Shown: positions 1-64,000 of the stretch, one piece after another
How the letters are laid out: each line of letters opens with the position of its first letter
Position numbering within the stretch: the first letter of the stretch is position 1
Virus record (IMG/VR): IMGVR_UViG_3300032322_001765
Span: 62,001 to 126,000 of that record
DNA length: 64,000 nucleotides
Strand: one strand, 5' to 3'
Program-made: the position numbers and the translations under genes
The notes under the pieces: model-generated
The model's database searches: none
Seen by the model: only the letters and a program-made list of their open reading frames with translations
Told to the model about the DNA's origin: nothing

Positions 1-783
1 GTAATTGTGGCTACAACTTGGACAAGTAAATGCTAAAGGTTTAGCTTCAGTTGTTTTTCTTAGATTAATACTTTGGTCTTTGATGTTATCATATTCTTTC
101 TTTGGTATATTTTCTAAGAACTCTTTTATGTACTCTTTTTCAATGACTACGCTTTCAGGAGTTTTGACATATTCTACAATTTCTAATATCAATTCTGTTG
201 CAATCTCATTCATTTCTTTTACCAACTCAGACATTTTATTTTCTTTGTCAGCACCTTCTTCCATTTTTGATATTATTCCATATGCTCTTTGTAAGTCAAA
301 TTGTTTTTGACTGTTCTCATTTACTTTTGTATATGTCAATGGTTTAAATTTTATTTGCACATCGTTGTACACTGGATAAAGTTTGTTATAATCCCCTGGA
401 CTGAATTCATTAAGCATTCCAGTTAAATTTACATCGTATTTGGCGTCGTGATTGCAATTTGGGCATACAGTTAAAATTTCCATAGTAGACCCATTAGTTG
501 CAATTTTAATTGCTAGAAGAATAGGATCTAAATCAATTTGTAGTAATTGCCATGGGTCTTTGATATTTGGTGCGCAACTGTGAATAATTTCAACTACTGC
601 TTGGCCATTAAAAAGTGCATCTGGTGTGCGTGTGGTAATTTCGTCTAATGCAGTCATGGGAAAAATTGGTATCTCCCCTGACTCCGGTAAATCAATGGCA
701 TTTTCTTTATATCCTATGCCTTTGCTAGGTAATTTCAAATATAATGCAGGTTTACGAAAATAACTTTTTAGTGGGTTAGACAT
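1..783 (-). CDS. gp26: T4 gp26-like baseplate hub subunit (3' end runs off window)
   Basis: Not in the ORF track because it is truncated. My translation from ATG at 783 is MSNPLKSYFRKPALYLKLPSKG...EIPIFPMTALDEITTRTPDALFNGQAVVEIIHSCAP...CPNC...CPSC. The frame is open to base 1 and a GGAG SD lies upstream. The LxLPS/PMTxxDE/PDALxNG pattern and two CxxC motifs resemble gp26-family hub proteins of T4-like phages. Confidence 0.75.
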   Translation of the reverse strand, partial: MSNPLKSYFRKPALYLKLPSKGIGYKENAIDLPESGEIPIFPMTALDEITTRTPDALFNGQAVVEIIHSCAPNIKDPWQLLQIDLDPILLAIKIATNGSTMEILTVCPNCNHDAKYDVNLTGMLNEFSPGDYNKLYPVYNDVQIKFKPLTYTKVNENSQKQFDLQRAYGIISKMEEGADKENKMSELVKEMNEIATELILEIVEYVKTPESVVIEKEYIKEFLENIPKKEYDNIKDQSINLRKTTEAKPLAFTCPSCSHNY

Positions 784-814
784 TTTTTCTCCAAAATTTG
801 ACAGTAATTTTTCA

Positions 815-835
815 ACTAAATACAAGATATTTATA
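815..835. promoter_or_regulatory. Back-to-back T4-type late promoters (ACTAAATA on +, TATAAATA on -)
   Basis: ACTAAATA at 815-822 precedes the 847 gene. TATTTATA at 828-835 (TATAAATA on the minus strand) precedes the gp26-like gene. Both lie in a 63-bp divergent spacer. Confidence 0.65.
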
Positions 836-846
836 GGTAAAATATT

Positions 847-3585
847 ATGGCTGAAATTAACGACGAAAGACTAGAACGGTTCTTCGAACTCATTGGAGAT
901 ATCAATGAAGCCCTTACAGTTGAGGAGCGTGAAAAGAAACGTTTACAGAAAGAAGCGGATGAGCGAAGGGCAAAAGTAGTTACTTTGTTCAAGGGATTGG
1001 GAGATAGTCTTTCTAATTTTGGTAAAGCAATTTCAAATTCAGACCAAGGATTTTCAAAATTTAGTGGCAGCGTTAATGCAACTACGGATGCAGTAGCAGG
1101 ATTCGCCTCAAATATGGGACCAGCTGGAAAGGCTGTTGCGGCATTAACTAAAGTTATTGGCGGGTTAGTAACTTTAAGTTTTGAGCAAAATGACAAATTG
1201 CTTAAAGCTTACCAAGGCTTGAGTAGAATGGGTAGTGTAACTACTGGGGGATTAGAAGAACTTCAAAGTAGGATGAATAAAATGGGTTACACAAGTGAAA
1301 AGGATTATGAAAAATTCCTTGAAGTGCTGAAACCTGTTACCAAAGAAATGGCATTGCTTGGTGGGTCTGTAACATTTGGTCGAGATAAACTAGAGCAAAT
1401 TTTTCAAGGTTTTATATCATCAGATAATCAACGTGAAGCTGCCTTAAAAAGATTAGGATATACAACAGAAGAATATCAAGCCGGTATCGCAGAATACCTA
1501 CAACTGCAAACACGATTAGGTATTGCACAAACTAAAACGGTTAAAGATTTAGATAAAGAAGCATTTAAATATCTTAGAACAATTAAAGATTTAGAAGAAA
1601 TTACAGGTTTAACACGTGATGAACAAGCTAAGGCAAGAGAAAAACTTATGTCTGATGCACGTGCGGATCTATATTATACAAAACTTCAACAAGAAAATAG
1701 AGGCAAAGAAGCAGACAACTTTATGAACTTTATGGTATCTTTCAATGAAAGATACGGCGATGAAGCTGCTCAAGGTCTGCAAGACCTATTAATGAATCAA
1801 GGCAGAATAACAACTGATGCCGCCGCCGCAATATTCCAAGCAGCCCCTAATGCTTATCAAGAAGCACTTAAGGCGATGGATAAAGGTTCAGATTATTTTA
1901 ATGTTGCTATGAAAAATATCGGTCAGTCCGGTATGAATAGAGTTAAGCAACTTGAAGGCACGTTTATGCTTCAAGAAAATGTCTTAAAAGATATGGGGTT
2001 AAACAATAAATTTGTAATAGGGTCTATGAAGTCTATGGGCATTAACACAGATGCAGCAGCAAAACGTAGAGCAGCACTTAATAATATTGAAAAGAAAAAC
2101 GGGGATATGTTAGAAGATAACATTAAAACCGAACAGCAAATGAGAACTATGAGAATGCTAGCTGATAATATGTTGATTGAAATTACTAAGCTAGTTACTA
2201 AAGCATTCGCATATTTGGTTAAAATTACCTATAAATTAGTCAAATCATTTGCCAAAGCCACCGACTGGTTTATGGGTTTAATCGGCAAAAAAACTAACTT
2301 TGCAGCAGCATTTAGGGATGAAGAGGACATTGTAGAAGACCTTAAAGCAAGCAATGATATTATTTTGGCTAAAGAAAAAATCATATCAGAAAAAGAAAAG
2401 CAACTAGCACAAGTAAAAGAAGGTAAAAAAGTTGGATATGAAGCGGTACAAGATACATTTACCGAAGAAAGAAGTCTATTTGACAGATTGAGTCGTGCAA
2501 AAACAGATGCAGAAAAAGATGAAATTAAAAAACTAATTGAATATAATTATAAATTACGAACTTTTTATCAAGACTTTGTTAATAAAAATGCTAAAGAACA
2601 AAAAGAAATTTTAGAAAAAGATTTAGAAAATGAAAAAAAATTACTAGATGCTCAGAAAAAGAAAAGTGAAGATTTAAAAAAAGAAAAAGTTAAAATTATT
2701 GATCAAGAAAAACAGTTAGATAGGTATGTTACAGGCGATTTAACAGTTGAGGGCGGGCAATTGCCTTCCACTGCAGTGGGAGGAAAGGAAAAAGAAAAAT
2801 TAGGTTACAATGCGGCAGGACAAAGAGTAGATGAAGCTACTATGAAAAAACGCACATCAGCCGCAGAAGGATTAAAACTTACTACAAAAACTGAAGCAAA
2901 AGATATTATAGAAAGGCTAAACAAAAAAGGTTCTTTTGGTACTCAAAAACAATTTGAAGAAAGAATTGGGGGAGGTGATGCAGACCCGGCTTTAGTATCA
3001 TTAGCGGATAAAATTATATCAAGATTTGGTGGGACAATAACTGCGCTCAACGACAAATATCATTGGAAAAAATATGATCCAAAAACAGGTAAAGATTATA
3101 GTAGACACTTAGAAGGTAAGGCTCTTGACTTTGTATTACCTTTTCAACCTACAAAAGAAGATATTCAGAGAATACGTGAAGAACTAAAAGATTTGGGAGC
3201 CAGCAGAGTACATGATGAATATTTTGAAGATACGTCTGGATCTGGTAGACATCTGCACGTTGAAGTGGCTAAGTATGGTGGACTGTTTAGTGGACCTGAC
3301 AAGGGATATCCAGTAATGTTGCATGGAAAAAATGAAAGCGCATGGCCAGAAGCTCAACTAAAATCTTTGTTGAAAGATGTACAAAAAAGTAGTTTAGCAC
3401 AGTACAAAAATCAATTAATGAGTGAAATGGGTTTATCAACATCTACCACTGATATGGGTACAGGAACAGATAACAAATTAGTCTCTGCATTTACTAATTT
3501 TTCAAATAAATTAGACGATGTTATTAATCGTCTAGAAAGGTCTAATAGTATACAGGATGAATTATTAACGTACACTAGAGCCTAA
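847..3585 (+). CDS. Tape-measure / baseplate-hub (gp29-like) protein with C-terminal M15-type Zn peptidase domain
   Basis: 912 aa with a long helical, charged coiled-coil region. H-x6-D (SRHLEGKALDF) and HxH (GRHLHVE) motifs lie at ~3100-3270, followed by a GGxxxGPxxGYxxxLHG tail typical of tape-measure-like proteins. Divergent from the gp26-like gene. Confidence 0.6.
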   Translation: MAEINDERLERFFELIGDINEALTVEEREKKRLQKEADERRAKVVTLFKGLGDSLSNFGKAISNSDQGFSKFSGSVNATTDAVAGFASNMGPAGKAVAALTKVIGGLVTLSFEQNDKLLKAYQGLSRMGSVTTGGLEELQSRMNKMGYTSEKDYEKFLEVLKPVTKEMALLGGSVTFGRDKLEQIFQGFISSDNQREAALKRLGYTTEEYQAGIAEYLQLQTRLGIAQTKTVKDLDKEAFKYLRTIKDLEEITGLTRDEQAKAREKLMSDARADLYYTKLQQENRGKEADNFMNFMVSFNERYGDEAAQGLQDLLMNQGRITTDAAAAIFQAAPNAYQEALKAMDKGSDYFNVAMKNIGQSGMNRVKQLEGTFMLQENVLKDMGLNNKFVIGSMKSMGINTDAAAKRRAALNNIEKKNGDMLEDNIKTEQQMRTMRMLADNMLIEITKLVTKAFAYLVKITYKLVKSFAKATDWFMGLIGKKTNFAAAFRDEEDIVEDLKASNDIILAKEKIISEKEKQLAQVKEGKKVGYEAVQDTFTEERSLFDRLSRAKTDAEKDEIKKLIEYNYKLRTFYQDFVNKNAKEQKEILEKDLENEKKLLDAQKKKSEDLKKEKVKIIDQEKQLDRYVTGDLTVEGGQLPSTAVGGKEKEKLGYNAAGQRVDEATMKKRTSAAEGLKLTTKTEAKDIIERLNKKGSFGTQKQFEERIGGGDADPALVSLADKIISRFGGTITALNDKYHWKKYDPKTGKDYSRHLEGKALDFVLPFQPTKEDIQRIREELKDLGASRVHDEYFEDTSGSGRHLHVEVAKYGGLFSGPDKGYPVMLHGKNESAWPEAQLKSLLKDVQKSSLAQYKNQLMSEMGLSTSTTDMGTGTDNKLVSAFTNFSNKLDDVINRLERSNSIQDELLTYTRA

Positions 3586-3587
3586 TA

Positions 3588-3595
3588 GATAAATA
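3588..3595 (+). promoter_or_regulatory. Late-promoter-like GATAAATA
   Basis: Motif immediately upstream of the portal ATG; the same octamer occurs at 5383 and 9647. Confidence 0.55.
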
Positions 3596-3601
3596 TAAAT
3601 C

Positions 3602-5380
3602 ATGTCATATAAAAAGCGTTTTACTAATTTAACAGGTCAACTAAGTCCCATATCCGGTGGTAACAGTAATATTGGTGCATGGAACGGTGCTGGTTATAAT
3701 CAAACACCTACAGGTGGTTGGAACAATGATCAATTTGGGTATAAAAATTATCAAAGCCGTTTACCAGAAGTTTATACAGGGCATCCTAATCGCATCGAAC
3801 GATATAACCAATATGAAATGATGGATGTAGACGCAGAAATTAATGCGTGTTTAGATATAATTGCTGAGTTTAGCACACAGAAAAATTTACAGAATAATAC
3901 CCCTTTTGAAATAGAATTTCGTGACGATCCTACCCCACATGAAGTTGACTTAATTAAGAAGCAATTACAACAATGGTGCAAATTAAATGAATTTGATACC
4001 AGAGCATTTAAAATTTTTAGAAATACAATCAAGTACGGAGATCAAGTTTTTATAAGAGATCCCGAAAATTTTAAATTATATTGGGTAGACATGACCAAAG
4101 TTAGCAAAGTAATTGTTAACGAAAGTGAAGGTAAAAAACCTGAACAATATGTCGTAAAAGATATTAATCCAAACTTACAAAACTTAAGTATAGCAGAAAA
4201 AACGACAACAGATTTTCAAGCACAACCACCAACTGCTGGATATTCAGCGCCCTATAGTTATACAGTCCCTAACGAACCATATGGTACGACTGGTAGCAGA
4301 TTCAGTTTAGGGTTGAATGAAGCCGCAATTGATGCTAAACATATTGTGCATTTAAGCTTAACCGAAGGGCTAGATCGTTACTGGCCTTTTGGTCAGAGCA
4401 TACTTGAAAACATTTTCAAAGTCTACAAGCAAAAAGAATTATTAGAAGATGCAATATTAATATATCGTATTAGTCGTGCGCCCGAACGTAGAGTTTTTAA
4501 AATTGATGTTGGTAACATGCCAAGTCATATGGCCATGGCTTTTATCGAAAGAATTAAAAACGAAATACATCAACGTAGAATACCAAGTGTACAGGGTGGT
4601 CAATCTGTACTAGATGCTACCTATAATCCATTAAGTATTAACGAAGATTACTTTTTCCCAGTTACTGAGGGAGGCAGAGGTAGTGATGTAACTACATTGC
4701 AAGGTGGACAAAACTTAGGTGAAATTGACGATTTACGTTATTTTAATAATAGATTAGCACGTGGTTTACGTGTACCAAGTAGTTATTTGCCTACTGGGCC
4801 TGAAGATAATCCTACACCACTTAGTGATGGTCGTGTTGGTACAGCTATGATTCAGGAATTTAGATTTAACGAATATTGCAAACGTTTACAAAACTATATT
4901 AGTCAAAAATTAAATGACGAATTTAAACTCTTTATGAGATGGCGTGGACTTAATATCGATTCTAGTTTATTTGATATTAAGTTTGGAGCCCCGCAAAACT
5001 TTGCTGCTTACAGACAAAGTGAATTAGATACCGCTAGAGTAACTGTTTTTCAAACAATGGAAGCATTTCCGTATATTAGTAAACGATTTGCAATGCAACG
5101 TTTCTTAGGATTAACCGAAGAAGAAATAGAAGAAAATAGCAGACTTTGGTTTGAAGAAAGAGAAAAACCAGAAGACCAAGAAGCGTCAGGTGGTGACTTA
5201 AGAAGTATTGGTATTAGTGCAGGTGACCTTGAATCTGATACTGAAACCGCAGAAAATCTACCTAATGAGGAAGAACAAATGGGGCAAATGCCTCCGGAAA
5301 TAGGACCTGCAGTTGCTGGTCCAGAAGCAGCACCGGCAGCCGGTGGCGGTGCACCTCCTCCCCCGCCTCCTCCGGTATAA
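3602..5380 (+). CDS. gp20: Portal vertex protein, T4 gp20 family
   Basis: 592 aa. Contains LLEDAILIYRISRAPERRVFKIDVGNMP, EDYFFP..GGRGSDVTTLQGGQNLGEIDDLRYF and LRVPSS, which are hallmark gp20 motifs. Lies upstream of the protease, scaffold and capsid genes. Confidence 0.96.
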   Translation: MSYKKRFTNLTGQLSPISGGNSNIGAWNGAGYNQTPTGGWNNDQFGYKNYQSRLPEVYTGHPNRIERYNQYEMMDVDAEINACLDIIAEFSTQKNLQNNTPFEIEFRDDPTPHEVDLIKKQLQQWCKLNEFDTRAFKIFRNTIKYGDQVFIRDPENFKLYWVDMTKVSKVIVNESEGKKPEQYVVKDINPNLQNLSIAEKTTTDFQAQPPTAGYSAPYSYTVPNEPYGTTGSRFSLGLNEAAIDAKHIVHLSLTEGLDRYWPFGQSILENIFKVYKQKELLEDAILIYRISRAPERRVFKIDVGNMPSHMAMAFIERIKNEIHQRRIPSVQGGQSVLDATYNPLSINEDYFFPVTEGGRGSDVTTLQGGQNLGEIDDLRYFNNRLARGLRVPSSYLPTGPEDNPTPLSDGRVGTAMIQEFRFNEYCKRLQNYISQKLNDEFKLFMRWRGLNIDSSLFDIKFGAPQNFAAYRQSELDTARVTVFQTMEAFPYISKRFAMQRFLGLTEEEIEENSRLWFEEREKPEDQEASGGDLRSIGISAGDLESDTETAENLPNEEEQMGQMPPEIGPAVAGPEAAPAAGGGAPPPPPPPV

Positions 5381-5382
5381 AA

Positions 5383-5390
5383 GATAAATA
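5383..5390 (+). promoter_or_regulatory. Late-promoter-like GATAAATA
   Basis: Lies between the portal stop and the 5396 ATG. Confidence 0.5.
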
Positions 5391-5395
5391 TCTTT

Positions 5396-5620
5396 ATGAA
5401 GTTATTTGAAATGTACGATGCCCCTGTCCAAGGATACCAAGATCCCGCAGAAGATCAAAGTAAATATAAATGGACAGAAACTAGAAAAACCAAACTTACG
5501 CTAAGACAGATACGTAAGTTGCGTAAAATGCTGGATGTTCGTAATTATGAACAAGCCAAAAATCTCAAAAAAATCCGCAAGCAGTACACCCCCGCACAGC
5601 CTGAAACCCCAGGATTATAA
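5396..5620 (+). CDS. Small basic head-module protein (prohead core-associated, positional)
   Basis: 74 aa with an MKLFE start and a basic LTLRQIRKLRKM helix. Sits between the portal and core genes. Confidence 0.6.
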   Translation: MKLFEMYDAPVQGYQDPAEDQSKYKWTETRKTKLTLRQIRKLRKMLDVRNYEQAKNLKKIRKQYTPAQPETPGL

Positions 5621-5679
5621 TTTATTTGTAACAAAAGTGTAAAAAAATAGCACTTATTACAGTGTTTTATAGTATATTG

Positions 5680-5687
5680 TGTAAATA
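5680..5687 (+). promoter_or_regulatory. Late-promoter-like TGTAAATA
   Basis: TAAATA core about 35 nt upstream of the AGGAG-preceded ATG at 5722. Confidence 0.4.
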
Positions 5688-5721
5688 TACTACAAGCCAT
5701 TTTTTATCAGGAGAAAAAACA

Positions 5722-6558
5722 ATGGATAACAAAAAATTTGAACAGCTTATTGATTTGATTATCAATGAGGACGAAGAAAAAGCACGTGCATTATTTCACG
5801 ATATTGTTGTAGAAAAAAGTCGTGAAATTTATGAACACATGATGATGGATGAAGAAATGGTCGATAGTCCTGTAGAAGGTCTATTAGACGAAATTTCTGC
5901 CGAAGAAGAAGGCATGACCGAAGAAGATGAAGAAATGGTTGACATCGATGTTGACGACGGCATGGGCGACGAAGGCGAAATAGATATGGATTCTGACGAC
6001 ATGGGAGATGAAGAATCAGAAGGTGATTTGGAAGACCGTGTTGTTGATTTAGAAGATAAGCTCGATGAATTAATGGCTGAGTTTGAAGAACTAATGGGTC
6101 AAAGTGATGACGATATGGGTTCTGATGATGAAGAAATGATGGAAGCATCAGAAGATGATGAAGAATCACTTGAAGAAGCCAAAGAAGAAGATGATGATGA
6201 AGAAGAAACATTAGAAGAAGCTGTTCAGTTACAGAAAGTTTCTGTAACACATGGTGACAATGGTCAAAATACCAAAAGCCCAGTAAGCGGTGGACCTAAA
6301 GTTTCTGGTAACGGCGCAAGCGCAGCTAACTTGAACAAAGGTGGCGACGGTGGTAAAGGTGGTACACAGGGTGGTTTGTTAAATCCTGCTACTAAAGATT
6401 TACCAGGCGCAGGATCATTTAAAAACGCACCTGGTGCAGGAAAGTTTAATGAAAAGGGTGAGGCAGCACCAAAGCCAAAGCATGGTGATGACGGCTCAAA
6501 TTCAAAAAGCCCTGTAGCAGAAAGCAAAAAGATTGTAAAGAAAATCATTAAGAAGTAA
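5722..6558 (+). CDS. Acidic prohead core/scaffold-like protein (position of T4 gp67/gp68)
   Basis: Start moved from 5662 to ATG 5722 because of the AGGAG SD at 5709-5713. Helical N-terminus, very D/E-rich centre, G/K-rich C-terminus. Directly upstream of the prohead protease. Confidence 0.7.
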   Translation: MDNKKFEQLIDLIINEDEEKARALFHDIVVEKSREIYEHMMMDEEMVDSPVEGLLDEISAEEEGMTEEDEEMVDIDVDDGMGDEGEIDMDSDDMGDEESEGDLEDRVVDLEDKLDELMAEFEELMGQSDDDMGSDDEEMMEASEDDEESLEEAKEEDDDEEETLEEAVQLQKVSVTHGDNGQNTKSPVSGGPKVSGNGASAANLNKGGDGGKGGTQGGLLNPATKDLPGAGSFKNAPGAGKFNEKGEAAPKPKHGDDGSNSKSPVAESKKIVKKIIKK

Positions 6559-6574
6559 TTAGGACCTGAAAATA

Positions 6575-7207
6575 ATGGCTGCATACCTAAAAGAAAACCT
6601 AACTTTCGACCGCGCTCAAATGGTGGTCGAAAGTGAAGGTGAGGGTAATAAAAAGAGTCTTTTTATGAAAGGCATTTTTATTCAGGGAGGTGTACGTAAT
6701 GCAAATGAACGTGTATACCCTGTTAATGAAATAGAAAAAGCTGTTGTAACACTTAATGAACAGATAGGCGAAGGTCTTTCTGTGTTAGGTGAAGTAGATC
6801 ATCCAGATGATTTAAAAATTAATTTAGATCGTGTTAGTCACATGATTACAAACATGTGGATGGATGGTGCTAATGGGTTTGGAAAGTTAAAGATTTTGCC
6901 TACTCCAATGGGAGAACTTGTTTCTACTATGTTACAGAGTGGTGTAAAGTTAGGTGTAAGTAGCAGAGGAAGCGGCAACGTAGATGATGCTACAGGTAAG
7001 GTAAGTGACTTTGAAATAGTCACTGTGGATATTGTCGCACAGCCTAGTGCGCCTAATGCATATCCAAAAGCAATTTATGAAGGTATGATGAATATGCGTC
7101 ATGGTCATAAAATGTTGGATATCGCTAAAGATGCACAAAACGACAAGAAAGTACAGAGATACCTGAAGGACGAAGTGGTTCGTCTTATCAAGGATCTCAA
7201 ACTATAA
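6575..7207 (+). CDS. gp21: Prohead maturation protease, T4 gp21 family
   Basis: Contains NANERVYP, LGEVDHP (His), GVSSRG (Ser) and VDIVAQPSAPNAY (Asp), matching the gp21 catalytic-triad motifs. Confidence 0.95.
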   Translation: MAAYLKENLTFDRAQMVVESEGEGNKKSLFMKGIFIQGGVRNANERVYPVNEIEKAVVTLNEQIGEGLSVLGEVDHPDDLKINLDRVSHMITNMWMDGANGFGKLKILPTPMGELVSTMLQSGVKLGVSSRGSGNVDDATGKVSDFEIVTVDIVAQPSAPNAYPKAIYEGMMNMRHGHKMLDIAKDAQNDKKVQRYLKDEVVRLIKDLKL

Positions 7208-7219
7208 GGGGAATTAAGC

Positions 7220-8323
7220 ATGTTTGATGCTATTAAACCATTGCTAGAATCTGGCATCATTAACGAAGAAACCAGCCAAGCTATAAACGAAGCCTGGGAA
7301 TCTAAGTTATTTGAAGCCCGTGAGCAAATTCGTGGAGAACTGCGTGATGAGTTTGCACAGCGTTATGAACACGACAAAAATATAATGGTTGACGCCCTTG
7401 ACAAAATGGTAACAGAAGGTTTATCAGCAGAAATTGAAGAATTTAATGCTGAAAGACAGGCAATGAACGAAGACCGCGTAAAAGCAAAACAAAAGCTACG
7501 TGAAAACGCAGCTAAGTTCAATAATTTTATGGTTGAAAAACTAGCAGAAGAAATTAAAGAACTACGTTCTGAGCGCAAACTACAAGTAGAAAGTCAGCAA
7601 AAGCTAGAGCAATTTATTGTTCATGCTCTTGCACGTGAAATCAAAGAATTTGCACAAGACAAACAAGCTGTAGTTGAAGCTAAGGTCAAGTTAGTTGCTG
7701 AAGGCCGTAAGCAACTCGAAGCACTAAAGGCAAAATTTGTTAGTGAAAGTGCTAAGAGACTTAATGTTGCTGTTGCGTCACAATTAAAAGGTGAAATAAG
7801 TCAACTAAAAGAAGATATCAAAATTGCACGTGAAAACGATTTTGGTCGTCGCATCTTTGAATCCTTTGCTAGTGAATATAGTGGAACTTATCTTAACGAT
7901 AAGGCAGAAACACGTAAACTACTAGTACAAATGGATGAGAAGGAACAGCAATTAGCTGAAAGTATTAAGCAAATGAATGAAGCTAAGAAATTAGTGGAAT
8001 CAAAAGAACGTGAAGTACGTATTATTAAAGAAAATAACCAACGTCAGAAGGTTATGGATGAATTACTTTCTACATTAAATGTAGAAAAGGCATCAATAAT
8101 GCGTGACTTACTAGAAAGCGTCCAAACACCTCGTCTACAGGTCGCTTTTGATAAATATCTCCCAAGTGTTTTGAATACAATTACAGAAAAGAAAGAGACT
8201 AAAAAACCTGTTCTTACTGAAAGTGTAAAAGAAATTACTGGGGATAAAACTGCCGTGACACAACATGTTGAAAGCGAAGAACGTGATAACGTTATTGAGC
8301 TTAGACGTTTGGCAGGGCTTTAA
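7220..8323 (+). CDS. gp22: Prohead core scaffold protein, T4 gp22-like
   Basis: 367-aa coiled-coil protein between the protease and capsid genes. N-terminal AINEAWE and C-terminal VLTES...LRRLAGL. Confidence 0.85.
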   Translation: MFDAIKPLLESGIINEETSQAINEAWESKLFEAREQIRGELRDEFAQRYEHDKNIMVDALDKMVTEGLSAEIEEFNAERQAMNEDRVKAKQKLRENAAKFNNFMVEKLAEEIKELRSERKLQVESQQKLEQFIVHALAREIKEFAQDKQAVVEAKVKLVAEGRKQLEALKAKFVSESAKRLNVAVASQLKGEISQLKEDIKIARENDFGRRIFESFASEYSGTYLNDKAETRKLLVQMDEKEQQLAESIKQMNEAKKLVESKEREVRIIKENNQRQKVMDELLSTLNVEKASIMRDLLESVQTPRLQVAFDKYLPSVLNTITEKKETKKPVLTESVKEITGDKTAVTQHVESEERDNVIELRRLAGL

Positions 8324-8354
8324 TATAAAGACATATAATTTAGGAGAAATATAA

Positions 8355-9557
8355 ATGTCACAAGTTCTATTAGAAAACCGTTGGGACGAGACCAAAGAAG
8401 CCCTACTTGAAGGTCTTAAAGGTACTCGCCGTTCAACAATGAGTGTTATCTTAGAAAATACTCGCAAGCAGTTACTTTCAGAAAGTTCTGCAGGTACAAC
8501 AACCGCTGGTAATATTGCTACACTAAACCGTGTAATTCTACCAGTTATTCGTCGTGTGATGCCAACAGTTATCGCTAACGAATTAGTCGGTGTTCAGCCA
8601 ATGACTGGCCCAGTTGGTCAGATTCATACACTACGTGTACGCTATGCACAGTCATTAACTGACAACAGCGCAGCAAACACAAGCGTAACAGCAGGTGAAG
8701 AAGCATTAAGCCCATTCAAGATTGCTCAAGCTTACTCACGTACACCAGGTGGTGCAGCTAACCCAACAGTAACAAGCTACACAGCTAATGATACTGCTGC
8801 AATGGAAGGCAATGGCGGTCGTCAAATCAGCGTACAAATCTTACGTCAGGCTGTTGAAGCTAAGTCACGTAAGTTACAAGCACGTTGGACATTTGAAGCA
8901 GCACAAGATGCACAAAGTCAGCATGGTATTGATGTTGAAGCAGAAATTATGGCAGCACTTGCTCAAGAAATTACTGCTGAAATTGATCAAGAAATTCTAT
9001 TAAGCCTATCAACATTGGCTTCAACTGAATTTACATTCAACCAAGCTACTGTATCTGGTACTGCTACATTCGTTGGTGACGAACATGCTGCTTTAGCAGT
9101 TCTAATCAATCGTGTTGCAAACTTGATCGCACAACGTACTCGTCGTGGTGCTGGTAACTGGGCAGTTGTTTCCCCAGCAGCATTAACCGTACTACAGAGT
9201 GCTACAACTTCTGCATTTGCACGTACAACAGAAGGTACATTCGAAGCTCCAACAAATACTAAGTTCGTTGGTACACTAAATGGCGCAATGCGTATTTTTG
9301 TTAATACATATGCACCAGATACACAACCAGTATTAGTTGGTTACAAAGGTTCAAGCGAAACGGATGCAGCAGCATTCTACTGCCCATATATTCCATTAAT
9401 GAGCAGCGGTGTTGTTCTAGATCCATCAACATTCGAACCAGTAGTTAGCTTTATGACTCGTTATGGTTATATCGAGTTAACAAATACAGCGTCATCATTC
9501 GGTAACGCTGCTGACTACTTAGGTGAGATTGCTGTTCAGAACCTAACATTCCAATAA
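8355..9557 (+). CDS. gp23: Major capsid protein, T4 gp23 family
   Basis: Contains RRVMPTVIANELVGVQPMTGP, AKSRKLQARWTFEAAQD, EITAEIDQE, FYCPYIPL and FMTRYG. AGGAG SD upstream. Confidence 0.98.
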   Translation: MSQVLLENRWDETKEALLEGLKGTRRSTMSVILENTRKQLLSESSAGTTTAGNIATLNRVILPVIRRVMPTVIANELVGVQPMTGPVGQIHTLRVRYAQSLTDNSAANTSVTAGEEALSPFKIAQAYSRTPGGAANPTVTSYTANDTAAMEGNGGRQISVQILRQAVEAKSRKLQARWTFEAAQDAQSQHGIDVEAEIMAALAQEITAEIDQEILLSLSTLASTEFTFNQATVSGTATFVGDEHAALAVLINRVANLIAQRTRRGAGNWAVVSPAALTVLQSATTSAFARTTEGTFEAPTNTKFVGTLNGAMRIFVNTYAPDTQPVLVGYKGSSETDAAAFYCPYIPLMSSGVVLDPSTFEPVVSFMTRYGYIELTNTASSFGNAADYLGEIAVQNLTFQ

Positions 9558-9582
9558 TTCTCAATCGGGATGGGAAAACATT

Positions 9583-9605
9583 AAACCGCCGAAAGGCGGT
9601 TTTTT
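9583..9605 (+). terminator. Rho-independent terminator after the capsid gene
   Basis: AAACCGCC-GAAA-GGCGGTTT hairpin with a GNRA loop, followed by a T run. Confidence 0.9.
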
Positions 9606-9646
9606 GTTACATACATTGAATGCCAAAACTACAATTGTTAAAAAAT

Positions 9647-9654
9647 GATAAATA
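9647..9654 (+). promoter_or_regulatory. Late-promoter-like GATAAATA opening the fibre cluster
   Basis: Just downstream of the terminator and upstream of the first fibre gene. Confidence 0.55.
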
Positions 9655-9684
9655 ACTAATAAAAGAAAATATTTGGAACCATAC

Positions 9685-10374
9685 ATGGCGGCAGACCCAT
9701 TTAACAGTAAAAGTGGCTACACAGTTGGCATACCTCCAATAGAAGTTATTGATGCTAATGGAAATATATATGCTGGTTATGCAGAGATTGGTAACGTAAC
9801 AATAAGCGGAGACCAGGTTGTTACCGGCACAATTTCAGCAAACTTGTTTACAGGCACTTTCGAAGGTAATATAACAGGTAATTTTGTTGTACCAGGATTA
9901 AACACATATGTAATTTATAATGATAATGGCAATGCAGGAGCCAGTCAGTTTTTTACATTTGATAGCGCAGATAAACTTCTTACAATAGATGGCGACCTAG
10001 TAGCAAATTCAATTACTTTAGGATCACAAAGTTTAGAATTTTCTACACAAAGAGTATTTTTTGCAACAACTAACAGTAATGCACCTGATCAGGTATTGTA
10101 TACGATTAATGCTAATACCATAATTTCTGTTGATTTTACTGTCATAGCGACAGATGCTACAGGTAACAATAGACAAACAAGTAAATTGTTTGCAAGTATT
10201 TTAGGAACTGAAGTCGGATATTACGAAATTGCTACAATTGATGTACCATATTTAGGTCCAGGCGTAGGCGATTTTGTAGTAAGATATAACGCAGGAAATA
10301 TTGAACTAACTGTTCAGCCCGTTACATCTTCTTTAGTCGATTATAGAATTATGGTAACAAGTTATAAAGAATAA
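9685..10374 (+). CDS. Short fibre/decoration-like virion protein
   Basis: Likely start is ATG 9685 (MAADPFNSKSGYTVG). Carries the N-terminal FNxxxG anchor motif, a YVIYNDNG..GASQFFTF module and the ~95-aa C-terminal domain shared with the next three genes. Confidence 0.7.
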   Translation: MAADPFNSKSGYTVGIPPIEVIDANGNIYAGYAEIGNVTISGDQVVTGTISANLFTGTFEGNITGNFVVPGLNTYVIYNDNGNAGASQFFTFDSADKLLTIDGDLVANSITLGSQSLEFSTQRVFFATTNSNAPDQVLYTINANTIISVDFTVIATDATGNNRQTSKLFASILGTEVGYYEIATIDVPYLGPGVGDFVVRYNAGNIELTVQPVTSSLVDYRIMVTSYKE

Positions 10375-10386
10375 GGAAAACAAAAA

Positions 10387-12543
10387 ATGGCAATTAGAAC
10401 ATTTAACTCGGTAGGCGGATTTTCAGTAGGTGAAACACCTACTACGATTATTTTAGCCAATGGAGATATCACTACTGCTAACGGTACTTTTACTGCAAAC
10501 GTAGGCGCATTAAGAGTTTTAACTGATAATTTATTATATGCAAATGGTGTACCTTGGGATTTTCAACAAGCCGCTGGTACAGGCAATTATCAAATTCAAT
10601 ATAACAGCAATAATGATTTTGGTGCTAGTGCTAATTTTACATTTGATCCTACAACCAATTTATTAAATCTAAGCAATGGTAATGCAATTGTTTCTGGTAA
10701 TATTACCTCATCAACATTCGTAGGTAATTTATCAGGTAATATTATTGGTAATATTACAGCAGCAGGTTCTAATACACAAGTTCAATATAATAGTAATGGC
10801 ATACTTGGTGGTAGTTCTGCATTTGTTTTTGATTATACAACAAATGCGTTAACAGTATCAGGAAATATTACAAGTTTAAATGCCAATTTAGGTAACATTG
10901 CAACAGCTAACTACTTTACAGGTACTCTAACTACAAATGCACAACCAAATGTAACAAGTCTTGGTACATTAAGTAGCTTAACAATTTCAGGCACAGGTGC
11001 GATAACAGGTGCTAATTCAGTAAGTGCTAACTTTTTAACAGGAACACTAACAACAGCACTACAACCAAACATTACGCAAGTAGGTACTTTAGGTAGTTTG
11101 AGTGTTCTTGGAAATGCTGTAGTTGGTAATCTAACTGGTGCTAATATTGTAATAGGTAATTTTTTAGATGGCACACTAGTTACTGCGGCACAACCAAATA
11201 TCACAAGTTTAGGTAACTTAACATCACTGCGTGTAACTGGAAATGCAAATATTGATGGTAATATTAATGGTGGTAATTTAAGCTTAACCGGTAAAGTATT
11301 GACATCAGTAATTCCAGGAACAAATGATACACTAACATTAGGCAATACAGGTAATGTTTGGAACAGCTTATTTGTAAGTAACATTAACATAGGATCCACT
11401 TATATTAGGTCAAGTGCTAATGTAATATTAATGGATGCCGCTAACATAGCAAACAATATATCGACAGGAACATTGACAGTTAGAAACGATGGGTCAGTTC
11501 AAGGTAACTTGACAGTATCAGGTAATTTAACGGTTTCTGGTAATACAACTTACATTAATGTAACTAACTTAGATATTGTTGACCCGTTAATTTCAATGGG
11601 TGGTTCAGGTAACGGTGGAAACGCAACTGCATATGACGGCAAAGATCGAGGTATGGTTCTTCTTAACTACTATAGCAATGGTAGTGGACCAGTCAATGAA
11701 GCATTTATTTGGAAGACAGGTAATAGTGAATTCCAAGCAATCAGTCAAATTAATAGTATAACCAATGAAGTTGTAACTGCCAGTGCATTTGCAAATATTC
11801 GCGGTGATACATTTATAGGTAATTTAAGCGGAACAATATTAACCGCTGCGCAACCCAATATTACTAGTTTAGGTACATTAGGTAATCTAACAATTAGTGG
11901 TAACTTAAAAGTTAACACTACAGCTAACTTAAATGCTTTAGTTGCAGGTGGACTTACATATCCAGTAATTGACGGAACAACATCACAAGTATTATCTACA
12001 TATGGTAACGGACAACTCTATTGGGCTACAATTAGCACAAGTAGTTTGTCAAATGGAAACAGTAATATTGTTGTTTATTCTAGCGGTAATGTTGCAATTA
12101 GTGCTATAGGTACAGCGAACGTACTTAACATTTCTAATACTACTGCTACAGTTAACGGTATATTAAATGTTACAGGTAACTTAACGTCAGGTAATGCTGA
12201 TGTATCGAACCTAATTATAAGTAATTCTACTATTAGGTCAGTAACAGTAACAACAACTAGCACAGGCGCAAATCAAACTATAGCAAGTTTATCAACAACT
12301 GGAGTAAGAGGAGCTGTGTTTGATATAAGCGGTCAAGAAACTGCAGGTGGAAAATATAGTATAGCGACCGTGTATTGTGTACATGATGGGGTTAATGTAG
12401 ATTATTCAGTTTCGGGTACAGTATTATTAGGTGGTGCAACAGGTACTTTAGTAGTTAATTTAGTGGGATCAACATTATTTTTAAGTGTTACTCCTACAAG
12501 TAGTAATTCTACAAGATGGACTACACAATATAGAACAATTTAA
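10387..12543 (+). CDS. Fibre protein (718 aa)
   Basis: FNSVGG anchor, four QPN(I/V)T shaft repeats, one DPLI..DGKDRG knob module and the shared C-terminal domain. AAGGA SD upstream. Confidence 0.8.
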   Translation: MAIRTFNSVGGFSVGETPTTIILANGDITTANGTFTANVGALRVLTDNLLYANGVPWDFQQAAGTGNYQIQYNSNNDFGASANFTFDPTTNLLNLSNGNAIVSGNITSSTFVGNLSGNIIGNITAAGSNTQVQYNSNGILGGSSAFVFDYTTNALTVSGNITSLNANLGNIATANYFTGTLTTNAQPNVTSLGTLSSLTISGTGAITGANSVSANFLTGTLTTALQPNITQVGTLGSLSVLGNAVVGNLTGANIVIGNFLDGTLVTAAQPNITSLGNLTSLRVTGNANIDGNINGGNLSLTGKVLTSVIPGTNDTLTLGNTGNVWNSLFVSNINIGSTYIRSSANVILMDAANIANNISTGTLTVRNDGSVQGNLTVSGNLTVSGNTTYINVTNLDIVDPLISMGGSGNGGNATAYDGKDRGMVLLNYYSNGSGPVNEAFIWKTGNSEFQAISQINSITNEVVTASAFANIRGDTFIGNLSGTILTAAQPNITSLGTLGNLTISGNLKVNTTANLNALVAGGLTYPVIDGTTSQVLSTYGNGQLYWATISTSSLSNGNSNIVVYSSGNVAISAIGTANVLNISNTTATVNGILNVTGNLTSGNADVSNLIISNSTIRSVTVTTTSTGANQTIASLSTTGVRGAVFDISGQETAGGKYSIATVYCVHDGVNVDYSVSGTVLLGGATGTLVVNLVGSTLFLSVTPTSSNSTRWTTQYRTI

Positions 12544-12567
12544 AAGGCCAATTGACGGAAAACTATA

Positions 12568-15500
12568 ATGGCAATAACAAAGTTTAATGTAGTTGAAGGT
12601 CTTACGGTTGGTGGTCTTGTTCAAATACCTGTCATTGACAATACTGCAAACGTCAGTGCTAACAACTTAAATGTACAAGGTGACTCTAACTTAGGTAACC
12701 TAGCCACTGCTAATTATTTTACTGGTAATGGTAGATTACTATCTGGTATAACTCTTGCCAACACAATCGCTGATGTATCAATAACGTCACCTACCAATGG
12801 TCAAACTTTAATCTACAACGGGTTAGTTTGGGTAAACACTAATACAGGTGCGGTGTCTGCAGGACAGGGTGTTAGCTTTTGGCTTTCTACTCCGATAATA
12901 AACGCAATAAATGCTAACAATGCTATTCAAGTTGATTCATTAAGTAGTACACCAAATACCTCAGCACAAACATATGCAAACGTTACAGTTAACGGTACGG
13001 CAGCTATTGCTGGATTTGTTTCACCACCATTAAACAGAACTAGTTGGGATGCAGGTAATTGGGACTTTTCAATTTGGGCTAATATTAGTGCTACAGGTGG
13101 CACTAACACGTTGAATGCGGGCATTCATCAAATATTGCCTAATGCTGGAACAGTAACTACTACAGGTACAGGTACCACAAGAACAGCAACAGCTAGCACT
13201 GGTACACCATTTGCTAATGTAGTAGCTGGGTCAAACGTAATATTATCTAGTTACATACAAACACCTCAAGGTTTATATCGTATTACTGCTAAAACTAGTG
13301 ACACAGTAGTAAGTATTAATGTTCCCACTACGTACACGAATGAAACAACTGTGTCTGCGAGTGTGTGGGTACCGTTGTTTAATATTGGTTCAGCAGATAT
13401 GTCTACAACATCGCTGTTTGAATATAATTTTACCACAACAGAACCTGCTTGGCCTGTTACTACCAATTCATCAATGGGTTTATTATTGGCGGCAACTACG
13501 TCATCATCAAAATCTGTATATGTTACAATAAATGGTACAAATCAAGCAAGTCATTTTACAACGCCATTAGCAACATTACACGATCAATTGGCAGGATTGC
13601 AAGGCGGTCAGATTGATGAATATTACCATTTAACATACAATGAATATGCAGGCACAGGCACGGGTAATTTTGTAAGACAAAGTAATGCAAACTTAATTAA
13701 TCCCAACATCGATAGTGCAACGGGGTTGAGTTTAACACTAACAGGTAATTTAGTATCAGGTAATGCGAATTTAGGTAATTTAGCAGTAGCAAATTATGTT
13801 ACTGGAACACTTACTACAGGTAATCAACCAAACATAACTAGTTTAGGTACACTAAGTGGCTTGACAAGTAATGGCATCGTTAATTTTACAACTGCAAGTA
13901 ACGTATCGTTGGGTGATGTTTCTAATTTAAAAATACTAGGCGGTACTGCAGGATACGTTTTAAAAACAGACGGTACTGGTAATTTAAGTTGGGGTATAGA
14001 TACAACAGCAGCGGCAGGCAATAACACATACGTACAGTTTAATGATGGTGGATCATTAGGCGGTAACGCAAACTTTACGTTTGATAAATCTACTTCATTA
14101 TTAACAGTTACAGGTAATGTCAATGCATTGAATGCAGACTTAGGTAATCTAGTTGCTGCAAACTTCTTTAGCGGTAATGGTTCATTACTAAGTTCTATTA
14201 CTGGTGGCAACGTTACTGGTCAAGTAGGAAATGCATTAGTCGCTGGTACTGTTTATACTAATGCACAGCCAAATATAACAAGTTTAGGTACGCTAACTTC
14301 TTTATCTGTTTCGGGTAATGCTTCTTTTACAGGAGCAAATACATATTTTTCTAATATTGCAAATGTTAAAATACCAGGCGGAAGTAATGGATATGTATTA
14401 AAAACAGATGGTGCTGGAAACTTAAGTTGGGGCATCGACGTAACAGACTATAGTAATACAAACGTTGCAGCATATCTCCCTACGTATACTGGAAACTTTA
14501 CTGCGGGTAACGCTAATATTTCAGGTAATATCATTTCTGGTAATGCAAGTTTAGGTAACTTAGCAACAGCAAATTATTTTAGTGGTGATGGATCATTATT
14601 ATCTAACATCACAGGCGGCAATGTTGTAGGACAAGTAGGTAATGCACTGGTTGCTGGTACGGTCTACACTAACGCACAACCAAATATAACAAGTTTAGGA
14701 ACATTAACGTCATTAAGTGTTACAGGCAATATTACATCAGGTAATGCAAGTTTAGGAAACTTAGCAACAGCAAACTATTTTAGTGGTGATGGGTCGCTAC
14801 TTACATCAATAACCGGTGGTAACGTTACTGGTCAGGTTGCAAATGCACTCATAGCCGGCACAGTATATACAAATGCACAGCCTAATATAACTTCAGTTGG
14901 TAATCTTTCAAGCCTAACAGTTAGTGGTAATATCACATCAGGCAACGCAAGTTTAGGTAACTTAGCAGTAGCTAATTATTTTAACGGTGATGGGTCATTA
15001 TTATCAAGTCTAACCGGTAGTAATGTAACAGGTCAAGTAGCTAATGCATTAATAGCTGGTACCGTATATACGAATGCACAACCAAACATCACTAGTGTTG
15101 GTACATTAACAAGCCTAAATATAACAGGTAATGTTAGTTCAGGTAATGCGAATTTAGGTAATTTAGTATTAGCAAATTATTTCAGTGGTGATGGTTCTTT
15201 ACTCAGTAATTTAAATGTTGCAAATATTGGTACTGTAGCAAATGCAAATTATGCAGCATTTGCAGGTAATGTTACACTCGCATCACAACCTAATATTACT
15301 AGTGTTGGTAATTTATCGAGCCTGACTGTTAGTGGTAATACAACAATAGCAGGAAACTTAACTGTATCTGGTACAACTGTTTACGCTAATGTTACAACGT
15401 TAAATGTTAAAGATCCGATAATTGAATTAGGTGGCACAGGCAATAATGATCCACTAAGTTCTAATGATGGCAAAGACAGAGGCACATTACTACATTACTA

Positions 15501-18500
15501 TACAACTACTCCAATTGATGCGTTTATGGGTTGGGACAACTCGAACGGTGAGTTTGGGTTCGGTAGTAACGTCACAGCTACAAATGAAGTAATTACGTGG
15601 AACAGCTACGGTAATATTAGAGCAGGTTATATTATTGCTGATGGAAGTCTGTTAACATCAATTACAGGCGGTAATGTCACTGGACAAGTAGGCAATGCAT
15701 TAATTGCTGGTACAGTTTACACTAATGCGCAACCAAATATTACAAGTTTAGGTACACTTAGTAGTTTAAGTGTTACTGGTAATATTAGTGCAGGTAATGC
15801 GAATTTAGGTAATTTAGTAACAGCAAATTATTTTATTGGTGATGGTTCTTTACTCAGCAATTTAAATACTGCAAATATAGGAACCGTTGCTAATGCAAAC
15901 TATGCAGCTTTTGCCGGCAACGTAGTGCTTGCGAGTCAACCCAACATAACAAGTTTAGGAACTTTAGTAAGTTTATCTGTTACAGGTAATATTACTTCAG
16001 GTAATGCGAATTTAGGTAATTTAGCAGTAGCAAACTATTTTAGTGGCAATGGATCACTACTTACATCAATAACCGGTGGTAATGTTACAGGACAAGTAGG
16101 CAACGCATTAATTGCAGGCACAGTGTACACTAATGCACAACCAAATATTACAAGTGTTGGTACATTACAAAGTACTACACTAGCAGCAAACGCCAACCTA
16201 ACTTTAAGTGGCAGTTTATCTCAAATAACCGGTGCTAATTTAGTAAGTGCGTCATTGTTGACTGGTACATTAACTACAGCAGCACAACCAAATATTACTA
16301 GCCTTGGTACTTTAGGAAATTTAACTGTTACAGCAAACGCAAGTGCGGGTAATATATTAACTAACAATTTATTATATTCTAACGGTACTCCTTGGAATCT
16401 TAACGGAACATATTCAAATACAAATGTAGCTGCCTATTTACCGACTTATACAGGGAACTTGACAGCAGGTAATGCGAACATTTCAGGTAACATTTTTGGT
16501 AACAATGGAACACTAACCGGTGCCTTACTATTGGGTTCAGGTTCAGGCGGAAATATATCAGGAGCAAATGTTGTTACTGCTAATCTGTTTACAGGTACTT
16601 TAACAACAGGCGCCCAACCAAACATTACAAGTTTAGGTACCTTAGCTAGTTTAACCGTAACCGCTAATATTAGTTCTGGTAACGCTAATTTGGGTAATTT
16701 AGTAGTAGCAAACTTCTTCTCAGGTAATGGAGCATTACTAACATCAATTACAGGTGCTAATGTTACAGGTCAAGTAGGTAATGCATTGGTTTCAGGTACA
16801 GTATATACAAATGCACAACCAAACATAACATCAGTTGGTACATTAACGTCTTTATCTGTTACAGGTAATGTTAGTGCAGGTAATGCTAACTTAGGTAATT
16901 TAGCTAGAGCAAACTTCTTTAGCGGAGATGGTGGCTTTTTATCAAATATAAATCCTAGTAATATTGGTACAGTCGCAAATGCAAACTATGCGGCATTTGC
17001 AGGAAACGTAACATTAGCATCACAACCAAATATTACAAGTGTTGGTAATCTAGCAAGCCTAACAGTTAGTGGCAATACAACGATTGCAGGAAATCTAACA
17101 GTTTCAGGAACAACAATTTATGCTAATGTATCTACATTAAATGTTAAAGATCCAATCATTGAATTAGGTGGTACAGGTAATAACGATCCATTAACAAGTA
17201 ATGACGGTAAAGACAGAGGTACATTATTACATTATTATACTACTGCTCCAGTTGACGCATTTATGGGTTGGGACAACTCAAACGCTGAATTTGGGTTCGG
17301 TAGTAATGTTACAGTTACAAATGAAGTAGTTACATGGAATAGTTACGGTAATATACGTGCCAATTATTTTATTGGTAATGGTGCATTATTAACAGGAATG
17401 TATTCTAATACAAATGTTGCTGCCTACTTACCTACATATACTGGTAATGTTGCGGCAAACTACTTTATTGGAAATGGTAGTGCATTAACTTCAATAACAG
17501 GTGCTAATGTTACAGGTCAAGTAGCAAATGCATTGATTGCTGGTACTGTTTACACTGCTGCTCAACCTAATATTACAAGCGTTGGTACCCTCTCATCGTT
17601 GACTGTATCAGGATTAATTACAGCGACTGGTACAGGTATAAAAGTTGCTAACATTTATGATAGTACTACAACACTTACTATTGAAACAAAATACGGTAAT
17701 ATAGCGGGTGATGCAGGTGTCTATGGAAATCTAACGGTAGGAACCAGTGGTGCAGGAAATATTACTGCATACAACGCTAATTTAGGTAACTTAGTTATTG
17801 GTAATTTCTTACAGGGAACATTAACAACAGGTGCTCAACCAAATATAACAAGTGTTGGTACTTTAGGAAATTTATCCGTAACAGCAAATGCAAGTGCAGG
17901 TAATATATTAACTAATAATTTGTTATATGCAAATGGAACTCCGTGGAGTTTTGGAGATGTGTACTCTAATGCCAACGTAGCTAATTACTTACCTACATAC
18001 ACTGGAAACTTTACAGCGGGTAATATTTCAGTTACAGGATCAGTAATAGGAAATGCCGTTACGGCAAATTATGTAATGGTTACTGAGCGTACAACTGGAA
18101 ATTATTATCCAACGTTCGTTTCAAGTAATAGTTCAGGTAATTATGCGTTAGGTGCTAATGCAGACATATCTTATGATGCTGGTAACAGTACATTATACAT
18201 ATCTAAGCTTTCAAGTGGTTCAGGCAACGGCGGAACTATATCCGGTGCAAACTTAGTAAGTGCAAACTTCTTCCAAGGTGACGGTGGATTACTTTCTAAC
18301 ATATCTGCAAGTAACGTAGCTAGCGCAAACTATTCAAATTTTGCAGGTACCGTTATAACAGCAGCACAACCAAATATCACAAGTTTAGGAACATTAAGTA
18401 ATTTAAGTGTAACAGGAAATGTAAGTGCTGGTAACATATTAACGGACAGTTTACTTTATGCTAATGGAGTTGCATGGAGTTTTGGTAGTACCTATTCGAA

Positions 18501-20496
18501 TGCAAACGTAGCGAATTATTTACCAACATATACAGGTAATTTACAAGCTGGTAACTTTACATTAAATTCATTAGGTACAGGACAAATAGCAATATCATCA
18601 AGTGGCTTAATAGTTGGTGGTCCTGATTTAATTTGGGATTTTGCTAATTCAGCGTTAACTATTACTAATCTAAAAGCTAACGGTGTAATCAGCACAACAT
18701 CTAATGTAACCGCAAGTAATGCTAACTTAGGCAACTTAGTAACAGCAAATTATTTCACAGGTAATGCTTCATTATTAAGTTCGATCACAGGTGGCAATGT
18801 AACCGGTCAAGTAGGTAATGCATTGTTAGCGGGTACAGTATATACAAATGCACAACCAAATATTACGAGTCTTGGTAACTTAAGTGGTTTAACAAGTAAT
18901 GGCGTTATTGATTTTAACAATTCAAGTAATGTAACTTTAGGTAACGTAAGTAATTTACATATAGCAGGTGGTAGTTTAGGCTACGTCTTAAAAACAGACG
19001 GCGCTGGAAATTTAAGTTGGGGTATTGATTCAGCAGCAGCAGGTGGTAGTAATACAGAGGTTCAGTTTAATGATAATAATAGTCTTGCCGGTAGTGCAAA
19101 CTTTACATTTAACAAAACCACAAACACGTTAAGTGTAACAAACATCATAGGTAATGGCGCTGGCATCACTTATATCACAGGTAGCAATGTAAATGGTCAA
19201 GTAGGGAACGCATTAGTAGCCGGAACAGTGTATACTAATGCGCAACCAAACATCACAAGTTTAGGTACTTTAAGTAGTTTATCAGTAACAGCAAACGTTA
19301 GCGCAGGAAACATTAAATCGGATAATCTATTATATGCTAATGGTACTCCATACGTCTTTACTACAAATGCAGCTGGAAGTAATACACAAATTCAATTTAA
19401 TGACGGTAATGCTTTTGCCGGAAGTGCAAATCTAACATTCAATAAAGCGACCAACACACTTACAGCATATAACTTTGTAACTACAAATGCAAATGTTAAT
19501 GGTATAGCTAATTTAGGATCTGTAAGTAATGTTAAGATAACCGGCGGTTCAGCTGGCTATACACTAACAACAGATGGATTAGGTAACTTAAGTTGGCAAG
19601 TTGGTGCAGGTGGTGGTGCAGGGTTTGTTAATATTAATAAAGATAATTTTGTTGGTAACGGAGTACAAACTAATTTTACATTATCAACAGTACCTTCTGC
19701 TGAAGCAGCATTACAAGTTAACATCGACGGTTTAATTCAGCAGGATTGGGTTTACTCATTGTCAGGTAGTACTTTAATATTCTCTGATCCGCCTGCTAAT
19801 AATGCTAATATTGAAGTAACTATATACGGGGCAATAACTATATCCGGTGCAAATACACAGGTTCTGTTTATAGATGGTTCAAACGTAAATTCAAATAGTA
19901 ACTTTACGTTCAACAAAACCACTAGCACGTTATCAGTATCTAACCTTTCTGTTACCGGTAATGTTTCAAGTGGTAATTTATCAGCTACTTCTGGTTTATT
20001 AACATTAGGATCAGGAACTATTGAGGTATCCGGTAGTAATGCTGGTATCTTTACAGTTGGTATAGGAAACACTAATATTGGTCTAGCCGGTAATGTGACA
20101 TTAGGGAGTGCGTCAGGAAATGTTACGGTTCAGGGCAATTTATCAGTTGCTAATACAGCGACTATAACAAATCTAAAAGTAAATGATTTTTACAGCAATA
20201 GAACTCCTATTGTTGTTACAACTGGTACTGTTGTGGATAGCTTCAGTACCACAAAATATAGATCAGCTAAATACACTATGCGGGTTAATAGTGATGACGG
20301 TTATCAGGCTGTAGAAGTATTGCTGATTCACAACGGTACTAACAGTTTTGTAACAATCTATGGTAGTTTGTCTACAATCGGTTCTGATATTATTACTTTA
20401 AGCACAGATATTAATTCTGGAAATGTCAGAATGTTAGCAACAACATTGTCAGCTAATACTACGGTAAATTTATTAGGTACTTATGTATCAGATTAA
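12568..20496 (+). CDS. Giant fibre protein (2642 aa)
   Basis: About 18 QPNITS repeats, two KDPIIELGG..DGKDRG knobs, several SNT(Q/Y/E)xQFND and YSNxNVAxYLPTYTGN modules, an FxGNGxxTxFTL module and a C-terminal KYRSAKY domain. Confidence 0.85.
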   Translation: MAITKFNVVEGLTVGGLVQIPVIDNTANVSANNLNVQGDSNLGNLATANYFTGNGRLLSGITLANTIADVSITSPTNGQTLIYNGLVWVNTNTGAVSAGQGVSFWLSTPIINAINANNAIQVDSLSSTPNTSAQTYANVTVNGTAAIAGFVSPPLNRTSWDAGNWDFSIWANISATGGTNTLNAGIHQILPNAGTVTTTGTGTTRTATASTGTPFANVVAGSNVILSSYIQTPQGLYRITAKTSDTVVSINVPTTYTNETTVSASVWVPLFNIGSADMSTTSLFEYNFTTTEPAWPVTTNSSMGLLLAATTSSSKSVYVTINGTNQASHFTTPLATLHDQLAGLQGGQIDEYYHLTYNEYAGTGTGNFVRQSNANLINPNIDSATGLSLTLTGNLVSGNANLGNLAVANYVTGTLTTGNQPNITSLGTLSGLTSNGIVNFTTASNVSLGDVSNLKILGGTAGYVLKTDGTGNLSWGIDTTAAAGNNTYVQFNDGGSLGGNANFTFDKSTSLLTVTGNVNALNADLGNLVAANFFSGNGSLLSSITGGNVTGQVGNALVAGTVYTNAQPNITSLGTLTSLSVSGNASFTGANTYFSNIANVKIPGGSNGYVLKTDGAGNLSWGIDVTDYSNTNVAAYLPTYTGNFTAGNANISGNIISGNASLGNLATANYFSGDGSLLSNITGGNVVGQVGNALVAGTVYTNAQPNITSLGTLTSLSVTGNITSGNASLGNLATANYFSGDGSLLTSITGGNVTGQVANALIAGTVYTNAQPNITSVGNLSSLTVSGNITSGNASLGNLAVANYFNGDGSLLSSLTGSNVTGQVANALIAGTVYTNAQPNITSVGTLTSLNITGNVSSGNANLGNLVLANYFSGDGSLLSNLNVANIGTVANANYAAFAGNVTLASQPNITSVGNLSSLTVSGNTTIAGNLTVSGTTVYANVTTLNVKDPIIELGGTGNNDPLSSNDGKDRGTLLHYYTTTPIDAFMGWDNSNGEFGFGSNVTATNEVITWNSYGNIRAGYIIADGSLLTSITGGNVTGQVGNALIAGTVYTNAQPNITSLGTLSSLSVTGNISAGNANLGNLVTANYFIGDGSLLSNLNTANIGTVANANYAAFAGNVVLASQPNITSLGTLVSLSVTGNITSGNANLGNLAVANYFSGNGSLLTSITGGNVTGQVGNALIAGTVYTNAQPNITSVGTLQSTTLAANANLTLSGSLSQITGANLVSASLLTGTLTTAAQPNITSLGTLGNLTVTANASAGNILTNNLLYSNGTPWNLNGTYSNTNVAAYLPTYTGNLTAGNANISGNIFGNNGTLTGALLLGSGSGGNISGANVVTANLFTGTLTTGAQPNITSLGTLASLTVTANISSGNANLGNLVVANFFSGNGALLTSITGANVTGQVGNALVSGTVYTNAQPNITSVGTLTSLSVTGNVSAGNANLGNLARANFFSGDGGFLSNINPSNIGTVANANYAAFAGNVTLASQPNITSVGNLASLTVSGNTTIAGNLTVSGTTIYANVSTLNVKDPIIELGGTGNNDPLTSNDGKDRGTLLHYYTTAPVDAFMGWDNSNAEFGFGSNVTVTNEVVTWNSYGNIRANYFIGNGALLTGMYSNTNVAAYLPTYTGNVAANYFIGNGSALTSITGANVTGQVANALIAGTVYTAAQPNITSVGTLSSLTVSGLITATGTGIKVANIYDSTTTLTIETKYGNIAGDAGVYGNLTVGTSGAGNITAYNANLGNLVIGNFLQGTLTTGAQPNITSVGTLGNLSVTANASAGNILTNNLLYANGTPWSFGDVYSNANVANYLPTYTGNFTAGNISVTGSVIGNAVTANYVMVTERTTGNYYPTFVSSNSSGNYALGANADISYDAGNSTLYISKLSSGSGNGGTISGANLVSANFFQGDGGLLSNISASNVASANYSNFAGTVITAAQPNITSLGTLSNLSVTGNVSAGNILTDSLLYANGVAWSFGSTYSNANVANYLPTYTGNLQAGNFTLNSLGTGQIAISSSGLIVGGPDLIWDFANSALTITNLKANGVISTTSNVTASNANLGNLVTANYFTGNASLLSSITGGNVTGQVGNALLAGTVYTNAQPNITSLGNLSGLTSNGVIDFNNSSNVTLGNVSNLHIAGGSLGYVLKTDGAGNLSWGIDSAAAGGSNTEVQFNDNNSLAGSANFTFNKTTNTLSVTNIIGNGAGITYITGSNVNGQVGNALVAGTVYTNAQPNITSLGTLSSLSVTANVSAGNIKSDNLLYANGTPYVFTTNAAGSNTQIQFNDGNAFAGSANLTFNKATNTLTAYNFVTTNANVNGIANLGSVSNVKITGGSAGYTLTTDGLGNLSWQVGAGGGAGFVNINKDNFVGNGVQTNFTLSTVPSAEAALQVNIDGLIQQDWVYSLSGSTLIFSDPPANNANIEVTIYGAITISGANTQVLFIDGSNVNSNSNFTFNKTTSTLSVSNLSVTGNVSSGNLSATSGLLTLGSGTIEVSGSNAGIFTVGIGNTNIGLAGNVTLGSASGNVTVQGNLSVANTATITNLKVNDFYSNRTPIVVTTGTVVDSFSTTKYRSAKYTMRVNSDDGYQAVEVLLIHNGTNSFVTIYGSLSTIGSDIITLSTDINSGNVRMLATTLSANTTVNLLGTYVSD

Positions 20497-20514
20497 GATT
20501 AAGGAAAATTTAAA

Positions 20515-23055
20515 ATGACAACAAAATATTTTAACGTCAAACAGGGTATAACAACTGGTAATGTTGTTATTGACGCAGCTACTGGTAACCTAGCTAATGT
20601 AGGGAATATAACTGCGCTAACCGGAATTACAGCAAACTTAGGTAATTTAGTAATTTCGAATCACTTTCAAGGTAATGGTAGTCAGTTATCAGGTTTAGCT
20701 GGGGCGAATATTACTGGGCAAGTAGGTAATGCATTAATATCTGGTACAGTTTACACAAATGCTCAACCCAACATCACTAGTTTAGGTACATTAAGTTCTG
20801 TTGATATTACTGGTAATGCGACTGCAGGTAATATTACTGGTGCTAATTTAATTTCAGGTAATTTTATTACAGGTACACTAACAACAAATGCGCAACCAAA
20901 TATTACAAGCGTTGGGTTGTTATCGAGTCTAACTGTCGGGAATAGTACAGCAAATGTAGAAATTTCAGTAGGAGTTAATGGCACACTAAACGCTACTGCT
21001 AATATCACAGCACCTTATTTTATTGGTAACGTTCAAGGTAATATAAGTGGTAATATTGTTGTACCGGGTAATAACACTGCTGTATTGTTTAATAATTCAG
21101 GAAATGCAGGTGCAAGTGATGCATTTACGTTTAATCAATCTACGAATGTAGTAACAATTAGTGGTAATTTAACATCAGTAAATGCAAATTTAGGAAACTT
21201 AACGGTATCAAATTACTTTCAAGGTAATGGATATTTAATTACTAATATAAATGGAAGTAATGTTTCTGGTGACGTATCAGGTGCAAATCATGCAAACGTT
21301 GCTGATAGTGCAAACAGTGTTGCTGGAGGTAATGTATCAGGTCAAGTAGGCAATGCATTACTTGCTGGAACGGTTTATACAAATGCACAGCCTAATATTA
21401 CAAGCTTAGGTACTCTAGCTAATCTTGTAGTGACAGGTACAGCGAATACAGGTGATGCACTTATAAGTGGTAATGCAACCGTTACTGGTAACTTAACTGT
21501 TCAAGGCAATACGATTTATGCGAATGTAGAAACTCTTGTTGTTGAAGATCCAATCATTGAACTTGGCGGCGGTCCAAATGGTGCACCACTTACCACAAAT
21601 GACGGCAAAGATAGAGGTACATTATTACATTACTATACAACAGCTCCGATTGATGCATTTATGGGTTGGGATAATAGTAATGGGGAATTTGGTTTCGGTA
21701 GTAACGTAACAAATTCAAGTGAGGTGATGACCTTCAACAGTTACGGTAATATTAGAGCAGGATACTTCTTAGGAAACGGTAGTCTATTAACTGGTGTTGC
21801 TACATCAGCGACAGCTAATACCGTAACTGATGGGTCACAGCCAAATATTACTAGTGTAGGTACATTGACTACACTCACAGTTTCAGGTAATGTTACCTCA
21901 GGTAATGCAAGCTTAGGAAATTTAGTTGTAGGTAATTATTTCAGTGGTGACGGTAGTTTACTTACTAACTTAAACGGTAGTAATGTAACTGGGACCGTAG
22001 CAAATGCTAACTATGCAACTTATGCAGGAACAGTACTAACAAACGCACAACCTAACATTACAAGCGTTGGCACACTAACAAGCTTAGATGTAACCGGTAA
22101 TGTAAGCGCAGGCAATATTAAGTCAGATAACTTATTATATGCAAATGGTACCCCATACGTATTCACTACAAATGCAGCAGGTAGCAATACACAAGTTCAG
22201 TTTAATGATGGTAATGCATTTGCTGGTAGTGCAAACTTTACATTTAATAAGGGAACAAACACATTAAGTGTAACTAATATTGTTGCCAATGGTGCAGGGT
22301 TAACAAGCGTCCCAGGTGGTAATATAACAGGTCAGGTAGCAAATGCATTAGTAGCCGGTACCGTGTATACAGCAGCACAACCAAACATCACTAGTGTTGG
22401 CACACTAAGTAGCTTAACGGTTACTGGTTTAATTACTGCAACAGCAAATGGTGTAAAAACTGCAAACATCTACGACAGTACAGGTACACTAACATTAGAA
22501 ACCAAATATGGTAATAATGCAGGTGACTTAGGTGTATATGGTAATTTAGTTGTAGGAACAAGCGGTACTGGTAATGTAACAGCATATAATGCTAACTTGG
22601 GTAACTTAGTACTCGCTAACTTTATTACAGGAACACTAACAACAGGTGCTCAGCCAAATATTACTAGTGTTGGTACATTAAGCTCATTAAATGTTTCTGG
22701 TAATACAACAACAGGTAATTTATTATTAAATGGTGGATTAACAAGTAATCGTAGTAATGTAAGTGTAACTACAAATACGGTTATCGATCAATTTGCTCCA
22801 ACAACATATCGTACTGCTAAGTATATAATTAGTGCAAGCGGTGACGATGGTTATCAATCGGTTGAAACATTATTAGTGCATGATGGTACAAATTCATATA
22901 TAACAATATATGGTAGTATTTGTAGTAATAATAGTGCTGATATTATTGATTTATCTAGCAACATTAACGGTATTTCTGGTAATGTAAGTGTATATGCAAC
23001 ATCAACAAGTGCTAATGCAAAGGTAAACATGGTAGTGAGTTATATTAAAACATAA
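20515..23055 (+). CDS. Fibre protein (846 aa)
   Basis: MTTKYFNVKQG anchor, seven QPNITS repeats, one knob module and a C-terminal TYRTAKY domain. AAGGA SD upstream. Confidence 0.85.
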   Translation: MTTKYFNVKQGITTGNVVIDAATGNLANVGNITALTGITANLGNLVISNHFQGNGSQLSGLAGANITGQVGNALISGTVYTNAQPNITSLGTLSSVDITGNATAGNITGANLISGNFITGTLTTNAQPNITSVGLLSSLTVGNSTANVEISVGVNGTLNATANITAPYFIGNVQGNISGNIVVPGNNTAVLFNNSGNAGASDAFTFNQSTNVVTISGNLTSVNANLGNLTVSNYFQGNGYLITNINGSNVSGDVSGANHANVADSANSVAGGNVSGQVGNALLAGTVYTNAQPNITSLGTLANLVVTGTANTGDALISGNATVTGNLTVQGNTIYANVETLVVEDPIIELGGGPNGAPLTTNDGKDRGTLLHYYTTAPIDAFMGWDNSNGEFGFGSNVTNSSEVMTFNSYGNIRAGYFLGNGSLLTGVATSATANTVTDGSQPNITSVGTLTTLTVSGNVTSGNASLGNLVVGNYFSGDGSLLTNLNGSNVTGTVANANYATYAGTVLTNAQPNITSVGTLTSLDVTGNVSAGNIKSDNLLYANGTPYVFTTNAAGSNTQVQFNDGNAFAGSANFTFNKGTNTLSVTNIVANGAGLTSVPGGNITGQVANALVAGTVYTAAQPNITSVGTLSSLTVTGLITATANGVKTANIYDSTGTLTLETKYGNNAGDLGVYGNLVVGTSGTGNVTAYNANLGNLVLANFITGTLTTGAQPNITSVGTLSSLNVSGNTTTGNLLLNGGLTSNRSNVSVTTNTVIDQFAPTTYRTAKYIISASGDDGYQSVETLLVHDGTNSYITIYGSICSNNSADIIDLSSNINGISGNVSVYATSTSANAKVNMVVSYIKT

Positions 23056-23093
23056 TTTATAAAAATTAGTAAACAAACAGGGATAATGGAACT

Positions 23094-24299
23094 GTGACAT
23101 TAAAGTATTTTAACGTTAAGAACGGCTTAACGACCGGCAATATTACGCTTAATTCTGGTAACAGTAATATTACGGCTAATAACTATAGTGGCACAGGAGT
23201 AATATTAACTGGTAATATAACTTCCGGTAACGCTAATTTAGGAAATCTTGCTACCGCAAACTATTTTAGCGGAGATGGATCACTTCTCACATCAATTACA
23301 GCAGGTAATGTAACAGGTCAAGTAGGCAATGCATTAGTTGCTGGTACTGTTTACACTAATGCACAACCTAATATCACTTCAGTTGGTACGCTGACTAGTC
23401 TAACAGTATCAGGTAACTTATCTTTTACTGGGGCCAATGCGTATTTTTCTAATATCGCAAACGTTAAAATACCAGGTGGTTCAGCCAATTATGTAATTGT
23501 AACTGATGGATCTGGAAATTTAAGTTGGGCTGCACAATCAGGCGGTGGAGGTGGTGGCACACCTGGTGGTAGTAATACACAACTACAGTTTAATGACGGC
23601 GGCAGTTTTGGTGGTACTAGTAATGTAACATATGATAAAACAACTAATACGTTATCGGTTACTGGAAATCTTGCAGTTAGTGGTGGTAATGTAAGTTTAG
23701 GTGATATTTCTAATATACACATTACCGGCGGCGCCAATGGTCAAGTAATTACTACAGATGGATCAGGTAATTTAAGTTTTGTAAGTGCAGGTTCTACTAC
23801 ATATAGTACAGTTTTTGTCGATGCGTTTACAGGTAACGGTGTACAAACAAGCTTTACATTGAGTACATCACCAACAAGCATCAATACTACTCAGGTTAAT
23901 TATAATGGTGTCATTGTATTACGTTCTGATTATAGTATTACAGGCAACACACTTTCTTTTACAAATGCTCCAGCTAATAATTCAAGCATTGAAGTTACTA
24001 CTACTAATTTAGTTTCAGGTGGTGCCGGAAGTTTTGTAGTAAGAACATATACTGGTAATGGTAGTACTGTAAATTATAGTGTAACGAATGGAGCAACTGT
24101 AAGTAGTGTATTGGTAACACTAGACGGTGTATTACAAACACCAACAGCAGATTATACAATTACAGGAACGACATTAACCTTTACAACAGCGCCGGGTGAT
24201 AGTGTAGCAATACAAATAAGAGAATTAGCTGTAGTTCAATCTACTAGTGACGTAACAACAGGAAAAGCGATAGCAATGGCAATCGTTTTTGGATTTTAA
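23094..24299 (+). CDS. Fibre protein with C-terminal KAIAMAIVFGF coupler motif
   Basis: GTG start with MTLKYFNVKNG anchor, one QPNITS repeat and two FTGNG..F modules. Hydrophobic C-terminal motif. Confidence 0.8.
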   Translation: MTLKYFNVKNGLTTGNITLNSGNSNITANNYSGTGVILTGNITSGNANLGNLATANYFSGDGSLLTSITAGNVTGQVGNALVAGTVYTNAQPNITSVGTLTSLTVSGNLSFTGANAYFSNIANVKIPGGSANYVIVTDGSGNLSWAAQSGGGGGGTPGGSNTQLQFNDGGSFGGTSNVTYDKTTNTLSVTGNLAVSGGNVSLGDISNIHITGGANGQVITTDGSGNLSFVSAGSTTYSTVFVDAFTGNGVQTSFTLSTSPTSINTTQVNYNGVIVLRSDYSITGNTLSFTNAPANNSSIEVTTTNLVSGGAGSFVVRTYTGNGSTVNYSVTNGATVSSVLVTLDGVLQTPTADYTITGTTLTFTTAPGDSVAIQIRELAVVQSTSDVTTGKAIAMAIVFGF

Positions 24300-24308
24300 G
24301 GAAAGAAT

Positions 24309-24668
24309 ATGGCAAACCCAAATATAGTAAATGTAACTACAATTTATGGAAATACAGCAGTCGCTAACGTAACTACAAGTGCGTCAGCAATTGTTACTAA
24401 CAATTCTTCAAGTGGTAAAATATATAAGGTAAATATGTTGGTAGTAGCTAATATAGACACAAGTAACAGTGCAACACTTACAGTGGATTTATATAGAGGT
24501 AGTGTTGCAACTCAAATAATAAGTAACGTTGCAATTGCAATAAACACGGCTTACACACCAATAGATAAAACATTAAGTTTATATTTGTTAGAAGGTGACA
24601 GCGTAAGAGTCACTGCAAACGCAAATAGTAGATTGCAAGCAGTATGTAGCTGGGAAGAAATTAATTAA
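24309..24668 (+). CDS. Small beta-rich fibre adapter protein (MANPNIVNV family)
   Basis: 119 aa. Clear paralogue of 47150-47506 and found in the same gene context. Confidence 0.75.
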   Translation: MANPNIVNVTTIYGNTAVANVTTSASAIVTNNSSSGKIYKVNMLVVANIDTSNSATLTVDLYRGSVATQIISNVAIAINTAYTPIDKTLSLYLLEGDSVRVTANANSRLQAVCSWEEIN

Positions 24669-24670
24669 AA

Positions 24671-27600
24671 ATGTTTAATAGTGGGTTTAGGGGTAAAAGA
24701 GCTTCCGATAATACAGGTACAGTTGACAAACAAAGTCAGTTTGTGCAACAGAAGTACCCACAACCTAGTATTACTGGGTATAGTATTCAGGGCAGTGACG
24801 ATACAGCATTAAACCCAGCCGGTGGACAAACAGTATTAGTAAATGGTACTGGTTTTGCAAGCGGCGCCGCAGTTACAGTAAATGGTGTAACAATTAGCCC
24901 AGTTACAGTTATAAGTCCAACACAATTAAGTTTTACAAGTACAGCATTAGCAGGTGGAAGTTATACACTAATCGTTTATAATAGTACAGGCGGCGCAGCT
25001 ATATTAGTACCGGGTTTGGTTTACTCTAGTGTGCCTACATATACTACTCCAGCTGGAAGTATTGGTACAAGCTATGAAACTAGACCAATTAATACTAGTG
25101 TAGTTGCAACCAGCGATAGTCCCATTACTTATAGTTTAGCAAGTGGAAGTTTGCCTAGTGGTGCAACACTTTATGCAAATGGTGTAATTACAGGAACAAG
25201 TCCTATTGAAAGTGGCAGCACAACATATACTTTTGCTATCAAAGCAGAAGATGCAGAATTACAGGACGTTACTCGCACCTTCACATTAACAGTTAATACT
25301 GATGTAGTGACATGGAGTAGTCCGGCAAGTGGTGCAGTAATTTCTACTTACGAATATCTACCAATAGCTAACACTACATTAACAGCAACAAGTGCAGCAG
25401 GGTATGGTGTTCAATATAGTGGAACAAACTTACCTACTGGTATTAATATAAGCGGCAATTTATTAGTCGGTACAGCAAACACAGTAGCAAATACAAACAT
25501 AACATTAACAGCAACAGCAAATACAACAAATAGAACTGCAAACAGAACGGCTTATATAAATGTGCAACAGGATGCAGTAACATGGAATAGTCCCGCTGAC
25601 AATACGACATATACGGTGGCTGCAAATACAGCAATTAGTAACGTATCATTAAATGCAACTAGTGCTGCAGGTTTTGGTGTAGTATATGCAGCAAATACAT
25701 TACCCACTGGATTAACTTTATCGGGAAATATAATTGCTGGAACACCAACTGCTGTAGCAAATACTTCTTCATTATTAACTGCAACAGCGAATACATCTAA
25801 TAGAACTGCTACAAGAACAATTAATTGGGTAGTACAATTAGGAAATGATCCATATTTTAATTTAACTACACTCTTATTATCAGGGGAAACAACAAGTCCT
25901 TACTGGATACAGGATGCAAGTACGAATGGTTTCGCATTAACAGTAAATGGCGATACAAGACCAGTTGCTTTGAGTCCATATAATGTAAGCTGGAGTAATT
26001 ATTTTGATGGCAATGGTGATTATTTAAGTACACCTGCAAATACTGCATTTTCATTTGGTACAGGTGATTTTACTATAGAATGTTGGATAAACACAAGCGT
26101 TGGTGGTCTTGCGCCCGGTCCCGGATATTCACGTAGTATTATGTCAATGGGTGATTTAGTTTTTTATTTAAGAGTATCACAATATCATGGCGGAACTAAC
26201 GGAGCTTTAAGAGTAAGCGGATTGACTCCAATAGATGGATCTACTGTTACACTAACTGATGGATTTTGGCATCACATTGCAGTTGTTAGACAATCAAGTG
26301 TAGTAAGATATTGGATAGATGGGGTTTATCAAACAGAAGCATCTGGGTCAACTGTAACAACTAACTTTACTAATAATAATTTAAATGTAATAGGAGCACA
26401 AAGTAATCCAGTAGAAGGTTGGTTTAATGGATATATTAGTAATGTAAGAGTAGTTAAAGGTACAGCAGTATATATAGGAACAGCTAACTTTGTTCCTAGC
26501 ACATCTCCATTAACTGCTGTATCAGGTACAAGTTTATTAACATGTCAAAGTAATAGATTTATTGATAATAGTACAAATAGTTTTACGATATCTGTGTTTG
26601 GCAATACGTTTATTTCAAATTACGGGGGTGTAACAGAAACAGATTTAACAACAGGTAGTGGTTATTTTGATGGATCAACAGATTATATTACGCAAACCAC
26701 AAATTCAAGTTATGGTTTTGGTACTGGAGATTTTACAATTGAATTTTGGTTGTATTTGAATAGTACGGGGCTACAAACTATTTACAGTAACTTAGCTTCT
26801 GCATCTAGTACTAATCCTCATATCTATATTAGTAGTACTATACGATATTTTACTGCCAGTGCTGATAGAATTACTGGAAGTTCGTTAAGCACTAGTATAT
26901 GGTATCATATTGCGGTAGCTCGTGCCTCAGGATCAACCAAACTTTTCATAAATGGCACACAATCTGGATCGACTTATACCGATGGAAATAATTATGGGGC
27001 AACTGCACCTTTAGGTATTGGAACTTATTGGGAAGGTGGTTCACCGTATACGTCAAGTACATTATTTGGATATATAAACAATTTGCGTGTTGTAAAGGGA
27101 ACCGCAGTCTATACTTCAAACTTCACCCCGCCGGCATCACCTCTTACCGCAGTTGCAAATACAAGTCTATTAACATTGCAAAATAGATTTGGTGAAAACA
27201 ACAATCGTTTTGTTGATACATCTGGTATTAATAATATTATTACACGCAATGGTAATCCAACGCAAGGTACATTTAGTCCATTTAGTCAAACAGGTTGGAG
27301 TAATTATTTTGATGGAAATAGTGATTATATTTCAACAACACTACCTACTGCAATAGGTACAAGTAATTTTACATTTGAGGCGTGGGTTTACAGAGCAGCT
27401 CAAGCCAGTAATGATAGTATTTTTACTATTGGGGGTACTGGTAATTTATATGTACAATTTTATTTAACGTATTTTAGATGTTGGGTCGGAGGTTTAAGTT
27501 CATCATTTCTTGAGTATGACGGAGTTGTAAATAATACATGGTACCATGTTGCCTGTACAAGATCAGGTTCTACTGTTAGATTATTTTTAAATGGTACACT

Positions 27601-29752
27601 AAGAGCTTCAGGATCAACATCACAGAATTTAACAGATACAACTACTAGAATAGGTGCATTAGATTTAAGTGCTGGAACTTGGTGGACAGGATATATTAGT
27701 AATTTACGACTTGTTATAGGAACGGCTCTTTATACTGCAACATTTACTCCGTCAACTACTCCACTTGCACCGGTCACAAATACTGCATTATTAACCTGTC
27801 AAACATATAGAATAATAGACAATAGTGGTAATAGACTAACATTAACAAGAAATGGTGATGTCAGTACTCATTCGTTTGGGCCATTTGGACCATCAATAAC
27901 TACACCAGTAAGTTACAGTGGCTATTTTGATGGAAATGATTCTTTAACTTATACACATGGTTCAGAGTTGGCTTTTGGCACAGGTGATTTCACAATAGAA
28001 TATTGGTTGTATGCTAACAGTGCCGTACATCAAGGTATCCTGCAGGGTGATATCAACGTAGGTTGGGGATTATTTGTTTTAAGTGGAACTCTTTATTGGC
28101 AAAGTGTGGTTAATCAAGTCAATCGGTTAACTGCGAGTGTGGCTGCATATTTAACAGCCATATGGAGGCACTGGGCACTAGTGCGGTCGAGCGGAACCCT
28201 AAGTTTATATATTGATGGGCAGTTGATTACATCAGTAGCGGACAGCACAAACTATTCTGATGCATCAGGCACTTTCTATATTGGTCAGGCTCCGGTACTC
28301 GCCATATACATAAATGGATACTTATCAAATTTAAGAATAGTAAAAGGCACCGCAGTATACACTTCTAATTTTACACCACCAACTAGCCCATTAACTGCAA
28401 TTGCAAATACAAGTTTATTGACATGTCAATCAAGTACATTTATCGATAACAGTGCAAACTATTTTACAATAACTGCGAGTGGTAATACAATACCATCAGA
28501 ATTTAATCCATTTGGAATAACTTCTGCAACAGGTGGAAGTGCAACGTATTCAGTAGCCACTATTGGTGGAAGTTCATACTTTGATGGCACAGGAGATTAT
28601 TTGACTGTACTTGATAATGTTGGATTTCACTTTACAGGTAATTTTACAATTGAAGCATGGGTATATAGAAGCAGTACAGCATATGGATGTATAGCAGCAC
28701 AGTGGGTGGCAAATTCGCCGTCAGATACATCATGGATATTCAGTGTTAACGCCAATGGTACAATTTATTTTGCATATAATATATCCGGCGCAGTTGGCAC
28801 TTCGGGTACCACTGCAATTGCCACTCCGTTTCAATGGAATCACGTAGCGGTTACACGGTTGGGAACTACTCTAAGATTTTTTGTAAACGGAGTTGTTGAT
28901 GCAAGTACTTTTACTGTCTCTGGTTCATTTGTGAATTCAGCCGGAGCCGTAACTGTTGGAATTGTTAATACTAGTGACGGCGGTGCATTTAACGGATTCA
29001 TTCATGGTCCTAGAATAGTACAAGGTAAAGCACTATACACAACGTCATTCTCACCTAGTACTACACCTTTACAATCTATTAATGCAACTTCGTTGTTAGT
29101 GACGGGAACTAACGCAGGCATATTTGATTATACAAGTAGAATGAGTTTAGAAACTGTAGGTAGTAGTACTCAACTCTCTACATTAGTTAAAAAGTTTGGT
29201 AATTCTAGTATGTCGTTTAATGGATCGACAACCAGCTTAACTAGTTCAGCAACGATAACTTCGCCTCAATTATCGTTTGGTGCCGGCAACTTTACAATAG
29301 AAGGATGGTTTTATTTTAACAGTGTTGCATCAAGAGCAGCAATAATAAATCAAGGTTGGGGCGAAACAGGATATAATACCCAAGGTGGTTTTACATTCGA
29401 TATAGCAGGAAATACTGGTGGCGCACTTTCATTAGCTGTAGGAACTGAAAATTCAGGTGCGTTTTGGTTACAGAGTATGGGATCATTTACAACTGGCGTG
29501 TGGTATCATATAGCATTGGTTAGAAATGGAGTTAATATTAGCGTATATTCTAATGGAACATCTATAGGATCAGGTAATTTATCTGGAGGAGCAAGCACAC
29601 TTGTAGGTAATATGGGAAGAATAACTATAGGCTCATATCAAAATGGCGGTTTCCCATTCAATGGTTATGTTGACGATTTTAGAATAACTAAAGGATATGC
29701 AAGATATACAGGTAATTTTACAGCACCAACAAGTGCATTTAGTCTATTTTAA
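24671..29752 (+). CDS. Adhesin: IPT/TIG + Ig-like domains + 6 LamG (concanavalin-A-like) domains
   Basis: PAGGQTVLVNGTGF (IPT/TIG) and YSLASGSLPSGATL..GVITGT (putative Ig) modules. Six units of YFDG.DY..GTGDFTIE.W..W.H.A..R..Y(I/L)(S/N)NLR.VKG. Confidence 0.85.
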   Translation: MFNSGFRGKRASDNTGTVDKQSQFVQQKYPQPSITGYSIQGSDDTALNPAGGQTVLVNGTGFASGAAVTVNGVTISPVTVISPTQLSFTSTALAGGSYTLIVYNSTGGAAILVPGLVYSSVPTYTTPAGSIGTSYETRPINTSVVATSDSPITYSLASGSLPSGATLYANGVITGTSPIESGSTTYTFAIKAEDAELQDVTRTFTLTVNTDVVTWSSPASGAVISTYEYLPIANTTLTATSAAGYGVQYSGTNLPTGINISGNLLVGTANTVANTNITLTATANTTNRTANRTAYINVQQDAVTWNSPADNTTYTVAANTAISNVSLNATSAAGFGVVYAANTLPTGLTLSGNIIAGTPTAVANTSSLLTATANTSNRTATRTINWVVQLGNDPYFNLTTLLLSGETTSPYWIQDASTNGFALTVNGDTRPVALSPYNVSWSNYFDGNGDYLSTPANTAFSFGTGDFTIECWINTSVGGLAPGPGYSRSIMSMGDLVFYLRVSQYHGGTNGALRVSGLTPIDGSTVTLTDGFWHHIAVVRQSSVVRYWIDGVYQTEASGSTVTTNFTNNNLNVIGAQSNPVEGWFNGYISNVRVVKGTAVYIGTANFVPSTSPLTAVSGTSLLTCQSNRFIDNSTNSFTISVFGNTFISNYGGVTETDLTTGSGYFDGSTDYITQTTNSSYGFGTGDFTIEFWLYLNSTGLQTIYSNLASASSTNPHIYISSTIRYFTASADRITGSSLSTSIWYHIAVARASGSTKLFINGTQSGSTYTDGNNYGATAPLGIGTYWEGGSPYTSSTLFGYINNLRVVKGTAVYTSNFTPPASPLTAVANTSLLTLQNRFGENNNRFVDTSGINNIITRNGNPTQGTFSPFSQTGWSNYFDGNSDYISTTLPTAIGTSNFTFEAWVYRAAQASNDSIFTIGGTGNLYVQFYLTYFRCWVGGLSSSFLEYDGVVNNTWYHVACTRSGSTVRLFLNGTLRASGSTSQNLTDTTTRIGALDLSAGTWWTGYISNLRLVIGTALYTATFTPSTTPLAPVTNTALLTCQTYRIIDNSGNRLTLTRNGDVSTHSFGPFGPSITTPVSYSGYFDGNDSLTYTHGSELAFGTGDFTIEYWLYANSAVHQGILQGDINVGWGLFVLSGTLYWQSVVNQVNRLTASVAAYLTAIWRHWALVRSSGTLSLYIDGQLITSVADSTNYSDASGTFYIGQAPVLAIYINGYLSNLRIVKGTAVYTSNFTPPTSPLTAIANTSLLTCQSSTFIDNSANYFTITASGNTIPSEFNPFGITSATGGSATYSVATIGGSSYFDGTGDYLTVLDNVGFHFTGNFTIEAWVYRSSTAYGCIAAQWVANSPSDTSWIFSVNANGTIYFAYNISGAVGTSGTTAIATPFQWNHVAVTRLGTTLRFFVNGVVDASTFTVSGSFVNSAGAVTVGIVNTSDGGAFNGFIHGPRIVQGKALYTTSFSPSTTPLQSINATSLLVTGTNAGIFDYTSRMSLETVGSSTQLSTLVKKFGNSSMSFNGSTTSLTSSATITSPQLSFGAGNFTIEGWFYFNSVASRAAIINQGWGETGYNTQGGFTFDIAGNTGGALSLAVGTENSGAFWLQSMGSFTTGVWYHIALVRNGVNISVYSNGTSIGSGNLSGGASTLVGNMGRITIGSYQNGGFPFNGYVDDFRITKGYARYTGNFTAPTSAFSLF

Positions 29753-29764
29753 GGATTATAAATA

Positions 29765-30226
29765 ATGACAACAAAAGTTTCAACATTAATGATTAATCAA
29801 ACCGGTAATGTAAATTTTACCGGGTCAAACGTAAGTTTGGGTAATGTTGCAAACTTACATATTAGTGGTGGTAACAGTGGACAAGCATTAACAACTGATG
29901 GTAGTGGTAATTTAAGTTTTGGCAATGTTGCAAGTTATACATATTCAAGTGTTAGTGGTAATACTAGCTTAGTTGCATCAACTAGATATATTGTTGATAC
30001 GTCAACTGCAAACATTACATTAACATTACCATCTAGTCCAACATTTGGAGATGAAATAGGTATAATAGACGGTACTGGAAATGCAAACACTAATGCAATT
30101 ACTATTAATAGAAATGGTTCTAATATACAAGGGGATGCAAGTAATTTAACGGTTACTACTAATAGAGCAGCATTTGTCCTAGTTTATTACAATGCAGCAC
30201 AAGGTTGGATATTAACACAGGTATAA
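29765..30226 (+). CDS. Short fibre with C-terminal 'YxVDT..TLP..GD.I.I.D..INRNG..IQG..LVY..GW' coupler domain
   Basis: 153 aa. The C-terminal domain is paralogous to the end of 36697-39768. Confidence 0.75.
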   Translation: MTTKVSTLMINQTGNVNFTGSNVSLGNVANLHISGGNSGQALTTDGSGNLSFGNVASYTYSSVSGNTSLVASTRYIVDTSTANITLTLPSSPTFGDEIGIIDGTGNANTNAITINRNGSNIQGDASNLTVTTNRAAFVLVYYNAAQGWILTQV

Positions 30227-30230
30227 TAAA

Positions 30231-33200
30231 ATGGCAGATTATTTTCAAATTAAAAATCAAAGTATCTTAAACCCGCCGGCTAATACTAATTTAGGTAATT
30301 CTACGAACCAGTTTAATACTGCCTATATCCAAAGTAACTTAGTCGTTTCTAATACTACGTTTACGTCATCAACATTAGGTGCTCCTAAAATTACTACAAT
30401 TACATACCCTGGCGACGATACTGCCGCAGATACAGCAGGTGGTCAAACAATTACATTAACTGGTAGTGGTTTTCTAAATGGAGCTAGTGTATTAATCAAT
30501 GGGAGTGCGGTTGGTGTTGTTACAGTAGTTAATAATACAACAATAACCTTTACAAGCCCTGCTAACAATGCAGGTAGTTATGTTCTTTATGTGATTAATA
30601 CAGATGGTAGCACAGCTATTGCTATACCAGGTATACAATATAGTGGCACACCAAATTGGACTACAGCAGCAGGAACTTTAGGTACAGTCTATGAAACACA
30701 AAGTTTTAGTAATACAGTTGTTGCTACAGGTGATGCTCCGATAAGTTATAGTTTGTTTAGTGGCACGCTACCAACGGGTGCTACACTAAACAGTAACGGT
30801 ACAATAACTGGAACAAGCAGTAGTACCGCAAATTCAACGACCTATACATTTACTATTCGTGCAACCGATAACGAACAACAGGATACTAACAGACAATTTA
30901 GTTTAACAATTAATCCAGACGTGGTTACATGGAGTAACCCAGCTAATGCCTCAGTTATCAACTCATATGAATATGTTGCCATAAGCAATACAACATTAAG
31001 TGCAACAAACTTAGTTGGTGGCAACATCAGTTATACTGGTGCAAATTTACCAGCTGGTATTACTGTTACTGGTAATTTATTAACCGGAACATCAAACACT
31101 GTTGCTAATACAACGGTTACTCTAACTGCTACTTCAAATACATCAACTAGAAGTGCTGATAGAACAACTTTTATCAATGTACAACAGGATGTTGTAACAT
31201 GGAACAGTCCTGCAAACAACAATACATATACATCCGATGTTAATAGTGCGATTAGTAACGTTACACTAAATGCAACCAGCGCCGCTGGTTTTAGTGTTAG
31301 TTATAGTGCAAATACATTACCAACAGGCTTAACAATAACTGGTAACGTAATTGCTGGAACTCCAACTGTTGCAGCAAATTCTAGTTCACTAATTACTGCA
31401 ACAGCGGCGACAACAAATAGAAGTGCTACAAGAACTTTTAACTGGGTAATACAAGTTGGCAACGATCCGTATTTTAATTTAGTTACGTTATTGTTAAATG
31501 GCGAAACAAGTAGTAATTATTGGACACAAGATGCAAGTACAAATAAATTCGCAGTTACAGTAGTTGGTGATACAAGACCTATGGCATTTAGTCCATATGA
31601 AACTGTTTGGAGTAATTATTTTGATGGCACTGGGGATTATCTATCTTCGACTGCCACATCTGCGACTCAAATGGGTTCTTCAACATTTACAACGGAACTT
31701 TGGTATTACTGCAATTCGTTGGCAGCAGATCAGTGTCTTTATATTCAGCAAGATGCAGATGTACAAAATAATAGCAGTTTGTCCTACGGATTCTTTGTTG
31801 CCCCAACTAGTGGTACATTAACGGTTCTTCTTGCTCAATCAAATAGTAGATATGACTTTGCCGTTACTAATGCAATAAAGACAGGAACTTGGTATCACAT
31901 TGCCCTTGTCAGAAACGGAAATGTATTTACTTTGTATATTAACGGAGTAAGTGCTGGCACAACTACGCAAGCAATTACCCTCAACTCAAACGCCCTAAAT
32001 TACATCGGCACTTATATCAACGCTGGCGCAGGCCAGAACATGTCGGTTAATGGGTACATCAGCAATTTTAGAATTGTAAAAGGCACTGCACTTTACACAT
32101 CAAACTTTACACCACCAACATCACCACTCACAGCGATAGCAAATACAAGTTTATTAACATGTCAAACAAACAGATTAATAGATAACAGTACAAATAATTT
32201 TACACTAACAAGAAACGGAGATGTAAGTGTACGTAATTTTGGTCCATTCACAGAAACAGATTTAACAACAGGTAGTGGTTATTTTGATGGTACCGGCGAC
32301 TACATTTCTGCACCGTATTCAGCTAGCACAGCTAATTGGTACAGCTCTAATACTACTATAGAAATGTGGGTTTATCCTTTTTCTATAACAGTTAGCGGTA
32401 CTAATTCTGCACCCCTCCAAATTTCTCATGGTCAATTTAATTCTGATGTATTATATTGGAGTTTTGGTTATAACGCTTCAGGTCGTGTGGGGTTATATTA
32501 TTTCAACGGTGGAACACAAAACGTTACTGCTACTTCTGGAACGGTTTTAGTAAATCAGTGGAATCATCTTGCTATGACACATAACAATTCTTCGGGAGAA
32601 ATCAGATTATATTTAAATGGAACTTTAGTAGGTACAGGTACTAAATCTGGAACTCCGCAGTCAAGTGCTTCTTTCCCAATAAACATAGGTGTTGCTCAAT
32701 CAACTTATTACACTGGTTATATTTCTAATTTAAGAATAGTTAATGGTACATTAGTTTACACCGCTAACTTTACCCCACCTACTGCACCACTTACAGCAAT
32801 TACAAATACAAGCCTATTAACATTACAAAATCGATTTGGTGAAAACAATAATCGTTTTGTCGATACATCTGGCATCGGTAATTTTATTACCCGTAACGGT
32901 AACACAACGCAGGGTGCGTTATCGCCGTTTAGTCAGACAGGATGGAGTTACTATCAAGATGGTACTTCAACATATCTATCATATGGTTCAAGTGCAGATT
33001 TTACTTTTGGTACAGGCGATTTTACAGTTGAAGCTTGGATTTTTGTAACAAGTATAGGAACCGGTTTTAGTATGTTTAATGTTGGTAGTGCAAATGCCGG
33101 AGCTTATAGTTTGTATGTTAACGGTTCTGGTAATATTGAAAGCACAAGATACGGTGATGGTGCCGGAGCAGGAAGAACGACATCAACAATAACTACAAAT

Positions 33201-35393
33201 ACTTGGGTTCACATTGCAGCTGTCCGTGCCAGCGGCACTGCTAGAGTTTATATAAATGGAACTTCAGACTCCGGTGCAACTTATAGTATGGGTAATATTA
33301 CTGCCACAGTAGCAGAAACAGGTCGTATTTGGCAAACAGGATACACAGGAACAAGTTATATTTCTAATCTTAGAGTTTGTAAGGGTACAGCGGTGTATAC
33401 GAATAACTTTACACCAGCTACATCACCTTTAACTATAACAAGTCAAAGTGCGTCAAATTGCGTATTACTTACATTCCAAAATAATAGATTCGTTGATGCA
33501 TCTAGTTCTCCAAAAACCTGCACACCAAGTGGAACACCATCTGTACAATCTTTCAGTCCATTCGTATCAGCAATCATAACACCAACAAGTTATAGTGGTT
33601 ATTTTGATGGCAATGGAGATTATTTAAGTGGCCCACAAAACGCAGCATTTGCATTTGGGACAGGTAGCTTTACAGTTGAATTTTTTGTTTATACAATAAG
33701 TACAACAGCGCAAATGGTATTTGATACTTTGCAACCAAATACACCCGGTGGCGGATCAAATAGATTTTATGTTTATATTAAGTCCGATCAGAAAATAGTT
33801 ACTGGACCTGCCACACAAGAATTAACTAGCACAGGTACTATACAACTTGGTGCATGGACCCACGTAGCTGTCGTTCGTAATGGAACATCAAGAATAATTT
33901 ATATTAATGGTGTTGCAAATGGTTCTGATACCTTTAATAATAATTTAACTGAAAACTATTGCACTATTGGTTTTGACGCAGCAACAAACGGCACCATTAT
34001 TATTAATGGATATTTAAGTAACTTGCGGGTCGTGAAGGGTACAGCAGTTTATACTTCAGCATTTACCTCACCAACCTCACCATTAACTGCAATATCAGGT
34101 ACAAGTTTATTAACATGTGAGTCAAATAGATTTATCGATAACAGTACAAACAATTTTACAATCACAGTAAACGGAAATTCAATACCAAGACAATTTAATC
34201 CGTTTGGTAATACATCAACTACAGGAACTAATTCAGTTTATGGAATAACTACAGTAGGCGGTAGTGGATACTTTGACGGATCTAGTAATTACTTACTAGT
34301 ACCAGACAATACGGCGTTAGAATCCTTTAATGATTTTACAATTGAATTTTGGGTATATTTTACTTCTGTTTCAACAGCGCAGATTATAATAGATAAGGGC
34401 TGGAACAACGGAGGCGGTTATAGCCCTTATTTCATACTTCTATCTGGTGGGAATTTATTAGCATATGCTTCTTCTTCAGGTACAGTTAACGACGTACTAT
34501 CTGGTGCGTCTTTTGGAGCCATGGTGGCGGGTCAATGGTATCATATTGCTTTGACTAGATCGGGTTCTGCTATTAAATTATTTACCAATGGTGCTGTAAT
34601 TACTTCTGCTACAAATTCATCTACACTTATGAGTAACAGTACTAATTTGGGAGTAGGATCCGTTCCATTAACAGGTGCTTTCTTACTTAATGGTTATCTA
34701 TCAAATTTGAGAATAATCAAAGGCTCTGCTGTTTATACTTCAGCATTTGTGCCTCCGGTTGCACCAGTCTCTGCAATCAGTAACACAGTTTTATTGTTGA
34801 ACTTTACAAATAGTGGTATCGTTGATTATACAAGTAAAAATAATTTACAGACTGTAGGCAATACGCAATTAAGTACAACACAAACTAAGTTTGGCAATGC
34901 GAGTATGAGTTTTGACGGTAGTGGGGATTACGTTGCTGCTCTATCAAATCAAACAGGTGTATTTGGAACAGGCAATTTTACTATTGAGGGGTGGTTTTAT
35001 TGGAATTCACTTGCAAGTGAATCTGCTATTGTTTTTAACAATGATGGAGCCACTTTTCGTTTTTGGACTTTTTACATATTTCCAGCAAGCAAATTGCAGT
35101 GGGGCAAATGGGACGCAAACTTGATAACCGGCGCAACAACTTTAGTAACTGGACAGTGGTATCATATCGCCGTGACACGGGCCAGCGGCACAGTTAGATT
35201 GTTTGTGAATGGCGTAGTTGATGGCTCCGCAACTGATACCACCAATTACAATTCAACTGGATTCGTGGAACTTGGTAAAAGTCATAGCGGTAATTTTTTC
35301 AATGGGTATGTGGATGATTTTCGCATCACCAGAGGTTTCGCACGTTATACTGCTAACTTTACGCCACCAACAACGGCGTTTTTAACTTATTAA
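30231..35393 (+). CDS. Adhesin: IPT/TIG + Ig-like + 6 LamG domains
   Basis: Same architecture as 24671 and 41115. Confidence 0.85.
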   Translation: MADYFQIKNQSILNPPANTNLGNSTNQFNTAYIQSNLVVSNTTFTSSTLGAPKITTITYPGDDTAADTAGGQTITLTGSGFLNGASVLINGSAVGVVTVVNNTTITFTSPANNAGSYVLYVINTDGSTAIAIPGIQYSGTPNWTTAAGTLGTVYETQSFSNTVVATGDAPISYSLFSGTLPTGATLNSNGTITGTSSSTANSTTYTFTIRATDNEQQDTNRQFSLTINPDVVTWSNPANASVINSYEYVAISNTTLSATNLVGGNISYTGANLPAGITVTGNLLTGTSNTVANTTVTLTATSNTSTRSADRTTFINVQQDVVTWNSPANNNTYTSDVNSAISNVTLNATSAAGFSVSYSANTLPTGLTITGNVIAGTPTVAANSSSLITATAATTNRSATRTFNWVIQVGNDPYFNLVTLLLNGETSSNYWTQDASTNKFAVTVVGDTRPMAFSPYETVWSNYFDGTGDYLSSTATSATQMGSSTFTTELWYYCNSLAADQCLYIQQDADVQNNSSLSYGFFVAPTSGTLTVLLAQSNSRYDFAVTNAIKTGTWYHIALVRNGNVFTLYINGVSAGTTTQAITLNSNALNYIGTYINAGAGQNMSVNGYISNFRIVKGTALYTSNFTPPTSPLTAIANTSLLTCQTNRLIDNSTNNFTLTRNGDVSVRNFGPFTETDLTTGSGYFDGTGDYISAPYSASTANWYSSNTTIEMWVYPFSITVSGTNSAPLQISHGQFNSDVLYWSFGYNASGRVGLYYFNGGTQNVTATSGTVLVNQWNHLAMTHNNSSGEIRLYLNGTLVGTGTKSGTPQSSASFPINIGVAQSTYYTGYISNLRIVNGTLVYTANFTPPTAPLTAITNTSLLTLQNRFGENNNRFVDTSGIGNFITRNGNTTQGALSPFSQTGWSYYQDGTSTYLSYGSSADFTFGTGDFTVEAWIFVTSIGTGFSMFNVGSANAGAYSLYVNGSGNIESTRYGDGAGAGRTTSTITTNTWVHIAAVRASGTARVYINGTSDSGATYSMGNITATVAETGRIWQTGYTGTSYISNLRVCKGTAVYTNNFTPATSPLTITSQSASNCVLLTFQNNRFVDASSSPKTCTPSGTPSVQSFSPFVSAIITPTSYSGYFDGNGDYLSGPQNAAFAFGTGSFTVEFFVYTISTTAQMVFDTLQPNTPGGGSNRFYVYIKSDQKIVTGPATQELTSTGTIQLGAWTHVAVVRNGTSRIIYINGVANGSDTFNNNLTENYCTIGFDAATNGTIIINGYLSNLRVVKGTAVYTSAFTSPTSPLTAISGTSLLTCESNRFIDNSTNNFTITVNGNSIPRQFNPFGNTSTTGTNSVYGITTVGGSGYFDGSSNYLLVPDNTALESFNDFTIEFWVYFTSVSTAQIIIDKGWNNGGGYSPYFILLSGGNLLAYASSSGTVNDVLSGASFGAMVAGQWYHIALTRSGSAIKLFTNGAVITSATNSSTLMSNSTNLGVGSVPLTGAFLLNGYLSNLRIIKGSAVYTSAFVPPVAPVSAISNTVLLLNFTNSGIVDYTSKNNLQTVGNTQLSTTQTKFGNASMSFDGSGDYVAALSNQTGVFGTGNFTIEGWFYWNSLASESAIVFNNDGATFRFWTFYIFPASKLQWGKWDANLITGATTLVTGQWYHIAVTRASGTVRLFVNGVVDGSATDTTNYNSTGFVELGKSHSGNFFNGYVDDFRITRGFARYTANFTPPTTAFLTY
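32187..32236 (+). repeat. 50-bp exact repeat shared between LamG adhesin genes (second copy 42675-42724)
   Basis: agtacaaataattttacactaacaagaaacggagatgtaagtgtacgtaa is identical at both sites, within a ~140-bp near-identical inter-LamG linker. Confidence 0.9.
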
Positions 35394-35415
35394 TTTTACA
35401 AAGAAAGGAAACAAA

Positions 35416-35784
35416 ATGGCACATTTTGCAAAATTAGATGAAAATAATGTTGTATTAGAAGTTCACGTAGTTCATAACAATGAACTATTAGATGAAAACG
35501 GTCAAGAAAGTGAACAGAAAGGTATCGACTTTCTAACGTCTTGGTCAGGAGGATATACCATGTGGAAACAAACAAGCTATAATGGTACTTTTAGAAAAAA
35601 CTACGCAGGCCAAGGATATACATATAATGCAGAACTCGATGCATTCATTCCACCTAAACCATTCAATAGTTGGATATTAAATGAAACAACTTGCATTTGG
35701 GAAAGTCCAGTGCCGTATCCAAATGATGATGGTAGATATGTTTGGGATGAAGAAACAACTAATTGGGTAGAGGTACCAGCGTAA
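35416..35784 (+). CDS. Conserved small phage protein (MAHFAxLDENNVV..QTSYN..RKNYAG..W..P family), possible fibre-assembly chaperone
   Basis: 122 aa with AGAAAGGA SD. Its stop overlaps the next ATG (TAATG). The function is inferred from position only. Confidence 0.65.
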   Translation: MAHFAKLDENNVVLEVHVVHNNELLDENGQESEQKGIDFLTSWSGGYTMWKQTSYNGTFRKNYAGQGYTYNAELDAFIPPKPFNSWILNETTCIWESPVPYPNDDGRYVWDEETTNWVEVPA

Positions 35785-36665
35785 TGCCATTAGATATAGG
35801 TCCTGGGATTACGATTGGCGGTGGTATTTCAATTACAACGCCTCCATCAGTCACAGCAGTTGATTATCTAGTTGTTGCTGGTGGTGGCGGTGGCGCAGCA
35901 GATGATGGCGGCGGGGGCGGCGCCGGCGGATTTAGAACAGGAGATTCATTTTCTGTAACACCAGAAACAACCTACTCAATTACTGTGGGCGGAGGAGGAT
36001 CCGGTGCACCAAGAGCAGATGCAGACAGCGCAACTAAAGGGTCAGATTCAATCTTTAGTACGATAACTTCTACTGGAGGTGGCGCCGGACATAAAGCTGG
36101 CGCGGCACCTTCAAAATCAAACGGGGGTTCCGGCGGAGGCGGCGGATATGATTTAGGTATAGGTGGTTTAGGAAATACTCCCTCTACATCTCCTAGTCAA
36201 GGTAATAATGGTGGTAATAATAATTATACAGGCGCGGGCGGTGGCGGTGGCGCAGGCAGTGCTGGTACGAATGGTCAAGGACCGAATCCTAATACGGAAA
36301 CTGCTGCTGGTAATGGTGGTGCAGGAGCAGCTTCTTCTATGTCAGGATCATCAGTAACATATGCTGGCGGAGGTGGAGGAGGTGGTAGATCATCTGCAGG
36401 CGGTACAGGTGGCACAGGAGGTGGAGGTAACGGTCAACGCAATGGACAAACCGGAAGTGCCGGTACAGCAAATACCGGAGGCGGTGGGGGTGGGTGCGGG
36501 GATGTCGGGACAGTCAGAAACTCATTCAGCGGCGGATCCGGAATAGTTATTATTCGTTACCCTGATTCATTTACGGCTGCAACAACTACAGGAAGCCCAA
36601 CATACACTGTTACAGGTGGCTATAGAATTTACACATTTACCGGCAATGGGTCAATAACTTTCTAA
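35784..36665 (+). CDS. Glycine-rich (polyglycine) adhesin-like protein
   Basis: Start moved to ATG 35784 (MPLDIGPGITIGGGISIT). Contains VDYLVVAGGGGG, repeated GGGGG runs, ANTGGGGGG and GGSGIVIIRY..YRIYTFTGNGSITF. Confidence 0.8.
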   Translation: MPLDIGPGITIGGGISITTPPSVTAVDYLVVAGGGGGAADDGGGGGAGGFRTGDSFSVTPETTYSITVGGGGSGAPRADADSATKGSDSIFSTITSTGGGAGHKAGAAPSKSNGGSGGGGGYDLGIGGLGNTPSTSPSQGNNGGNNNYTGAGGGGGAGSAGTNGQGPNPNTETAAGNGGAGAASSMSGSSVTYAGGGGGGGRSSAGGTGGTGGGGNGQRNGQTGSAGTANTGGGGGGCGDVGTVRNSFSGGSGIVIIRYPDSFTAATTTGSPTYTVTGGYRIYTFTGNGSITF

Positions 36666-36667
36666 TA

Positions 36668-36675
36668 GCTAAATA
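36668..36675 (+). promoter_or_regulatory. Late-promoter-like GCTAAATA
   Basis: TAAATA core in the short spacer before 36697. Confidence 0.5.
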
Positions 36676-36696
36676 CTATAATTAGAATAAAAAATT

Positions 36697-39600
36697 ATGG
36701 CAATTACATTATTACAACCGTTTAATTTAGATACAGCAGGTAATTACACTTTCAATACCTTAACGGCTAACATTAAAACGGATAATTTAATGTATGCTAA
36801 TGGTAGTCCATACGTATTTTCAGGTAATCCTGCAGGTACTAATACACAAGTTCAATTTAACGATGCTAATAGTTTTGGTGCTAGTGCAGCGTTTACGTTT
36901 AATAAATCATCAAACGTATTAACAATATCAGGTAATTTAACAAGTACTAATGCTAATTTAGGTAACTTAGTTACAGCTAACTTTGTTACAGGTACATTAA
37001 CAACAGGTGCTCAACCTAATATTACAAGTACAGGTACACTATCAAGTTTAACTGTTACTGGATTAGTTATTGCAACAGCAAATGGTGTTAAAACTGCAAA
37101 TATCTATGATAGTACAGGTACACTTACTATAGAAACAAAATATGGTAATAGTGCAGGTGACGCTGGTGTTTACGGAAATCTAACAGTTGGTACAAGTGGT
37201 ACTGGCAACATAACAGCATATAACGCTAATTTAGGTAACTTAGTTATTGGTAACTTCTTGCAAGGTACACTAACAACACAAGCACAACCAAACATAACAA
37301 GTGTTGGAACTTTAAGCAGTTTAAGTGTTACGGCTAATGTAAGTGCCGGTAATGTTTTAACAAACAATTTATTATATGCAAATGGAGTTGCATGGAGTTT
37401 TGGAAGCACGTATTCAAACACAAATGTTGCTGCATATCTTCCAACTTATACAGGTAACATTGCAGCTAATTATTTTATAGGAAATGGTGCTACACTAACA
37501 AATTTAACAGGCGGTAACGTAACTGGTCAAGTAGCTAATGCACTAATAGCCGGTACTGTTTATACTAATGCACAACCTAATATTACTTCAGTTGGTACAT
37601 TAGCAAGTCTAACTGTGAGTGGTAATGCTAACGTTTCTACAAATTTAAATGTTACAGGTAATGCATTGGTTAGTGGTAATTTAACTGTTCAAGGTAACAC
37701 AAATTATATAAACGTTGATACACTGGTTGTTGAAGATCCAATTATTGAATTAGGTGGAGGCCCAAATGGTGCACCACTAACAACTAATGACGGCAAAGAT
37801 AGAGGCACACTACTACATTATTATACAACTGCACCCGTTGATGCATTTATGGGTTGGGATAATAGTAATGGCGAGTTTGCGTTTGGTAGCAATGTAAGCC
37901 TGAGTAGCGAAGTCGTTACATTTAATAGTTTTGGTAATGTACGTGCAAGTTATTTTATAGGAAACGGTAGTCAATTAACTGGTGTCGTTGGTAGCGCAAA
38001 CTATTCTACATTTGCTGGTACAGTATTAACCAATGCACAACCTAATATTACAAGTGTTGGTACACTTGCAAGCCTTACCGTAACCGGTAATTTAACCGCC
38101 GGTAATGCCAATTTAGGTAATTTAGTTATTGCTAATTTCTTCTCAGGTAACGGAAGTTTATTGACTTCAATTACCGGTGGCAATGTAAGTGGTCAAGTAG
38201 GTAACGCATTAATAGCGGGAACAGTTTACACAAATGCGCAACCTAATATTACAAGCGTAGGAACGTTAAGTAGTTTAACCGTTACAGCAAACATTAGTTC
38301 AGGTAATGCGAACTTAGGTAATTTAGTTACATCTAATTATTTTGTTGGTGATGGCTCATTATTAAGTTCTATCGCTGCTGGTAATATTACTGGTCAAGTT
38401 GCAAATGCGTTAATAGCTGGCACTGTTTATACTAACGCACAGCCTAACATTACTAGTGTTGGAACATTAACTAGCACTACATTAGCAGCTAATAGTAATA
38501 TTACAATGAGTGGTAGTTTATCTCAGATTAGCGGTGCTAATTTAATAGATGCAACTTATCTAACCGGTACGTTAACAACAGCAGCACAGCCAAACGTTAC
38601 AAGTTTAGGCACGTTAACTGGTTTAACTGTATCAGGCAATTTATCATTTACTGGTGCTAATGCATACTTTTCAAATATTAGTAATGTTAAAATACCAGGT
38701 GGTTCAGCGAACTATGTAATCATTACTGATGGGTCTGGTAATTTAAGTTGGGCAGCACAAACCGGCGGTGGCGGAGGTGGCACACCTGGTGGCAGTAATA
38801 CACAATTACAATTTAACGATGGTGGCAGTTTTGCCGGTACTGCAAACGTTACATATGATAAAACAACAAATACATTAAGTGTCACAGGTAATGCAAGTTT
38901 TACTGGAGCTAATGTAAGTTTAGGTAATATAGCAAATCTTAAGATCACCGGTGGTTCTAATGGTTATTTCCTTAGCACAGATGGTGCAGGTAATTTAAGT
39001 TGGACACAAGAAAGTGTATCAGCACTTAATATAACTGTAGATGACTTTACCGGTAATGGCGTACAGTCTAACTTTACATTAAGCACGACACCAGTCAGCG
39101 AAGATTTCACGATTGTTAGTTTGGCAGGTACATTCCAACCACGCACAACATATACGGTTTCAGGTAATGTAATATCGTTTAGCTCTGCGCCACCAAATAA
39201 TGCTCCAATTGAAGTTACAACATTTGCTGGATATGCAGCTACACCAGCAGTTTATACAACAAGAACATATACAGGTAATGGATCACAAACTGTGTTTACT
39301 GTCACTAGTGGATCTAGTGTTGATAGTTTACTTGTAACAGAAAACGGTGTATTACAAGTACCAACAACTGATTATACAGTAGCAGGTGCGTCACTCACAT
39401 TTACTACAGCACCATCAAGTAATGTAGCAATTCAAGTACGTGAGTTACCAACAAGTTTAGGTGGTGCAGGTGGATTAACATGGAATATTGCAAACGCTAA
39501 CGCAACGATGTCAGCAAGCAACGGGTACTTTGTTGATACATCAGCTGGTGCAAAAACGATGACATTGCCGGCTAGTGCAAGTTTAGGTGATACAATTAGA

Positions 39601-39768
39601 ATTAATGATTTAGCAGGTACATTTGGTAGTAATGCATGTACTATAAACAGAAATGGACATAACATTCAAGGTGTTGCAGATGATTTAGTTGCAAATACGG
39701 CACAGGCTAGCTTTGGTTTAGTGTACAGTAATAGCACATATGGTTGGAAGATATTAGAGGTAGTATAA
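36697..39768 (+). CDS. Fibre protein (1023 aa) with C-terminal YxVDT..TLP..GW coupler domain
   Basis: MAITLLQPFNLD anchor, seven QPN(I/V)TS repeats, a knob module, two (F/Y)TGNG modules and the coupler domain shared with 29765. Confidence 0.85.
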   Translation: MAITLLQPFNLDTAGNYTFNTLTANIKTDNLMYANGSPYVFSGNPAGTNTQVQFNDANSFGASAAFTFNKSSNVLTISGNLTSTNANLGNLVTANFVTGTLTTGAQPNITSTGTLSSLTVTGLVIATANGVKTANIYDSTGTLTIETKYGNSAGDAGVYGNLTVGTSGTGNITAYNANLGNLVIGNFLQGTLTTQAQPNITSVGTLSSLSVTANVSAGNVLTNNLLYANGVAWSFGSTYSNTNVAAYLPTYTGNIAANYFIGNGATLTNLTGGNVTGQVANALIAGTVYTNAQPNITSVGTLASLTVSGNANVSTNLNVTGNALVSGNLTVQGNTNYINVDTLVVEDPIIELGGGPNGAPLTTNDGKDRGTLLHYYTTAPVDAFMGWDNSNGEFAFGSNVSLSSEVVTFNSFGNVRASYFIGNGSQLTGVVGSANYSTFAGTVLTNAQPNITSVGTLASLTVTGNLTAGNANLGNLVIANFFSGNGSLLTSITGGNVSGQVGNALIAGTVYTNAQPNITSVGTLSSLTVTANISSGNANLGNLVTSNYFVGDGSLLSSIAAGNITGQVANALIAGTVYTNAQPNITSVGTLTSTTLAANSNITMSGSLSQISGANLIDATYLTGTLTTAAQPNVTSLGTLTGLTVSGNLSFTGANAYFSNISNVKIPGGSANYVIITDGSGNLSWAAQTGGGGGGTPGGSNTQLQFNDGGSFAGTANVTYDKTTNTLSVTGNASFTGANVSLGNIANLKITGGSNGYFLSTDGAGNLSWTQESVSALNITVDDFTGNGVQSNFTLSTTPVSEDFTIVSLAGTFQPRTTYTVSGNVISFSSAPPNNAPIEVTTFAGYAATPAVYTTRTYTGNGSQTVFTVTSGSSVDSLLVTENGVLQVPTTDYTVAGASLTFTTAPSSNVAIQVRELPTSLGGAGGLTWNIANANATMSASNGYFVDTSAGAKTMTLPASASLGDTIRINDLAGTFGSNACTINRNGHNIQGVADDLVANTAQASFGLVYSNSTYGWKILEVV

Positions 39769-41099
39769 TGCCACAGAATTTAAAAAGTTTAGTTACACAA
39801 TCATTATATCCTAAAATTACAACAGTCACTACCGAAAGTGCTACTGCTGTTATACCAGCCGGCGGCGAAACAGTTACAGTTACAGGTAGTGGTTTTTTAA
39901 GTGGTGCAGTTGTTTGGATAAACAATAGCAATGTATCTACCACATTTACTAGCTCAACAACGTTAACTTTTACTTCTCCTGCACAAAGTGCTGGATTTTA
40001 TCAATTATTTGTATATAACACCGATGGGTCAGTTGCTACTAAACCAGGTGGATTAATTTATAATGCAGCTCCTGTTTGGTCAACTGCAAGTGGAGCGTTA
40101 CTTCCTCTTGTAACTAATGTTGCATATAGTACAACTTTAGTTGCTACAAGCGGAACAATAACATATTCAATAACTTCAGGAAGTTTGCCTTCAGGAATTT
40201 CATTAAATTCTAGTACTGGAGTAATATCGGGCACCTCTTCAGTCACTACCGGTACTTTTAGTTTTACTGTTGCGGCGACTAATGAATACAATCAAGTTAC
40301 AACAAGAAATTTTAGCATCACAGTATCAGCATTAATAGTAGAAACATTATTAGTAGCTGGTGGTGGAGCCGGCTCCGGTGGCGGCGGTGGAGCAGGTGGG
40401 TTATTATATTATGGATCTGAAACACCAAAAACACCTAACGGTAGTGCTTTAGGATTACAAACAGGTGTTACATACAGTATTACAGTGGGCGGTGGAGGCA
40501 CAAGTTCAAGTAATGGATCTAATAGTGTAATGTCAGGTACAAACTTTACAACATTAACCGCAGTAGGTGGCGGAGCCGGCGGTGGCGGCTCAAATGGCGG
40601 GAACGGTGGATCAGGAGGTGGTGCTCCGAGAATTATTCCAACTGGCATAGGATTAGGCACGACAGGGCAAGGTAATAACGGTGGAACAGGTGTTGATGCA
40701 AACAATGCTTCAGGTGGCGGTGGTGGAGCCGGCGCGGTTGGTGGTAATGCTGGCGGAGCCGGCGGTAATGGTGGTGCTGGATTAAATTATAGTATATCAG
40801 GATCCTCAGTAGGATACGCTGGTGGAGGAGGTGGTGGTGGTGCTAACGGCGGTGGTTCGGCCGCACAAGGGGGTGGCGCAGGTGCCAGTGGTGGCGCAGC
40901 CTCAGGCACTACAAACACAGGTGGAGGTGGTGGAGGTATTTACACTAATGGTCCGGGTGCCGGTGGTTCCGGAGTAGTAATATTACGATATTCTGACAGT
41001 CTAGCAGCAGCCACTAGTACAACAGGATCTCCAACATACACAGTGACAGGTGGCTACAGAATTTATAGGTTTACCGGCAACGGATCAATAACATTTTAA
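39768..41099 (+). CDS. IPT/TIG + Ig-like + glycine-rich adhesin
   Basis: Start moved to ATG 39768 (TAATG overlap; MPQNLKSLV). Contains PAGGETVTVTGSGF and YSITSGSLPSGISL, then a polyglycine domain with the same C-terminus as 35784 and 47509. Confidence 0.8.
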   Translation: MPQNLKSLVTQSLYPKITTVTTESATAVIPAGGETVTVTGSGFLSGAVVWINNSNVSTTFTSSTTLTFTSPAQSAGFYQLFVYNTDGSVATKPGGLIYNAAPVWSTASGALLPLVTNVAYSTTLVATSGTITYSITSGSLPSGISLNSSTGVISGTSSVTTGTFSFTVAATNEYNQVTTRNFSITVSALIVETLLVAGGGAGSGGGGGAGGLLYYGSETPKTPNGSALGLQTGVTYSITVGGGGTSSSNGSNSVMSGTNFTTLTAVGGGAGGGGSNGGNGGSGGGAPRIIPTGIGLGTTGQGNNGGTGVDANNASGGGGGAGAVGGNAGGAGGNGGAGLNYSISGSSVGYAGGGGGGGANGGGSAAQGGGAGASGGAASGTTNTGGGGGGIYTNGPGAGGSGVVILRYSDSLAAATSTTGSPTYTVTGGYRIYRFTGNGSITF

Positions 41100-41114
41100 T
41101 TAAATTGTAATAAC

Positions 41115-44100
41115 ATGACTACAAAAATTTCTAGTGATAACATACAAACAGCAACACTTAATACATTAGGTGGACCTAAAATACAAACGATTACTTATCC
41201 AGGTGATGATACTGCTGCTGATCCAGCCGGCGGGCAAACGATTACATTGACTGGTTCAGGTTTTGAAGCAAGTGCAAGTGTTGTTATTAATACAACAGCA
41301 GTTGGTGTTGTTACAGTCGTAAGTTCTACTACAATTACTTTTACAACTCCGGCATTAAGTGCTGGTAGTTATACTCTTTACGTGATTAATCCAAATGGTG
41401 GAACTGCGATTGCAGTGCCGGGTATACAATATAGTGGTACGCCAACTTGGAGTACTGCTGCTGGTAGTTTGGGTAACGTATACGAAGCTGCTGCAATCAA
41501 TAATACATTAGTTGCTACTGGTGATGCACCCATTACATATAGTTTGTTTAGTGGTACACTTCCACTTACATCAACATTAAACAGTTCTACTGGTGTATTA
41601 AGTGGTACAGCAGATGCAACAGCAAGCCCAACTACATATACATTTACAATTCGTGCGACTGATGCAGAAAGTCAAGATACAAACAGACAATTTAGTTTAA
41701 CAATTAATCCAGACGTAGTTACATGGAATAGTCCTGCAAATAATATCACATATACTAGTAATGTAAATCAGGCTATCTCTAATGTTACAATGAGTGCTAC
41801 AAGTGCTGCAGGGTATGGTATCACATATACAGCTAATAGTTTACCAACTGGTTTAAGCATTAGTGGAGCAAACATTACAGGTACACCAACGGTTGTCGCA
41901 AATAGTAGTTCATTAATTACTGCAACAGCAAGTACATCGAATAGAACTGCAACCAGAACATTTAATTGGGTAGTACAGTTAGGCACTGACCCATATTTTA
42001 ATTTAACTACATTATTATTAAACTCTGAAGCATCTGCAAACGCATGGATAAGTGATAGTAGCACAAATAGTTTTGCAATTACTGTTAACGGTGATACAAG
42101 ACCTGCTGCATTTAGTCCATATGAAACAGTGTATAGTAATCAATTTGATGGCACTGGTGATTATTTAACTGTACCAACTAATGCTGCTTTGGATTTTGGT
42201 ACTGGGGATTTTACAGTTGAACTTTGGTGGTATCCAACTTCATTAGCAGCCGATCATGGATTTTTAGGAGCGACTGTTGGCGCTGGTTACGATTTTGTTT
42301 ATAGAACATCTACCGGTTTTAATATAGCAAGGATTAATGTAGCATTTGACAATACATTTGCTTATACCGCAGTTGTTAATACCTGGTATCATGTAGCGTA
42401 TTCTCGCTCAGGAACTAATTTAAGAGTATTTGTTAATGGTGTACAAATTGGCAGTACCGCTACAAATAGTATTTCGTATGGTACGAATGGAGGCACCGCA
42501 GTTATAGGTGGATCAACAAACGCAGACCGTTTACTAGCAGGATATATGTCTAACATGCGACTAGTCAAAGGCACTGCACTTTACACATCAAACTTTATAC
42601 CATCAACAACACCTTTAACAGCAGTGTCAGGTACAAGTTTATTAACATGTCAAAGTAATAGATTAATTGATAATAGTACAAATAATTTTACACTAACAAG
42701 AAACGGAGATGTAAGTGTACGTAACTTTGGCCCATTTGTAGAAACAGATTTAACAACTGGTAGTGGTTATTTTGATGGCACTGGAGATTGGTTAACGGCA
42801 ACGGCTAATTCTGCGTTTGCATTGGGGTCTGGGAATTTTACTATTGACGGTTGGATATATCCAACAGCATCAAATGGTATGATTATCGACACTAGAAATA
42901 CTAATGGAAGTGCAAGTGGATTCGCAGTAGAAACTGATTCATCTAACCAATTTTTAATTTATACAGATAGTGCTAAACTAACAGCAGGTACAGCACCTTT
43001 AAATATTTGGACTTTTTTTGCTATTGTAAGATCAGGTAGCACTATAACCGTATATGTTAATGGTGTTAGTGCAGGATCTTATTCTAGTTCACAAAATTTT
43101 TCAGATAATGCATTGGTTATTGCTAGTAATGAACCTAAAAATAAATCGTTGACTGGCTATCTAAGTAATGTTCGTATAGTAAAAGGTACAGCAGTTTATA
43201 CCACAACCTTTACCCCACCAACAAGTCCACTAACAGCAATTGCAAATACAAGTTTACTGACATTACAAAACAGATTTGGTGAAAACAATAATCGTTTTGT
43301 TGATACATCCGGTATTAATAATATTATTACACGTAATGGTAATACTACACAAGGTACATTTAGTCCGTTCAGTCAGACCGGTTGGAGTAATTATTTTGAT
43401 GGTAGCAGCACACTGTATTTCGCAGGAACACCTATCTCAACAACACAAACAAATTTTACAATTGAAGCTTGGGTTTATTTAACAGCAGATCCAACATTTG
43501 GTGGCGGCGTAGGTCAGGTGGTAGTCGATGGCGGCGGCTTGGCGGGAGGATCATTTTGGGGCTTCGGTTTAAATACATCAAGAAATATAGTATTCAGATG
43601 GTATGACGGAGCATCCGGTTTTAATTGTACTTCTACTAGTGCAGTTTCTCTCAACCAATGGGCTCACATTGCAGTATCAGTAAGTTCAAATGCAATTAAA
43701 CTATTTATAAATGGTAATTTACAAAGCACTACAGGAACATCTACCTTAACAAATCGTGGAGGTAATCAAGGTAACATTAACGTAGGAAGATACGCTACCT
43801 CAGATGCTTTGTATGGTTATATTTCCAATGCCAGAATTGTTACTGGTGCCGGCCTTTATTCTACCTCATTCACACCAAGCACAACTCCATTAACGACTAC
43901 TGTTCCTTCCGGAACAGTGGCATTTCTTACTGCCCAGTCAAATAGATTTGTCGATACTAGTACAAGTAATAGAACACCTGTTTTAGCTGGATCTACTTCT
44001 GTACAGGCATTTAGTCCATTCGTACCTACTACTGAGTATAGCGCAGCTACAGTGGGGGGTAGTATGTATTTTGATGGTACTGGAGATTATTTAACCGTAG

Positions 44101-45200
44101 CTTCTTCTACTGTATTTGGTTTGGGAACTGAAAATTTTACCTTTGAATGCTGGTTATACCCTACAGCAAATCCTGCAAATGGACCAGGTACTATTTTTGA
44201 TGCTCGTTCGGGAGTAGTAGCTGAAGGTTATGTAATTCGTGCGTTTAATGACAGAACGATTGGAATTTATACGTCTACAAATTCTTATGTTTATTCTACT
44301 GGAACTATTACTTTAAATGCGTGGAATCATATAGCACTAGTTCGAACATCAACGTCTACCAACGGTTTAGCTTTCTATATTAACGGAGCGGCTGCCGGAA
44401 CTGTTACTGTTAGTAGTAATTTGGGAACCTCATGGTCACCATTAATAGGTTACAATAGAGCAGGTTCAGGATTTGAATGGAATGGTTATATAAGTAATTT
44501 AAGACTTATTAAAGGTTCAGCATTCTATACATCCTCATTTTCGGCACCGGTTGCGCCACTAACTACTGTTGGAGCAACATTATTACTTAATGGCACTAAT
44601 AGTGGTATCATTGATTATACTAGCAAAAATAATTTAGAAACAGCTGGTAACGCACAACTATCATATAGTGTAAAAAAGTTTGGCAATGCGAGTATGAGTT
44701 TTGATGGAACGGGAGATTGGCTAATAATACCAAACAGCCAAAATTTTGTATTCGGCTTTGGTAATTGGACAATTGAACTGTGGGTAAGACCAGGAGCAAC
44801 AGGAAGACAGGGGTTTGTAGCATTAGAAAATGCTGCTGGTACAATCGTCCCATGGGAGTTAGGAATAAACAATGGAAACACATTCCGAGTGCTTGTGCAA
44901 ACATCTAGTGGACAGTATATAGTTGATGGAACAACATCTGTATCTACGAACACTTGGTATCACGTTGCAGCCGTAAGAAACGGATCTACAGTCACGCTTT
45001 ATGTGAACGGTACATCAGAGGGAACCCCGGCAAATGTTTCTACCAATGCTTTGGTTTCTGAAACATCTCCTATTTACGTCGGAACTTATAACTATGGATT
45101 TCCGTTGACCGGCTACATAGATGATCTACGTATCACTAAAGGCTATGCACGTTATACAAGTAATTTTACACCACCGACCTCAGCGTTCATTACGTATTAA
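41115..45200 (+). CDS. Adhesin: IPT/TIG + Ig-like + 5 LamG domains
   Basis: Paralogue of 30231 that lacks one Ig-like unit and the fourth LamG unit. MTTKISSDNI N-terminus. Confidence 0.85.
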   Translation: MTTKISSDNIQTATLNTLGGPKIQTITYPGDDTAADPAGGQTITLTGSGFEASASVVINTTAVGVVTVVSSTTITFTTPALSAGSYTLYVINPNGGTAIAVPGIQYSGTPTWSTAAGSLGNVYEAAAINNTLVATGDAPITYSLFSGTLPLTSTLNSSTGVLSGTADATASPTTYTFTIRATDAESQDTNRQFSLTINPDVVTWNSPANNITYTSNVNQAISNVTMSATSAAGYGITYTANSLPTGLSISGANITGTPTVVANSSSLITATASTSNRTATRTFNWVVQLGTDPYFNLTTLLLNSEASANAWISDSSTNSFAITVNGDTRPAAFSPYETVYSNQFDGTGDYLTVPTNAALDFGTGDFTVELWWYPTSLAADHGFLGATVGAGYDFVYRTSTGFNIARINVAFDNTFAYTAVVNTWYHVAYSRSGTNLRVFVNGVQIGSTATNSISYGTNGGTAVIGGSTNADRLLAGYMSNMRLVKGTALYTSNFIPSTTPLTAVSGTSLLTCQSNRLIDNSTNNFTLTRNGDVSVRNFGPFVETDLTTGSGYFDGTGDWLTATANSAFALGSGNFTIDGWIYPTASNGMIIDTRNTNGSASGFAVETDSSNQFLIYTDSAKLTAGTAPLNIWTFFAIVRSGSTITVYVNGVSAGSYSSSQNFSDNALVIASNEPKNKSLTGYLSNVRIVKGTAVYTTTFTPPTSPLTAIANTSLLTLQNRFGENNNRFVDTSGINNIITRNGNTTQGTFSPFSQTGWSNYFDGSSTLYFAGTPISTTQTNFTIEAWVYLTADPTFGGGVGQVVVDGGGLAGGSFWGFGLNTSRNIVFRWYDGASGFNCTSTSAVSLNQWAHIAVSVSSNAIKLFINGNLQSTTGTSTLTNRGGNQGNINVGRYATSDALYGYISNARIVTGAGLYSTSFTPSTTPLTTTVPSGTVAFLTAQSNRFVDTSTSNRTPVLAGSTSVQAFSPFVPTTEYSAATVGGSMYFDGTGDYLTVASSTVFGLGTENFTFECWLYPTANPANGPGTIFDARSGVVAEGYVIRAFNDRTIGIYTSTNSYVYSTGTITLNAWNHIALVRTSTSTNGLAFYINGAAAGTVTVSSNLGTSWSPLIGYNRAGSGFEWNGYISNLRLIKGSAFYTSSFSAPVAPLTTVGATLLLNGTNSGIIDYTSKNNLETAGNAQLSYSVKKFGNASMSFDGTGDWLIIPNSQNFVFGFGNWTIELWVRPGATGRQGFVALENAAGTIVPWELGINNGNTFRVLVQTSSGQYIVDGTTSVSTNTWYHVAAVRNGSTVTLYVNGTSEGTPANVSTNALVSETSPIYVGTYNYGFPLTGYIDDLRITKGYARYTSNFTPPTSAFITY

Positions 45201-45207
45201 GTAATAG

Positions 45208-45215
45208 ACTAAATA
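45208..45215 (+). promoter_or_regulatory. Late-promoter-like ACTAAATA
   Basis: In the spacer before 45235; same octamer as at 815. Confidence 0.5.
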
Positions 45216-45234
45216 TTAAAAAGGCATAAAATAA

Positions 45235-47148
45235 ATGGCAATTATCAAGATTCAACCGTATATACTAGACGAAACGCAAAATTTTACTTTTGCTAACGTT
45301 ACTATTACGGCGAATACAACTTCAGGTAATGCTAATTTAGGTAATGCCGCTACAGCAAACTTCTTCATAGGAAATGGTAGTTTACTTACAGGTATAGCAG
45401 GAACTTATAGTAATGCTGATGTTGCAAACTATCTTCCAACTTATACAGGTAATGTTGCTGCTGGCAATGTTTTAACAAATAATTTATTATACGCAAATGG
45501 AGTTGCATGGAGCTTTGGTAGTTCGTATTCAAACACAAATGTCGCTGCATATCTCCCTACATACACCAGTAATTTAACTGCCGGTAATATATTAGGTGCT
45601 AATTTAATTAGTGGTAATTTCTTAACTGGAACACTAACAACAGCAGCACAACCTAATATTACTTCAGTTGGAACATTATCTAGTTTAAGTGTTACTGCTA
45701 ATGTAAGTGCCGGTAACATCTTAACAGACAATTTATTATATGCTAACGGAACATTATGGAATCTTTCAGGTAGTTATTCTAATACAAACGTTGCTGCATA
45801 CCTTCCAACTTACACTGGTAATTTTACAGCAGGCAATGCTAATGTAACAGGAAACATCACAGCCGGTAATTTAATTACATCAGGAAGTGGTGGAAATATT
45901 ACAGGTGCAAATGTTATTTCCGCTACAACATTTACTGCGACAGGAAATATAAGTTCTGGGAACGCTAATTTAGGTAATGCAGTAACAGCAAACTTCTTTA
46001 TAGGAAATGGTAGTTTATTAACTGGACTTCCTGCAAGTTATAGTAACACGAATGTTGCTGCTTACTTACCTACTTATACAGGAAATTTAACAGCAGGTAA
46101 TGCTAACTTAGGTAATGCAGTAACAGCAAACTTCTTTATGGGAAATGGTAGCTTATTAACTGGACTACCAGCAAGCTACAGCAATACGAATGTTGCTGCA
46201 TATCTACCAACTTACACAGGTAACTTTACTGCTAATAATATTGTAGCATCAAATAATATTAATGCAAGTAGCATCACAACTACTGGAAGTAGTGGAAATA
46301 TAAGTGGCGCTAATTATGTAATAGCTAATTTCTTTAGTGGTAACGGAAGTCTACTTACAAGTATTGCCGGAGGTAATATAACTGGTCAAGTAGCTAATGC
46401 ACTAGTTGCTGGTACCGTATATACTAACGCACAACCAAACATAACAAGTGTTGGAACTTTAAGTAGTCTAAGTGTAACCGCTAATGTAAGTGCTGGTAAT
46501 ATTTTAACAGACAATTTACTTTATGCTAATGGAGTTACATGGACTTTTGGTAGTACATATTCTAACACTAATGTTGCAGCATATCTACCAACTTATACAG
46601 GTAACATCAGTGCAAATTATTATACCGGCGATGGATCATTATTGACTGGTATTACAGCTACAGTTGCGCAAACTGTAAGTAATGCCGCACAACCAAATAT
46701 TACAAGTGTTGGTACACTAAGTGGGTTAACTGTTTCAGGTAACTTATCGTTTACTGGAGCTAATGCGTATTTTTCTAATGTAGGTAATTTAAAAATACTT
46801 GGTGGAAATAATAATCAGGTGTTGAGTACAGATGGTACCGGTAATCTATCTTGGATCACCTCTACGTCAGCAAACATGACGGTAGACACTTTTAGTGCAA
46901 ACGGTAATGCAAATAGCTTCACGCTTTCTACTTCCCCAACAGATGCAAATTATGTTTTTGTAAACATTAATGGAGTATTTCAATTTAGGGATGCATATTC
47001 ATTAGCAGGAAATGTGATAACGTTAGGTAGTACTCCTACTAATGGAAGTACAATAGAAGTAAGTGCAATGAATGTAGGTGCGAGTTCAGGCGGTGGAGGA
47101 ACTAATACCTCAGTAGTATATACAATGGGATTAATATTCGGAGGATAA
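45235..47148 (+). CDS. Fibre protein (637 aa) with C-terminal SVVYTMGLIFGG coupler motif
   Basis: MAIIKIQPYILD anchor, several YSNxxVAxYLPTYTxN repeats, three QPNITS repeats and an FSANG..FTL module. Confidence 0.82.
   Translation: MAIIKIQPYILDETQNFTFANVTITANTTSGNANLGNAATANFFIGNGSLLTGIAGTYSNADVANYLPTYTGNVAAGNVLTNNLLYANGVAWSFGSSYSNTNVAAYLPTYTSNLTAGNILGANLISGNFLTGTLTTAAQPNITSVGTLSSLSVTANVSAGNILTDNLLYANGTLWNLSGSYSNTNVAAYLPTYTGNFTAGNANVTGNITAGNLITSGSGGNITGANVISATTFTATGNISSGNANLGNAVTANFFIGNGSLLTGLPASYSNTNVAAYLPTYTGNLTAGNANLGNAVTANFFMGNGSLLTGLPASYSNTNVAAYLPTYTGNFTANNIVASNNINASSITTTGSSGNISGANYVIANFFSGNGSLLTSIAGGNITGQVANALVAGTVYTNAQPNITSVGTLSSLSVTANVSAGNILTDNLLYANGVTWTFGSTYSNTNVAAYLPTYTGNISANYYTGDGSLLTGITATVAQTVSNAAQPNITSVGTLSGLTVSGNLSFTGANAYFSNVGNLKILGGNNNQVLSTDGTGNLSWITSTSANMTVDTFSANGNANSFTLSTSPTDANYVFVNINGVFQFRDAYSLAGNVITLGSTPTNGSTIEVSAMNVGASSGGGGTNTSVVYTMGLIFGG
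45961..46236 (+). repeat. Tandem 138-bp (46-aa) duplication in fibre gene
   Basis: NANLGNAVTANFF(I/M)GNGSLLTGLPASYSNTNVAAYLPTYTGN(L/F)TA occurs twice, starting at 45961 and 46099. Confidence 0.9.
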
Positions 47149-47149
47149 A

Positions 47150-47506
47150 ATGGCAGCGCCAAACACATTAAATTTAACAACAGTGACACTTAAAACATCG
47201 TTTGCGGCGTTGACTACGGTTACAGGTAACATTATAACTAATAGCACATCTAGTAATACGGTAGATAAAATCAATGATGTAATTGTTTGTAATTATTCTG
47301 GATCAGCAATTACAGCTAATGTAATGGTAAATAGAAGTTCAACCGCGTATTATTTGGCAGGTAATATAAGTGTTCCTGCGTATTCAACATTGGTAGTGTT
47401 AGGAAAAGATACAGCAATATATTTAGAAGAAGGTGATGTATTACAAGCAAATGTAAGTGCAAATAGTGCAGCACACATTTCTGCTGCGTATGAGTTAATA
47501 ACGTAA
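47150..47506 (+). CDS. Small fibre adapter protein (paralogue of 24309)
   Basis: MAAPNTLNLTT..NSTSSNTVDKIN.VIVCN..YLEEGD aligns by eye with MANPNIVNVTT..NNSSSGKIYKVNMLVVAN..YLLEGD. Confidence 0.78.
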   Translation: MAAPNTLNLTTVTLKTSFAALTTVTGNIITNSTSSNTVDKINDVIVCNYSGSAITANVMVNRSSTAYYLAGNISVPAYSTLVVLGKDTAIYLEEGDVLQANVSANSAAHISAAYELIT

Positions 47507-47508
47507 TT

Positions 47509-48471
47509 ATGACTAGACAAAGAACAAATTATGGTATAACAGGTTCGGAACAGACTGTTACTCAAGGTTCAAAGAATGGCCTCTATACTATTGTTGATGC
47601 ACAAATAGCTCAAGGAGCTGGCAAGTGGCCAGCTCCTGGCATAGATGTAAACTATTTAGTAATTGCAGGTGGAGGCAGTGCAGGTAAGGGACAATCCGGC
47701 GGCGGCGGCGCCGGAGGATATAGATCAAACTTAATAGGTCAAGCTTCAGGTGGGGGTGCAAGCGCAGAAGCACCACTTATTGTAAGTTATAATACTACTT
47801 TTAATGTAACAGTTGGTGCAGGAGGTGCAGCGCAAACAACTTTAGACCTTCAAGGTAATAACGGAAGTGACTCAAGTTTTGGTAGTATAACTTCTACTGG
47901 AGGAGGCGGTGGCGGCGCATATGGAACTCCAGCTGGTAAAAATGGAGGCTCTGGTGGAGGACAGGGAAATAACACAGGAGCCACTGGAGGAAGTGGAACT
48001 TCAGGTCAGGGCTATAACGGCGGTAATGTAGCTGTTTATTCTTCGCCTTATCGAGGCGCAGGGGGCGGCGGTGCCGGCGCGGTAGGTGCCAATGGATATA
48101 CCGGTACTGGCGAGGGAGGTACCGGTGTAGCATCATCGATTACCGGAAGTTCAGTGACTAGAGCAGGTGGTGGAGGAGGAGGTATATTTGGTAGCAGTAC
48201 TCCTGCAGCGGGCGGCGCGGGTGGCGGCGGCGCCGGCACTGGCTCAGGTAACGGCGGCGATGGTAGTGCTAACACAGGCGGCGGCGGTGGAGGAACGACT
48301 TACCCAGGAGGAAACTCGGGCGCTGGCGGTTCTGGTGTTGTAATTATTCGTTATTCTGATACACATGCTAATGCCTCAGCAACTACAGGATCACCTACAT
48401 TATCTGTTACTGGTGGCTACAGAATCTATACTTTTACTGGTAACGGATCAATAACTTTTCCAGCCAGCTAA
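47509..48471 (+). CDS. Glycine-rich (polyglycine) adhesin-like protein
   Basis: Contains VNYLVIAGGG, polyglycine runs, ANTGGGGGG and GGSGVVIIRY..YRIYTFTGNGSITF. Confidence 0.8.
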   Translation: MTRQRTNYGITGSEQTVTQGSKNGLYTIVDAQIAQGAGKWPAPGIDVNYLVIAGGGSAGKGQSGGGGAGGYRSNLIGQASGGGASAEAPLIVSYNTTFNVTVGAGGAAQTTLDLQGNNGSDSSFGSITSTGGGGGGAYGTPAGKNGGSGGGQGNNTGATGGSGTSGQGYNGGNVAVYSSPYRGAGGGGAGAVGANGYTGTGEGGTGVASSITGSSVTRAGGGGGGIFGSSTPAAGGAGGGGAGTGSGNGGDGSANTGGGGGGTTYPGGNSGAGGSGVVIIRYSDTHANASATTGSPTLSVTGGYRIYTFTGNGSITFPAS

Positions 48472-48505
48472 GTTACAATTAAAGAATTTTTAAGAGAATT
48501 AAACT

Positions 48506-49885
48506 ATGGCAGCAATAACAAAAATTACACCAATAGCGTTAGATGAAACAGCTAACTATACAGTTAATAATTTAACTGTAACATCTAACGTCAGTTTTGG
48601 TAACAGTAATTTAGGTAATTTATCAGTTGCTAATTTCTTTTCAGGCAATGGATCATTATTAACTTCACTTACAGGCGGTAATGTAACAGGACAAGTAGGT
48701 AATGCATTAATCGCTGGTACAGTGTACACTAATGCACAGCCAAATATTACAAGCGTTGGTACATTAAGTAGTCTAAGTGTAACTGCTAATGCAAGTGCTG
48801 GTAATATTTTAACAGATAACTTGTTATACGCTAATGGCACAGCATGGACTTTTGGTAGTGGATCATATTCAAATACAAATGTTGCTGCGTACTTACCTAC
48901 GTATACTGGTAATTTTACTGCTGGTAATGTTTCAGGCGCTAATTTAATCAGTGGTAATTTCTTAACCGGTACATTAACTACAGCAGCACAACCGAATATT
49001 ACTAGTGTTGGTACATTATCATCACTAACAGTTACTGGACTAATTACTGCAACAGCAAATGGTGTTAAAGCTGCAAATATTTACGATAGTACCGGTACAT
49101 TAACAATTGAAACAAAATACGGTAACTTAGCGGGTGATGCAGGAGTATATGGCAATTTAACTGTTGGTACAAGTGGTACCGGAAATATTACAGCGTATAA
49201 TGCTAACTTAGGTAATTTAGTTATTGGTAACTTCTTGCAAGGAACATTAACAACAGCACTACAACCAAATATTACTTCAGTTGGCACATTGTCTAATCTT
49301 ACAGTATCAGGTAATGTCTCATTGACTGGAGCAAATGTTTATGTAAGCAACGTAGCTAATTTAAAAATACCCGGCGGAACTGCTAATTATGTATTATCAA
49401 CTGATGGGACAGGTAACTTAAGTTGGGCAGCGCAAACTGGTGGCGGAGGTGGCGGCACACCTGGTGGTAGTAATACACAACTACAGTTTAACAATTCAAA
49501 TGCGTTTGGCGGTACAACTGGTTTAACATTTGATTCAGTTAATAATAGATTATCGATTACTAATTACACATTACCAACAAACGCATTAGGTAATATAAGT
49601 GGTAATACAACCATAAATTTAAATGCTGGTATGTATGTTACTGCTACTGTAACTGGTTCGGTAACTTGGACTTTTAGTAATTCAGCAACTTCGTCAAATG
49701 CTTCAGGCTTTATTTTAGAATTAACAAATGGTGGTAGCAGTACTCAAATTTGGCCTACTTCAGTTAGATGGCCAAGTGGTGTAGCACCTGCTCTCACAGT
49801 AACAGGTGTCGATTTACTTGCTTTTGTTACTGACGATAATGGCACTAATTGGCGTGGTGTCGCTTCAATGATTGATAGTAAATAA
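48506..49885 (+). CDS. Fibre protein with C-terminal WPxSVRWPxGxAP..D..F.T.D.G..W domain
   Basis: MAAITKITPIALD anchor and three QPNITS repeats. The C-terminal domain is of a type widespread at phage fibre ends. Confidence 0.8.
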   Translation: MAAITKITPIALDETANYTVNNLTVTSNVSFGNSNLGNLSVANFFSGNGSLLTSLTGGNVTGQVGNALIAGTVYTNAQPNITSVGTLSSLSVTANASAGNILTDNLLYANGTAWTFGSGSYSNTNVAAYLPTYTGNFTAGNVSGANLISGNFLTGTLTTAAQPNITSVGTLSSLTVTGLITATANGVKAANIYDSTGTLTIETKYGNLAGDAGVYGNLTVGTSGTGNITAYNANLGNLVIGNFLQGTLTTALQPNITSVGTLSNLTVSGNVSLTGANVYVSNVANLKIPGGTANYVLSTDGTGNLSWAAQTGGGGGGTPGGSNTQLQFNNSNAFGGTTGLTFDSVNNRLSITNYTLPTNALGNISGNTTINLNAGMYVTATVTGSVTWTFSNSATSSNASGFILELTNGGSSTQIWPTSVRWPSGVAPALTVTGVDLLAFVTDDNGTNWRGVASMIDSK

Positions 49886-49889
49886 TATT

Positions 49890-50378
49890 ATGGCAAATTT
49901 TGCATTAGTTGAAAATAACGTAATTATAGAAAGACATGATTTACTTCCAACAACATGGAGAAATGTTAGTGGATTAAGTTTGTTGAAAGATGATGAAGAA
50001 TTATTAAATAATTTAGGTTGGTATACAGTTACTAAAGTATATCCTAATTATGATATATCAACTCAGTATATCGACGGATATGAGTATTCTTTTGTTGATA
50101 ATAAAGTCTTAGAAACACCTATACTTAAAAACATTGAGATTGTTGTAATTTCTGAGGAAGAACGTTTTGCAACTTTATTAGCAGAATTAAGACTTAAAAG
50201 AGATAGCTTGTTAATTGAATCTGATTGGACACAATTAGCAGACGTACAAGCAAGTCACACAAATGATTGGAAAACAGCTTGGGCTAATTATAGGCAACAA
50301 CTTCGTGATTTACCAAACCTATGCATAGTGGGTCAGATAAATATATATGAAGTTATATGGCCTACTAAACCCGAGTAA
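49890..50378 (+). CDS. Phage tail/fibre assembly chaperone
   Basis: Start moved to ATG 49890 (MANFALVENN). The C-terminal RxxRDxLLxESDWTQLADV..W..YRQQLRDLP..WPxKP is the typical tail-assembly-chaperone signature. Confidence 0.85.
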   Translation: MANFALVENNVIIERHDLLPTTWRNVSGLSLLKDDEELLNNLGWYTVTKVYPNYDISTQYIDGYEYSFVDNKVLETPILKNIEIVVISEEERFATLLAELRLKRDSLLIESDWTQLADVQASHTNDWKTAWANYRQQLRDLPNLCIVGQINIYEVIWPTKPE

Positions 50379-50380
50379 AC

Positions 50381-53300
50381 ATGTTTTTCAAAGAATTTTT
50401 ATACAAAGCACAAACTCAAACTTTCACCTCCAATAAGCTTTTTACTTGGGGATTAGGCACATCTGGTCAATTAGGCTCTTACGGTGAATCAAATTTATCA
50501 CTAGTACAAGCAAGTGCCGGACAATCACACGTGCTTGCTATTACTAGTGATAGTAGATTGTTATCGTGGGGAGTTAACAGTGATGGTCAATTGGGCGATG
50601 GCACTACTATCAATAAATCTAATCCTGTACAGGTAGGTCAACCTGGTTGGAAAAAAGTAGCAGCAGGATTACTTCATAGTGTTGCAATTAGAAGTGACGG
50701 AACATTATTTTCATGGGGCTCAAATAGCGTTGGTCAATTAGGATTAAATTTAGGAACAGCGGCTACAGCTCGCCGGTCTAATCCAACACAAATTGGTTCA
50801 TTAGCAAACTGGATAGATATAAGTGGTAAAGCAACTACAACAATAGCATTAAATGAAGCTAGAGAACTGTATGCTTGGGGAAATAATAACTTAGGCCAAA
50901 TAGGTGTTAACGACACAATCAATAGATCAAGCCCCGTACAAATTGGAATAGGATTAAGTTGGTATAAAGTTTCTGTTGGTAGTCATGTTATGGGTGTTAC
51001 AGTGACTGGTGAACTATATGGTTGGGGAGCTAATGGGGCTGGTCAATTAGGAATAAATGCAACAAATAATAGAAGTAGCCCAACTCTAGTTGCTAATTCT
51101 GGTTATACTGATGTAAGCATAGGTGAAGGCCATACATTAGGATTAGCGTCAGGTAATTTATTGTTTGCTTGGGGAAATAACCTTGAAGGACAATTGGGTG
51201 ACGGTACAACTATATTAAAATCTAGTCCAGTACAAATAGGTTCAAGTTCTTTTACTTTTATTAGTGCAGCTTCTAGATTTAGTCAAGCAATAAGATTAGA
51301 TGGGGGATTGTTTGCTTGGGGATTAAACACAAGTGGTCAAATTGGAACTAATAATCAAATAGGTAGGTCAAGCCCAGTACAAGTAGGAACGAGTAGTTGG
51401 TCGCTAGTGGCAAGTAGTTTAGTGAGTGGTTGGGTTATAGGAACCACTTCTGACAAAACTGCATATGGATGGGGGGCGAACGGTTCAGGACAATTAGGTA
51501 ATAATACTACCATTACACGATCAAGCCCGACTTTAGTTGCAAGTTCAATTGTTGGTAATTATAGTGTGCCAATACAAGTAGGGACACTTTCATGGAATGC
51601 AATTTCAACTGGGGGTACACATACAATTGCATTAAGAAGTGATAATTTATTATTTGCATGGGGTTTAAACACTTCAGGCCAATTAGGTGACAATACAGCG
51701 ATAAGCAAGTCAAGCCCAGTGCAGATAGGTACAAGTAGTTGGACAGCAGTAACAGCAGGTGAAGCTGATAGTTCTTTTGCCATTAGAAGTGACAATACAT
51801 TATGGACTTGGGGTAACGTTACAACAAACTTAACTGGTGGAAATATATTAACAGAAAGTTGGCAACAGGTAACCAATAATGCAAACAGTTCAATTGGATT
51901 AAGAGCAGACGGTACATTATGGACATGGGGAGAAAATAGTTTTGGTCAAATTGGTAATAATACCACAATTAATAGATCAAGCCCTGTACAAATTGCAAGT
52001 GATAAGAGTTGGTTAAAATTAGGTGAAAATAACAATGTAAATAATGCGGTTGCGGCAATAGACTCAAATTATAAACTTTGGGTATGGGGTCGCAATAACA
52101 CTGGTCAACTAGCCACAGGTGATACGATTAATAGATCAAGTCCTGTATTAGTAATGAGTGATAAAAGCTGGAGTATGGTATCAGCAAGTAAAGGTATTAC
52201 TACTGATGGTAAACTTTGGAGTTGGGGAGCAGGTGCTACCGGTTTAATTGGAGACAACACCACCGTTGATAAATCAAGCCCAGTGCAGTTAAGTGTTGGT
52301 ACAAGTTTTACATTGGTTTCCGGAGCTTCAGACTCTAATCGTCATACATTTGCTATAAGCACAACTGGATTGTTGTATGGTTGGGGATTTAATAACACAG
52401 GACAATTAGGTTTAGGTAATACACTAAACAGATCCCAACCTACTTTATTGGCCTCCCCGTTCGACACGTTTTCGTGGAATTTCGTTAGTGTTGGCGGCAC
52501 TGATGGTACTGGCTCAACAGGTGGCCATACATTAGCTTTAAGAAATGATAATACTTTATATGTTTGGGGATTAAACAACGTAGGACAATTAGGTAATAAT
52601 ACTACTATCAACCGAAGCTCACCATTACAAGTATCATTTGTTAATATTCCACTAAGTTGGGCTACAGTGGCAGCTGCTGCTTCAAGATCAACTGCTTTAG
52701 ATTTTGATGGAAAATTATGGGGTTGGGGTATTAATACGACCTACGGCGCAGTTGGTGACTCTACAACAGTTAACAGATCATCCCCCGTAATATTAACAAG
52801 CACTGGTGTTACTTTTGCAAAAATTACGTCAGGATATTTTCACAGTAATGGAATAAGAGATGATGGATATTTATATGCATGGGGCGCAAATAATTTAGGA
52901 AACTTAGGAAATAATACAACAATTAATAGATCCTCACCGGCACTAATAAGTTCTATTCCAACAAACTTATCAAGTCCAGTGCAACTAGGTGTAGGTAAAT
53001 CAAATTGGAGTGCTATCCATTCTGGAACTTCAACACATGCAGCAATCGATGCGACAGGCGCGTTATACATTTGGGGAAGTAATGCGACAGGTCAATTAGG
53101 AAATAATAGTGTTTTTACTCGAACAGGATTAAGAGTACTTGACAATAATAGTTGGAATAGTGTCAGTGTTGGTGCAAGTCATGTGTTAGCCATACGAAAT
53201 AATAATCAATTGTATGCATGGGGCGGTAATGCAAGTTTTCAAATTGGCGATAATTCCAGTATTAATAAATCAAGTCCGATTCTCATTGATTCGGCTAGCT

Positions 53301-56300
53301 GGCTAAGTGTAAGTGCAGGTATTAACCACTCTCTTGCAATTAAATCCGGGGGAGGTTTATATGCATGGGGTAGTGGTTTATTTGGTCAAACCGGTATTAT
53401 TACAGACATTTATTCTTGGACACAAATAAATGCTGGTACAAACTTTGTTTTAGGTGTAAGACAAGATAGTACATTATGGGGTTATGGACTAAACACTAGT
53501 GGTCAACTAGGAGATAGCACTGCCGCTACAAAATCTAGCCCCACTCAAGTAGGTACGACTAGTTGGAGTAAAATTAGTGCAGGAGGCTCAAATGCACTTG
53601 GTATCACTATAGATGGTAAATTATTTTCTTGGGGTTCTGGATCAACATTTCAACTCGGTGATGGCACAACAATAAACAAATCTAGTCCAGTACAAATAGG
53701 AACCAGTAGCTGGTCACAAATTACTACAGGTACAGCACATAGTTTAGCTATTGACATAAATGGCAGATTATTTGGTTGGGGTACATCTACAGCATTAAAT
53801 GCTAGCACAGCTCCATTTAGTTGGACAGTTGTATCTGAAAATACATCACATGTAGCAGCAGTTCGAAGTGACGGATTGTTGTTTGTATGGGGTCTCAATA
53901 GTTCAGGACAAGTTGGAGACAATACAACTATTAATAAATCAAGTCCAGTACAAATAGGTACAAGTAGTTGGTTAACTGTAAGTAGTGGTGTCGATCATAC
54001 ATTAGCTATAACAAGCGATTATAGATTATTTGCCTGGGGCGGTAACACAGGTTTCCAACTAGGTGATAACACTACTATAAGTAAATCAAGTCCGGTATTA
54101 TTGTCAGGTCCTAGTTGGACAACGGTAGTCGCTGCAAATAGTTATAGTATGGCATTAAAATCTAATAATACATTATGGGCGTGGGGTTTAGGAACTTCAG
54201 GTCAATTAGGTACACTAACTGAACCTAAGTCATGGATAGAATTAAGTGCAGGCAATAGTACAAGTTTAGCGATCCGCAGTGATAATACCTTATGGGGATG
54301 GGGATTAAACACTAGTTTTCAAATTGGAAATGGCGCAAGTGTAACACAATCTAGTCCAGTACAAGTAGATAGTTCATTGAGTTGGATAAAAGTAAGCTCA
54401 GGCAATAATCATGGCTTAGCAATTACTAATACAGGAGTTTTATATGGCTGGGGAACAAATGCTCAAGGTCAAGTCGGGAATAATACATCAGTAAATCGTA
54501 GTTTACCTACCCTAGTTGATTCATCCGGTAGTTGGAGTGTAGTGAGTGCAGGTAACAGTTTCTCATTGGGAATAAAAGAAAATAAATTATACACTTGGGG
54601 ACAAAATAGCTTAGGTCAGTTAGGACAGGGTGATACTATAACAAGATTAAGCCCAACTCAAGTAGGATTGAACAATTGGACTGTAATAACTTCAAGCGAA
54701 ACTAATAATTATGCAGGTGCGATTGATAGTAGTAATAGATTATTTTTATGGGGAGTAAACACTAATTACCAATTAGGTGATGGCACAACAACAAATAGAA
54801 ATAGCCCTGTTGCAGTATTTGCTACTGGTACAAGTAGTTATGTTCAAGTAAGTGTAGGAGCAAGTCATACATTAGCAGTTCAAAGTGATGGCACATTGTG
54901 GGCCTGGGGGTCAAATACAAATTACATATTAGGATTAGGTGATACGAATATACGTTCAATACCAACACAAATGGGTTCAAGTAGTTGGACAAGTGTAAGT
55001 GCAGGAACAGATCATAGTATGGCAATCAAGTCTGACGGCACACTTTGGGGTTGGGGATTTAATCTTTTTGGACAAGTTGGTCTTGCAACAACTGTGTATT
55101 CTTGGACTCAAGTTGCAAACACTGGCCTCACAACACACGCTATTAGAAGTGATGGTTTACTATTTGGCTGGGGTTTAAATACTTCAGGGGAAATAGGGGA
55201 TAACTCGATTATTAATAAATCGAGTCCTGTACAAGTAGGAATCAAAACATGGAAAAAAGTTTATAATTTTACGGCTCTAGTTGGAAATCTTGCTTCTGTA
55301 TTAGCCATTGACAATAACGACAATTTGTTTGCTTGGGGCAATAACACATCCGGAAATTTAGGGGACAATACAGTAATTAGTAGATCCTCACCTGTTGCGG
55401 TGGTGATTAAAGGAACAGGTAGCTATACACAAGTCTTTGTTGGTCCGGCTACAGTTGCAATACAAAATGATGGAACACTTTGGTCATGGGGTGCTGGATC
55501 CTTTGTCGGAGACAACACAACCATTAGTAGATCAAGTCCAGTGCAGATAGGTTCTAGTACATGGTCTGCAGTAGGAGGTGCTTTATCCACTATTGCTGCT
55601 ATAGATGCAACTGGTAGATTATTTACTTGGGGTAACCAATCAGCATCGGGTAGTGGCTCGTTAGGCACAAACGATCTTATAAATAGATCAAGTCCTACAC
55701 TAGTTGCAGGCGCACCAGGTGCATTTAGTTGGACAAGTGTAAGTTCTGGTGGGGCTAATCATGTTTTAGCTATTCGTGAAAATGGAGCTGCGTACGGAAC
55801 GGGTTTAAATGCTCAAGGTCAGTTAGGTGACAACACTGCAACTAGCAAGTCAACTTTTACTTTAGTTTCTGGGACAACAAGTTTTACTCAAGTAAGGTGT
55901 GGATTTAGTTTTACAATAGCATCAGCAAGTGACGGCACGCTTTGGGGTTGGGGGAACAATGATTGGGGGCAACTTACTACTACTTTACCAATTGCTGCTA
56001 ACAGATCAAATCCGGTTCAAATAGTAGCGCCAGGCCCAACAGTGTATTCTACTGGTCAATATAATTTAGCCACAATCTATTCTAATGGTTTATTGTATAA
56101 TCAAGGATACAATTTAAATGGGATGCTAGGAGATGGAACAACAACTAGTAAGTCGCTACCTGTTCAAATCGGAAACAATCCGATCATAAATATATCAGTA
56201 CCCGTACAAATTGGTACCGGCAGCTGGAATCAAGTAAATGCAGGTACTCAATATACATTAGCAAGAGATACTAATAATGTTCTTTATGCTTGGGGTCAGG

Positions 56301-56326
56301 ATACATCAGGACAATTAGGTTTTTAA
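50381..56326 (+). CDS. Giant RCC1/BLIP-II-type beta-propeller repeat protein, part 1 (1981 aa, ~40 blades)
   Basis: Repeats of SW..VSAG..H.LAI..DG.L(F/Y/W).WG.N..GQLG..TT.N(R/K)SSPVQ(I/V)G. Ends in mid-repeat (GQLGF*). Confidence 0.9.
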   Translation: MFFKEFLYKAQTQTFTSNKLFTWGLGTSGQLGSYGESNLSLVQASAGQSHVLAITSDSRLLSWGVNSDGQLGDGTTINKSNPVQVGQPGWKKVAAGLLHSVAIRSDGTLFSWGSNSVGQLGLNLGTAATARRSNPTQIGSLANWIDISGKATTTIALNEARELYAWGNNNLGQIGVNDTINRSSPVQIGIGLSWYKVSVGSHVMGVTVTGELYGWGANGAGQLGINATNNRSSPTLVANSGYTDVSIGEGHTLGLASGNLLFAWGNNLEGQLGDGTTILKSSPVQIGSSSFTFISAASRFSQAIRLDGGLFAWGLNTSGQIGTNNQIGRSSPVQVGTSSWSLVASSLVSGWVIGTTSDKTAYGWGANGSGQLGNNTTITRSSPTLVASSIVGNYSVPIQVGTLSWNAISTGGTHTIALRSDNLLFAWGLNTSGQLGDNTAISKSSPVQIGTSSWTAVTAGEADSSFAIRSDNTLWTWGNVTTNLTGGNILTESWQQVTNNANSSIGLRADGTLWTWGENSFGQIGNNTTINRSSPVQIASDKSWLKLGENNNVNNAVAAIDSNYKLWVWGRNNTGQLATGDTINRSSPVLVMSDKSWSMVSASKGITTDGKLWSWGAGATGLIGDNTTVDKSSPVQLSVGTSFTLVSGASDSNRHTFAISTTGLLYGWGFNNTGQLGLGNTLNRSQPTLLASPFDTFSWNFVSVGGTDGTGSTGGHTLALRNDNTLYVWGLNNVGQLGNNTTINRSSPLQVSFVNIPLSWATVAAAASRSTALDFDGKLWGWGINTTYGAVGDSTTVNRSSPVILTSTGVTFAKITSGYFHSNGIRDDGYLYAWGANNLGNLGNNTTINRSSPALISSIPTNLSSPVQLGVGKSNWSAIHSGTSTHAAIDATGALYIWGSNATGQLGNNSVFTRTGLRVLDNNSWNSVSVGASHVLAIRNNNQLYAWGGNASFQIGDNSSINKSSPILIDSASWLSVSAGINHSLAIKSGGGLYAWGSGLFGQTGIITDIYSWTQINAGTNFVLGVRQDSTLWGYGLNTSGQLGDSTAATKSSPTQVGTTSWSKISAGGSNALGITIDGKLFSWGSGSTFQLGDGTTINKSSPVQIGTSSWSQITTGTAHSLAIDINGRLFGWGTSTALNASTAPFSWTVVSENTSHVAAVRSDGLLFVWGLNSSGQVGDNTTINKSSPVQIGTSSWLTVSSGVDHTLAITSDYRLFAWGGNTGFQLGDNTTISKSSPVLLSGPSWTTVVAANSYSMALKSNNTLWAWGLGTSGQLGTLTEPKSWIELSAGNSTSLAIRSDNTLWGWGLNTSFQIGNGASVTQSSPVQVDSSLSWIKVSSGNNHGLAITNTGVLYGWGTNAQGQVGNNTSVNRSLPTLVDSSGSWSVVSAGNSFSLGIKENKLYTWGQNSLGQLGQGDTITRLSPTQVGLNNWTVITSSETNNYAGAIDSSNRLFLWGVNTNYQLGDGTTTNRNSPVAVFATGTSSYVQVSVGASHTLAVQSDGTLWAWGSNTNYILGLGDTNIRSIPTQMGSSSWTSVSAGTDHSMAIKSDGTLWGWGFNLFGQVGLATTVYSWTQVANTGLTTHAIRSDGLLFGWGLNTSGEIGDNSIINKSSPVQVGIKTWKKVYNFTALVGNLASVLAIDNNDNLFAWGNNTSGNLGDNTVISRSSPVAVVIKGTGSYTQVFVGPATVAIQNDGTLWSWGAGSFVGDNTTISRSSPVQIGSSTWSAVGGALSTIAAIDATGRLFTWGNQSASGSGSLGTNDLINRSSPTLVAGAPGAFSWTSVSSGGANHVLAIRENGAAYGTGLNAQGQLGDNTATSKSTFTLVSGTTSFTQVRCGFSFTIASASDGTLWGWGNNDWGQLTTTLPIAANRSNPVQIVAPGPTVYSTGQYNLATIYSNGLLYNQGYNLNGMLGDGTTTSKSLPVQIGNNPIINISVPVQIGTGSWNQVNAGTQYTLARDTNNVLYAWGQDTSGQLGF

Positions 56327-59300
56327 ATGCCAACGAATTCACCAGTTTTATTAGGAAACAAATTACCATATAATTTACCAGAGCCTCAAAAAGTTGACAA
56401 CAATAGTTGGACACAAGTTAGTGCATTTAACGACTTTACAGTAGGGTTGAGGTCTAACAGTATCTTGTATGCATGGGGCACAAATAATTCTTACCAAATT
56501 GGTGATGGTACTACACTAAACAAATCAACACCAACTCAAATTTCAAATAGTAGTTTCTTAGTGGTAAGTGCGGGCTTTGATCATAGTGCTGCGATTACCA
56601 CTAACAATACACTATTTGTTTGGGGAAACAGTGCTAGTACTTTTGTTCAAACTATTAATTTCTCATGGACTAAAGTTGCAAGTTCAGGTAACCACACATT
56701 AGCTATTCGTAATGATAATACATTATGGACTTGGGGATTAAACACCGCAGGTCAATTAGGTGACGGTACAACTATTAATAAATCAAGTCCAGTACAAATT
56801 GGTTCAGGTACATGGAATGATATTAGTGCAGCAGTAAGTCATTCTGTAGCAATTGACAGTGATTACAAACTTTATGTTTGGGGTCAAAACAATGCCGGAC
56901 AAATAGGCGACAATACATCGATTAACAAATCTAGTCCCGTTCAAATAGGTTCGAATAGTTGGCTACAAGTTGCATCTGGTAATAGTTATACTGTTTCAAT
57001 AAACTCATTAAATGAAATGTTTGCGTGGGGTTTAAACACAAGTTATCAACTTGGGGATAGAACAGTTATTAACAAATCTAGCCCTGTACAAATAGGTTCT
57101 ACTTTTAGTTGGTCAAGTGTCAGTGCAGGCGTAGATCATAGTTTAGCAATAACAACCGATAATCAATTATATATTTGGGGTAATCCAGCTGGTGCAGGTA
57201 TACAAGAACCAACTACAATATATTCATGGACGCAAGTAACCGCAGGTAATATTTACACAACTGCTATTAGAAGTGATGGCAGTCTTTGGACATGGGGTAG
57301 GAACACTGAAGGACAATTAGGTCAAAACAATGTTATACTTCAAAGTAGTCCTGTACAGGTAGGTAATAGTAGTTACACACAAGTATCAGGCAAATGGAGT
57401 CATACAAGTGCAATTAAAGCTGACAGTACAATAATAGGATACGGTAGCAATACATACGGGGAGCTTGGTGATGGCACAACTATTGCAAAATCAAATCCAG
57501 TTACATTATCTTCTAGCTTTACAAACACAAGCTGGACTTCAGTTAGTGCAAGTGTAAATCACACAGCAGCAATTAGAAATGATGGTAGAATTTATATTTG
57601 GGGTTTAAATACATCAGGTCAATTAGGTGACAATACTGCAATAAGCAAATCAAATCCTGTTAGTTTAGCAAGCCCATTTGACACAAGTAGTTGGACACAA
57701 GTAGATTTAGGAAGAGACTTCGCCCTTGCAAGAAGATTAGATGGTAAATTATATGCATGGGGATTTAATGATTTAGGACAATTGGGAATTGTAAATTCTA
57801 CTTTCCCAATTGGTGGCGATACTTTAAACAGAAGCAATCCAGTATTAATCAGTGATAGTAGTTGGATTCAAGTAAGTGCAGGCTTTGATCATAGTTTAGC
57901 TATACGCTCGGACAATACATTGTGGACATGGGGTAGCAGTGTGGCCATAGGATTAGTGACAGAACCAATGTCATGGCTCGCTGTGTCAGGTGGTGCAACA
58001 CACACATTAGGTATAAGAGATAATGGCACGTTATGGACATGGGGTACTAATGATCAAGGTCAATTAGGCAATTCAACAACTGTTATACGCTTAAGCCCAG
58101 TTCAAATCGGATTAACTAGATGGGCAAGTGTAAGTGCAGGTAGTAGTTATTCTCACGCTATTGATCAAGCTGGTTTATTATATGCATGGGGTTTAAATTC
58201 AAGTGGACAGTTAGGCGATAATTCATCGATTAATAAATCAAGCCCAGTACAGATAGGATCTAGCAGCTGGATAGAAGTAACTGATGGGGTTAATCATACA
58301 CTAGCAATTGATGCAGATGGTAGATTATATGGATGGGGTCAATTTACTAGTGGTCAAACAGGTGTATACGACGAAATTTATTCTTGGACACAAATCACTA
58401 GTGGATTGGGATTACGCACAGATGGTACCTTATGGGCTTGGGGGCAATTAACAGGTGATGGTACTACAATTATTAGGTCTAGTCCAGTACAGATAGGGTC
58501 AAGTGATTGGTCCTCAATAGCGCCTATATTTTCTATGATTGATCCAAAAGCTGCATTAAAAACAAACGGTACGCTTTGGATGTGGGGAACTAATGCACTA
58601 GGACAATTAGGACAAAATGATACCATTAATAGAAGTTCACCTGTACAGGTTGCAGGAAGTTGGAATCAAATAAGTGTGCAATCTGGTCATGCTGCTGCAA
58701 GAAATGTAAGCAATATTATCTATACTTGGGGCAAAAATGAAGCAGGCCAATTAGGTGATGGCACTACAATCGATAAATCAAGTCCTGTTTTATTGAGTGG
58801 TGCGTTTGGTACTACTAGTTGGACATCTGTTAGTGTTGGCTGGTCTCATACCGCAGCTTTAAGAAATGATAACATAATTTATATTTGGGGCTGGAACAAT
58901 CAGGGGCAGTTAGGTACTGGTCTTACCACAAGTAGATCCAATCCAGTAACTTTAGACGGAGCATTTGCTACAAGTAGTTTTGTAGCTGTAAGCAGTGGTG
59001 CTTTACACACACTTGCCGTCAGATCCGATAGTAGACTAGTAGCATGGGGATATAATTTAGAAGGTTCTTTGGGTGACAATACAACTATTAATAAGTCAAC
59101 ACCTGTAGTAATTGGAACTAGTAGTTGGTCAGTAGTTACCGCTGCACGAACTAATAATCTAGCAGTCACTACAACAGGCACACTTTGGTTTTGGGGTGCT
59201 GATGGAGGTAGTGGCTCATCAGCTCAAAATGCCACTATTAACAGAAGCGCGCCAACACAAATAGGAGCATTAACTAATTGGGCATCAGCCGGTGTAGTTT

Positions 59301-62300
59301 CAGCAATAAACAATTTAGGTGTGGCATTTGTTTGGGGCTCGGGTGGATCAGCCAACACTTCAAATACCTACTTACTTAATACAACAGTTGACGCATCAAG
59401 CCCCGTGCAAGTTGGCGGATTTAGATGGCCCCCTACGAAATACTATAGTCCACAACAAGTAGGAACAAGTAGTTTTTCTTTAGTAAGTGCAGGTAGTTCT
59501 TATTCAATGGGTATTAACGCAGAGGATTTATTATATGGCTGGGGAGTAAACAATTCAGGTCAGCAAGCAGATGGAACTACAGTAGCAAAATCAAGTCCGG
59601 TACAAATCACAACAAGTAGTTATATTAGTGTAAGTGCTGGATTCGATCATGTACTTGCTATTGCAAGTAATGGAACATTATGGACATGGGGAAATAGTGC
59701 AGCTATAGGATTAGTAGTTCAACCTCAATCGTGGTCAGAAATATCAAGTGGCAGTAGTCATACACTAGCAATACGTAGTGATGGTGCATTATTTGCCTGG
59801 GGTATCGGAACATCCGGTCAATTAGGTAACACTTTAGCAATTTCAAATTCAAGCCCAGTGCAAGTAGGAACAAGCAGTTGGAGTCAAGTTAAAGCCGGAA
59901 CCAACGTTAGTTTAGCAATAGACACAAATAATCGATTGTTTGGATGGGGACTTAATACTTCAGCACAACTTGGCATCGGTGTAATTACAAATAGATCAAG
60001 TCCTGTGCTAATAACTTCTGGAAGTTGGATAGGATTAGCAGCCGGTGGCACACATACATTTGCAATTGATTCAACTAATAAACTTTATGGCTGGGGAAAT
60101 AATGATTCAGGTCAAATCATACCATATGGAAGTTATTTTCCAACAGGCTACAGTCCTGTAAGTGCAGGTGGAGGATTCTTTGCTGCGATAAGAACATCTG
60201 ATTCAGGATTATTACTTTGGGGTAGAAATAACTTTGGTCAATTAGGTCAAGGAAATACAATTGACAGATCCAATCCTATACAGTTAGGTTCAAATAGTTG
60301 GAAACAAGTAGCAGCAGGTACAAGTTTTATTTCTGCTATTAGAAGTGACGACACATTATGGACATGGGGTTTAAACACCTCAGGTCAATTAGGAGATAAC
60401 ACATCAATAAGCAAATCAAGCCCTGTGCAAGTTGCTGGCTCATGGCTTTCAATATCAGGTGGTGCGACCCACGCATTAGGTGTTAAAATAGATAATACTC
60501 TTTGGAGTTGGGGTTCAAACGATGTTGGGCAATTAGGTGATAGTACCGTAGTAAATAAATCTAGTCCAGTACAAATTGGTACTAGAAGTTGGTCAAGTGT
60601 AAACGCTGGAAATAGTTATAGTTTAGCAATCGATACAACAGGTATCGTTTATGGTTGGGGTTGGAATACAAGCGGTCAATTAGGCGACGGCACAACTACG
60701 AATAGAAATTCTCCAGTATTACTAGCATCACCTTTTAATACTACTTCATTTTCTCAAGTCACTGCTGGATTTTCACATTCCTTAGGATTTACTACTTCTG
60801 GTTTATTATATTCATGGGGAGGTAATAGTGTAGGAGAATTAGGTTTAGGTCTTATTACTAGTAGATCAAACCCAACACAAATTACTCAATATTCTGGATT
60901 ATTGCCTCAAAATGGTAGTTGGTCTTTTATTTACGCAGGACAACAAATTTCTACTGCTATCAACAATAATAATTTATATGTTTGGGGATCAGGCGCTAGT
61001 GGACAATTAGGATTAGGCGATACTATTAATAGATCAATACCGGTACAAACAGGTATAGGATATAGTTGGAAAGCTGCTGCACTAGAAGTAGCAACCAATT
61101 TGGGTGCAGGATATTTAAGGTCAGATAATTCAGTTTGGGTTACTGGAAATAATACATTTGGTAACTTAGGCAATAGCACAACTGTTAATAGGTCTGCACC
61201 TGTGATAGTTGGTTCGACAAGCATATCAACTCCAGTACAAGTGGGTACAAGTAGTTGGAGTCAAATTAGCGCAGGTGCAAGTTACAGTGCAGGTATAGAT
61301 AGTTTAGGAAAACTATATACTTGGGGATTAAATAATACCTATCAATTAGGTAATAATACAACAGTCGATAGAAATGACGTTATCAATCAATTAACTAATA
61401 GTAGTTGGACAAGTGTAAGTACTGGTTTGAATCACGTTTTAGCTATAGCATCAAATAATAGTTTACATGCATGGGGATCGGCTGCGGCTGTTGGATTGTC
61501 TAATGTCACCGCACTATCATGGAGTACAATTGCAAGTGGTGGACAATCATCACACCTTGCTGCTATTAGAAGTGATGGTGCATTATTTACTTGGGGTTTA
61601 AACACTAATGGCCAATTAGGTGATGGTACAACAATAAACAAATCAAGTCCAACACAAATAAGCGGAACTATTAGCTGGACTTCGGTAGCAGTAGATTTAT
61701 CAAATACAATGGCTATCAGATTGGGCGGCACTTTATTTGTTTGGGGAGGTAACGCTAGTGGTCAGCTAGGATTAAGTGATACTATTAATAGATCAAATCC
61801 AGTATTGTTAGATTATAATAGTTGGAGTCAAATATCTGTAAACACATCTCATACAGCAGGTATTAGAAGTAATCAACTGTATGTATGGGGAAATAATGTA
61901 AGTGGTCAAATTGGTGACAATACAACCATCAATAAATCAAGTCCTGTACAGGTAACTGGTAGTTGGAATTCAGTTAGCGCCGGCGCTCAATATACTATAG
62001 GTATAAACAATTCTAGTTTATTATTTGTTTGGGGCGTCAACGCTGCCTTCCAATTAGGTACAGGTAACACGGTTAGCAGATCAAGTCCTGTACAGATTGC
62101 AACAGGAACTAGTTATTCAATAATTTCTGCAGGACCAACACATGCGGTTGCAATAGATACAACTAGTAAGCTATGGACATGGGGACAACAATCAAGCGTA
62201 GGGATTGATGTTAATTCATGGACTCAGGTTAGTATAGGTAATCAGTTTGTTCTAGCTATAAGAAATGACGGAAGATTATTTGCTTGGGGAGTCAATTCGT

Positions 62301-63480
62301 CTGGTCAATTAGGATTGGGTGATACGATACTAAGGTCTAGTCCTGTATTAGTGGGTAATAATAGTTGGTCGGCAATTTCAGCGGCTATTGGTGGAAATAA
62401 TAGCGCAGGTATTGCAAGCGACGGTAAATTATTTACTTGGGGTAATAATAATACGGGACAATTAGGTGATGGCACAACAATAAACAAATCGAGTCCAGTA
62501 CAGATTTCCTCAGGATCAAGCTTTAGTCTTGTTGCAGCAGGCCCAGGATTCCTGTTGGCTGCATCTACTAATTATGCATTATTTACTTCAGGAGGTAATA
62601 GTGTTGGACAATTAGGTGATGGCACAACAATAAACAAATCTACTCCAGTACAAATAACTGATCCGTCAGTTCAAAGTTGGATTTTTATAAGTGCAGGAAC
62701 TAGCTATAGTGGTGGCATAGATAATTTAGGAAAGTTATATACTTGGGGAACAAATTTCCTTGGTATTTTAGGTCATGGCGACACAATTAATCGTTCAAAA
62801 CCAACTATAGTATCAGGATCGACTAGTTGGTCTAAAGTAAGTGCAGGTGGTGTTAACACATTAGGTATTACTAATTTAGGAGCACTATATGCATGGGGAC
62901 AGAATAACGTAGGACAAATAGGTGATGGCACTACTATAAACAAATCTAGCCCAGTACAAATAGGTTCAAGTAGTTGGTCCGCAGTTGCAGCTAGTGATAG
63001 TGTATCTATGGCTATTAGGTCAGATAATACTCTATGGACTTGGGGGCATAATAGTGTAGGACAATTGGGTATAGGTCTTACTACAAATAGATCAAGTCCG
63101 GTGCAAGTTGTAGCTGGCGCACAATGGTCTTCAATAGCTAGTTCTGGTAATAATACTATGGTAGCTATCTCAATAGCTACTGGAACTAGTAATAAACTTT
63201 ACTTGTGGGGCTTCAATGCCTCAGGACAATTAGGTACAGGAGACACAGTAAATCGTAGTAGCCCCACATTACTAGCAGGAACTACAGGAACTGTTATACC
63301 AACTAAAATTTTAAATTATCAAAGCTTTAGCCAAGTAAGCACTGGTATATCTTACACTATAGCTAAAAGAGCTAATGACAATGTTTTAATGGGATGGGGT
63401 ATTAATACTTCTGGACAGTTAGGAGATAATACCGCAACACAAGCAAGAAGGAGTAATCCTACATTAATTGGATATAGAAC
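50438..63480 (+). repeat. RCC1-like repeat array (~88 blades over two ORFs)
   Basis: Counted by hand from the xWG..GQLG cores: about 40 in ORF 50381 and about 48 in ORF 56327. Confidence 0.88.
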
Positions 63481-64000
63481 TTTTGTAGACGCATCAGAAA
63501 ATAATATTACCTCAGTAACATTCACTGGCTCACCAAAAAATGTTGATTTTAGTCCTTTTGCAAATCAGCCATATAATACTGTCACTAGTGGTGGTAGCAC
63601 ACAATTTAGTGGATTAGGTGATGTCATTAACTGTGGCACAAACTCAGTATTTGCATTTGGTACAGGTCCGTTCTGTATTGAGTTTTGGTGCTATAATAAT
63701 ATATTGAAAGCTGTAGCAGCAGTAACAACCAATCCATCTGTCACAAGTGTTACAGATTCATTCATTGTGGGATGGGACGCCGCTGGTTCATATAACGTAG
63801 TGGTAGGAAATACTACATTTGCTTCTTCTCCGGGATTTATAAAGACTAATGTTTGGCAACATATTGTTTGTTGTCGTGATAGTTCCAATAATGTGGCTGT
63901 GTTTATTGATGGTGTGCGAGGATCTCCCGGCGTCGTTGCTAGCAACTTAGTCAGAACAACATTAGGAATAGGAGATTTCCCTACAACCCCATCTCAAAAT
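56327..64000 (+). CDS. Giant RCC1-repeat protein, part 2 (>2558 aa, ~48 blades, then a LamG domain; runs off window)
   Basis: Not in the ORF track because it has no stop in the window. The ATG directly follows the TAA of part 1 in the same frame. I translated it through to 64000 without meeting a stop. From ~63482 it reads FVDASENN..FSPF..FAFGTGPFCIEFW..WQHIVCCRD..VFIDG (LamG). Confidence 0.88.
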   Translation, partial: MPTNSPVLLGNKLPYNLPEPQKVDNNSWTQVSAFNDFTVGLRSNSILYAWGTNNSYQIGDGTTLNKSTPTQISNSSFLVVSAGFDHSAAITTNNTLFVWGNSASTFVQTINFSWTKVASSGNHTLAIRNDNTLWTWGLNTAGQLGDGTTINKSSPVQIGSGTWNDISAAVSHSVAIDSDYKLYVWGQNNAGQIGDNTSINKSSPVQIGSNSWLQVASGNSYTVSINSLNEMFAWGLNTSYQLGDRTVINKSSPVQIGSTFSWSSVSAGVDHSLAITTDNQLYIWGNPAGAGIQEPTTIYSWTQVTAGNIYTTAIRSDGSLWTWGRNTEGQLGQNNVILQSSPVQVGNSSYTQVSGKWSHTSAIKADSTIIGYGSNTYGELGDGTTIAKSNPVTLSSSFTNTSWTSVSASVNHTAAIRNDGRIYIWGLNTSGQLGDNTAISKSNPVSLASPFDTSSWTQVDLGRDFALARRLDGKLYAWGFNDLGQLGIVNSTFPIGGDTLNRSNPVLISDSSWIQVSAGFDHSLAIRSDNTLWTWGSSVAIGLVTEPMSWLAVSGGATHTLGIRDNGTLWTWGTNDQGQLGNSTTVIRLSPVQIGLTRWASVSAGSSYSHAIDQAGLLYAWGLNSSGQLGDNSSINKSSPVQIGSSSWIEVTDGVNHTLAIDADGRLYGWGQFTSGQTGVYDEIYSWTQITSGLGLRTDGTLWAWGQLTGDGTTIIRSSPVQIGSSDWSSIAPIFSMIDPKAALKTNGTLWMWGTNALGQLGQNDTINRSSPVQVAGSWNQISVQSGHAAARNVSNIIYTWGKNEAGQLGDGTTIDKSSPVLLSGAFGTTSWTSVSVGWSHTAALRNDNIIYIWGWNNQGQLGTGLTTSRSNPVTLDGAFATSSFVAVSSGALHTLAVRSDSRLVAWGYNLEGSLGDNTTINKSTPVVIGTSSWSVVTAARTNNLAVTTTGTLWFWGADGGSGSSAQNATINRSAPTQIGALTNWASAGVVSAINNLGVAFVWGSGGSANTSNTYLLNTTVDASSPVQVGGFRWPPTKYYSPQQVGTSSFSLVSAGSSYSMGINAEDLLYGWGVNNSGQQADGTTVAKSSPVQITTSSYISVSAGFDHVLAIASNGTLWTWGNSAAIGLVVQPQSWSEISSGSSHTLAIRSDGALFAWGIGTSGQLGNTLAISNSSPVQVGTSSWSQVKAGTNVSLAIDTNNRLFGWGLNTSAQLGIGVITNRSSPVLITSGSWIGLAAGGTHTFAIDSTNKLYGWGNNDSGQIIPYGSYFPTGYSPVSAGGGFFAAIRTSDSGLLLWGRNNFGQLGQGNTIDRSNPIQLGSNSWKQVAAGTSFISAIRSDDTLWTWGLNTSGQLGDNTSISKSSPVQVAGSWLSISGGATHALGVKIDNTLWSWGSNDVGQLGDSTVVNKSSPVQIGTRSWSSVNAGNSYSLAIDTTGIVYGWGWNTSGQLGDGTTTNRNSPVLLASPFNTTSFSQVTAGFSHSLGFTTSGLLYSWGGNSVGELGLGLITSRSNPTQITQYSGLLPQNGSWSFIYAGQQISTAINNNNLYVWGSGASGQLGLGDTINRSIPVQTGIGYSWKAAALEVATNLGAGYLRSDNSVWVTGNNTFGNLGNSTTVNRSAPVIVGSTSISTPVQVGTSSWSQISAGASYSAGIDSLGKLYTWGLNNTYQLGNNTTVDRNDVINQLTNSSWTSVSTGLNHVLAIASNNSLHAWGSAAAVGLSNVTALSWSTIASGGQSSHLAAIRSDGALFTWGLNTNGQLGDGTTINKSSPTQISGTISWTSVAVDLSNTMAIRLGGTLFVWGGNASGQLGLSDTINRSNPVLLDYNSWSQISVNTSHTAGIRSNQLYVWGNNVSGQIGDNTTINKSSPVQVTGSWNSVSAGAQYTIGINNSSLLFVWGVNAAFQLGTGNTVSRSSPVQIATGTSYSIISAGPTHAVAIDTTSKLWTWGQQSSVGIDVNSWTQVSIGNQFVLAIRNDGRLFAWGVNSSGQLGLGDTILRSSPVLVGNNSWSAISAAIGGNNSAGIASDGKLFTWGNNNTGQLGDGTTINKSSPVQISSGSSFSLVAAGPGFLLAASTNYALFTSGGNSVGQLGDGTTINKSTPVQITDPSVQSWIFISAGTSYSGGIDNLGKLYTWGTNFLGILGHGDTINRSKPTIVSGSTSWSKVSAGGVNTLGITNLGALYAWGQNNVGQIGDGTTINKSSPVQIGSSSWSAVAASDSVSMAIRSDNTLWTWGHNSVGQLGIGLTTNRSSPVQVVAGAQWSSIASSGNNTMVAISIATGTSNKLYLWGFNASGQLGTGDTVNRSSPTLLAGTTGTVIPTKILNYQSFSQVSTGISYTIAKRANDNVLMGWGINTSGQLGDNTATQARRSNPTLIGYRTFVDASENNITSVTFTGSPKNVDFSPFANQPYNTVTSGGSTQFSGLGDVINCGTNSVFAFGTGPFCIEFWCYNNILKAVAAVTTNPSVTSVTDSFIVGWDAAGSYNVVVGNTTFASSPGFIKTNVWQHIVCCRDSSNNVAVFIDGVRGSPGVVASNLVRTTLGIGDFPTTPSQN

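What the first reader, a model, noticed from the sequence alone, without database searches (positions are those of the whole stretch)
24671..45200. LamG arrays have conserved linkers and divergent cores, with evidence of unit loss and recent exchange
Three paralogues share linkers such as TSLLTLQNRFGENNNRFVDTSG..ITRNGN.TQG..SPFSQTGWS (~27158, ~32801, ~43243) and TSLLTCQ.NR.IDNS..TETDLTTGSGYFDG, including a 50-bp exact DNA match (32187/42675). The LamG cores between the linkers differ strongly. ORF 41115 has 5 units instead of 6, lacking the fourth. Inference: linkers act as recombination handles for swapping lectin-like cassettes, diversifying adhesins without a retroelement or invertase.
Basis: partly seen in the sequence, partly recalled or inferred. 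Interest (0 to 1): 0.6.

Follow-up and report, generated by a model that had tools for sequence, protein, structure and literature searches.

The report
Phage lectin arrays with swappable cores
Three tail-fibre-like genes of a freshwater jumbo phage are strings of five or six lectin-like (LamG) domains in which one third of every domain is strongly conserved and the other two thirds are unrelated from copy to copy; related phages and lake metagenomes show that the variable parts are replaced whole by recombination in the conserved parts, a likely way to change what the phage binds.

Summary
Genes A (24671-29752), B (30231-35393) and C (41115-45200) encode TIG + Ig-like + 6, 6 and 5 Laminin_G_3 units. 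The conserved segments ("frames", about 80 aa) are position-specific and 70-89% identical between paralogues. The cores (about 130 aa) are 25-41% identical, with no positional signal.

The 50-bp exact match exists. C lacks one unit, and its junction is a hybrid 3|4-4|5 frame.

Two corrections:
- The "linkers" are not linkers. In a confident model they are the last strands of the preceding LamG sandwich.
- In this genome most frames are old (dS 1.05-1.4, like the N-terminus; dN/dS about 0.2). Only the 1|2 frame shows younger exchange (B-C dS 0.45).

The recombination-handle idea is supported by evidence from outside the window:
- Among 204 unit pairs from different viral contigs with frames at least 80% identical, 173 have cores below 35%.
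- In the pair L037/L048, frame dS is 0.23-0.80 and one core has dS 0.12, yet six cores have dN about 1.
- The same core types occur behind different frames.
- Lake-metagenome contigs show frame-bounded rearrangements of B.

No reverse transcriptase or site-specific recombinase was found in the 61%-complete record. I rate this a new variant of the known motif-mediated shuffling of phage adhesins.

The parts
24671..29752 (+). Gene A, 1693 aa: N-terminal TIG/He_PIG part (24671-25834), then six LamG units
   Evidence: ORF; translation; Pfam Laminin_G_3 x6 and He_PIG; PHROG baseplate wedge and virion structural families
30231..35393 (+). Gene B, 1720 aa: N-terminal part (30231-31451), then six LamG units
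   Evidence: two-unit model of B 632-1065 with pLDDT 85.7
41115..45200 (+). Gene C, 1361 aa: N-terminal part with one Ig-like repeat fewer (41115-41975), then five LamG units
26429..26674 (+). Frame A1|2 (C-part of unit 1 plus N-part of unit 2); holds the longest A-C (38 nt, from 26522) and A-B (41 nt, from 26633) identical runs
32052..32291 (+). Frame B1|2, the youngest shared tract (85% nt identity and dS 0.45 to C1|2); holds the 50-bp exact match 32187-32236
42540..42779 (+). Frame C1|2; holds the other copy of the 50-bp exact match, 42675-42724. Identity to B ends right after the codons for YFDG
27068..27316 (+). Frame A2|3 (TSLLTLQNRFGENNNRF type); 89% aa identity to C2|3 and 81% to B2|3
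32715..32963 (+). Frame B2|3; in lake contig X4 record 18 a 92% identical copy is followed directly by a B2-like core
43155..43403 (+). Frame C2|3; its N-part is 87-92% identical to unit-3 N-parts of three other phage records
43815..44078 (+). Hybrid frame C3|4: first half of the 3|4 type, second half of the 4|5 type. This is the junction of the one-unit difference from A and B
31629..32051 (+). Core B1, one example of the 17 variable cores. The other B cores are 32292-32714, 32964-33353, 33612-34007, 34281-34691 and 34920-35303; the A and C cores are listed. Six lake contigs of run X4 match up to 31640 and then diverge
33612..34007 (+). Core B4; in run X2 record 3 it is 98.5% identical (33552-34219) but preceded by a half frame of the 1|2 type
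39744..41099 (+). 451-aa protein with the same TIG + He_PIG N-terminus as C (48% over C residues 9-202) but a Gly_rich_2 distal part. This suggests the N-terminus is a shared attachment module
49872..50378 (+). Tail-fibre assembly chaperone; context for reading the locus as a tail-fibre or receptor-binding locus
   Evidence: Pfam Phage_tail_APC; PHROG tail fibre assembly

Best explanation
A, B and C are paralogous virion (tail-fibre or baseplate-associated) proteins of a freshwater jumbo phage. Each has an N-terminal TIG/Ig-like attachment part followed by a string of LamG (concanavalin-like lectin) domains.

Every LamG domain has two parts. The N-terminal two thirds (the core, about 130 aa) are variable and carry most of the exposed loops. 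The C-terminal third (the frame, about 80 aa, from GY.SN.R to YFDG) is conserved and position-specific. It supplies the last beta-strands and the connection to the next domain.

The frames are kept mainly by purifying selection on structure. Because they stay alike in DNA between paralogues and between co-infecting relatives, general homologous recombination and gene conversion start and end in them. The results are replacement of whole cores, movement of cores to other positions, loss or gain of whole units, and patches of concerted evolution in the frames themselves. The outcome is a combinatorial set of binding modules without a retroelement or a site-specific recombinase.

Shown: the architecture, the statistics, and the mosaic in relatives and metagenomes. 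Inferred: that the proteins bind host surface glycans, that recombination is the general homologous kind, and that selection for host range drives it.
For: Architecture and fold:
- Pfam and PHROG matches.
- Two-domain model with pLDDT 85.7. Best fold matches are laminin LG pairs, neurexin LNS, pentraxins and the PAPP-A LamG domain, Z 17-20.
- Domain limits at model residues 45-273, so the frame belongs to the preceding domain.

Locus: portal and major head genes lie upstream. Many tail-fibre-like ORFs, Gly_rich_2 proteins and a tail-fibre chaperone lie around the arrays.

Within the window:
- Frames are 70-89% identical and cores 25-41% with no diagonal.
- The frame tree is positional and the core tree is not.
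- The longest identical DNA runs of all three paralogue pairs lie in the 1|2 frame, P <= 0.0014.
- B1|2-C1|2 has dS 0.45, while the cores beside it have dN 0.77-0.96.
- Identity ends at the frame/core edge.
- C carries a hybrid frame at the unit-loss junction.

Family (79 viral loci, 441 units):
- Core identity stays at 0.25-0.30 for any frame identity from 0.3 to 0.9.
- Of 204 inter-contig pairs with frames >= 80%, 173 have cores < 35%, 17 are between and 14 are >= 60%.
- L037/L048: frame dS 0.23-0.80, core 1 dS 0.12, cores 2-7 dN 0.9-1.1, which exceeds the neighbouring synonymous divergence.
- L011/L012 show the same two-class pattern.
- 27 unit pairs have core >= 50% but N-part < 50%.
- The A1 core's only relative (62%) sits in the C-like array of record G001.

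Populations:
- 19 further freshwater or lake runs from 16 other studies hold 7-25% of B's 31-mers.
- Laid contigs cover frames heavily and cores sparsely.
- They include a 2|3 frame followed in register by a B2-like core (X4 record 18).
- A joint that skips B3 is seen in two studies (X3 record 10, X4 record 19).
- A B4 core at 98.5% identity lies behind another half frame (X2 record 3).

No RVT_1, Resolvase or Phage_integrase match in the record.
Against: - Within this genome, most frames are as old as the N-terminal region (dS 1.05-1.42 against 1.1-1.2), and core dN (about 0.85) does not exceed frame dS. A, B and C alone could therefore be old duplicates with fast-evolving cores.
- No core of A, B or C is shared between the three paralogues (highest identity 41%).
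- The core tree is uninformative (saturated), not strongly conflicting.
- The metagenome contigs are k=31 assemblies and could be chimeric exactly at repeated frames. Many listed joints have sides under 30 nt and were discounted.
- L037 and L048 are only moderately related phages (neighbouring genes 69-86% aa).
- The record is 61% complete, so a retroelement or recombinase could lie in the missing part.
- Binding function and virion location are untested.
Confidence: 0.7

Rival explanations
1. No cassette exchange. A, B and C are ancient duplicates. The frames are held by structural purifying selection, and the cores diverged in place under relaxed or diversifying selection until only fold-level similarity remained.
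For: Frame dS is 1.05-1.42, close to the N-terminal dS of 1.1-1.2. Frame dN/dS is about 0.2. Core dN of 0.82-0.88 is below frame dS. The frames are integral beta-strands of the fold. No core is shared between the three paralogues.
Against: This does not explain the younger 1|2 tract flanked by unrelated cores (dS 0.45 against core dN 0.77-0.96). It does not explain the two-class cores in L037/L048 and L011/L012, where core dN exceeds flanking dS. Nor does it explain cores found behind other frame types or the hybrid frame in C.
Confidence: 0.15
2. Recombination acts only on the frames. Gene conversion between paralogues and between phages homogenises the frames, while the cores themselves are never moved.
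For: All long identical runs in the window lie inside frames and stop at the core edges. L037/L048 frames are more alike than the neighbouring genes.
Against: Related cores occur at different positions and behind different frame types: L075 unit 3 and L002 unit 2 share 70% in the core and 49% in the frame; L017 unit 2 and L007 unit 3 share 81% and 48%; the A1 core matches G001b unit 1; X4 record 18 places a B2-like core behind a 2|3 frame. A conversion tract that ends at both core edges is formally the same event as a core swap.
Confidence: 0.1
3. Artefact. The mosaic comes from metagenome assemblers switching between strains or units at repeated frames, in the window or in the compared contigs.
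For: Frames give repeats longer than the assembly k-mers. Logan contigs use k=31, and the rearranged contigs join exactly in frames.
Against: Two IMG/VR records are 100% identical over 25 kb, and run X1 holds 99% of B's words. Within one genome the frames of different positions share at most 50 nt exactly. The same B3-skipping joint appears in two studies. Even if paths are chimeric, many unrelated cores between near-identical frames must exist in the samples.
Confidence: 0.04
4. Programmed diversification by a diversity-generating retroelement or an invertase shufflon.
For: None found. This is considered only because phage receptor-binding genes often use such systems.
Against: No RVT_1, Resolvase or Phage_integrase match in 220,867 bp. 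No near-identical template/variable repeat pair covers a core. Cores differ by insertions and deletions and along their whole length. All genes lie on one strand.
Confidence: 0.01

Closest known systems
gp38 adhesins and distal tail-fibre locus of T-even phages: hypervariable segments between conserved glycine-rich motifs (Tetart et al. 1996, 1998, as cited in Trojet et al. 2011, PMC3157838)
   Same: A phage host-recognition protein built of alternating conserved and hyperplastic segments. Exchanges occur in or near the conserved motifs and give chimeric adhesins. There is no dedicated enzyme, and a 'networked' library is shared among related phages.
   Different: The fold and scale differ. 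There, short loops alternate with glycine-rich motifs in one small domain. Here, about 130-aa portions of LamG sandwiches sit between about 80-aa position-specific frames, repeated 5-6 times per protein, in three paralogues per genome. There is no sequence homology. Recombination was shown by crosses for gp38 and is only inferred here.
Laminin_G_3 / concanavalin-like lectin domains on tail fibres of jumbo phages (Iyer et al. 2021, PMC7824862)
   Same: The same domain family in the same kind of phage and the same virion context.
   Different: That survey records the presence of the domain. It does not describe the frame/core mosaic, position-specific frames or core replacement. Three literature searches found no such description.
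Tandem LG/LNS domains of laminin alpha chains and neurexins
   Same: Best fold matches for the two-unit model: strings of LamG sandwiches used for binding.
   Different: Identity is only 10-17%. The eukaryotic strings have EGF or linker spacers, and they diversify by splicing at loops, not by core replacement.
Antigenic-variation cassette systems using gene conversion at conserved flanks, such as Neisseria pilE/pilS and Borrelia vlsE (from general knowledge, not tested here)
   Same: Variable cassettes bounded by conserved sequence that guides homologous recombination.
   Different: Those use silent donor loci and one expression site within a cell lineage. Here all copies are full-length expressed-type genes, and the donors appear to be paralogues and other phages.

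Membership tests
Laminin_G_3 (PF13385), concanavalin A-like lectin/glucanase superfamily | Sequence match above Pfam's gathering score | tested here: met
   305, 351 and 299 bits against a cut-off of 27.6, with 6, 6 and 5 stretches; 22 domains in the whole record
Laminin_G_3 (PF13385), concanavalin A-like lectin/glucanase superfamily | Two-sheet beta-sandwich (jelly-roll) fold of LamG/pentraxin type | tested here: met
   Model with pLDDT 85.7. VIA-align Z 17-20 to the PAPP-A LamG domain, pentraxins and laminin LG4-5, over about 190-207 aligned residues per domain
Laminin_G_3 (PF13385), concanavalin A-like lectin/glucanase superfamily | Carbohydrate or calcium binding at the loop rim | not testable with these tools
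   No ligand-site analysis or assay was possible
Phage tail-fibre / receptor-binding proteins | Similarity to families annotated as virion, baseplate or tail-fibre proteins | tested here: met
   PHROG 13163, 1469 and 19601 (baseplate wedge subunit) and 8510, 701 (virion structural protein), E 1e-60 to 1e-110. These are annotation-level names only
Phage tail-fibre / receptor-binding proteins | Location in the structural module beside fibre genes and a fibre chaperone | tested here: met
   Portal 3602-5380, major head protein 8355-9557, tail-fibre-like ORFs on both sides, Phage_tail_APC at 49872-50378
Phage tail-fibre / receptor-binding proteins | Presence in the virion and binding to a host receptor | not testable with these tools
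   Uncultured phage with unknown host
T-even gp38-type adhesin (GRM/HVS) | Glycine-rich motifs separating short hypervariable segments in a gp38-homologous domain | tested here: not met
   Pfam and PHROG give only TIG, He_PIG and LamG families. The conserved blocks are beta-strand frames, not glycine-rich motifs. It works like gp38 but is not a member
T-even gp38-type adhesin (GRM/HVS) | Recombination endpoints in the conserved motifs | tested here: inconclusive
   Endpoints lie at frame edges in comparisons, but no cross or phased read was available
Diversity-generating retroelement target | Reverse transcriptase in the genome | tested here: not met
   No RVT_1 match in 220,867 bp; the control genomes ring. 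The record is 61% complete
Diversity-generating retroelement target | Template/variable repeat pair that is near-identical except at adenines | tested here: not met
   No direct repeat covers a core. The best repeats are the frames, at 60-87%. Adenine specificity was not examined, because no such pair exists
Invertase shufflon / site-specific cassette switch | Serine or tyrosine recombinase gene | tested here: not met
   No Resolvase or Phage_integrase match
Invertase shufflon / site-specific cassette switch | Inverted repeats flanking invertible segments | not tested
   Only direct repeats were scanned. All ORFs of 100 aa or more in the locus that look real lie on the + strand

The most novel reading that the evidence does not exclude
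The position-specific conserved C-terminal third of each LamG domain is more than a structural constraint. It acts as a built-in, addressable homology arm. A large group of freshwater jumbo phages would then share one 'socket' system, in which two-thirds-of-a-domain binding cassettes are exchanged between paralogues and between phages and land at defined array positions. That would be a recombination-based combinatorial receptor-binding repertoire whose cassette limits cut through a protein fold and do not fall between domains.
Probability: 0.35. Interest if true: 0.75.

Novelty: new variant of a known kind. Interest (0 to 1): 0.62.

Why it matters
Host range of uncultured jumbo phages is a main unknown in lake and other ecosystems. 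If the arrays are receptor-binding modules, this architecture shows how a phage can hold 17 or more different binding cores and renew them by ordinary recombination, without a retroelement. It also gives a natural design rule, namely where a LamG sandwich tolerates a splice (after YFDG and before GY.SN.R). That rule could guide engineering of lectin-like binders and of phage host range in laboratory systems. For metagenomics it is a warning: such genes are mosaic at a 400-600 bp scale, so short-read assemblies and whole-gene trees of them are unreliable.

Tried and rejected
- A megablast of A+B against 50,697 phage records found nothing. The major head protein places the phage near Vibrio phage 2.275.O, PA5oct and E. 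coli jumbo phages at 65-68% aa. No isolate is close.
- The first viral-contig scan with B used peptide words from the cores, so it returned only distant relatives (29-48% identity) plus a 100% identical second record, L001, which carries no variation. Scans with the N-terminal part and with the 2|3 frame found better relatives, but none is closer than the paralogues are to each other. Orthologue-by-orthologue core turnover could therefore not be measured for this phage itself.
- The core tree gives star-like long branches (median 1.35). I treat it as 'no signal', not as proof of conflict.
- Most 'joints' in the read table start at 31629-31647 and land on the conserved FGTGDFT-type motif of other units, with sides of 20-32 nt. 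These are contigs of other phages matching short conserved words, and I discounted them as real joints.
- Retroelement, serine recombinase and tyrosine recombinase searches were negative.
- The large protein searches, complex prediction and the protein atlas were not used, because the family scans had already settled the identity of the proteins.
- Read laying was given 5,163 letters.
Full report
**What the window is.** All sizeable ORFs lie on the + strand and GC is about 37%. The window is bases 62001-126000 of a 220,867-bp IMG/VR virus record that is rated 61% complete. A portal gene (3602-5380) and a major head protein gene (8355-9557) are followed by about 50 kb of very large tail-fibre-like genes, Gly_rich_2 proteins and a tail-fibre assembly chaperone. 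The head protein is 65-68% identical to those of Vibrio phage 2.275.O, Pseudomonas phage PA5oct and E. coli jumbo phages. This is therefore an uncultured jumbo myovirus-like phage. Runs that hold its DNA are freshwater and lake metagenomes.

**Checking the observation.** Genes A (24671-29752), B (30231-35393) and C (41115-45200) encode proteins of 1693, 1720 and 1361 aa.
- Pfam finds TIG, He_PIG and 6, 6 and 5 Laminin_G_3 stretches.
- PHROGs finds families named baseplate wedge subunit and virion structural protein.
- I cut each protein at two anchors present in every unit (YFDG and GY.SN.R).
- Frames of the same position are 70-89% identical between paralogues for 0|1, 1|2, 2|3 and 4|5, and 47-72% for 3|4 and 5|6.
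- All 136 core pairs are 25-41% identical, and same-position pairs are no better than any others.
- The 50-bp exact match 32187/42675 is real.

C lacks one Ig-like repeat and one LamG unit. Its 3|4 frame is a hybrid. The first half is most like B3|4, and the second half, with the first residues after YFDG, is most like A4|5. That is what an in-register unequal exchange between two frames would leave.

**What the 'linker' is.** I folded B 632-1065 (units 2 and 3) with an alignment of 118 two-unit segments. The model has mean pLDDT 85.7.
- Foldseek puts laminin LG4-5 pairs and neurexin LNS strings on top.
- VIA-align places whole pentraxin and LamG domains (for example 3flp_A residues 1-217, PTX3, PAPP-A; Z 18-20) on model residues 45-273. 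Smaller CBM40 lectin domains fall on 274-434.
- A structural domain therefore runs from just before YFDG, through the core and the GY.SN.R strand, and on through the following 'N-part' (SLLTCQ...). In the model, that N-part forms strands only where the preceding core is present.

The conserved block is thus the C-terminal third of each LamG sandwich, not a flexible linker. This alone gives a reason for purifying selection on it. It also means that the variable cassette is two thirds of a fold.

**Age of the frames in this genome.** Nei-Gojobori estimates are:

| Region | dS | Other |
|---|---|---|
| N-terminal part | 1.09-1.22 | |
| All frames together | 1.05-1.42 | dN 0.23-0.28 |
| Cores | saturated (pS 0.67-0.71) | dN 0.82-0.88 |

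Most frames are therefore as old as the gene duplications and are held by selection. Within the window alone, old duplicates with fast cores cannot be excluded.

The exception is the 1|2 frame. B-C have dS 0.45 and 85% nt identity there. The longest identical runs of all three pairs lie in this one frame: B-C 50 nt, A-B 41 nt, A-C 38 nt. Codon shuffles give P <= 0.0014. The three-way alignment shows near-complete identity, synonymous sites included, over the codons for SLLTCQ and for ETDLTTGSGYFDG, and the identity collapses at the first core codon. The cores on either side of this younger tract have dN 0.77-0.96, above the tract's dS. An exchange with endpoints at the frame/core edges has therefore happened here.

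**Trees.** I used the 17 window units and 14 units of three related records.
- The frame tree groups units by array position. It needs 5 label changes, against a mean of 19.1 in 1000 shuffles, none of which was as low.
- The core tree has long terminal branches and no positional signal (20 changes against 19.2).

Even so, the core tree is uninformative and does not conflict strongly.

**The family.** A scan of IMG/VR with B gave 79 loci. A unit HMM found 441 LamG units in 108 ORFs holding 1-10 units each.
- Over 83,232 unit pairs, core identity stays at a median of 0.24-0.28 whatever the frame identity between 0.3 and 0.9.
- Of 204 inter-contig pairs with frames at least 80% identical (fully identical units removed), 173 have cores below 35%, 17 are intermediate and 14 are at 60% or more.

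The clearest case is L037 against L048, two 7-unit genes from different metagenomes.
- Frames are 82-98% identical at all seven positions, with dS 0.23-0.80.
- Core 1 is 90% identical, with dS 0.12.
- Cores 2-7 are 19-30% identical, with dN 0.9-1.1.
- DNA identity alternates between about 85-100% in the frames and about 25-55% in the cores.

A core dN several times the flanking dS, across a whole beta-sandwich and with indels, points to replacement rather than in-place change. These two phages are only moderately related elsewhere (neighbouring genes 69-86% aa). The frames and unit 1 are thus at least as alike as the neighbouring genes. L011/L012 show the same two classes.

The reverse pattern also occurs. 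In 27 unit pairs the core is at least 50% identical while the N-part is below 50%. Examples, given as core and frame identity:
- L075 unit 3 with L002 unit 2: 70% and 49%.
- L017 unit 2 with L007 unit 3: 81% and 48%.
- L032 units 1 and 2: 85% in the core, with only 35% in the N-part.

**Closer relatives of this phage.** Scans with the N-terminal part and with the 2|3 frame found four more records.
- Their unit-3 N-parts are 87-92% identical to A3 or C3, and the best unit-2 N-part (L085) is 81% identical to B2 and C2. Their cores are 17-30% identical.
- Array number varies. Two complete genomes have one array, and record G001 has two.
- G001b is C-like in its N-terminus (67%), and its first N-part is most like B1 and C1 (78% and 74%). 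Its first core, however, is the only relative of core A1 (62%, against 26% to B1 and C1).

**Populations.** One run holds 99% of B's sampled 31-mers and is probably the source. Nineteen other freshwater or lake runs from 16 other studies hold 7-25%. I laid contigs of four of them on B (5,163 letters).
- Frames collect many contigs and cores few. Core B6 collects almost none.
- Six contigs of run X4 match up to 31640, the first codons of core B1, and then run on unlike.

Three contigs look like frame-bounded rearrangements:
- X4 record 18 has a 2|3 frame (32787-32950, 92%) joined in register to a B2-like core (32279-32561, 91.5%).
- X3 record 10 and X4 record 19, from different studies, join 32582-32821 through 79 other letters to 33552-33630, skipping unit 3.
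- X2 record 3 has core B4 at 98.5% behind a half frame of the 1|2 type.

These are k=31 contigs and could be chimeric at repeats, so I count them as support, not proof. Joints with sides under 30 nt were discounted.

**Other mechanisms.** No RVT_1, Resolvase or Phage_integrase match exists in the record. No template-like repeat covers a core. All genes are on one strand.

**Comparison with what is known.** LamG3 domains on jumbo-phage fibres have been noted (PMC7824862). The working principle is conserved motifs that guide recombination and swap hypervariable adhesin segments, giving a library shared among related phages. It is established for T-even gp38 and the distal fibre locus (PMC3157838, citing Tetart et al. 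1996 and 1998). The present case works like that system but is not a member of it. The fold differs, the cassette is 130 aa, the frames are position-specific, there are 5-10 sockets per protein and several paralogues per genome. Three literature searches found no description of it.

**Verdict.** The recombination-handle reading is supported at the level of the family and of natural populations, and for the 1|2 frame and the unit loss in this genome. 'Recent exchange' is overstated for the other frames. 'Linker' should be replaced by 'conserved C-terminal third of the LamG fold'. I rate this a new variant of a known kind, with interest 0.62.

Noticed in passing
window 10387-50378: A second, interleaved paralogue family of tail-fibre-like genes (10387, 12568, 20515, 23094, 29765, 36697, 45235, 48506) shares patchy 33-70% aa segments in different orders. 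The whole 40-kb locus therefore looks mosaic, not only the LamG genes.
   Followed up: partly
window 35763-36665, 39744-41099, 47509-48471: Three Gly_rich_2 proteins have last 41-46 residues that are 76-83% identical while the rest is more diverged. This is another conserved-end, variable-body pattern.
   Followed up: partly
window 39744-41099: This 451-aa protein has the same TIG + He_PIG N-terminus as gene C (48% over C residues 9-202), but a glycine-rich distal domain in place of a LamG array. This suggests a shared virion-attachment module with exchangeable distal parts.
   Followed up: partly
window 56327-64000 (runs off the window; 4525 aa in the record): A giant ORF carries five more Laminin_G_3 domains, only 33-37% identical to C, so the record holds 22 LamG domains in all. 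Whether its frames follow the same rule was not examined.
   Followed up: no
window 41115-41975 against 24671-25834 and 30231-31451: Gene C lacks one of the Ig-like (He_PIG-type) repeats present in A and B (A residues about 213-302). This is a second whole-module length difference.
   Followed up: partly
window 24309-24668, 35416-35784, 47150-47506: Small ORFs of 118-122 aa sit beside the large fibre genes. 24309 and 47150 are 32% identical, and 35416 matches PHROG 7759 of unknown function. They may be fibre chaperones or adaptors.
   Followed up: no
L001 (IMGVR_UViG_3300033571_018919) against window 20231-45390: A second IMG/VR record of 127 kb is 100% identical over 25,160 bp. The same phage genotype was therefore assembled twice.
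   Followed up: yes
G002 (L085 record, 162 kb) and G003 (L087 record, 214 kb): Two complete relatives with direct terminal repeats have a single LamG-array gene. G001 has two and this phage has three, so the array gene number itself varies.
   Followed up: partly
window 12568-20496: A 2642-aa ORF has no Pfam match and only weak tail-fibre PHROG matches. Several of its parts are 41-70% identical to five smaller neighbouring genes, as if it were a concatenation of their modules.
   Followed up: no

Follow-up and report, generated by a model that had tools for sequence, protein, structure and literature searches.

A jumbo phage encodes a 6,506-residue, two-chain protein whose 105 RCC1 repeats read as 15 seven-bladed β-propellers inserted one inside another up to nine levels deep. 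This is deeper than any nesting we found in the literature, although the three-dimensional fold is only partly confirmed. We analyzed a window of 64,000 nucleotides (positions 62,001 to 126,000 of IMG/VR record IMGVR_UViG_3300032322_001765), together with the remainder of the gene from the source contig of 220,867 bp. An initial annotation, made from the sequence alone, had described RCC1 blades read as brackets, with whole propellers placed in the loops of other propellers. That observation is confirmed, and the sequence evidence for nesting is stronger than could be seen from the window. The interpretation placed upon it is supported in part, as set out below; its core claim, that propellers are inserted into the D-to-A loop of other propellers recursively and always in units of 7 blades, is strongly supported at the sequence level.

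Two open reading frames of RCC1 repeats

ORF A (50381–56326, plus strand, as are all features given here) encodes 1981 aa. Its TAA stop codon is followed directly by the ATG of ORF B in the same frame (56324–56329). ORF B starts at 56327 and runs off the window, which contains the first 2558 of its 4525 aa; the gene ends about 5.9 kb further on, at a window-equivalent position of about 69904. Both ORFs are RCC1/RLD repeats throughout, with matches to PF00415, PF13540 and PF25390 far above their cut-offs. Only 17 residues precede the first strand, and searches against Pfam and PHROGs found nothing but RCC1 and Laminin_G families, i.e., no N-terminal domain that might anchor a fiber to the virion. 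Five stretches of Laminin_G_3 (PF13385, concanavalin A-like lectin/glucanase; E = 6.6e-59) lie in the last 2,304 aa of ORF B.

The division between the ORFs falls in the D-to-A loop (GQLGF / MPTNSPVLLG), just before the closing strand of one propeller. Since ORF B continues in the same frame and the blade is interrupted exactly in mid-loop, we considered whether a single 6,507-residue chain might be made by read-through of the TAA, or whether the stop is a recent mutation or an error. However, the stop is immediately followed by ATG, and the same sequence occurs in contigs from two samples. Moreover, the relatives that we denote L006/L007 and L057 are cut at the same loop with an ATGA overlap that shifts the frame, so that read-through cannot join them there. 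L057 has a second cut, at an opening junction. We therefore regard a single chain as unlikely.

The possibility that the array is an assembly artefact, or a decaying repeat array without a folded product, was also considered, because metagenomic repeat regions are prone to misassembly. This is very improbable. There are no frameshifts or internal stops in 19.5 kb, the blades are only 31–49% identical so that there are no long DNA repeats to collapse, the contig sequence is identical in two samples, and the grammar described below is perfect and shared with distant relatives.

Spacer lengths define a bracket grammar in which every unit has seven blades

Segmentation of both ORFs with repeat profiles had been suggested at the outset as a check on the nesting. 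We used an HMM of the B-C-D strands, with five degenerate blades added by hand; without these, four units would count 6 blades. The three of them that lie inside the segments modeled below are β-meanders in the AlphaFold2 models. The spacers between blade cores fall into three non-overlapping length classes. Seventy-two are normal (F, 19–30 aa), 14 are short and lack the inner strand (S, 7–12 aa), and 14 are long and carry two inner strands (L, 33–42 aa). Five more are normal spacers interrupted by a lectin-like domain.

Reading short and long spacers as opening and closing brackets, a stack parse of the whole protein gives exactly 7 blades at all 14 closures and 7 for the outermost unit. In 1,000,000 shuffles of the same tokens, 66,995 were valid bracket strings, and none had more than 7 of 15 units equal to 7. 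The insert boundaries agree with those of the initial annotation to within about 4 codons, and its statement that every insert closing in the window has seven blades, including one that closes across the ORF junction, is upheld. Two corrections are required. The depth, given as up to 8 levels, is 9 levels counting the root (8 levels of insertion), and the number of propellers, given as about 15, is exactly 15 once the part beyond the window is read.

The grammar could be tested by prediction. The eight brackets still open at the window edge required 1, 2, 2, 2, 3, 2, 4 and 1 further blades between closures. The remaining 1,967 aa of ORF B were fetched afterwards, and show exactly that order.

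The alternative is that the propellers are linear beads on a string made of consecutive blades, short spacers being merely blades with a missing inner strand and long spacers linkers between propellers. Twelve of the 120 homologues listed, about a tenth, are indeed plain arrays of 21 or 28 normal units. Yet in this protein the long spacers are separated by 8, 9, 22, 1, 21, 12, 14, 2, 2, 2, 2, 3, 2 and 4 blades, not by 7, and a linear reading would leave "propellers" of 1–4 blades between successive closers in the C-terminal 1,900 aa. The low confidence of the orphan strands in the predicted structures (see below) could be taken in favor of a linear arrangement, but we consider it very unlikely.

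Positions of the fifteen propellers

The root propeller P00 begins at 50381–50476 with the 17 N-terminal residues followed by strand D of blade 1 (NKLFTWG) and its loop. Its blades 2–3 are at 51542–51850 and blades 4–6 at 52952–53404, while blade 7 and strands A, B and C of blade 1 are at the C terminus of ORF B, beyond the window. P01 (50477–51541) is a leaf propeller of 7 blades inserted after root blade 1, and is followed by the orphan strand NYSVPIQVG. P02 (51851–52951) is a 7-blade leaf inserted after root blade 3. P03 is inserted after root blade 6, with blades 1–3 at 53405–53806 (blade 3 at ORF A residues 1108–1134) and blades 4–7 at ORF B residues 4223–4432 (blade 4 at 4239–4265), beyond the window. 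P04 has blades 1–3 at 53807–54217 and blades 4–5 at 56399–56647; blades 6–7, with Laminin_G_3 domain 5, lie beyond the window. P05 has blades 1–6 at 54218–55090 and blade 7 at 56174–56296, and its closing strand is the first 10 residues of ORF B (56327–56356). P06 (55091–56173) is a 7-blade leaf inserted after P05 blade 6. ORF A thus carries P01, P02 and P06 whole, P05 without its closing strand, the first 3 blades each of P03 and P04, and the root from strand D of blade 1 to blade 6.

The remaining propellers are in ORF B. P07 has blades 1–4 at 56648–57208, with blades 5–7 beyond the window. P08 has blades 1–5 at 57209–57958, with blades 6–7 and Laminin_G_3 domain 4 beyond the window. P09 has blades 1–3 at 57959–58372 and blades 4–5 at 59417–59716, with blades 6–7 and Laminin_G_3 domain 3 beyond the window; the 7-blade leaf P10 (58373–59416) is inserted after its blade 3. 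P11 has blades 1–3 at 59717–60133 and blades 4–5 at 61214–61504, with blades 6–7 and Laminin_G_3 domain 2 beyond the window; the 7-blade leaf P12 (60134–61213) is inserted after its blade 3. P13 has blades 1–5 at 61505–62206, and blade 6 with strand A of blade 7 at 63278–63466; strands B–D of blade 7 and the closing strand lie beyond the window. P14 (62207–63277), inserted after P13 blade 5, is the deepest leaf (level 9), with 7 blades. Laminin_G_3 domain 1 starts at 63467, between strands A and B of blade 7 of P13, and runs through the window edge (64000) to about residue 2608 of ORF B.

Excised parents resemble leaf propellers, and relatives follow the same grammar

If an insert interrupts a parent, removing it should restore a normal propeller, and failure of the excised parents to form intact blades had been named in advance as evidence against nesting. 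We examined this by length and by profile. For matched open and close pairs the summed S + L spacer length is 46.2 ± 3.6 aa, compared with 44.8 aa for two normal spacers. Excised parents are 332–367 aa in length and leaves 348–367 aa. Four of six excised parents match an HMM built from the leaves end to end as one domain, although excised P09 and P13 gave fragmented matches. Uncut readings always break into pieces.

Homologues had likewise been proposed as a test. Relatives at about 35% identity follow the same grammar and the same kind of cut. L006 reads as 13 propellers, all of 7 blades, in our reading by eye of its spacer table, and L057 ORF1–2 also reads as units of 7. Among further relatives, the complete 1,093-aa protein P0055 is nested to 3 levels, and P0074, P0089 and P0118 fit as well. 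Automatic parsing of 120 distant homologues was noisy.

Predicted structures of inserts and parents

Structure prediction of the leaves had been named beforehand as a test, the nesting to be doubted if consecutive linear propellers resulted with the orphan strands as unstructured linkers. AlphaFold2 folds both inserted propellers tested, P14 and P06, at high confidence as closed rings of 28 strands each, including the closing strand; the first strand of each long spacer is used to complete the ring. P14 has pLDDT mostly above 90. A PDB search with the whole model finds one UVR8-like ring (TM 0.9 over about 369 columns, rmsd 1.5 Å) whose length fits P14. By strand count the first strand (B of blade 1) and last strand (A of blade 1) of the leaves belong to the same blade. 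These leaves therefore have the character of complete autonomous domains with adjacent termini.

The parents are less well defined. In the first model both orphan strands are coil with pLDDT below 50, and the parent blades after the insert reach only 56–77. In the second model P05 has 27 strands, the orphan being strand A of its blade 7, but with pLDDT of 46–57. The values of pTM are 0.46 and 0.55. Coordinates and PAE were not inspected, and contact between parent blades across an insert was never seen, so that although blade counts, spacer sums and excised parents indicate at the sequence level that a host continues after its insert, the models do not settle whether the two parts form one domain in three dimensions. 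For the interrupted parents, seven blades per ring is shown only by counting. AlphaFold2 did not fold the one Laminin_G_3 domain modeled.

Genomic context

The gene lies in the tail or fiber module of the phage, downstream of genes for the portal, a T4-type major head protein and several tail-fiber-like genes. The immediately preceding gene (49872–50378) has a tail fiber assembly chaperone domain, and follows a tail-fiber-like gene at 48506–49885. Other giant Laminin_G_3 proteins are also encoded. The major head protein, of the T4 gp23 type, is 65–68% identical over its full length to those of PA5oct-like, E. coli jumbo and Vibrio jumbo phages, placing the phage with the T4-type jumbo myoviruses of the PA5oct/phAPEC6-like group. 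RCC1 propellers occur in annotated phage tail fiber proteins. The suggestion in the initial annotation of a receptor-binding tip of the virion is only an inference from gene neighborhood; there is no proteomic or expression evidence, and for this uncultured metagenomic phage neither presence in virions nor a requirement in adsorption was examined. The product is two polypeptides, not one, and five inserted Laminin_G_3 domains are an additional finding.

Discussion

The explanation that we favor, with good confidence, is that the two ORFs encode one assembly of 15 RCC1-type propellers arranged as a tree. In this view the unit of growth is a whole propeller opened at the hairpin between strands A and B of its first blade. 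It starts with strands B, C and D, runs through six full blades, and ends with a closing strand A. The unit sits in the loop that leads from strand D of one parent blade to strand A of the next. At each opening the parent blade is therefore followed by a short spacer with no strand A, and at each closing two strand-A segments follow each other, the first closing the child and the second, the orphan, starting the next parent blade. The chain walks round the tree. P00 carries P01, P02 and P03, and the spine runs P03 > P04 > P07 > P08 > P09 > P11 > P13 > P14, with side leaves P05 > P06, P10 and P12. On the way back, five spine propellers (P13, P11, P09, P08 and P04) carry a Laminin_G_3 domain between strands A and B of their seventh blade. 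The outermost propeller would be closed by the usual RCC1-family velcro, with strand D from the N terminus of ORF A and strands A–C from the C terminus of ORF B. The chain is made as two translationally coupled polypeptides, cut just before the closing strand of P05, and four propellers (P00, P03, P04 and P05) would therefore be built from both chains.

Our analysis has established the grammar, its predictive power, its conservation, the conserved cut and, in the AlphaFold2 models, the folding of the inserted units as closed rings. By contrast, the docking of parent halves in three dimensions, the assembly of the two chains, and the function are deduced rather than observed. We take the function to be that of a large, rigid, branched, multivalent glycan-binding adhesin or fiber of a jumbo T4-type myovirus. 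It is also conceivable that the grammar is right but that parent halves are completed between molecules by domain swapping, giving oligomers or a lattice rather than a closed two-chain tree. The conserved cistron cuts show that the family tolerates completion of propellers in trans, and parent halves are separated by up to about 5,000 residues of synthesis. However, single-chain relatives such as P0055 have the same grammar with N and C termini meeting in one blade, and nothing in the data requires oligomers. We consider this possibility unlikely.

The furthest-reaching interpretation, which we judge more likely than not, is of a natural protein built by a recursive rule, in which whole seven-bladed propellers are grafted into the same loop of other propellers, 8 insertions deep, such that the chain makes a complete tour of a 15-node tree and returns to its starting blade. 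The tour is cut into two (in relatives, three) coupled cistrons, so that four rings would form only when both chains meet. This would be the deepest domain nesting of which we could find a record, and a family-wide growth mechanism for phage adhesins. β-propellers are textbook examples of contiguous repeat domains, and surveys of domain insertion report that inserts are smaller than their hosts and that nesting reaches at most six levels. Here the insert is as large as the host, the rule is applied recursively, one host can carry three inserts, and the nest is also cut into separate chains. If confirmed in three dimensions, this sets a new limit for discontinuous domains. The pattern of short and long spacers provides a simple sequence grammar that finds such proteins among thousands of metagenomic RCC1 proteins now annotated as plain repeats, and suggests how phages can grow rigid, branched, multivalent binding structures by adding one module at a time. 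It also poses a sharp folding problem, and a natural test case for domains whose halves are far apart in sequence, in that three blades of P03 would have to wait for about 5,000 residues of synthesis, and for a second chain, before their ring can close.

The repeats belong to the same family (Pfam RCC1, RCC1_2 and WD40_RLD) as the RCC1-like domains of RCC1, UVR8, the HERC2 RLDs and BLIP-II, with seven four-stranded blades per ring. Known RLDs are contiguous single rings, sometimes with a small foreign insert, while here 8 of the 15 rings are interrupted by one to three whole rings of the same kind. Long arrays of RCC1 repeats, some annotated as tail fibers, are found in phage or extracellular proteins, including giant RCC1-type genes of Oscillospiraceae, the RCC1-like proteins of phAPEC6, and tail fiber proteins of Pseudomonas phages PollyC and Littlefix. 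These are described as simple repeat arrays, and none of the papers that we read mentions nesting. Rings closed by strands or a blade from another chain occur in Sec13 with Nup145C or Sec31, and in oligomeric propellers. There one blade is donated, whereas here four rings would be shared between two chains, at 3+4, 3+4, 6+1 and 27+1 strands. Homologous domains inserted into one another repeatedly are seen in the recursively nested SBHM domains of the Si3 insertion in cyanobacterial RNA polymerase β′ (RpoC2), given as the example of complex nesting, at six levels, in a 2026 survey of 2.7 million domains (PMC13114784). Those are small sandwich-barrel domains forming one linear nest in an enzyme subunit, whereas here the units are 350-aa propellers, the nest is branched with 8 levels of insertion, the insert is as large as the host, and the chain is cut into two cistrons.

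Spacer Classes and Bracket Parse of the RCC1 Repeats

We have studied two ORFs on the + strand, within positions 62001-126000 of a viral contig of 220,867 bp (IMGVR_UViG_3300032322_001765). ORF A runs from 50381 to 56326 of the window (1981 aa). ORF B starts at 56327, immediately after the TAA of ORF A and in the same frame, and runs off the window. The remainder of ORF B was obtained from the same contig, and from an identical contig of a second sample, giving a total length of 4525 aa. Both ORFs comprise RCC1/RLD repeats from end to end. A 105-aa ORF lies antisense inside ORF A (51559-51876, minus strand), and is most likely a chance ORF in a repeat region.

Segmentation of both ORFs by repeat profile had been named beforehand as a test of the nested arrangement. 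For this purpose, we constructed an HMM of the B-C-D strand core of the repeat from this protein, located all the cores and measured the spacers between them. The spacers fall into three classes that do not overlap. There are 72 normal spacers of 19-30 aa, consisting of the GQLG loop plus one strand A (SSPvQvG), 14 short spacers of 7-12 aa with no strand A, and 14 long spacers of 33-42 aa with two strand-A segments. Five further normal spacers are interrupted by a domain of ~220 aa. Five degenerate blades were placed by hand; three of these lie inside the segments for which structures were predicted (blade 7 of propeller P06, blade 3 of P14 and blade 7 of P13), and the AlphaFold2 (AF2) secondary structure shows each as a three- or four-strand meander. 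The openings and closures of inserted propellers proposed in the initial annotation agree with our coordinates to within about four codons, and its observation is thus confirmed.

We read short spacers as opening brackets and long spacers as closing brackets. A stack parse then gives exactly seven blades at all 14 closures and seven for the outermost unit, with a depth of nine. The same 104 tokens were shuffled 1,000,000 times, generating 66,995 valid bracket strings, none of which had more than 7 of the 15 units equal to seven.

The parse was also tested blind. Using only the window, the stack left open at position 64000 was [6,3,5,4,5,5,5,6]. If the rule holds, the unseen part must supply 1, 2, 2, 2, 3, 2, 4 and 1 blades, each group followed by a closer, and then end. 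The remaining 1,967 residues, which were read afterwards, do exactly that. The last 46 residues of ORF B are strands A, B and C of a blade, and the missing strand D of that blade is the N-terminus of ORF A (NKLFTWG). This closure by an N-terminal strand D and C-terminal strands A, B and C is the norm in single-chain relatives. A linear reading, in which propellers are made of consecutive blades, cannot account for this, since the long spacers would then be separated by 8, 9, 22, 1, 21, 12, 14, 2, 2, 2, 2, 3, 2 and 4 blades.

The parse gives 15 propellers and 105 blades. P00 is the root, and carries P01 after blade 1, P02 after blade 3 and P03 after blade 6. P03 carries P04 after blade 3. P04 carries P05 after blade 3 and P07 after blade 5, and P05 carries P06 after blade 6. 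P07 carries P08 after blade 4, and P08 carries P09 after blade 5. P09 carries P10 after blade 3 and P11 after blade 5, P11 carries P12 after blade 3 and P13 after blade 5, and P13 carries P14 after blade 5. Five Laminin_G_3 domains (Pfam) are found at ORF B residues ~2381-2608, 2720-2946, 3064-3311, 3431-3665 and 3938-4173, the first starting at window position 63467. All five sit at the same place, between strands A and B of the seventh blade, and only in propellers of the deep spine (P13, P11, P09, P08 and P04); P07, P03 and the root have none.

Internal Consistency of the Nested Units

For each matched pair of opening and closing spacers, the sum of the short and long spacer lengths is 46.2 ± 3.6 aa, compared with 44.8 aa for two normal spacers. 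The child has therefore simply been spliced into a normal loop.

It had been proposed in advance that removal of the inserts should leave intact parents. Parents excised in silico are 332-367 aa long, and the leaves are 348-367 aa. P05, P07, P08 and P11 match an HMM built from the six leaves end to end as a single domain, with scores of 300-355, against 221-336 for leaves left out in turn. P09 and P13 gave fragmented matches. Excision was performed within one chain only, so that parents joining pieces of the two ORFs (P00, P03 and P04) were not built; the closing strand of P05, which lies in ORF B, was left out, the junction spacer was only measured, and no read-through protein was analyzed. 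The uncut reading of the same length always breaks into two or three pieces.

We also looked for a parent-child or blade-phase signal that might date the insertions. All the propellers are 31-49% identical, with no clear nearest parent and only a weak same-index signal for blades 1, 4 and 5, and these data do not reveal the order of the insertions.

Relatives of the Nested Protein

A megablast search of the neighborhood against cultured phages found nothing. Scans of IMG/VR and of metagenome contigs found no relative of ORF A above 45% identity apart from the source contig and its identical twin, although one short fragment of 345 nt reached 56%; the substantial matches are at 28-42% identity. 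A comparison of close relatives for gain or loss of single 7-blade blocks, which had been suggested as a check on the topology, was consequently not made. Nevertheless, distant relatives obey the same grammar.

The relative L006 (twin L007) has two ORFs of 2378 and 2484 aa. From its spacer table, which was read by eye rather than re-run through the script, it has 13 propellers, all of seven blades. This includes a closer with three A strands, where a child sat after its parent's seventh blade. ORF1 and ORF2 of a second relative, L057 (JACCDM011604243.1, 2912-21313), also parse with seven throughout. P0055, a complete single-chain protein of 1,093 aa with near-identical consensus blades encoded on a 167-kb contig, is a clean nest of three propellers at three levels, and is the best small model system for the topology. 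P0074, P0089 and P0118 also parse cleanly.

Automatic tokenizing of 120 listed distant homologues, using thresholds tuned on the present protein, was noisy. Seven is the commonest count at closures (34 of 115), but only four proteins parse cleanly, and we therefore rely on the cases checked by hand. Twelve of the 120 are plain arrays of 21 or 28 units. Both architectures therefore exist in the family.

The Array Is Divided between Cistrons

In the window the cut between the two ORFs is GQLGF-TAA-ATG-PTNSPVLLG, lying in the D-to-A loop just before the strand that closes P05. In L006/L007 the cut is GQIGDLT / MSITTNRSNPTQL, with an ATGA overlap that changes frame. The array of L057 is divided into three cistrons. 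One cut has the same ATGA overlap before a closing strand (MSNSTNRSSPVQV), while the other is at an opening junction, where the next ORF starts with strand B (MYSWISVASG). The window sequence is identical in two samples. We conclude that these are real, translationally coupled cistrons. P05 (27 + 1 strands), P04 (3 + 4 blades), P03 (3 + 4 blades) and P00 (6 + 1 blades, with the velcro blade shared) would be completed between chains, an assembly that is inferred and has not been shown.

Structure Prediction of the Inserted Propellers

A prediction giving rings of consecutive blades, with the second strand of each long spacer (the orphan strand) as an unstructured linker, had been specified in advance as evidence against nesting. 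Two segments were modeled using AF2. The first covers ORF B residues 1668-2697, using a mixed MAFFT alignment of 32 rows. P13 blades 1-5 and the whole of P14 have pLDDT mostly above 90, and P14 has 28 strands, including its closing strand. A ring in the model superposes on UVR8 with TM 0.87-0.91 and an rmsd of 1.5 Å over about 369 columns. Both orphan segments are coil with pLDDT below 50, P13 blades 6-7 reach only 56-77, and the Laminin_G domain is not folded. Foldseek searches against PDB and BFVD show only single-ring matches.

The second model covers ORF A residues 1270-1981. P05 blades 1-6 are at pLDDT 80-97, and P06 has 28 strands, including its closing strand. The orphan NISVPVQIG is a strand, followed by three more. 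That is a complete seventh blade for P05, but at a pLDDT of 46-57.

The AF2 models thus confirm that the inserts are closed rings that use the first strand of the long spacer, and are compatible with the orphan being strand A of the next parent blade. Ring membership was not measured, since neither model was examined as coordinates, and the predictions do not settle whether the parent halves dock. The interpretation made in the initial annotation, that whole propellers are grafted into the loops of others, is strongly supported at the sequence level and supported in part by the AF2 models. The bracket grammar, its prediction of the unseen sequence, its recurrence in relatives, the cistron cuts and the predicted closure of the inserted rings emerge directly from the analysis, while the docking of parent halves, the completion of propellers between chains and the function of the protein are inferred.

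Genomic Context and Likely Role

The window contains a portal gene (3602-5380) and a T4-type major head protein (8355-9557) that is 65-68% identical to those of PA5oct-like and other jumbo myoviruses, including PA5oct, phAPEC6-like E. coli jumbo phages and Vibrio phage 2.275.O. phAPEC6 is reported to encode eleven RCC1-like proteins (PMC7247149). There are several tail-fiber-like genes, and a fiber assembly chaperone just upstream of ORF A. Three further giant ORFs (24671-29752, 30231-35393 and 41115-45200; 1693, 1720 and 1361 aa) each have He_PIG or TIG Ig-like domains and five or six Laminin_G_3 domains, so that the phage carries a whole battery of lectin-like structural proteins. A 2642-aa ORF in the structural module (12568-20496) has no Pfam match at all. 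Downstream of ORF B (L002 6976-11352) lie two methyltransferase-like genes and a 2OG-Fe(II) oxygenase-like gene, which mark the end of the structural module.

RCC1 propellers occur in annotated tail fiber proteins of Pseudomonas phages. We therefore favor a virion-borne, branched, multivalent glycan-binding structure. However, there is no N-terminal anchor domain and no experimental evidence, and we regard this functional reading as about as likely as not.

Comparison with Known Systems

Searches of the open literature for nested or inserted propellers found nothing relevant. The propeller-evolution paper that we examined does not mention insertion, and giant RCC1 genes have been described as plain repeats. 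A 2026 survey of domain insertion names six-level nesting of SBHM domains in cyanobacterial RpoC2 as its example of complex nesting, and also finds inserts to be consistently smaller than their hosts (PMC13114784). With the one caveat that the docking of parent halves has not been seen in three dimensions, the present case is the same principle applied to a different fold. It goes deeper (eight insertions), is branched, has inserts as large as the host, and is split into two chains.

Follow-up and report, generated by a model that had tools for sequence, protein, structure and literature searches.

How should two adjacent giant phage genes be interpreted when they are separated only by a TAA stop followed directly by an ATG start, and when this boundary falls inside a repeat unit? 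We addressed this question for a window of 64,000 nucleotides (positions 62,001 to 126,000 of IMG/VR record IMGVR_UViG_3300032322_001765). The initial annotation proposed that a single propeller blade is split across the junction, and preferred an evolved gene fission in which the two chains complete each other. The evidence supports this reading, to which we assign a probability of approximately 0.75. The physical interlocking of the two proteins is, however, inferred from sequence grammar and comparison rather than from a co-fold or an experiment.

The junction and its two reading frames

The sequence reads as initially described. Positions 56291-56329 end in TTA GGT TTT TAA ATG. ORF1 terminates in LYAWGQDTSGQLGF followed by the stop, and ORF2 begins at the next codon, in the same frame, with MPTNSPVLLGNKLPYNLPEPQKVDNNSW. 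The linker between GQLG and SP is two positions shorter than the consensus DGTTINKS (six positions counting the stop, against eight). ORF2 runs past the end of the window and is intact for 4525 codons, ending in TAA (window-equivalent position 69904). All 23 ORFs of 150 aa or more in the window also end in TAA.

Both ORFs are RCC1 repeat arrays that score above the Pfam thresholds, with RCC1, RCC1_2 and WD40_RLD hits: PF00415 scores 94.7 and 198 bits (cut-off 21.7), PF13540 scores 82 and 164 bits (cut-off 22) and PF25390 scores 273.7 bits (cut-off 150) for the ORF2 N-terminus. The features are listed below, with propellers numbered from the outermost, P0; assignments to propellers are those of the repeat grammar described in a later section.

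50381-56326 (+), ORF1, 1981 aa: an RCC1-repeat protein with 39 blades plus an N-terminal lone D strand; three propellers are complete within it (P1, P2, P6) and four are still open at its C-terminus (P0, P3, P4, P5)
50429-50452 (+), N-terminal lone D strand (SNKLFTWG) of P0, whose A, B and C partner strands are the last residues of ORF2, beyond the window
53417-53512 (+), opening three-strand blade of P3 (ORF1 aa 1013-1044); P3 has 3 blades in ORF1 and 4 in ORF2
53822-53917 (+), opening three-strand blade of P4 (ORF1 aa 1148-1179); P4 has 3 blades in ORF1 and 4 in ORF2
54233-54328 (+), opening three-strand blade (B, C, D, no A strand) of P5 (ORF1 aa 1285-1316), which the ORF2 N-terminus is predicted to complete
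55103-56179 (+), P6 (ORF1 aa 1575-1933), a complete seven-blade unit inserted between blades 6 and 7 of P5
56225-56323 (+), strands B, C, D and the GQLG hairpin of the seventh blade of P5 (aa 1949-1980), plus the terminal Phe
56317-56320 (+), SD-like AGGT formed by the Leu-Gly codons (TTA GGT) of the GQLG motif, six nt upstream of the ATG
56324-56326 (+), TAA stop of ORF1, conserved in relatives
56327-56329 (+), ATG start of ORF2, adjacent to the stop and in frame, conserved in relatives
56330-56359 (+), closing A strand (PTNSPVLLGN) predicted to complete blade 1 of P5 in trans
56360-56503 (+), second A strand (KLPYNLPEPQKVDNNS) plus strands B, C, D and the hairpin (ORF2 aa 12-59), which together form the fourth blade of P4
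56327-64000 (+), ORF2 as far as the window end (full length 4525 aa): 8 complete propellers, the missing parts of P5, P4, P3 and P0, and five Laminin_G_3 insertions

The propellers initially annotated as opening at 54230 and 53819 correspond to our P5 and P4. One detail differs. The initial annotation took KLPYNLPEPQKVDNNS as the closer of a blade opened in ORF1. This is probably wrong: by the grammar it is the first (A) strand of a new blade. In structural terms, the break lies in the loop between strand D of the seventh blade and the closing strand that completes blade 1 of P5.

The AGGT cited initially as support for the fission is simply part of the conserved GQLG codons and, on its own, is weak evidence. 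Its AGG lies at -10 to -8. Other genes in the window carry AGG, AAGG or AGGAG elements ending about 8-10 nt upstream of their start codons, and equivalent G-rich elements lie upstream of the start in the relatives.

Conservation of the break

The single in-frame stop lies in the middle of a repeat unit and could, in principle, be a recent nonsense mutation or an assembly or sequencing error in what is truly a single gene. The stop is present in two separate metagenome assemblies: IMGVR_UViG_3300032322_001765 and IMGVR_UViG_3300033571_018919 are identical over 21.2 kb and both carry TAA. These two contigs are the same strain and are therefore independent assemblies but not independent lineages. 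However, five further, diverged lineages (L050, L051, L052, L053 and L054) keep GQ[LI]G-x(1-2)-TAA|ATG in frame. The two that were scored, L050 and L051, match the first 394 residues of ORF2 at 57% and 53% identity, and their ORF2 N-termini have drifted (MPINSP.., MPAISP.., MRSLP.., MPRSLP..). Synonymous sites are saturated (dS 1.4-1.9), with dN/dS of 0.25-0.44 on both sides of the stop, indicating purifying selection. In addition, a Met codon, which never occurs in the repeat consensus at that position, follows the stop in every in-frame lineage. A recent nonsense mutation or assembly error is excluded by these comparative data.

More distant lineages break the same loop with other types of junction: an ATGA overlap (L055, L015, L017 and L038), TAATG (L021) or a 25-nt spacer (L027). 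What is conserved is the break, not the frame. We examined 120 giant RCC1 proteins and in none of these did the ORF2 N-terminal motif occur internally; no fused allele was therefore seen.

These observations also bear on programmed read-through of the stop, or its suppression by an ochre suppressor tRNA encoded elsewhere in the roughly 220-300-kb genome, either of which would produce a single chain of about 6,507 aa, the ATG being incidental or giving a second product. In its favour, the stop and the downstream ORF stay in the same frame with zero spacing in six lineages, the architecture is that of a single chain, and jumbo phages may often carry tRNAs. However, the ATG is conserved immediately after the stop in all six, and five other lineages have ORF2 in another reading frame and one has the spacer, so that the family as a whole makes two chains; the overlapping or spaced junctions cannot be fused by read-through. 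Since TAA ends every ORF of 150 aa or more here, an efficient ochre suppressor would extend every protein. There is no stable RNA structure at the junction (z = +0.85) and no tRNA within the window, the only part of the genome scanned. Read-through is unlikely.

Predicted nesting of propellers across the two genes

Linker lengths between repeats fall into separate classes (3-9, 14-25, 28-37 and 241-267 aa). In our repeat grammar, a short repeat opens a propeller and a double-A-strand repeat closes it. A last-in-first-out parse of ORF1 and ORF2 gives 14 of 14 closures at exactly seven blades, while none of 200,000 shuffles gave all sevens (maximum 5). The outermost propeller is closed by the N-terminal D strand of ORF1 together with the C-terminal A, B and C strands of ORF2, which form one blade. 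ORF1 has 6 openers and 3 closers, and ORF2 has 8 openers and 11 closers. The blade count is 39 + 65 + 1 composite = 105 = 15x7, and is a multiple of seven only for the two ORFs together. The grammar is our own construct. The parse of the two ORFs in the window is automatic and clean, but several orthologue parses needed manual reading or contain ambiguous linkers.

With this proviso, the orthologues replicate the parse. ORF1 of L051 (read by hand) and the orthologue P0120 leave the same open stack at the junction (6/3/3/7 blades), and the ORF2 orthologues P0032, P0014 and P0005 deliver exactly the blades needed to bring P4, P3 and P0 to seven. The same open stack is found in orthologues that differ by whole inserted propellers.

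The unit from a short repeat to a closing strand equals a whole UVR8-like propeller. ORF1 aa 44-387 aligns end to end with UVR8 crystal chains (residues 12-367 of 373, E = 4e-39). The AF2 model of such a unit, including its closing strand (pLDDT above 90), superposes on UVR8 with TM 0.90-0.92 and rmsd 1.5-2.2 Å over about 370 columns. Its two ends therefore lie side by side, as a domain insertion requires. In contrast, the ORF1-only model of P5 superposes well over only about 296 columns, roughly six blades, at rmsd 2.5-2.8 Å, and shows only three strands in its opening blade. AF2 with shallow alignments left the outer propellers unassembled (pLDDT below 50 for the returning segments), and the nested topology of these propellers is inferred.

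The best explanation is that the TAA-ATG junction is a real, old and selected gene boundary inside what is structurally one protein architecture: 15 seven-bladed propellers, each inserted into an inter-blade loop of another, with a main trunk nine propellers deep and side branches. The chain is cut after the last D strand and GQLG hairpin of the side-branch propeller P5. As a result, ORF2 residues 2-11, which have the same form as the other 13 closing strands and whose motif is conserved in orthologues, would supply in trans the innermost strand that the first blade of P5, a propeller otherwise wholly in ORF1, lacks. ORF2 would then supply 4 of the 7 blades of P4, 4 of the 7 blades of P3, the last full blade of P0 and the A, B and C strands of the blade whose D strand is the N-terminus of ORF1.

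Translation is most likely coupled, although this is inferred from geometry only: the ribosome that terminates at TAA would re-initiate at the abutting ATG, helped by the SD-like AGG. The ORF2 N-terminus would then emerge next to the freshly made ORF1 C-terminus and the two chains would assemble 1:1 by strand and blade complementation. No direct structural or biochemical evidence shows that the two chains bind. Folding three propellers from two chains, with up to about 3,800 residues between outgoing and returning blades, is mechanistically demanding and has no direct precedent. The product is most likely a virion fibre or adhesin decorated with lectin-like LamG domains. This role is inferred: tail-fibre-like and tail-fibre-assembly-like genes lie directly upstream, and the window also holds portal, protease and major capsid genes.

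Alternatively, the two genes could simply be neighbouring paralogous RCC1 fibre genes whose products fold and act independently. Short repeats would then be tolerated three-stranded blades, long repeats would carry a spare strand, and the grammar would reflect duplication history and not structure. Tandem giant RCC1 genes are indeed common in related contigs, many showing long runs of ordinary repeats with no short or long units, and the unassembled outer propellers in the AF2 models are also compatible with this view. We consider it improbable in view of the seven-blade closures, the joint blade total, the half-blades at the far ends of the pair, the shared open stack in orthologues and the end-to-end match of the unit with a complete solved propeller.

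A more speculative possibility, which we regard as doubtful, is that the break is an assembly device and not only a fission. Since the closing strand and returning blades of ORF2 are supplied in trans, they need not all go to the same ORF1 molecule. The pair could then polymerise into chains, rings or a lattice on the virion (a domain-swapped propeller polymer), and the recursive nesting would be a previously undescribed way to build a rigid branched fibre from a single repeat type.

Comparison with known systems

The repeats belong to the same family as the RCC1-like domain (RLD) seven-bladed propellers of UVR8, RCC1, HERC1/2 and RPGR. The outermost propeller starts with a lone D strand and ends with A, B and C strands, which appears to be the closure of human RCC1, and RPGR RCC1-like domain chains align from ORF1 residue 19-20. 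Known RLDs are single or linearly tandem domains in one chain; here 15 are predicted to be inserted into one another and spread over two polypeptides, with LamG domains inserted in blade loops.

Open propellers completed in trans are known (Sec13 with Nup145C, Sec31 or Sec16, and Seh1 with Nup85). As in these cases, a propeller that is incomplete in one chain would be completed by a partner chain. Those are WD40 propellers in which one blade is donated by an unrelated helical protein. Here the fold is RCC1, the donors are themselves propeller pieces, one closure involves a single strand, three propellers are split 3+4, 3+4 and 6+1 between the chains, and the genes are adjacent and apparently coupled in translation. 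In chaperone-usher pili, an N-terminal strand of the next subunit probably provides a similar donor-strand complementation, although the fold is Ig-like, no chaperone or usher is evident here, and complementation would be between two specific partners and not a homopolymer.

The geometry of the junction is the classical one for translationally coupled gene pairs (ATGA, TAATG, TAAATG), and all three variants occur among the relatives. Such pairs usually separate complete domains or proteins, while here the boundary falls inside a domain, so that neither product is structurally complete.

Very long arrays of RCC1 repeats have been described in Oscillospiraceae (bioRxiv 10.1101/2023.11.21.568195), and a related, Rak2-like jumbo phage, phAPEC6, is reported to encode eleven RCC1-like proteins (PMC7247149), which were suggested to organise DNA and not to act as fibres. 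Neither paper describes nesting, closing-strand grammar or split genes.

If the inference holds, this is a natural obligate two-chain propeller assembly in which one strand and eleven blades cross the gene boundary inside a 6,506-residue architecture. It would be an extreme test case for protein folding and co-translational assembly and a natural template for split-propeller engineering, and would make testable how jumbo phages build very large LamG-decorated fibres and how whole propeller modules are gained and lost without breaking the fold. It would also imply that hundreds of giant 'RCC1 family' phage genes in metagenomes are probably halves of one structure: among the 120 giant RCC1 proteins sampled, 35 start with an A strand and 21 end right after the GQLG hairpin.

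The junction and its conservation

The window represents the structural region of an uncultured jumbo myophage. It carries portal, prohead protease and major capsid genes and has a GC content of 37.6%. The capsid protein is 65-68% identical to those of Vibrio phage 2.275.O, PA5oct and Rak2-like phages. The features relevant to the junction are:

50381-56326: ORF1 (1981 aa), which ends ...LYAWGQDTSGQLGF
56317-56320: an SD-like AGGT
56324-56329: TAA ATG, the end of ORF1 and the start of ORF2

ORF2 begins at the next codon in the same frame with MPTNSPVLLGNKLPYNLPEPQKVDNNSW and runs off the window. By stitching two additional loci (L001 and L049) it was followed to a TAA after 4525 codons. Both ORFs are RCC1 repeat arrays and ORF2 later carries Laminin_G_3 (LamG) domains. 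All 23 ORFs of 150 aa or more (window 847-56326), as well as ORF2, end in TAA, and no TAG or TGA terminates a long ORF. The initial annotation had described the sequence at the junction correctly, including the SD-like AGGT and a linker two positions short.

To determine whether the stop is real, an exact-pattern scan was performed with NNN in place of the stop. This identified two IMG/VR contigs from different metagenomes. Both carry TAA and they are identical over 21.2 kb; they are the same strain in two assemblies. Megablast of the junction region against GenBank phages gave no match and cultured phages carry only weak RCC1 matches, so no isolate was available for comparison. A metagenome scan with the ORF2 N-terminus revealed two diverged relatives, L050 and L051, with 57% and 53% identity over the first 394 residues. 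Both include ...GQLG[LF] TAA ATG CCA... in frame. Between these lineages synonymous sites are saturated (dS 1.4-1.9) and dN/dS is 0.25-0.44 both upstream and downstream of the stop. A protein search with the ORF2 N-terminus returned ORF2 itself as a called 4525-aa protein, together with orthologues that start at the same Met (MP.[NS]SP..LGN.LP...) and ORF1-type proteins of 2623-6698 aa that end ...WGQD..GQLG[FLI]. The DNA of three further ORF2-type proteins shows the upstream gene ending at the base before their ATG. A recent nonsense mutation (pseudogene) or an assembly error is therefore excluded.

More distant contigs with tandem giant RCC1 genes cut the same loop, directly after GQ[LI]G(D), but with other junctions. 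These are an ATGA overlap in contigs L055, L015, L017 and L038 (for example, GQLGDGT-stop / MSINTNRSS..), a TAATG overlap in L021 and a 25-nt spacer in L027. It is the break, and not the frame, that is conserved. All three junction types are classical stop-start coupling geometries. In the five overlap junctions ORF2 is in another reading frame, and L027 has an intervening spacer, so read-through cannot fuse the genes there. There is no stable RNA structure at the junction (z = +0.85) and no tRNA in the window. Read-through of the stop to give a single chain is unlikely.

In a sample of 120 giant RCC1 proteins, 35 begin with an A strand and 21 end right after the GQLG hairpin. Fused alleles were sought among proteins of 2,220-7,065 aa. 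The ORF2 N-terminal motif never occurred internally in the 120 best hits and no fused allele was seen, although fusions longer than 7,065 aa would have been missed. In all lineages the Gly codons of GQ[LI]G(D) place an AGG/GGAG element about 7-10 nt upstream of the start. This may explain why this loop is the place where the gene is cut. A different arrangement is found in other viral contigs (L028 5246-7549; L033, L034 and L035), which carry single-propeller RCC1 genes of about 380 aa laid end to end in the same frame with a few non-coding codons between the stop and the next ATG. Each of these products starts with its own N-terminal segment, so they look like complete units.

A repeat grammar spanning both ORFs

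A first regular-expression parse of the repeats proved too noisy and was replaced by HMMs built from the window's own repeats. One covers strands B-C-D plus the WG...GQLG hairpin and the other covers the A strand (..SSPVQIG). The linkers between successive B-C-D elements fall into separate classes: 3-9 aa, with no A strand (short repeat, S); 14-25 aa, with one A strand (full repeat, F); 28-37 aa, with two A strands (long repeat, L); and 241-267 aa, with one A strand followed by a LamG domain. We read S as opening a new propeller with a three-stranded blade. We read L as a first A strand that closes the most recently opened propeller and a second A strand that starts the next blade of its parent.

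Under this reading, all 14 closures in ORF1+ORF2 occur at exactly seven blades, and with the improved HMM the parse is fully automatic, although the pieces were analysed apart and joined only as token lists. None of 200,000 shuffles of the same tokens gave all sevens; the best gave 5 of 14. The outermost propeller (P0) starts with a lone D strand at the N-terminus of ORF1 (SNKLFTWG) and ends with A, B and C strands at the very C-terminus of ORF2 (..SSPTQVTGTYSEVSAGNSFTGARAIIYPTSQ-stop). The balance holds only for the pair. ORF1 has 6 openers and 3 closers whereas ORF2 has 8 openers and 11 closers. Blade counts are 39 and 65 plus the composite blade, which gives 105 = 15x7. Independent folding of the two products is possible but poorly compatible with these counts and is considered unlikely.

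At the TAA four propellers are open:

P0: 6 of its blades
P3: 3 blades
P4: 3 blades
P5: all 7 B-C-D sets but no closing strand

By this grammar, ORF2 residues 2-11 are that closing strand and residues 12-59 are the fourth blade of P4. Much later, ORF2 returns to complete P4 (around aa 3893-4225), P3 (to around aa 4434) and P0. The initial annotation had favoured an evolved gene fission with the two chains locking together. This is supported, although the physical interlock is not yet shown, with one correction: the KLPYNLPEPQKVDNNS segment, which had been taken to close a blade opened in ORF1, probably starts a new blade. The LamG domains, of about 200 aa, are inserted between strand A and strand B of single blades (window ~63473-64000 and onward; L001 from 9686). 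There are five in ORF2, all on the 'returning' half of the chain and each in the seventh blade of a trunk propeller.

Structural models and comparison with orthologues

The unit from an S repeat to a closing strand is a whole propeller. ORF1 aa 44-387 aligns end to end with UVR8 crystal chains (residues 12-367 of 373, E = 4e-39). AF2 models were generated with alignments of about 36-39 rows. The model of ORF2 aa 1725-2660 has a mean pLDDT of 64: the nested unit, including its closing strand, is excellent (above 90) while the outer propeller and LamG score below 50. The nested part superposes on UVR8 with TM 0.90-0.92 and rmsd 1.5-2.2 A over about 370 columns. A propeller whose two ends lie in the same blade is exactly what can be inserted into a loop of another domain. 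The ORF1-only model of P5 with its nested propeller P6 (aa 1278-1981) has a mean pLDDT of 73. It includes six confident contiguous blades (the first six score above 95) and a three-stranded first blade, but P6 is poor. It superposes well on solved RLDs over only about 296 columns. Foldseek gave only whole-unit superpositions, and the nested closures of the outer propellers and the inter-chain contacts therefore remain inferred.

Orthologues differ by whole inserted propeller modules (L051 2906-9997, which is the ORF1 orthologue of that contig, and proteins P0002, P0015 and P0035). The L051 ORF1, read by hand, has the same layout as the window's ORF1 plus one extra complete S+6F+closing-strand module inserted inside P5. 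It still leaves 6/3/3/7 open at the junction. Protein P0120 gives the same stack automatically. When seeded with that stack, the ORF2 orthologues P0032, P0014 and P0005 bring P4, P3 and P0 to exactly seven. L017 (ATGA type) also places the break before a closing strand, following a nested seven-blade unit. Whole modules are thus gained and lost, with ORF1 ranging from 1981 to 6698 aa, while the topology at the gene boundary stays constant. Automatic application of the grammar to distant homologues is unreliable because of undetected blades and loop insertions. Many distant relatives have long runs of ordinary repeats and no nesting signature, so the architecture is not universal in the family.

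Proposed assembly and genomic neighbourhood

We propose that the pair is an old gene fission, or a repeatedly selected one, inside a single recursive domain-insertion architecture. In this scheme, a ribosome terminating at TAA re-initiates at the abutting ATG. The nascent ORF2 N-terminus would lie next to the ORF1 C-terminus and insert as the missing innermost strand of the first blade of P5. ORF2 would then add blades to P4, build the distal propellers P7-P14 with their LamG insertions and, on its way back, complete P4, P3 and P0. The closest precedent for a propeller completed by another chain is Sec13 with Nup145C or Sec31, and Seh1 with Nup85 (PMC3115789). Propellers complemented in trans and gene fission with coupling are already known; here they would be embedded in an unusually deep nested architecture. 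Literature searches for nested or split RCC1 propellers in phages found nothing relevant. Giant RCC1-only proteins are known from Oscillospiraceae, and a paper on the related phage phAPEC6 noted eleven RCC1-like proteins and speculated on a DNA-organising role (PMC7247149).

The neighbourhood argues for a virion fibre or adhesin, with tail-fibre-like and tail-fibre-assembly-like genes directly upstream and other giant LamG/Ig-like proteins. Features of the window include:

12568-20496: a 2642-aa ORF in the structural module with no Pfam match at E <= 1e-5
24671-29752 and 30231-35393: two paralogous proteins of about 1,700 aa, each with a He_PIG Ig-like domain and six Laminin_G_3 domains, separated by a 153-aa ORF (29765-30226)
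35763-36665, 39744-41099 and 47509-48471: three paralogues of phrog_2295 (unknown function), which alternate with tail-fibre-like genes
49872-50378: a 168-aa TTG-start ORF matching tail-fibre-assembly/chaperone PHROGs

The alternation of the phrog_2295 paralogues with tail-fibre-like genes suggests a repeated fibre cassette. The 168-aa ORF overlaps the preceding tail-fibre-like gene and ends 2 nt before the ORF1 ATG. Beyond the window (from ~16170 of the stitched L001+L049), a gene of about 571-581 aa follows ORF2 in the window phage and in four relatives (L052-L055), so synteny is conserved.

What the first reader, a model, noticed from the sequence alone, without database searches (positions are those of the whole stretch)
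63284..64000. LamG domain grafted into the propeller tree, and a falsifiable prediction for the sequence beyond the window
After the last leaf closes and one more blade (FSQVSTG..RRSNPTLIG), a LamG unit of the type found in the 24671/30231/41115 adhesins starts at ~63482. The RCC1 and LamG tip modules are therefore fused. If the nesting model is right, downstream sequence should close the open propellers in reverse order and add about 17 more blades (1+2+2+2+3+2+4+1), each group after the first preceded by an orphan closer. That would give 15 x 7 = 105 blades in total.
Basis: inference. Interest (0 to 1): 0.65.

Follow-up and report, generated by a model that had tools for sequence, protein, structure and literature searches.

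The report
Recursively nested phage propeller protein

Summary
The window is part of a 220,867-bp phage record, so the sequence beyond base 64000 could be read. The open reading frame that runs off the window continues to 4,525 aa.

After the first LamG unit, the blades fall into groups of 1, 2, 2, 2, 3, 2, 4 and 1. Each group after the first is preceded by an orphan strand. This is exactly what was predicted.

An automatic tokeniser and stack parser, run on this ORF plus the abutting upstream RCC1 ORF, finds 105 blades in 15 propellers, and every propeller has exactly 7 blades. None of 19,851 valid random bracketings achieves this.

Each sits between blades 6 and 7 of its host propeller.

A confident AlphaFold2 model of one host-plus-guest pair puts its only weak stretches at the predicted connectors. 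The blade after the guest closes the host ring (Z 39.8 to UVR8).

A split-chain fold of the propeller at the finding scored 0.86 against 0.01 for the best control. It shows the orphan strand pairing with the opener blade.

The two ORFs are separated by a conserved TAA-ATG junction inside a blade loop. The architecture recurs in many metagenomic relatives and appears to be undescribed.

The parts
50381..56326 (+). ORF A (1,981 aa), RCC1 blades only. It holds the root propeller's first six blades, three complete guest propellers and the opening parts of three more.
   Evidence: blade map; propeller assignment.
56324..56329 (+). In-frame TAA followed at once by the ATG of ORF B. It lies inside the GQLG loop of a blade (..YAWGQDTSGQLGF*MPTNSPVLLG..).
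   Evidence: The same junction occurs in a relative at about 55% identity. Many family members start MPxNSPV or end GQLG[FLI]. There is no suppressor tRNA, and TAA is the commonest stop codon.
56327..64000 (+). ORF B, window part (aa 1-2558 of 4,525). It continues to window-equivalent 69904 (genome 131904).
61520..62218 (+). Blades 1-5 of host propeller P8 (ORF B aa 1732-1964). Blade 5 (aa 1930-1957) is an 'opener': it lacks the GQLG loop and the fourth strand, and a 7-aa junction follows it.
   Evidence: These residues were chain 1 of the complex test.
62219..63271 (+). Leaf propeller P9: seven contiguous full blades (aa 1965-2315). This is the deepest level of the tree (depth 9).
63272..63325 (+). 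Orphan closer strand (aa 2316-2333, ..TVIPTKIL..). It is modelled as the missing fourth strand of the opener blade 5 of P8.
   Evidence: In one search, residues 10-13 of chain 2 pair antiparallel with LWTWG (chain 1 residues 217-221), with an expected error of about 1 A.
63326..63469 (+). Blade 6 of P8 (aa 2334-2381, FSQVSTG..RRSNPTLIG).
   Evidence: HMM positions 1-45, 52.5 bits. In one search it contacts blade 5.
63470..64000 (+). LamG unit 1, first 177 of 229 aa (aa 2382-2610; it ends at window-equivalent 64156). It is inserted between blades 6 and 7 of P8.
   Evidence: PF13385, E 2.5e-10; homology to the adhesin units; the LamG residues are not in the ring interface.

Best explanation
The region is the turning point of a recursively nested beta-propeller protein in the virion-gene block of a jumbo tailed phage.

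The protein is built from ORF A (1,981 aa) and ORF B (4,525 aa). Together they carry 105 RCC1 blades. Each blade has four strands, in this order: W..VSAG, HTLAI, LYAWG, then the GQLG loop, then SPVQI.

At 14 'opener' blades the chain leaves after the third strand, and a short junction replaces the loop. The chain then builds a complete guest propeller, which may itself be opened. It returns with an 'orphan closer' strand that completes the opener blade, and then goes on with the host's next blade.

The result is a tree of 15 seven-bladed propellers, nine levels deep. The chain runs out to the deepest leaf (aa 1965-2315) and then closes the hosts in reverse order.

On this return path, five ConA-like LamG domains are inserted between blades 6 and 7 of five host propellers. 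The first of them is the one at window 63470.

The root propeller would be closed by the C-terminal half blade of ORF B together with the N-terminal strand of ORF A.

ORF A and ORF B are separated only by TAA-ATG inside a blade loop. They are therefore most likely two polypeptides that share four propellers.

The likely role is a large, rigid, branched, glycan-binding virion appendage.

What is shown: the grammar, the counts, LamG identity, conservation of the architecture, and model-level ring closure for two host propellers. What is inferred: the fold of the whole tree, the two-chain assembly and the function.
For: 1. The downstream blade groups are 1, 2, 2, 2, 3, 2, 4, 1, each after the first preceded by an orphan strand, exactly as predicted.
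2. An objective tokeniser finds 105 blade units. Blade-to-blade spacing is trimodal: 35-41 aa (14 openers), 44-57 aa (full blades) and 60-69 aa (blade plus closer), with five spacings of 274-298 aa (blade plus LamG).
3. The stack parse gives 15 of 15 propellers with 7 blades. Among 19,851 valid random bracketings, none reaches 15 of 15, and the best reaches 7 of 15.
4. AlphaFold2 of ORF A aa 1285-1981 (host plus guest, 111-row alignment) has mean pLDDT 89.1. The only stretches under 50 are residues 282-286 and 650-659, which are the predicted opener junction and closer linker.
5. UVR8 aligns to that model at Z 39.8, rmsd 2.3 A, over 300 residues, spanning model residues 1..697 and all seven UVR8 blades. 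Six-blade alignments stop at residue 285.
6. In the split-chain fold of P8, chain 1 was blades 1-5 and chain 2 was closer, blade 6, LamG1 and blade 7. It scored ipSAE 0.86, with the best of 3 controls at 0.01. That mark was reached by 58 of 80 solved complexes and 2 of 110 mismatched pairs. At least 95% of contacts agreed between runs, and partner pLDDT was at least 87. Blade 5 touches the closer and blade 6, blade 7 touches blade 1, and the LamG lies outside the interface.
7. Blades given the same ordinal position by the nested numbering are more alike: +0.178 against a null of 0.012 +/- 0.037, reached by 0 of 2000 shuffles. Linear mod-7 numbering gives -0.03.
8. The same grammar is seen in many of 120 giant relatives, where 7 is by far the commonest count for a closed propeller.
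9. The genomic context is a phage structural block: portal, major head protein and tail-fibre-like genes. The LamG units match virion and baseplate PHROG families.
Against: - No experimental structure exists, and the whole tree was not and could not be folded.
- The first AlphaFold2 attempt, on the very region of the finding, failed (pLDDT 48, 6-row alignment).
- In the good AlphaFold2 model the closer itself has low confidence and is not drawn as a strand.
- A fold predictor may assemble any 5-blade and 2-blade RCC1 fragments into a ring from memory of the fold. therefore shows compatibility, not specificity. Its calibration counts also hold only roughly, because my own alignments were used.
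- The positional-homology signal for the post-return blades alone is modest (78 of 2000 random assignments reach it).
- The tokeniser thresholds were tuned on this protein, and in relatives it gives many counts other than 7.
- The function rests on context only.
Confidence: 0.85

Rival explanations
1. Beads on a string: the 105 blades fold as 15 consecutive propellers of seven sequence-adjacent blades, and the short 'openers' and extra 'closers' are only linker variants.
For: 105 is also 15 x 7 for a linear arrangement. About 30 of 120 relatives show no opener tokens at all and may be linear.
Against: Openers fall at linear blade numbers 1, 10, 20, 23, 26, 32, 42, 46, 51, 54, 63, 66, 75 and 80, and closers after blades 8, 17, 39, 40, 61, 73, 87 and onward. 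Neither set has any period of 7. The AlphaFold2 model puts its domain breaks at residues 282-286 and 650-659, not near residue 340. UVR8 aligns to residues 1-285 plus the last blade. Linear numbering shows no positional homology, at -0.03. The exact 1, 2, 2, 2, 3, 2, 4, 1 pattern has no explanation under this model.
Confidence: 0.04
2. The bracket grammar is a real evolutionary footprint of repeated cassette insertions, but the mature protein does not fold as closed seven-bladed rings at every level. For example, outer hosts might stay open, swap blades between chains, or form larger rings.
For: Only two host propellers (Q6 and P8) were modelled. The closer has low confidence. The outer four propellers are split across two ORFs.
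Against: If closure did not matter, selection would not hold all 15 counts at exactly 7, nor make 7 the mode in diverged relatives. The two hosts that were tested close as predicted.
Confidence: 0.08
3. The TAA between ORF A and ORF B is a sequencing or assembly error or a recent pseudogenising mutation, and the true product is one 6,507-residue chain. A variant of this rival is that the stop is read through by design.
For: The two ORFs are in the same frame with no gap, and the stop lies within an otherwise normal blade loop.
Against: A relative at about 55% identity has the same TAA-ATG at the same loop, seen in two samples. At least ten other cluster representatives begin MPxNSPV.. or end ..GQLG[FLI]. 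A Met codon follows the stop in every case. None of the 27 tRNA genes is a suppressor, and TAA ends 93 of 134 ORFs. Low-level readthrough cannot be excluded.
Confidence: 0.07

Closest known systems
RCC1-like seven-bladed propellers (RCC1, UVR8, HERC2 RLDs, RPGR)
   Same: The blade motif is the same (PF00415 and PF25390). There are seven four-stranded blades per ring. The modelled host ring superposes on UVR8 at Z 39.8, rmsd 2.3 A, over 300 residues, with 30% identity.
   Different: The known domains are single rings of sequence-contiguous blades. Here nine of the 15 rings are interrupted by one to three whole guest propellers, and five of them also by a LamG. There is no link to Ran or to UV sensing, and the context is a phage virion block.
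Recursive nested insertion of SBHM domains in the Si3 region of cyanobacterial RNA polymerase beta' (RpoC2)
   Same: Like is inserted into like, recursively. PMC13114784 (read) surveys 48,551 insertion events. It singles out this case, six levels deep, as its example of complex nesting.
   Different: Here the unit is a propeller of about 350 aa rather than a small sandwich-barrel. Nesting reaches nine levels (eight successive insertions), the tree branches (hosts carry up to three guests), guests are far larger than the host remainder (the survey reports that inserts are consistently smaller than hosts), and the tree spans two ORFs.
Integrin alpha I-domain inserted between blades 2 and 3 of a seven-bladed propeller (own knowledge)
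   Same: A ligand-binding domain is grafted into an inter-blade connection of a seven-bladed propeller and projects from it.
   Different: The graft is LamG (ConA-like) rather than a VWA domain. The position is between blades 6 and 7. It is repeated on five nested hosts.
Propellers completed in trans (Sec13 with Nup145C or Sec31; Seh1 with Nup85) (own knowledge)
   Same: If ORF A and ORF B are separate chains, strands or blades from one chain complete propellers of the other.
   Different: In the known cases one blade is donated to one open six-bladed ring. Here four rings would be shared, including single-strand donations at the N-terminus of ORF B.
LamG-repeat virion and baseplate proteins of phages (for example PHROGs 13163, 701, 8510) and the three neighbouring LamG/He_PIG ORFs
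   Same: The same ~220-aa Laminin_G_3 unit.
   Different: In those proteins the units are strung in tandem. Here they are single grafts inside RCC1 rings.

Membership tests
RCC1-like beta-propeller (PF00415 / PF25390) | Repeats of about 50 aa with the ..WG.N..GQLG.. signature that match the family HMM | tested here: met
   PF00415 at E 2.1e-13, above its cut-off, on the window's last 309 aa. My own blade HMM finds 105 units in ORFs A and B. PHROGs 4219, 7220 and 16766, annotated 'regulator of chromosome condensation', match at E 1e-65.
RCC1-like beta-propeller (PF00415 / PF25390) | Seven four-stranded blades closing one ring | tested here: met
   All 15 parsed propellers have 7 blades. The AlphaFold2 host ring aligns to all seven UVR8 blades at Z 39.8. 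In the split-chain model, the 5-blade and 2-blade parts close a ring. This is evidence at the level of models only.
RCC1-like beta-propeller (PF00415 / PF25390) | Guanine-nucleotide exchange on Ran, or another activity assigned to named members | not testable with these tools
   Not expected in a phage virion protein. A shared fold does not imply a shared function.
Laminin_G_3 / concanavalin A-like lectin (PF13385) | Match to the family HMM above the gathering score | tested here: met
   The five units score 41.1, 78.4, 63.4, 47.0 and 54.5 bits against a cut-off of 27.6.
Laminin_G_3 / concanavalin A-like lectin (PF13385) | Beta-sandwich fold that binds carbohydrate or calcium | not tested
   The partner chain that contains LamG1 had pLDDT of at least 87, but its fold was not searched. 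Binding cannot be tested here.
Nested (recursive) domain insertion | The host domain's sequence is interrupted by a complete guest and resumes after it, and guests are hosts in turn | tested here: met
   The bracket string balances, and every level closes at 7 blades. In the AlphaFold2 model the connectors are the only low-confidence stretches. The two flanking parts of P8 are predicted to form one ring.
Phage receptor-binding or tail-fibre proteins | Encoded in the virion structural module and homologous to known fibre or baseplate proteins | tested here: inconclusive
   The ORFs lie downstream of the portal, the major head protein and several ORFs with weak tail-fibre PHROG hits. The RCC1 region itself gives only a weak 'tail protein' hit (phrog_20500, E 9e-13). 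There is no direct evidence of virion incorporation.

The most novel reading that the evidence does not exclude
ORF A and ORF B are translated as two separate giant chains that can only fold together. Four propellers, including the root ring that joins the N-terminus of A to the C-terminus of B, are chimeras of both chains. This would give an interlocked heterodimer of about 700 kDa. Its nine-level, 15-propeller tree would be deeper than the six-level case that a 2026 survey of domain insertions highlights. It would be a natural 'fractal' scaffold that phages use to display lectin domains.
Probability: 0.5. Interest if true: 0.9.

Novelty: new variant of a known kind. Interest (0 to 1): 0.8.

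Why it matters
Domain insertion is common, but it is almost always one level deep, with a small guest in a larger host. This would be a protein in which a 350-residue fold is inserted into copies of itself eight times over and with branching. No host ring can close until everything inside it has been made.

That raises direct questions:
- How does such a chain fold, co-translationally, from the innermost leaf outward?
- How does the architecture evolve by cassette insertion into one specific loop?
- How are two chains interlocked?

It also gives a simple sequence grammar (opener, closer, count to seven) that can be applied to hundreds of giant 'RCC1 family' proteins in phage metagenomes. Those are currently annotated only as repeats.

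For phage biology, it points to a new kind of branched, lectin-bearing virion appendage.

It is also a clean case of a sequence-only hypothesis passing a risky quantitative test.

Tried and rejected
- AlphaFold2 of the exact region of the finding (ORF B aa 1732-2653, with a 6-row alignment of architecture-matched relatives) gave pLDDT 48 and pTM 0.37, and was unusable.
- A deeper alignment for that target was tried offline. MAFFT forced blades onto the LamG columns, so it was dropped. I used the LamG-free host-plus-guest pair in ORF A for the second fold, and a split-chain fold for P8.
- A scan of IMG/VR for closer orthologues found only one identical copy. All other hits were 46% identical or less.
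- P0005 was too long for the look-up of encoding contigs, so P0017 was used instead.
- My first assumption about the strand register was that SPVQI is the inner strand, guests sit between blades and LamG sits inside a blade. I abandoned it. In one search the closer pairs with the opener's LWTWG strand, and the W..VSAG strands of neighbouring blades touch. So W..VSAG is the inner strand, and guests sit in the third-to-fourth-strand loop.
- I looked for agreement between host type and LamG relatedness and found none. L1 is closest to L2, although their hosts have different opener patterns.
- Stop-codon recoding was considered and rejected: there is no suppressor tRNA and TAA is the main stop. 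No alternative genetic code was used. The stop was represented by X only in offline parsing.
- Literature searches for nested or inserted propellers and for RCC1 in jumbo phages found nothing relevant.
- The large representative protein search and the read-mapping tools were not needed.
Full report
**Where the window lies.** The window is bases 62001-126000 of a single 220,867-bp virus record, with CheckV completeness 61%. The record is a tailed phage. The window encodes a portal protein (phrog_213, E 3e-109) and a major head protein (phrog_138, E 2e-99), and several ORFs have weak tail-fibre matches. The head protein is 65-68% identical to those of the jumbo phages Vibrio phage 2.275.O and Pseudomonas phage PA5oct. 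All large ORFs from 847 to the window end are on the + strand.

**The observation.** ORF B starts at window 56327 and runs off the window. I built a 45-position blade HMM from the protein's own repeats. With it, the end of the window reads as follows:
- seven contiguous full blades, aa 1965-2315;
- an 18-aa stretch holding one extra strand, ..TVIPTKIL.. (aa 2316-2333, window 63272-63325);
- one full blade, FSQVSTG..RRSNPTLIG (aa 2334-2381, window 63326-63469);
- non-RCC1 sequence from aa 2382 (window 63470).

The window truncates this last unit, which is why Pfam saw only RCC1 in the window-only piece. The complete unit (aa 2382-2610) is a Laminin_G_3 domain (E 2.5e-10, above the gathering score). 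It is homologous over its whole ~220 aa to the repeated units of window ORFs 24671, 30231 and 41115 (E 8e-25 to 1e-18).

**The prediction.** In the genome, ORF B continues to 4,525 aa and ends at genome 131904, which is window-equivalent 69904. Downstream of the first LamG the blade map is:
- blade aa 2611-2653, then a closer;
- blade 2674-2718, LamG2 (2719-2950), blade 2951-2996, then a closer;
- blade 3019-3061, LamG3 (3062-3316), blade 3317-3361, then a closer;
- blade 3385-3429, LamG4 (3430-3669), blade 3670-3713, then a closer;
- three blades 3732-3876, then a closer;
- blade 3893-3936, LamG5 (3937-4176), blade 4177-4222, then a closer;
- four blades 4242-4431, then a closer;
- blade 4456-4500, then a terminal half blade 4504-4525.

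The groups between closers are therefore 1, 2, 2, 2, 3, 2, 4 and 1, a total of 17 blades, and each group after the first is preceded by an orphan closer. All five inserts are Laminin_G_3 above threshold. The four additional LamG units, and the fact that each lies inside a returning group, were not predicted.

**An objective parse.** I concatenated ORF A (window 50381-56326), an X for the stop, and ORF B. The HMM finds 105 blade units in this sequence. Distances between successive blade starts are trimodal, plus a fourth class:
- 35-41 aa for 14 blades that lack the GQLG loop and the SPVQI strand (the 'openers');
- 44-57 aa for full blades;
- 60-69 aa for a blade plus one extra strand (the 'closers');
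- 274-298 aa for the five blades followed by a LamG.

Treating an opener as a push and a closer as a pop gives this bracket string:
(------)-(------)--(--(--(-----(------))-(---(----(--(------)-(--(------)-(----(------)L)L)L)L)--)L)---)$

There are 15 propellers, each with exactly seven blades, and the maximum depth is nine. I placed 14 openers and 14 closers at random 300,000 times. Of these, 19,851 were valid bracketings. None had 15 of 15 propellers with seven blades, and the best had 7 of 15. The positions of openers and closers show no period of seven along the chain, so a linear string of propellers does not explain them. RCC1 blades occur in no other ORF of the record. The genes after ORF B encode a 571-aa protein with no Pfam family match (one PHROG methyltransferase match), glycosyltransferases, methyltransferases, a PfkB kinase and ribonucleotide reductase. 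No third ORF is involved.

**Independent sequence support.** I compared the first three strands of all blades. Blades given the same ordinal position (1-7) by the nested numbering are more alike than blades at different positions. For full blades of interrupted propellers against blades of the six leaves, the difference is +0.178 BLOSUM units per site. The null is 0.012 +/- 0.037, and 0 of 2000 shuffles reach the observed value. Linear mod-7 numbering gives -0.03. For the post-return blades alone the signal is weaker (78 of 2000 random assignments reach it).

**Structure predictions.** A fold of the finding's own subtree (aa 1732-2653) with only six aligned relatives failed, with pLDDT 48.

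A fold of the LamG-free host-plus-guest pair in ORF A (aa 1285-1981, 111-row alignment A2) was confident. Mean pLDDT was 89.1 and pTM was 0.59. The only stretches under 50 were residues 282-286 and 650-659. Those are the predicted opener junction and closer linker. This means a host domain made of residues 1-281 plus 660-697, and a guest made of residues 287-649.

Structural alignment then gave UVR8 at Z 39.8, rmsd 2.3 A, with 300 residues aligned. It spans model residues 1..697 and UVR8 residues 17..370, which is all seven blades. Alignments that use only the six pre-guest blades stop at residue 285, for example HERC2 RLD3 (1..285). A second set of matches covers residues 287..690, the guest. 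In that model, the single blade after the guest therefore closes the host ring.

For the propeller at the finding, I folded its two sequence-distant parts as separate chains. Chain 1 was aa 1732-1964 (blades 1-5). Chain 2 was aa 2316-2653 (closer, blade 6, LamG1, blade 7). The results were:
- The ipSAE score was 0.86 (runs 0.85, 0.90 and 0.86), and the best of 3 controls scored 0.01.
- That mark was reached by 58 of 80 solved complexes and 2 of 110 mismatched pairs. These counts hold only roughly, because my own alignments were used.
- The runs agree in at least 95% of their contacts, and partner pLDDT is at least 87.

The interface in that model is the one the nesting model requires:
- Blade 5 contacts the closer and blade 6.
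- Blade 7 and the final strand contact blade 1.
- The LamG residues (chain 2 residues 67-294) are absent from the interface.
- The closer (chain 2 residues 10-13) pairs antiparallel with the opener's LWTWG strand (chain 1 residues 217-221).
- The W..VSAG strands of blades 5 and 6 touch each other.

This fixes the strand register. W..VSAG is the inner strand and SPVQI is the outer, fourth strand. Guests are inserted in the third-to-fourth-strand (GQLG) loop of a host blade. The orphan closer is the fourth strand of the opener blade. The LamG domains sit in the connection between blade 6 and blade 7.

One caveat applies. A predictor may join any complementary RCC1 fragments into a ring, so this shows compatibility, not proof.

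**The split between the ORFs.** ORF A and ORF B are in the same frame and are separated by a single TAA, followed at once by ATG. The junction lies inside a blade loop (..YAWGQDTSGQLGF*MPTNSPVLLG..). By the parse, the N-terminus of ORF B supplies the fourth strands of two ORF A blades, and four propellers (Q1, Q4, Q5, Q6) have blades from both ORFs.

A relative whose second ORF is about 55% identical to ORF B has the same TAA-ATG junction at the same loop in two samples (..YAWGQDNFGQLGL*MPINSPVILG..). Many cluster representatives of the family begin MPxNSPV.. or end ..GQLG[FLI]. The record has 27 tRNA genes, none of them a suppressor, and TAA is the commonest stop. The split is therefore real and conserved. 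Two chains that co-assemble is the most likely reading. Readthrough is not excluded.

The root propeller seems to be closed by the C-terminal half blade of ORF B (YSEVSAG-NSFTGARA) together with the N-terminal KLFTWG strand of ORF A. This is inference only.

**Relatives.** A word search with the region found 818 giant proteins (E <= 0.001) among the 1,443 candidates scored, and lists the best 120. All 120 are RCC1-repeat proteins and many also carry LamG. Those with a source name are annotated only as 'alpha-tubulin suppressor-like RCC1 family protein'.

The same tokeniser shows deeply nested bracket strings in many of them, for example P0014 and P0004 with depths of 11-12. Seven is by far the commonest closed count (250, against 71 for the next most common). 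There is also noise, because the thresholds were tuned on this protein. About 30 of the 120 show no openers.

Family-wide, openers are commonest at blade 5, and LamG-sized inserts follow blades 1, 3 or 6. At least 100 blade-LamG-blade modules align over 90% or more of the one at the finding.

Cultured phages, such as cyanophage S-SRM01 and C. difficile phages, carry RCC1 proteins, but none covers 80% of the query.

**Comparison with what is known.** The blades and rings are ordinary RCC1-like propellers, and the inserts are ordinary Laminin_G_3 domains. What is unusual is the topology. A 2026 survey of 48,551 domain insertions reports that single-level insertions dominate and that inserts are consistently smaller than hosts. 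It highlights a six-level nest of small domains in cyanobacterial RpoC2 as its example of complex nesting (PMC13114784). Searches for nested or inserted propellers found nothing. I therefore file this as a new variant of a known kind (recursive domain insertion). It stands out for the size of the unit, the depth (nine levels), the branching, the regular LamG grafts and the split over two ORFs.

**Function.** The function is inferred from context only:
- the ORFs lie in a virion-gene block next to three giant LamG/He_PIG proteins;
- those proteins' LamG units match PHROG families annotated as baseplate or virion structural proteins;
- glycosyltransferase genes follow ORF B, both here and in the relative.

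A rigid, branched appendage that displays lectin-like domains for binding host surface glycans is the most likely role.

**Verdict.** The nested fold is supported by grammar, statistics, positional homology and two model-level tests. It awaits an experimental structure.

Noticed in passing
window 56324-56329: In-frame TAA-ATG junction between the two RCC1 ORFs, inside a blade loop. It is conserved in relatives. It implies either two chains that share four propellers or programmed readthrough.
   Followed up: partly
window 12568-20496 (+): A 2,642-aa ORF in the structural block has no Pfam family at E <= 0.001. Its function is unknown.
   Followed up: partly
window 24671-29752, 30231-35393, 41115-45200 (+): Three giant proteins carry 5-6 tandem Laminin_G_3 units plus He_PIG/TIG Ig-like domains. 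Their units match PHROG families annotated as baseplate wedge or virion structural proteins.
   Followed up: partly
genome 26929-44019 (-), outside the window (window-equivalent -35071 to -17981): An open frame of 5,696 codons (stop to stop) on the minus strand of the same record. It was not examined.
   Followed up: no
genome 181015-188007, outside the window: A cluster of 27 tRNA genes, none of them a suppressor.
   Followed up: partly
L010 61-10064 (genome 131965-141968), just beyond ORF B: A 571-aa ORF with no Pfam family match (one PHROG methyltransferase match, E 1e-11), then GT25 and GT2 glycosyltransferases, two methyltransferases, a PfkB kinase and class I ribonucleotide reductase. 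The order matches that in the relative L011. This could be a glycan-modifying cassette next to the lectin-bearing genes.
   Followed up: partly
L013 (IMGVR_UViG_3300033571_018919, 127,168 bp): An identical copy of the region lies on a second IMG/VR contig. The protein collection also lists ORF B on a 300,542-bp contig, so the phage genome is probably at least 300 kb.
   Followed up: no
window 8355-9557 (+): The major head protein is 65-68% identical to those of the jumbo phages Vibrio phage 2.275.O and Pseudomonas phage PA5oct, which places this phage near that group.
   Followed up: partly
PHROG families 4219, 7220 and 16766: Phage RCC1-repeat families are filed in PHROGs under 'DNA, RNA and nucleotide metabolism', on the strength of the eukaryotic name 'regulator of chromosome condensation'. 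For virion-block proteins like this one, that category is probably misleading.
   Followed up: no
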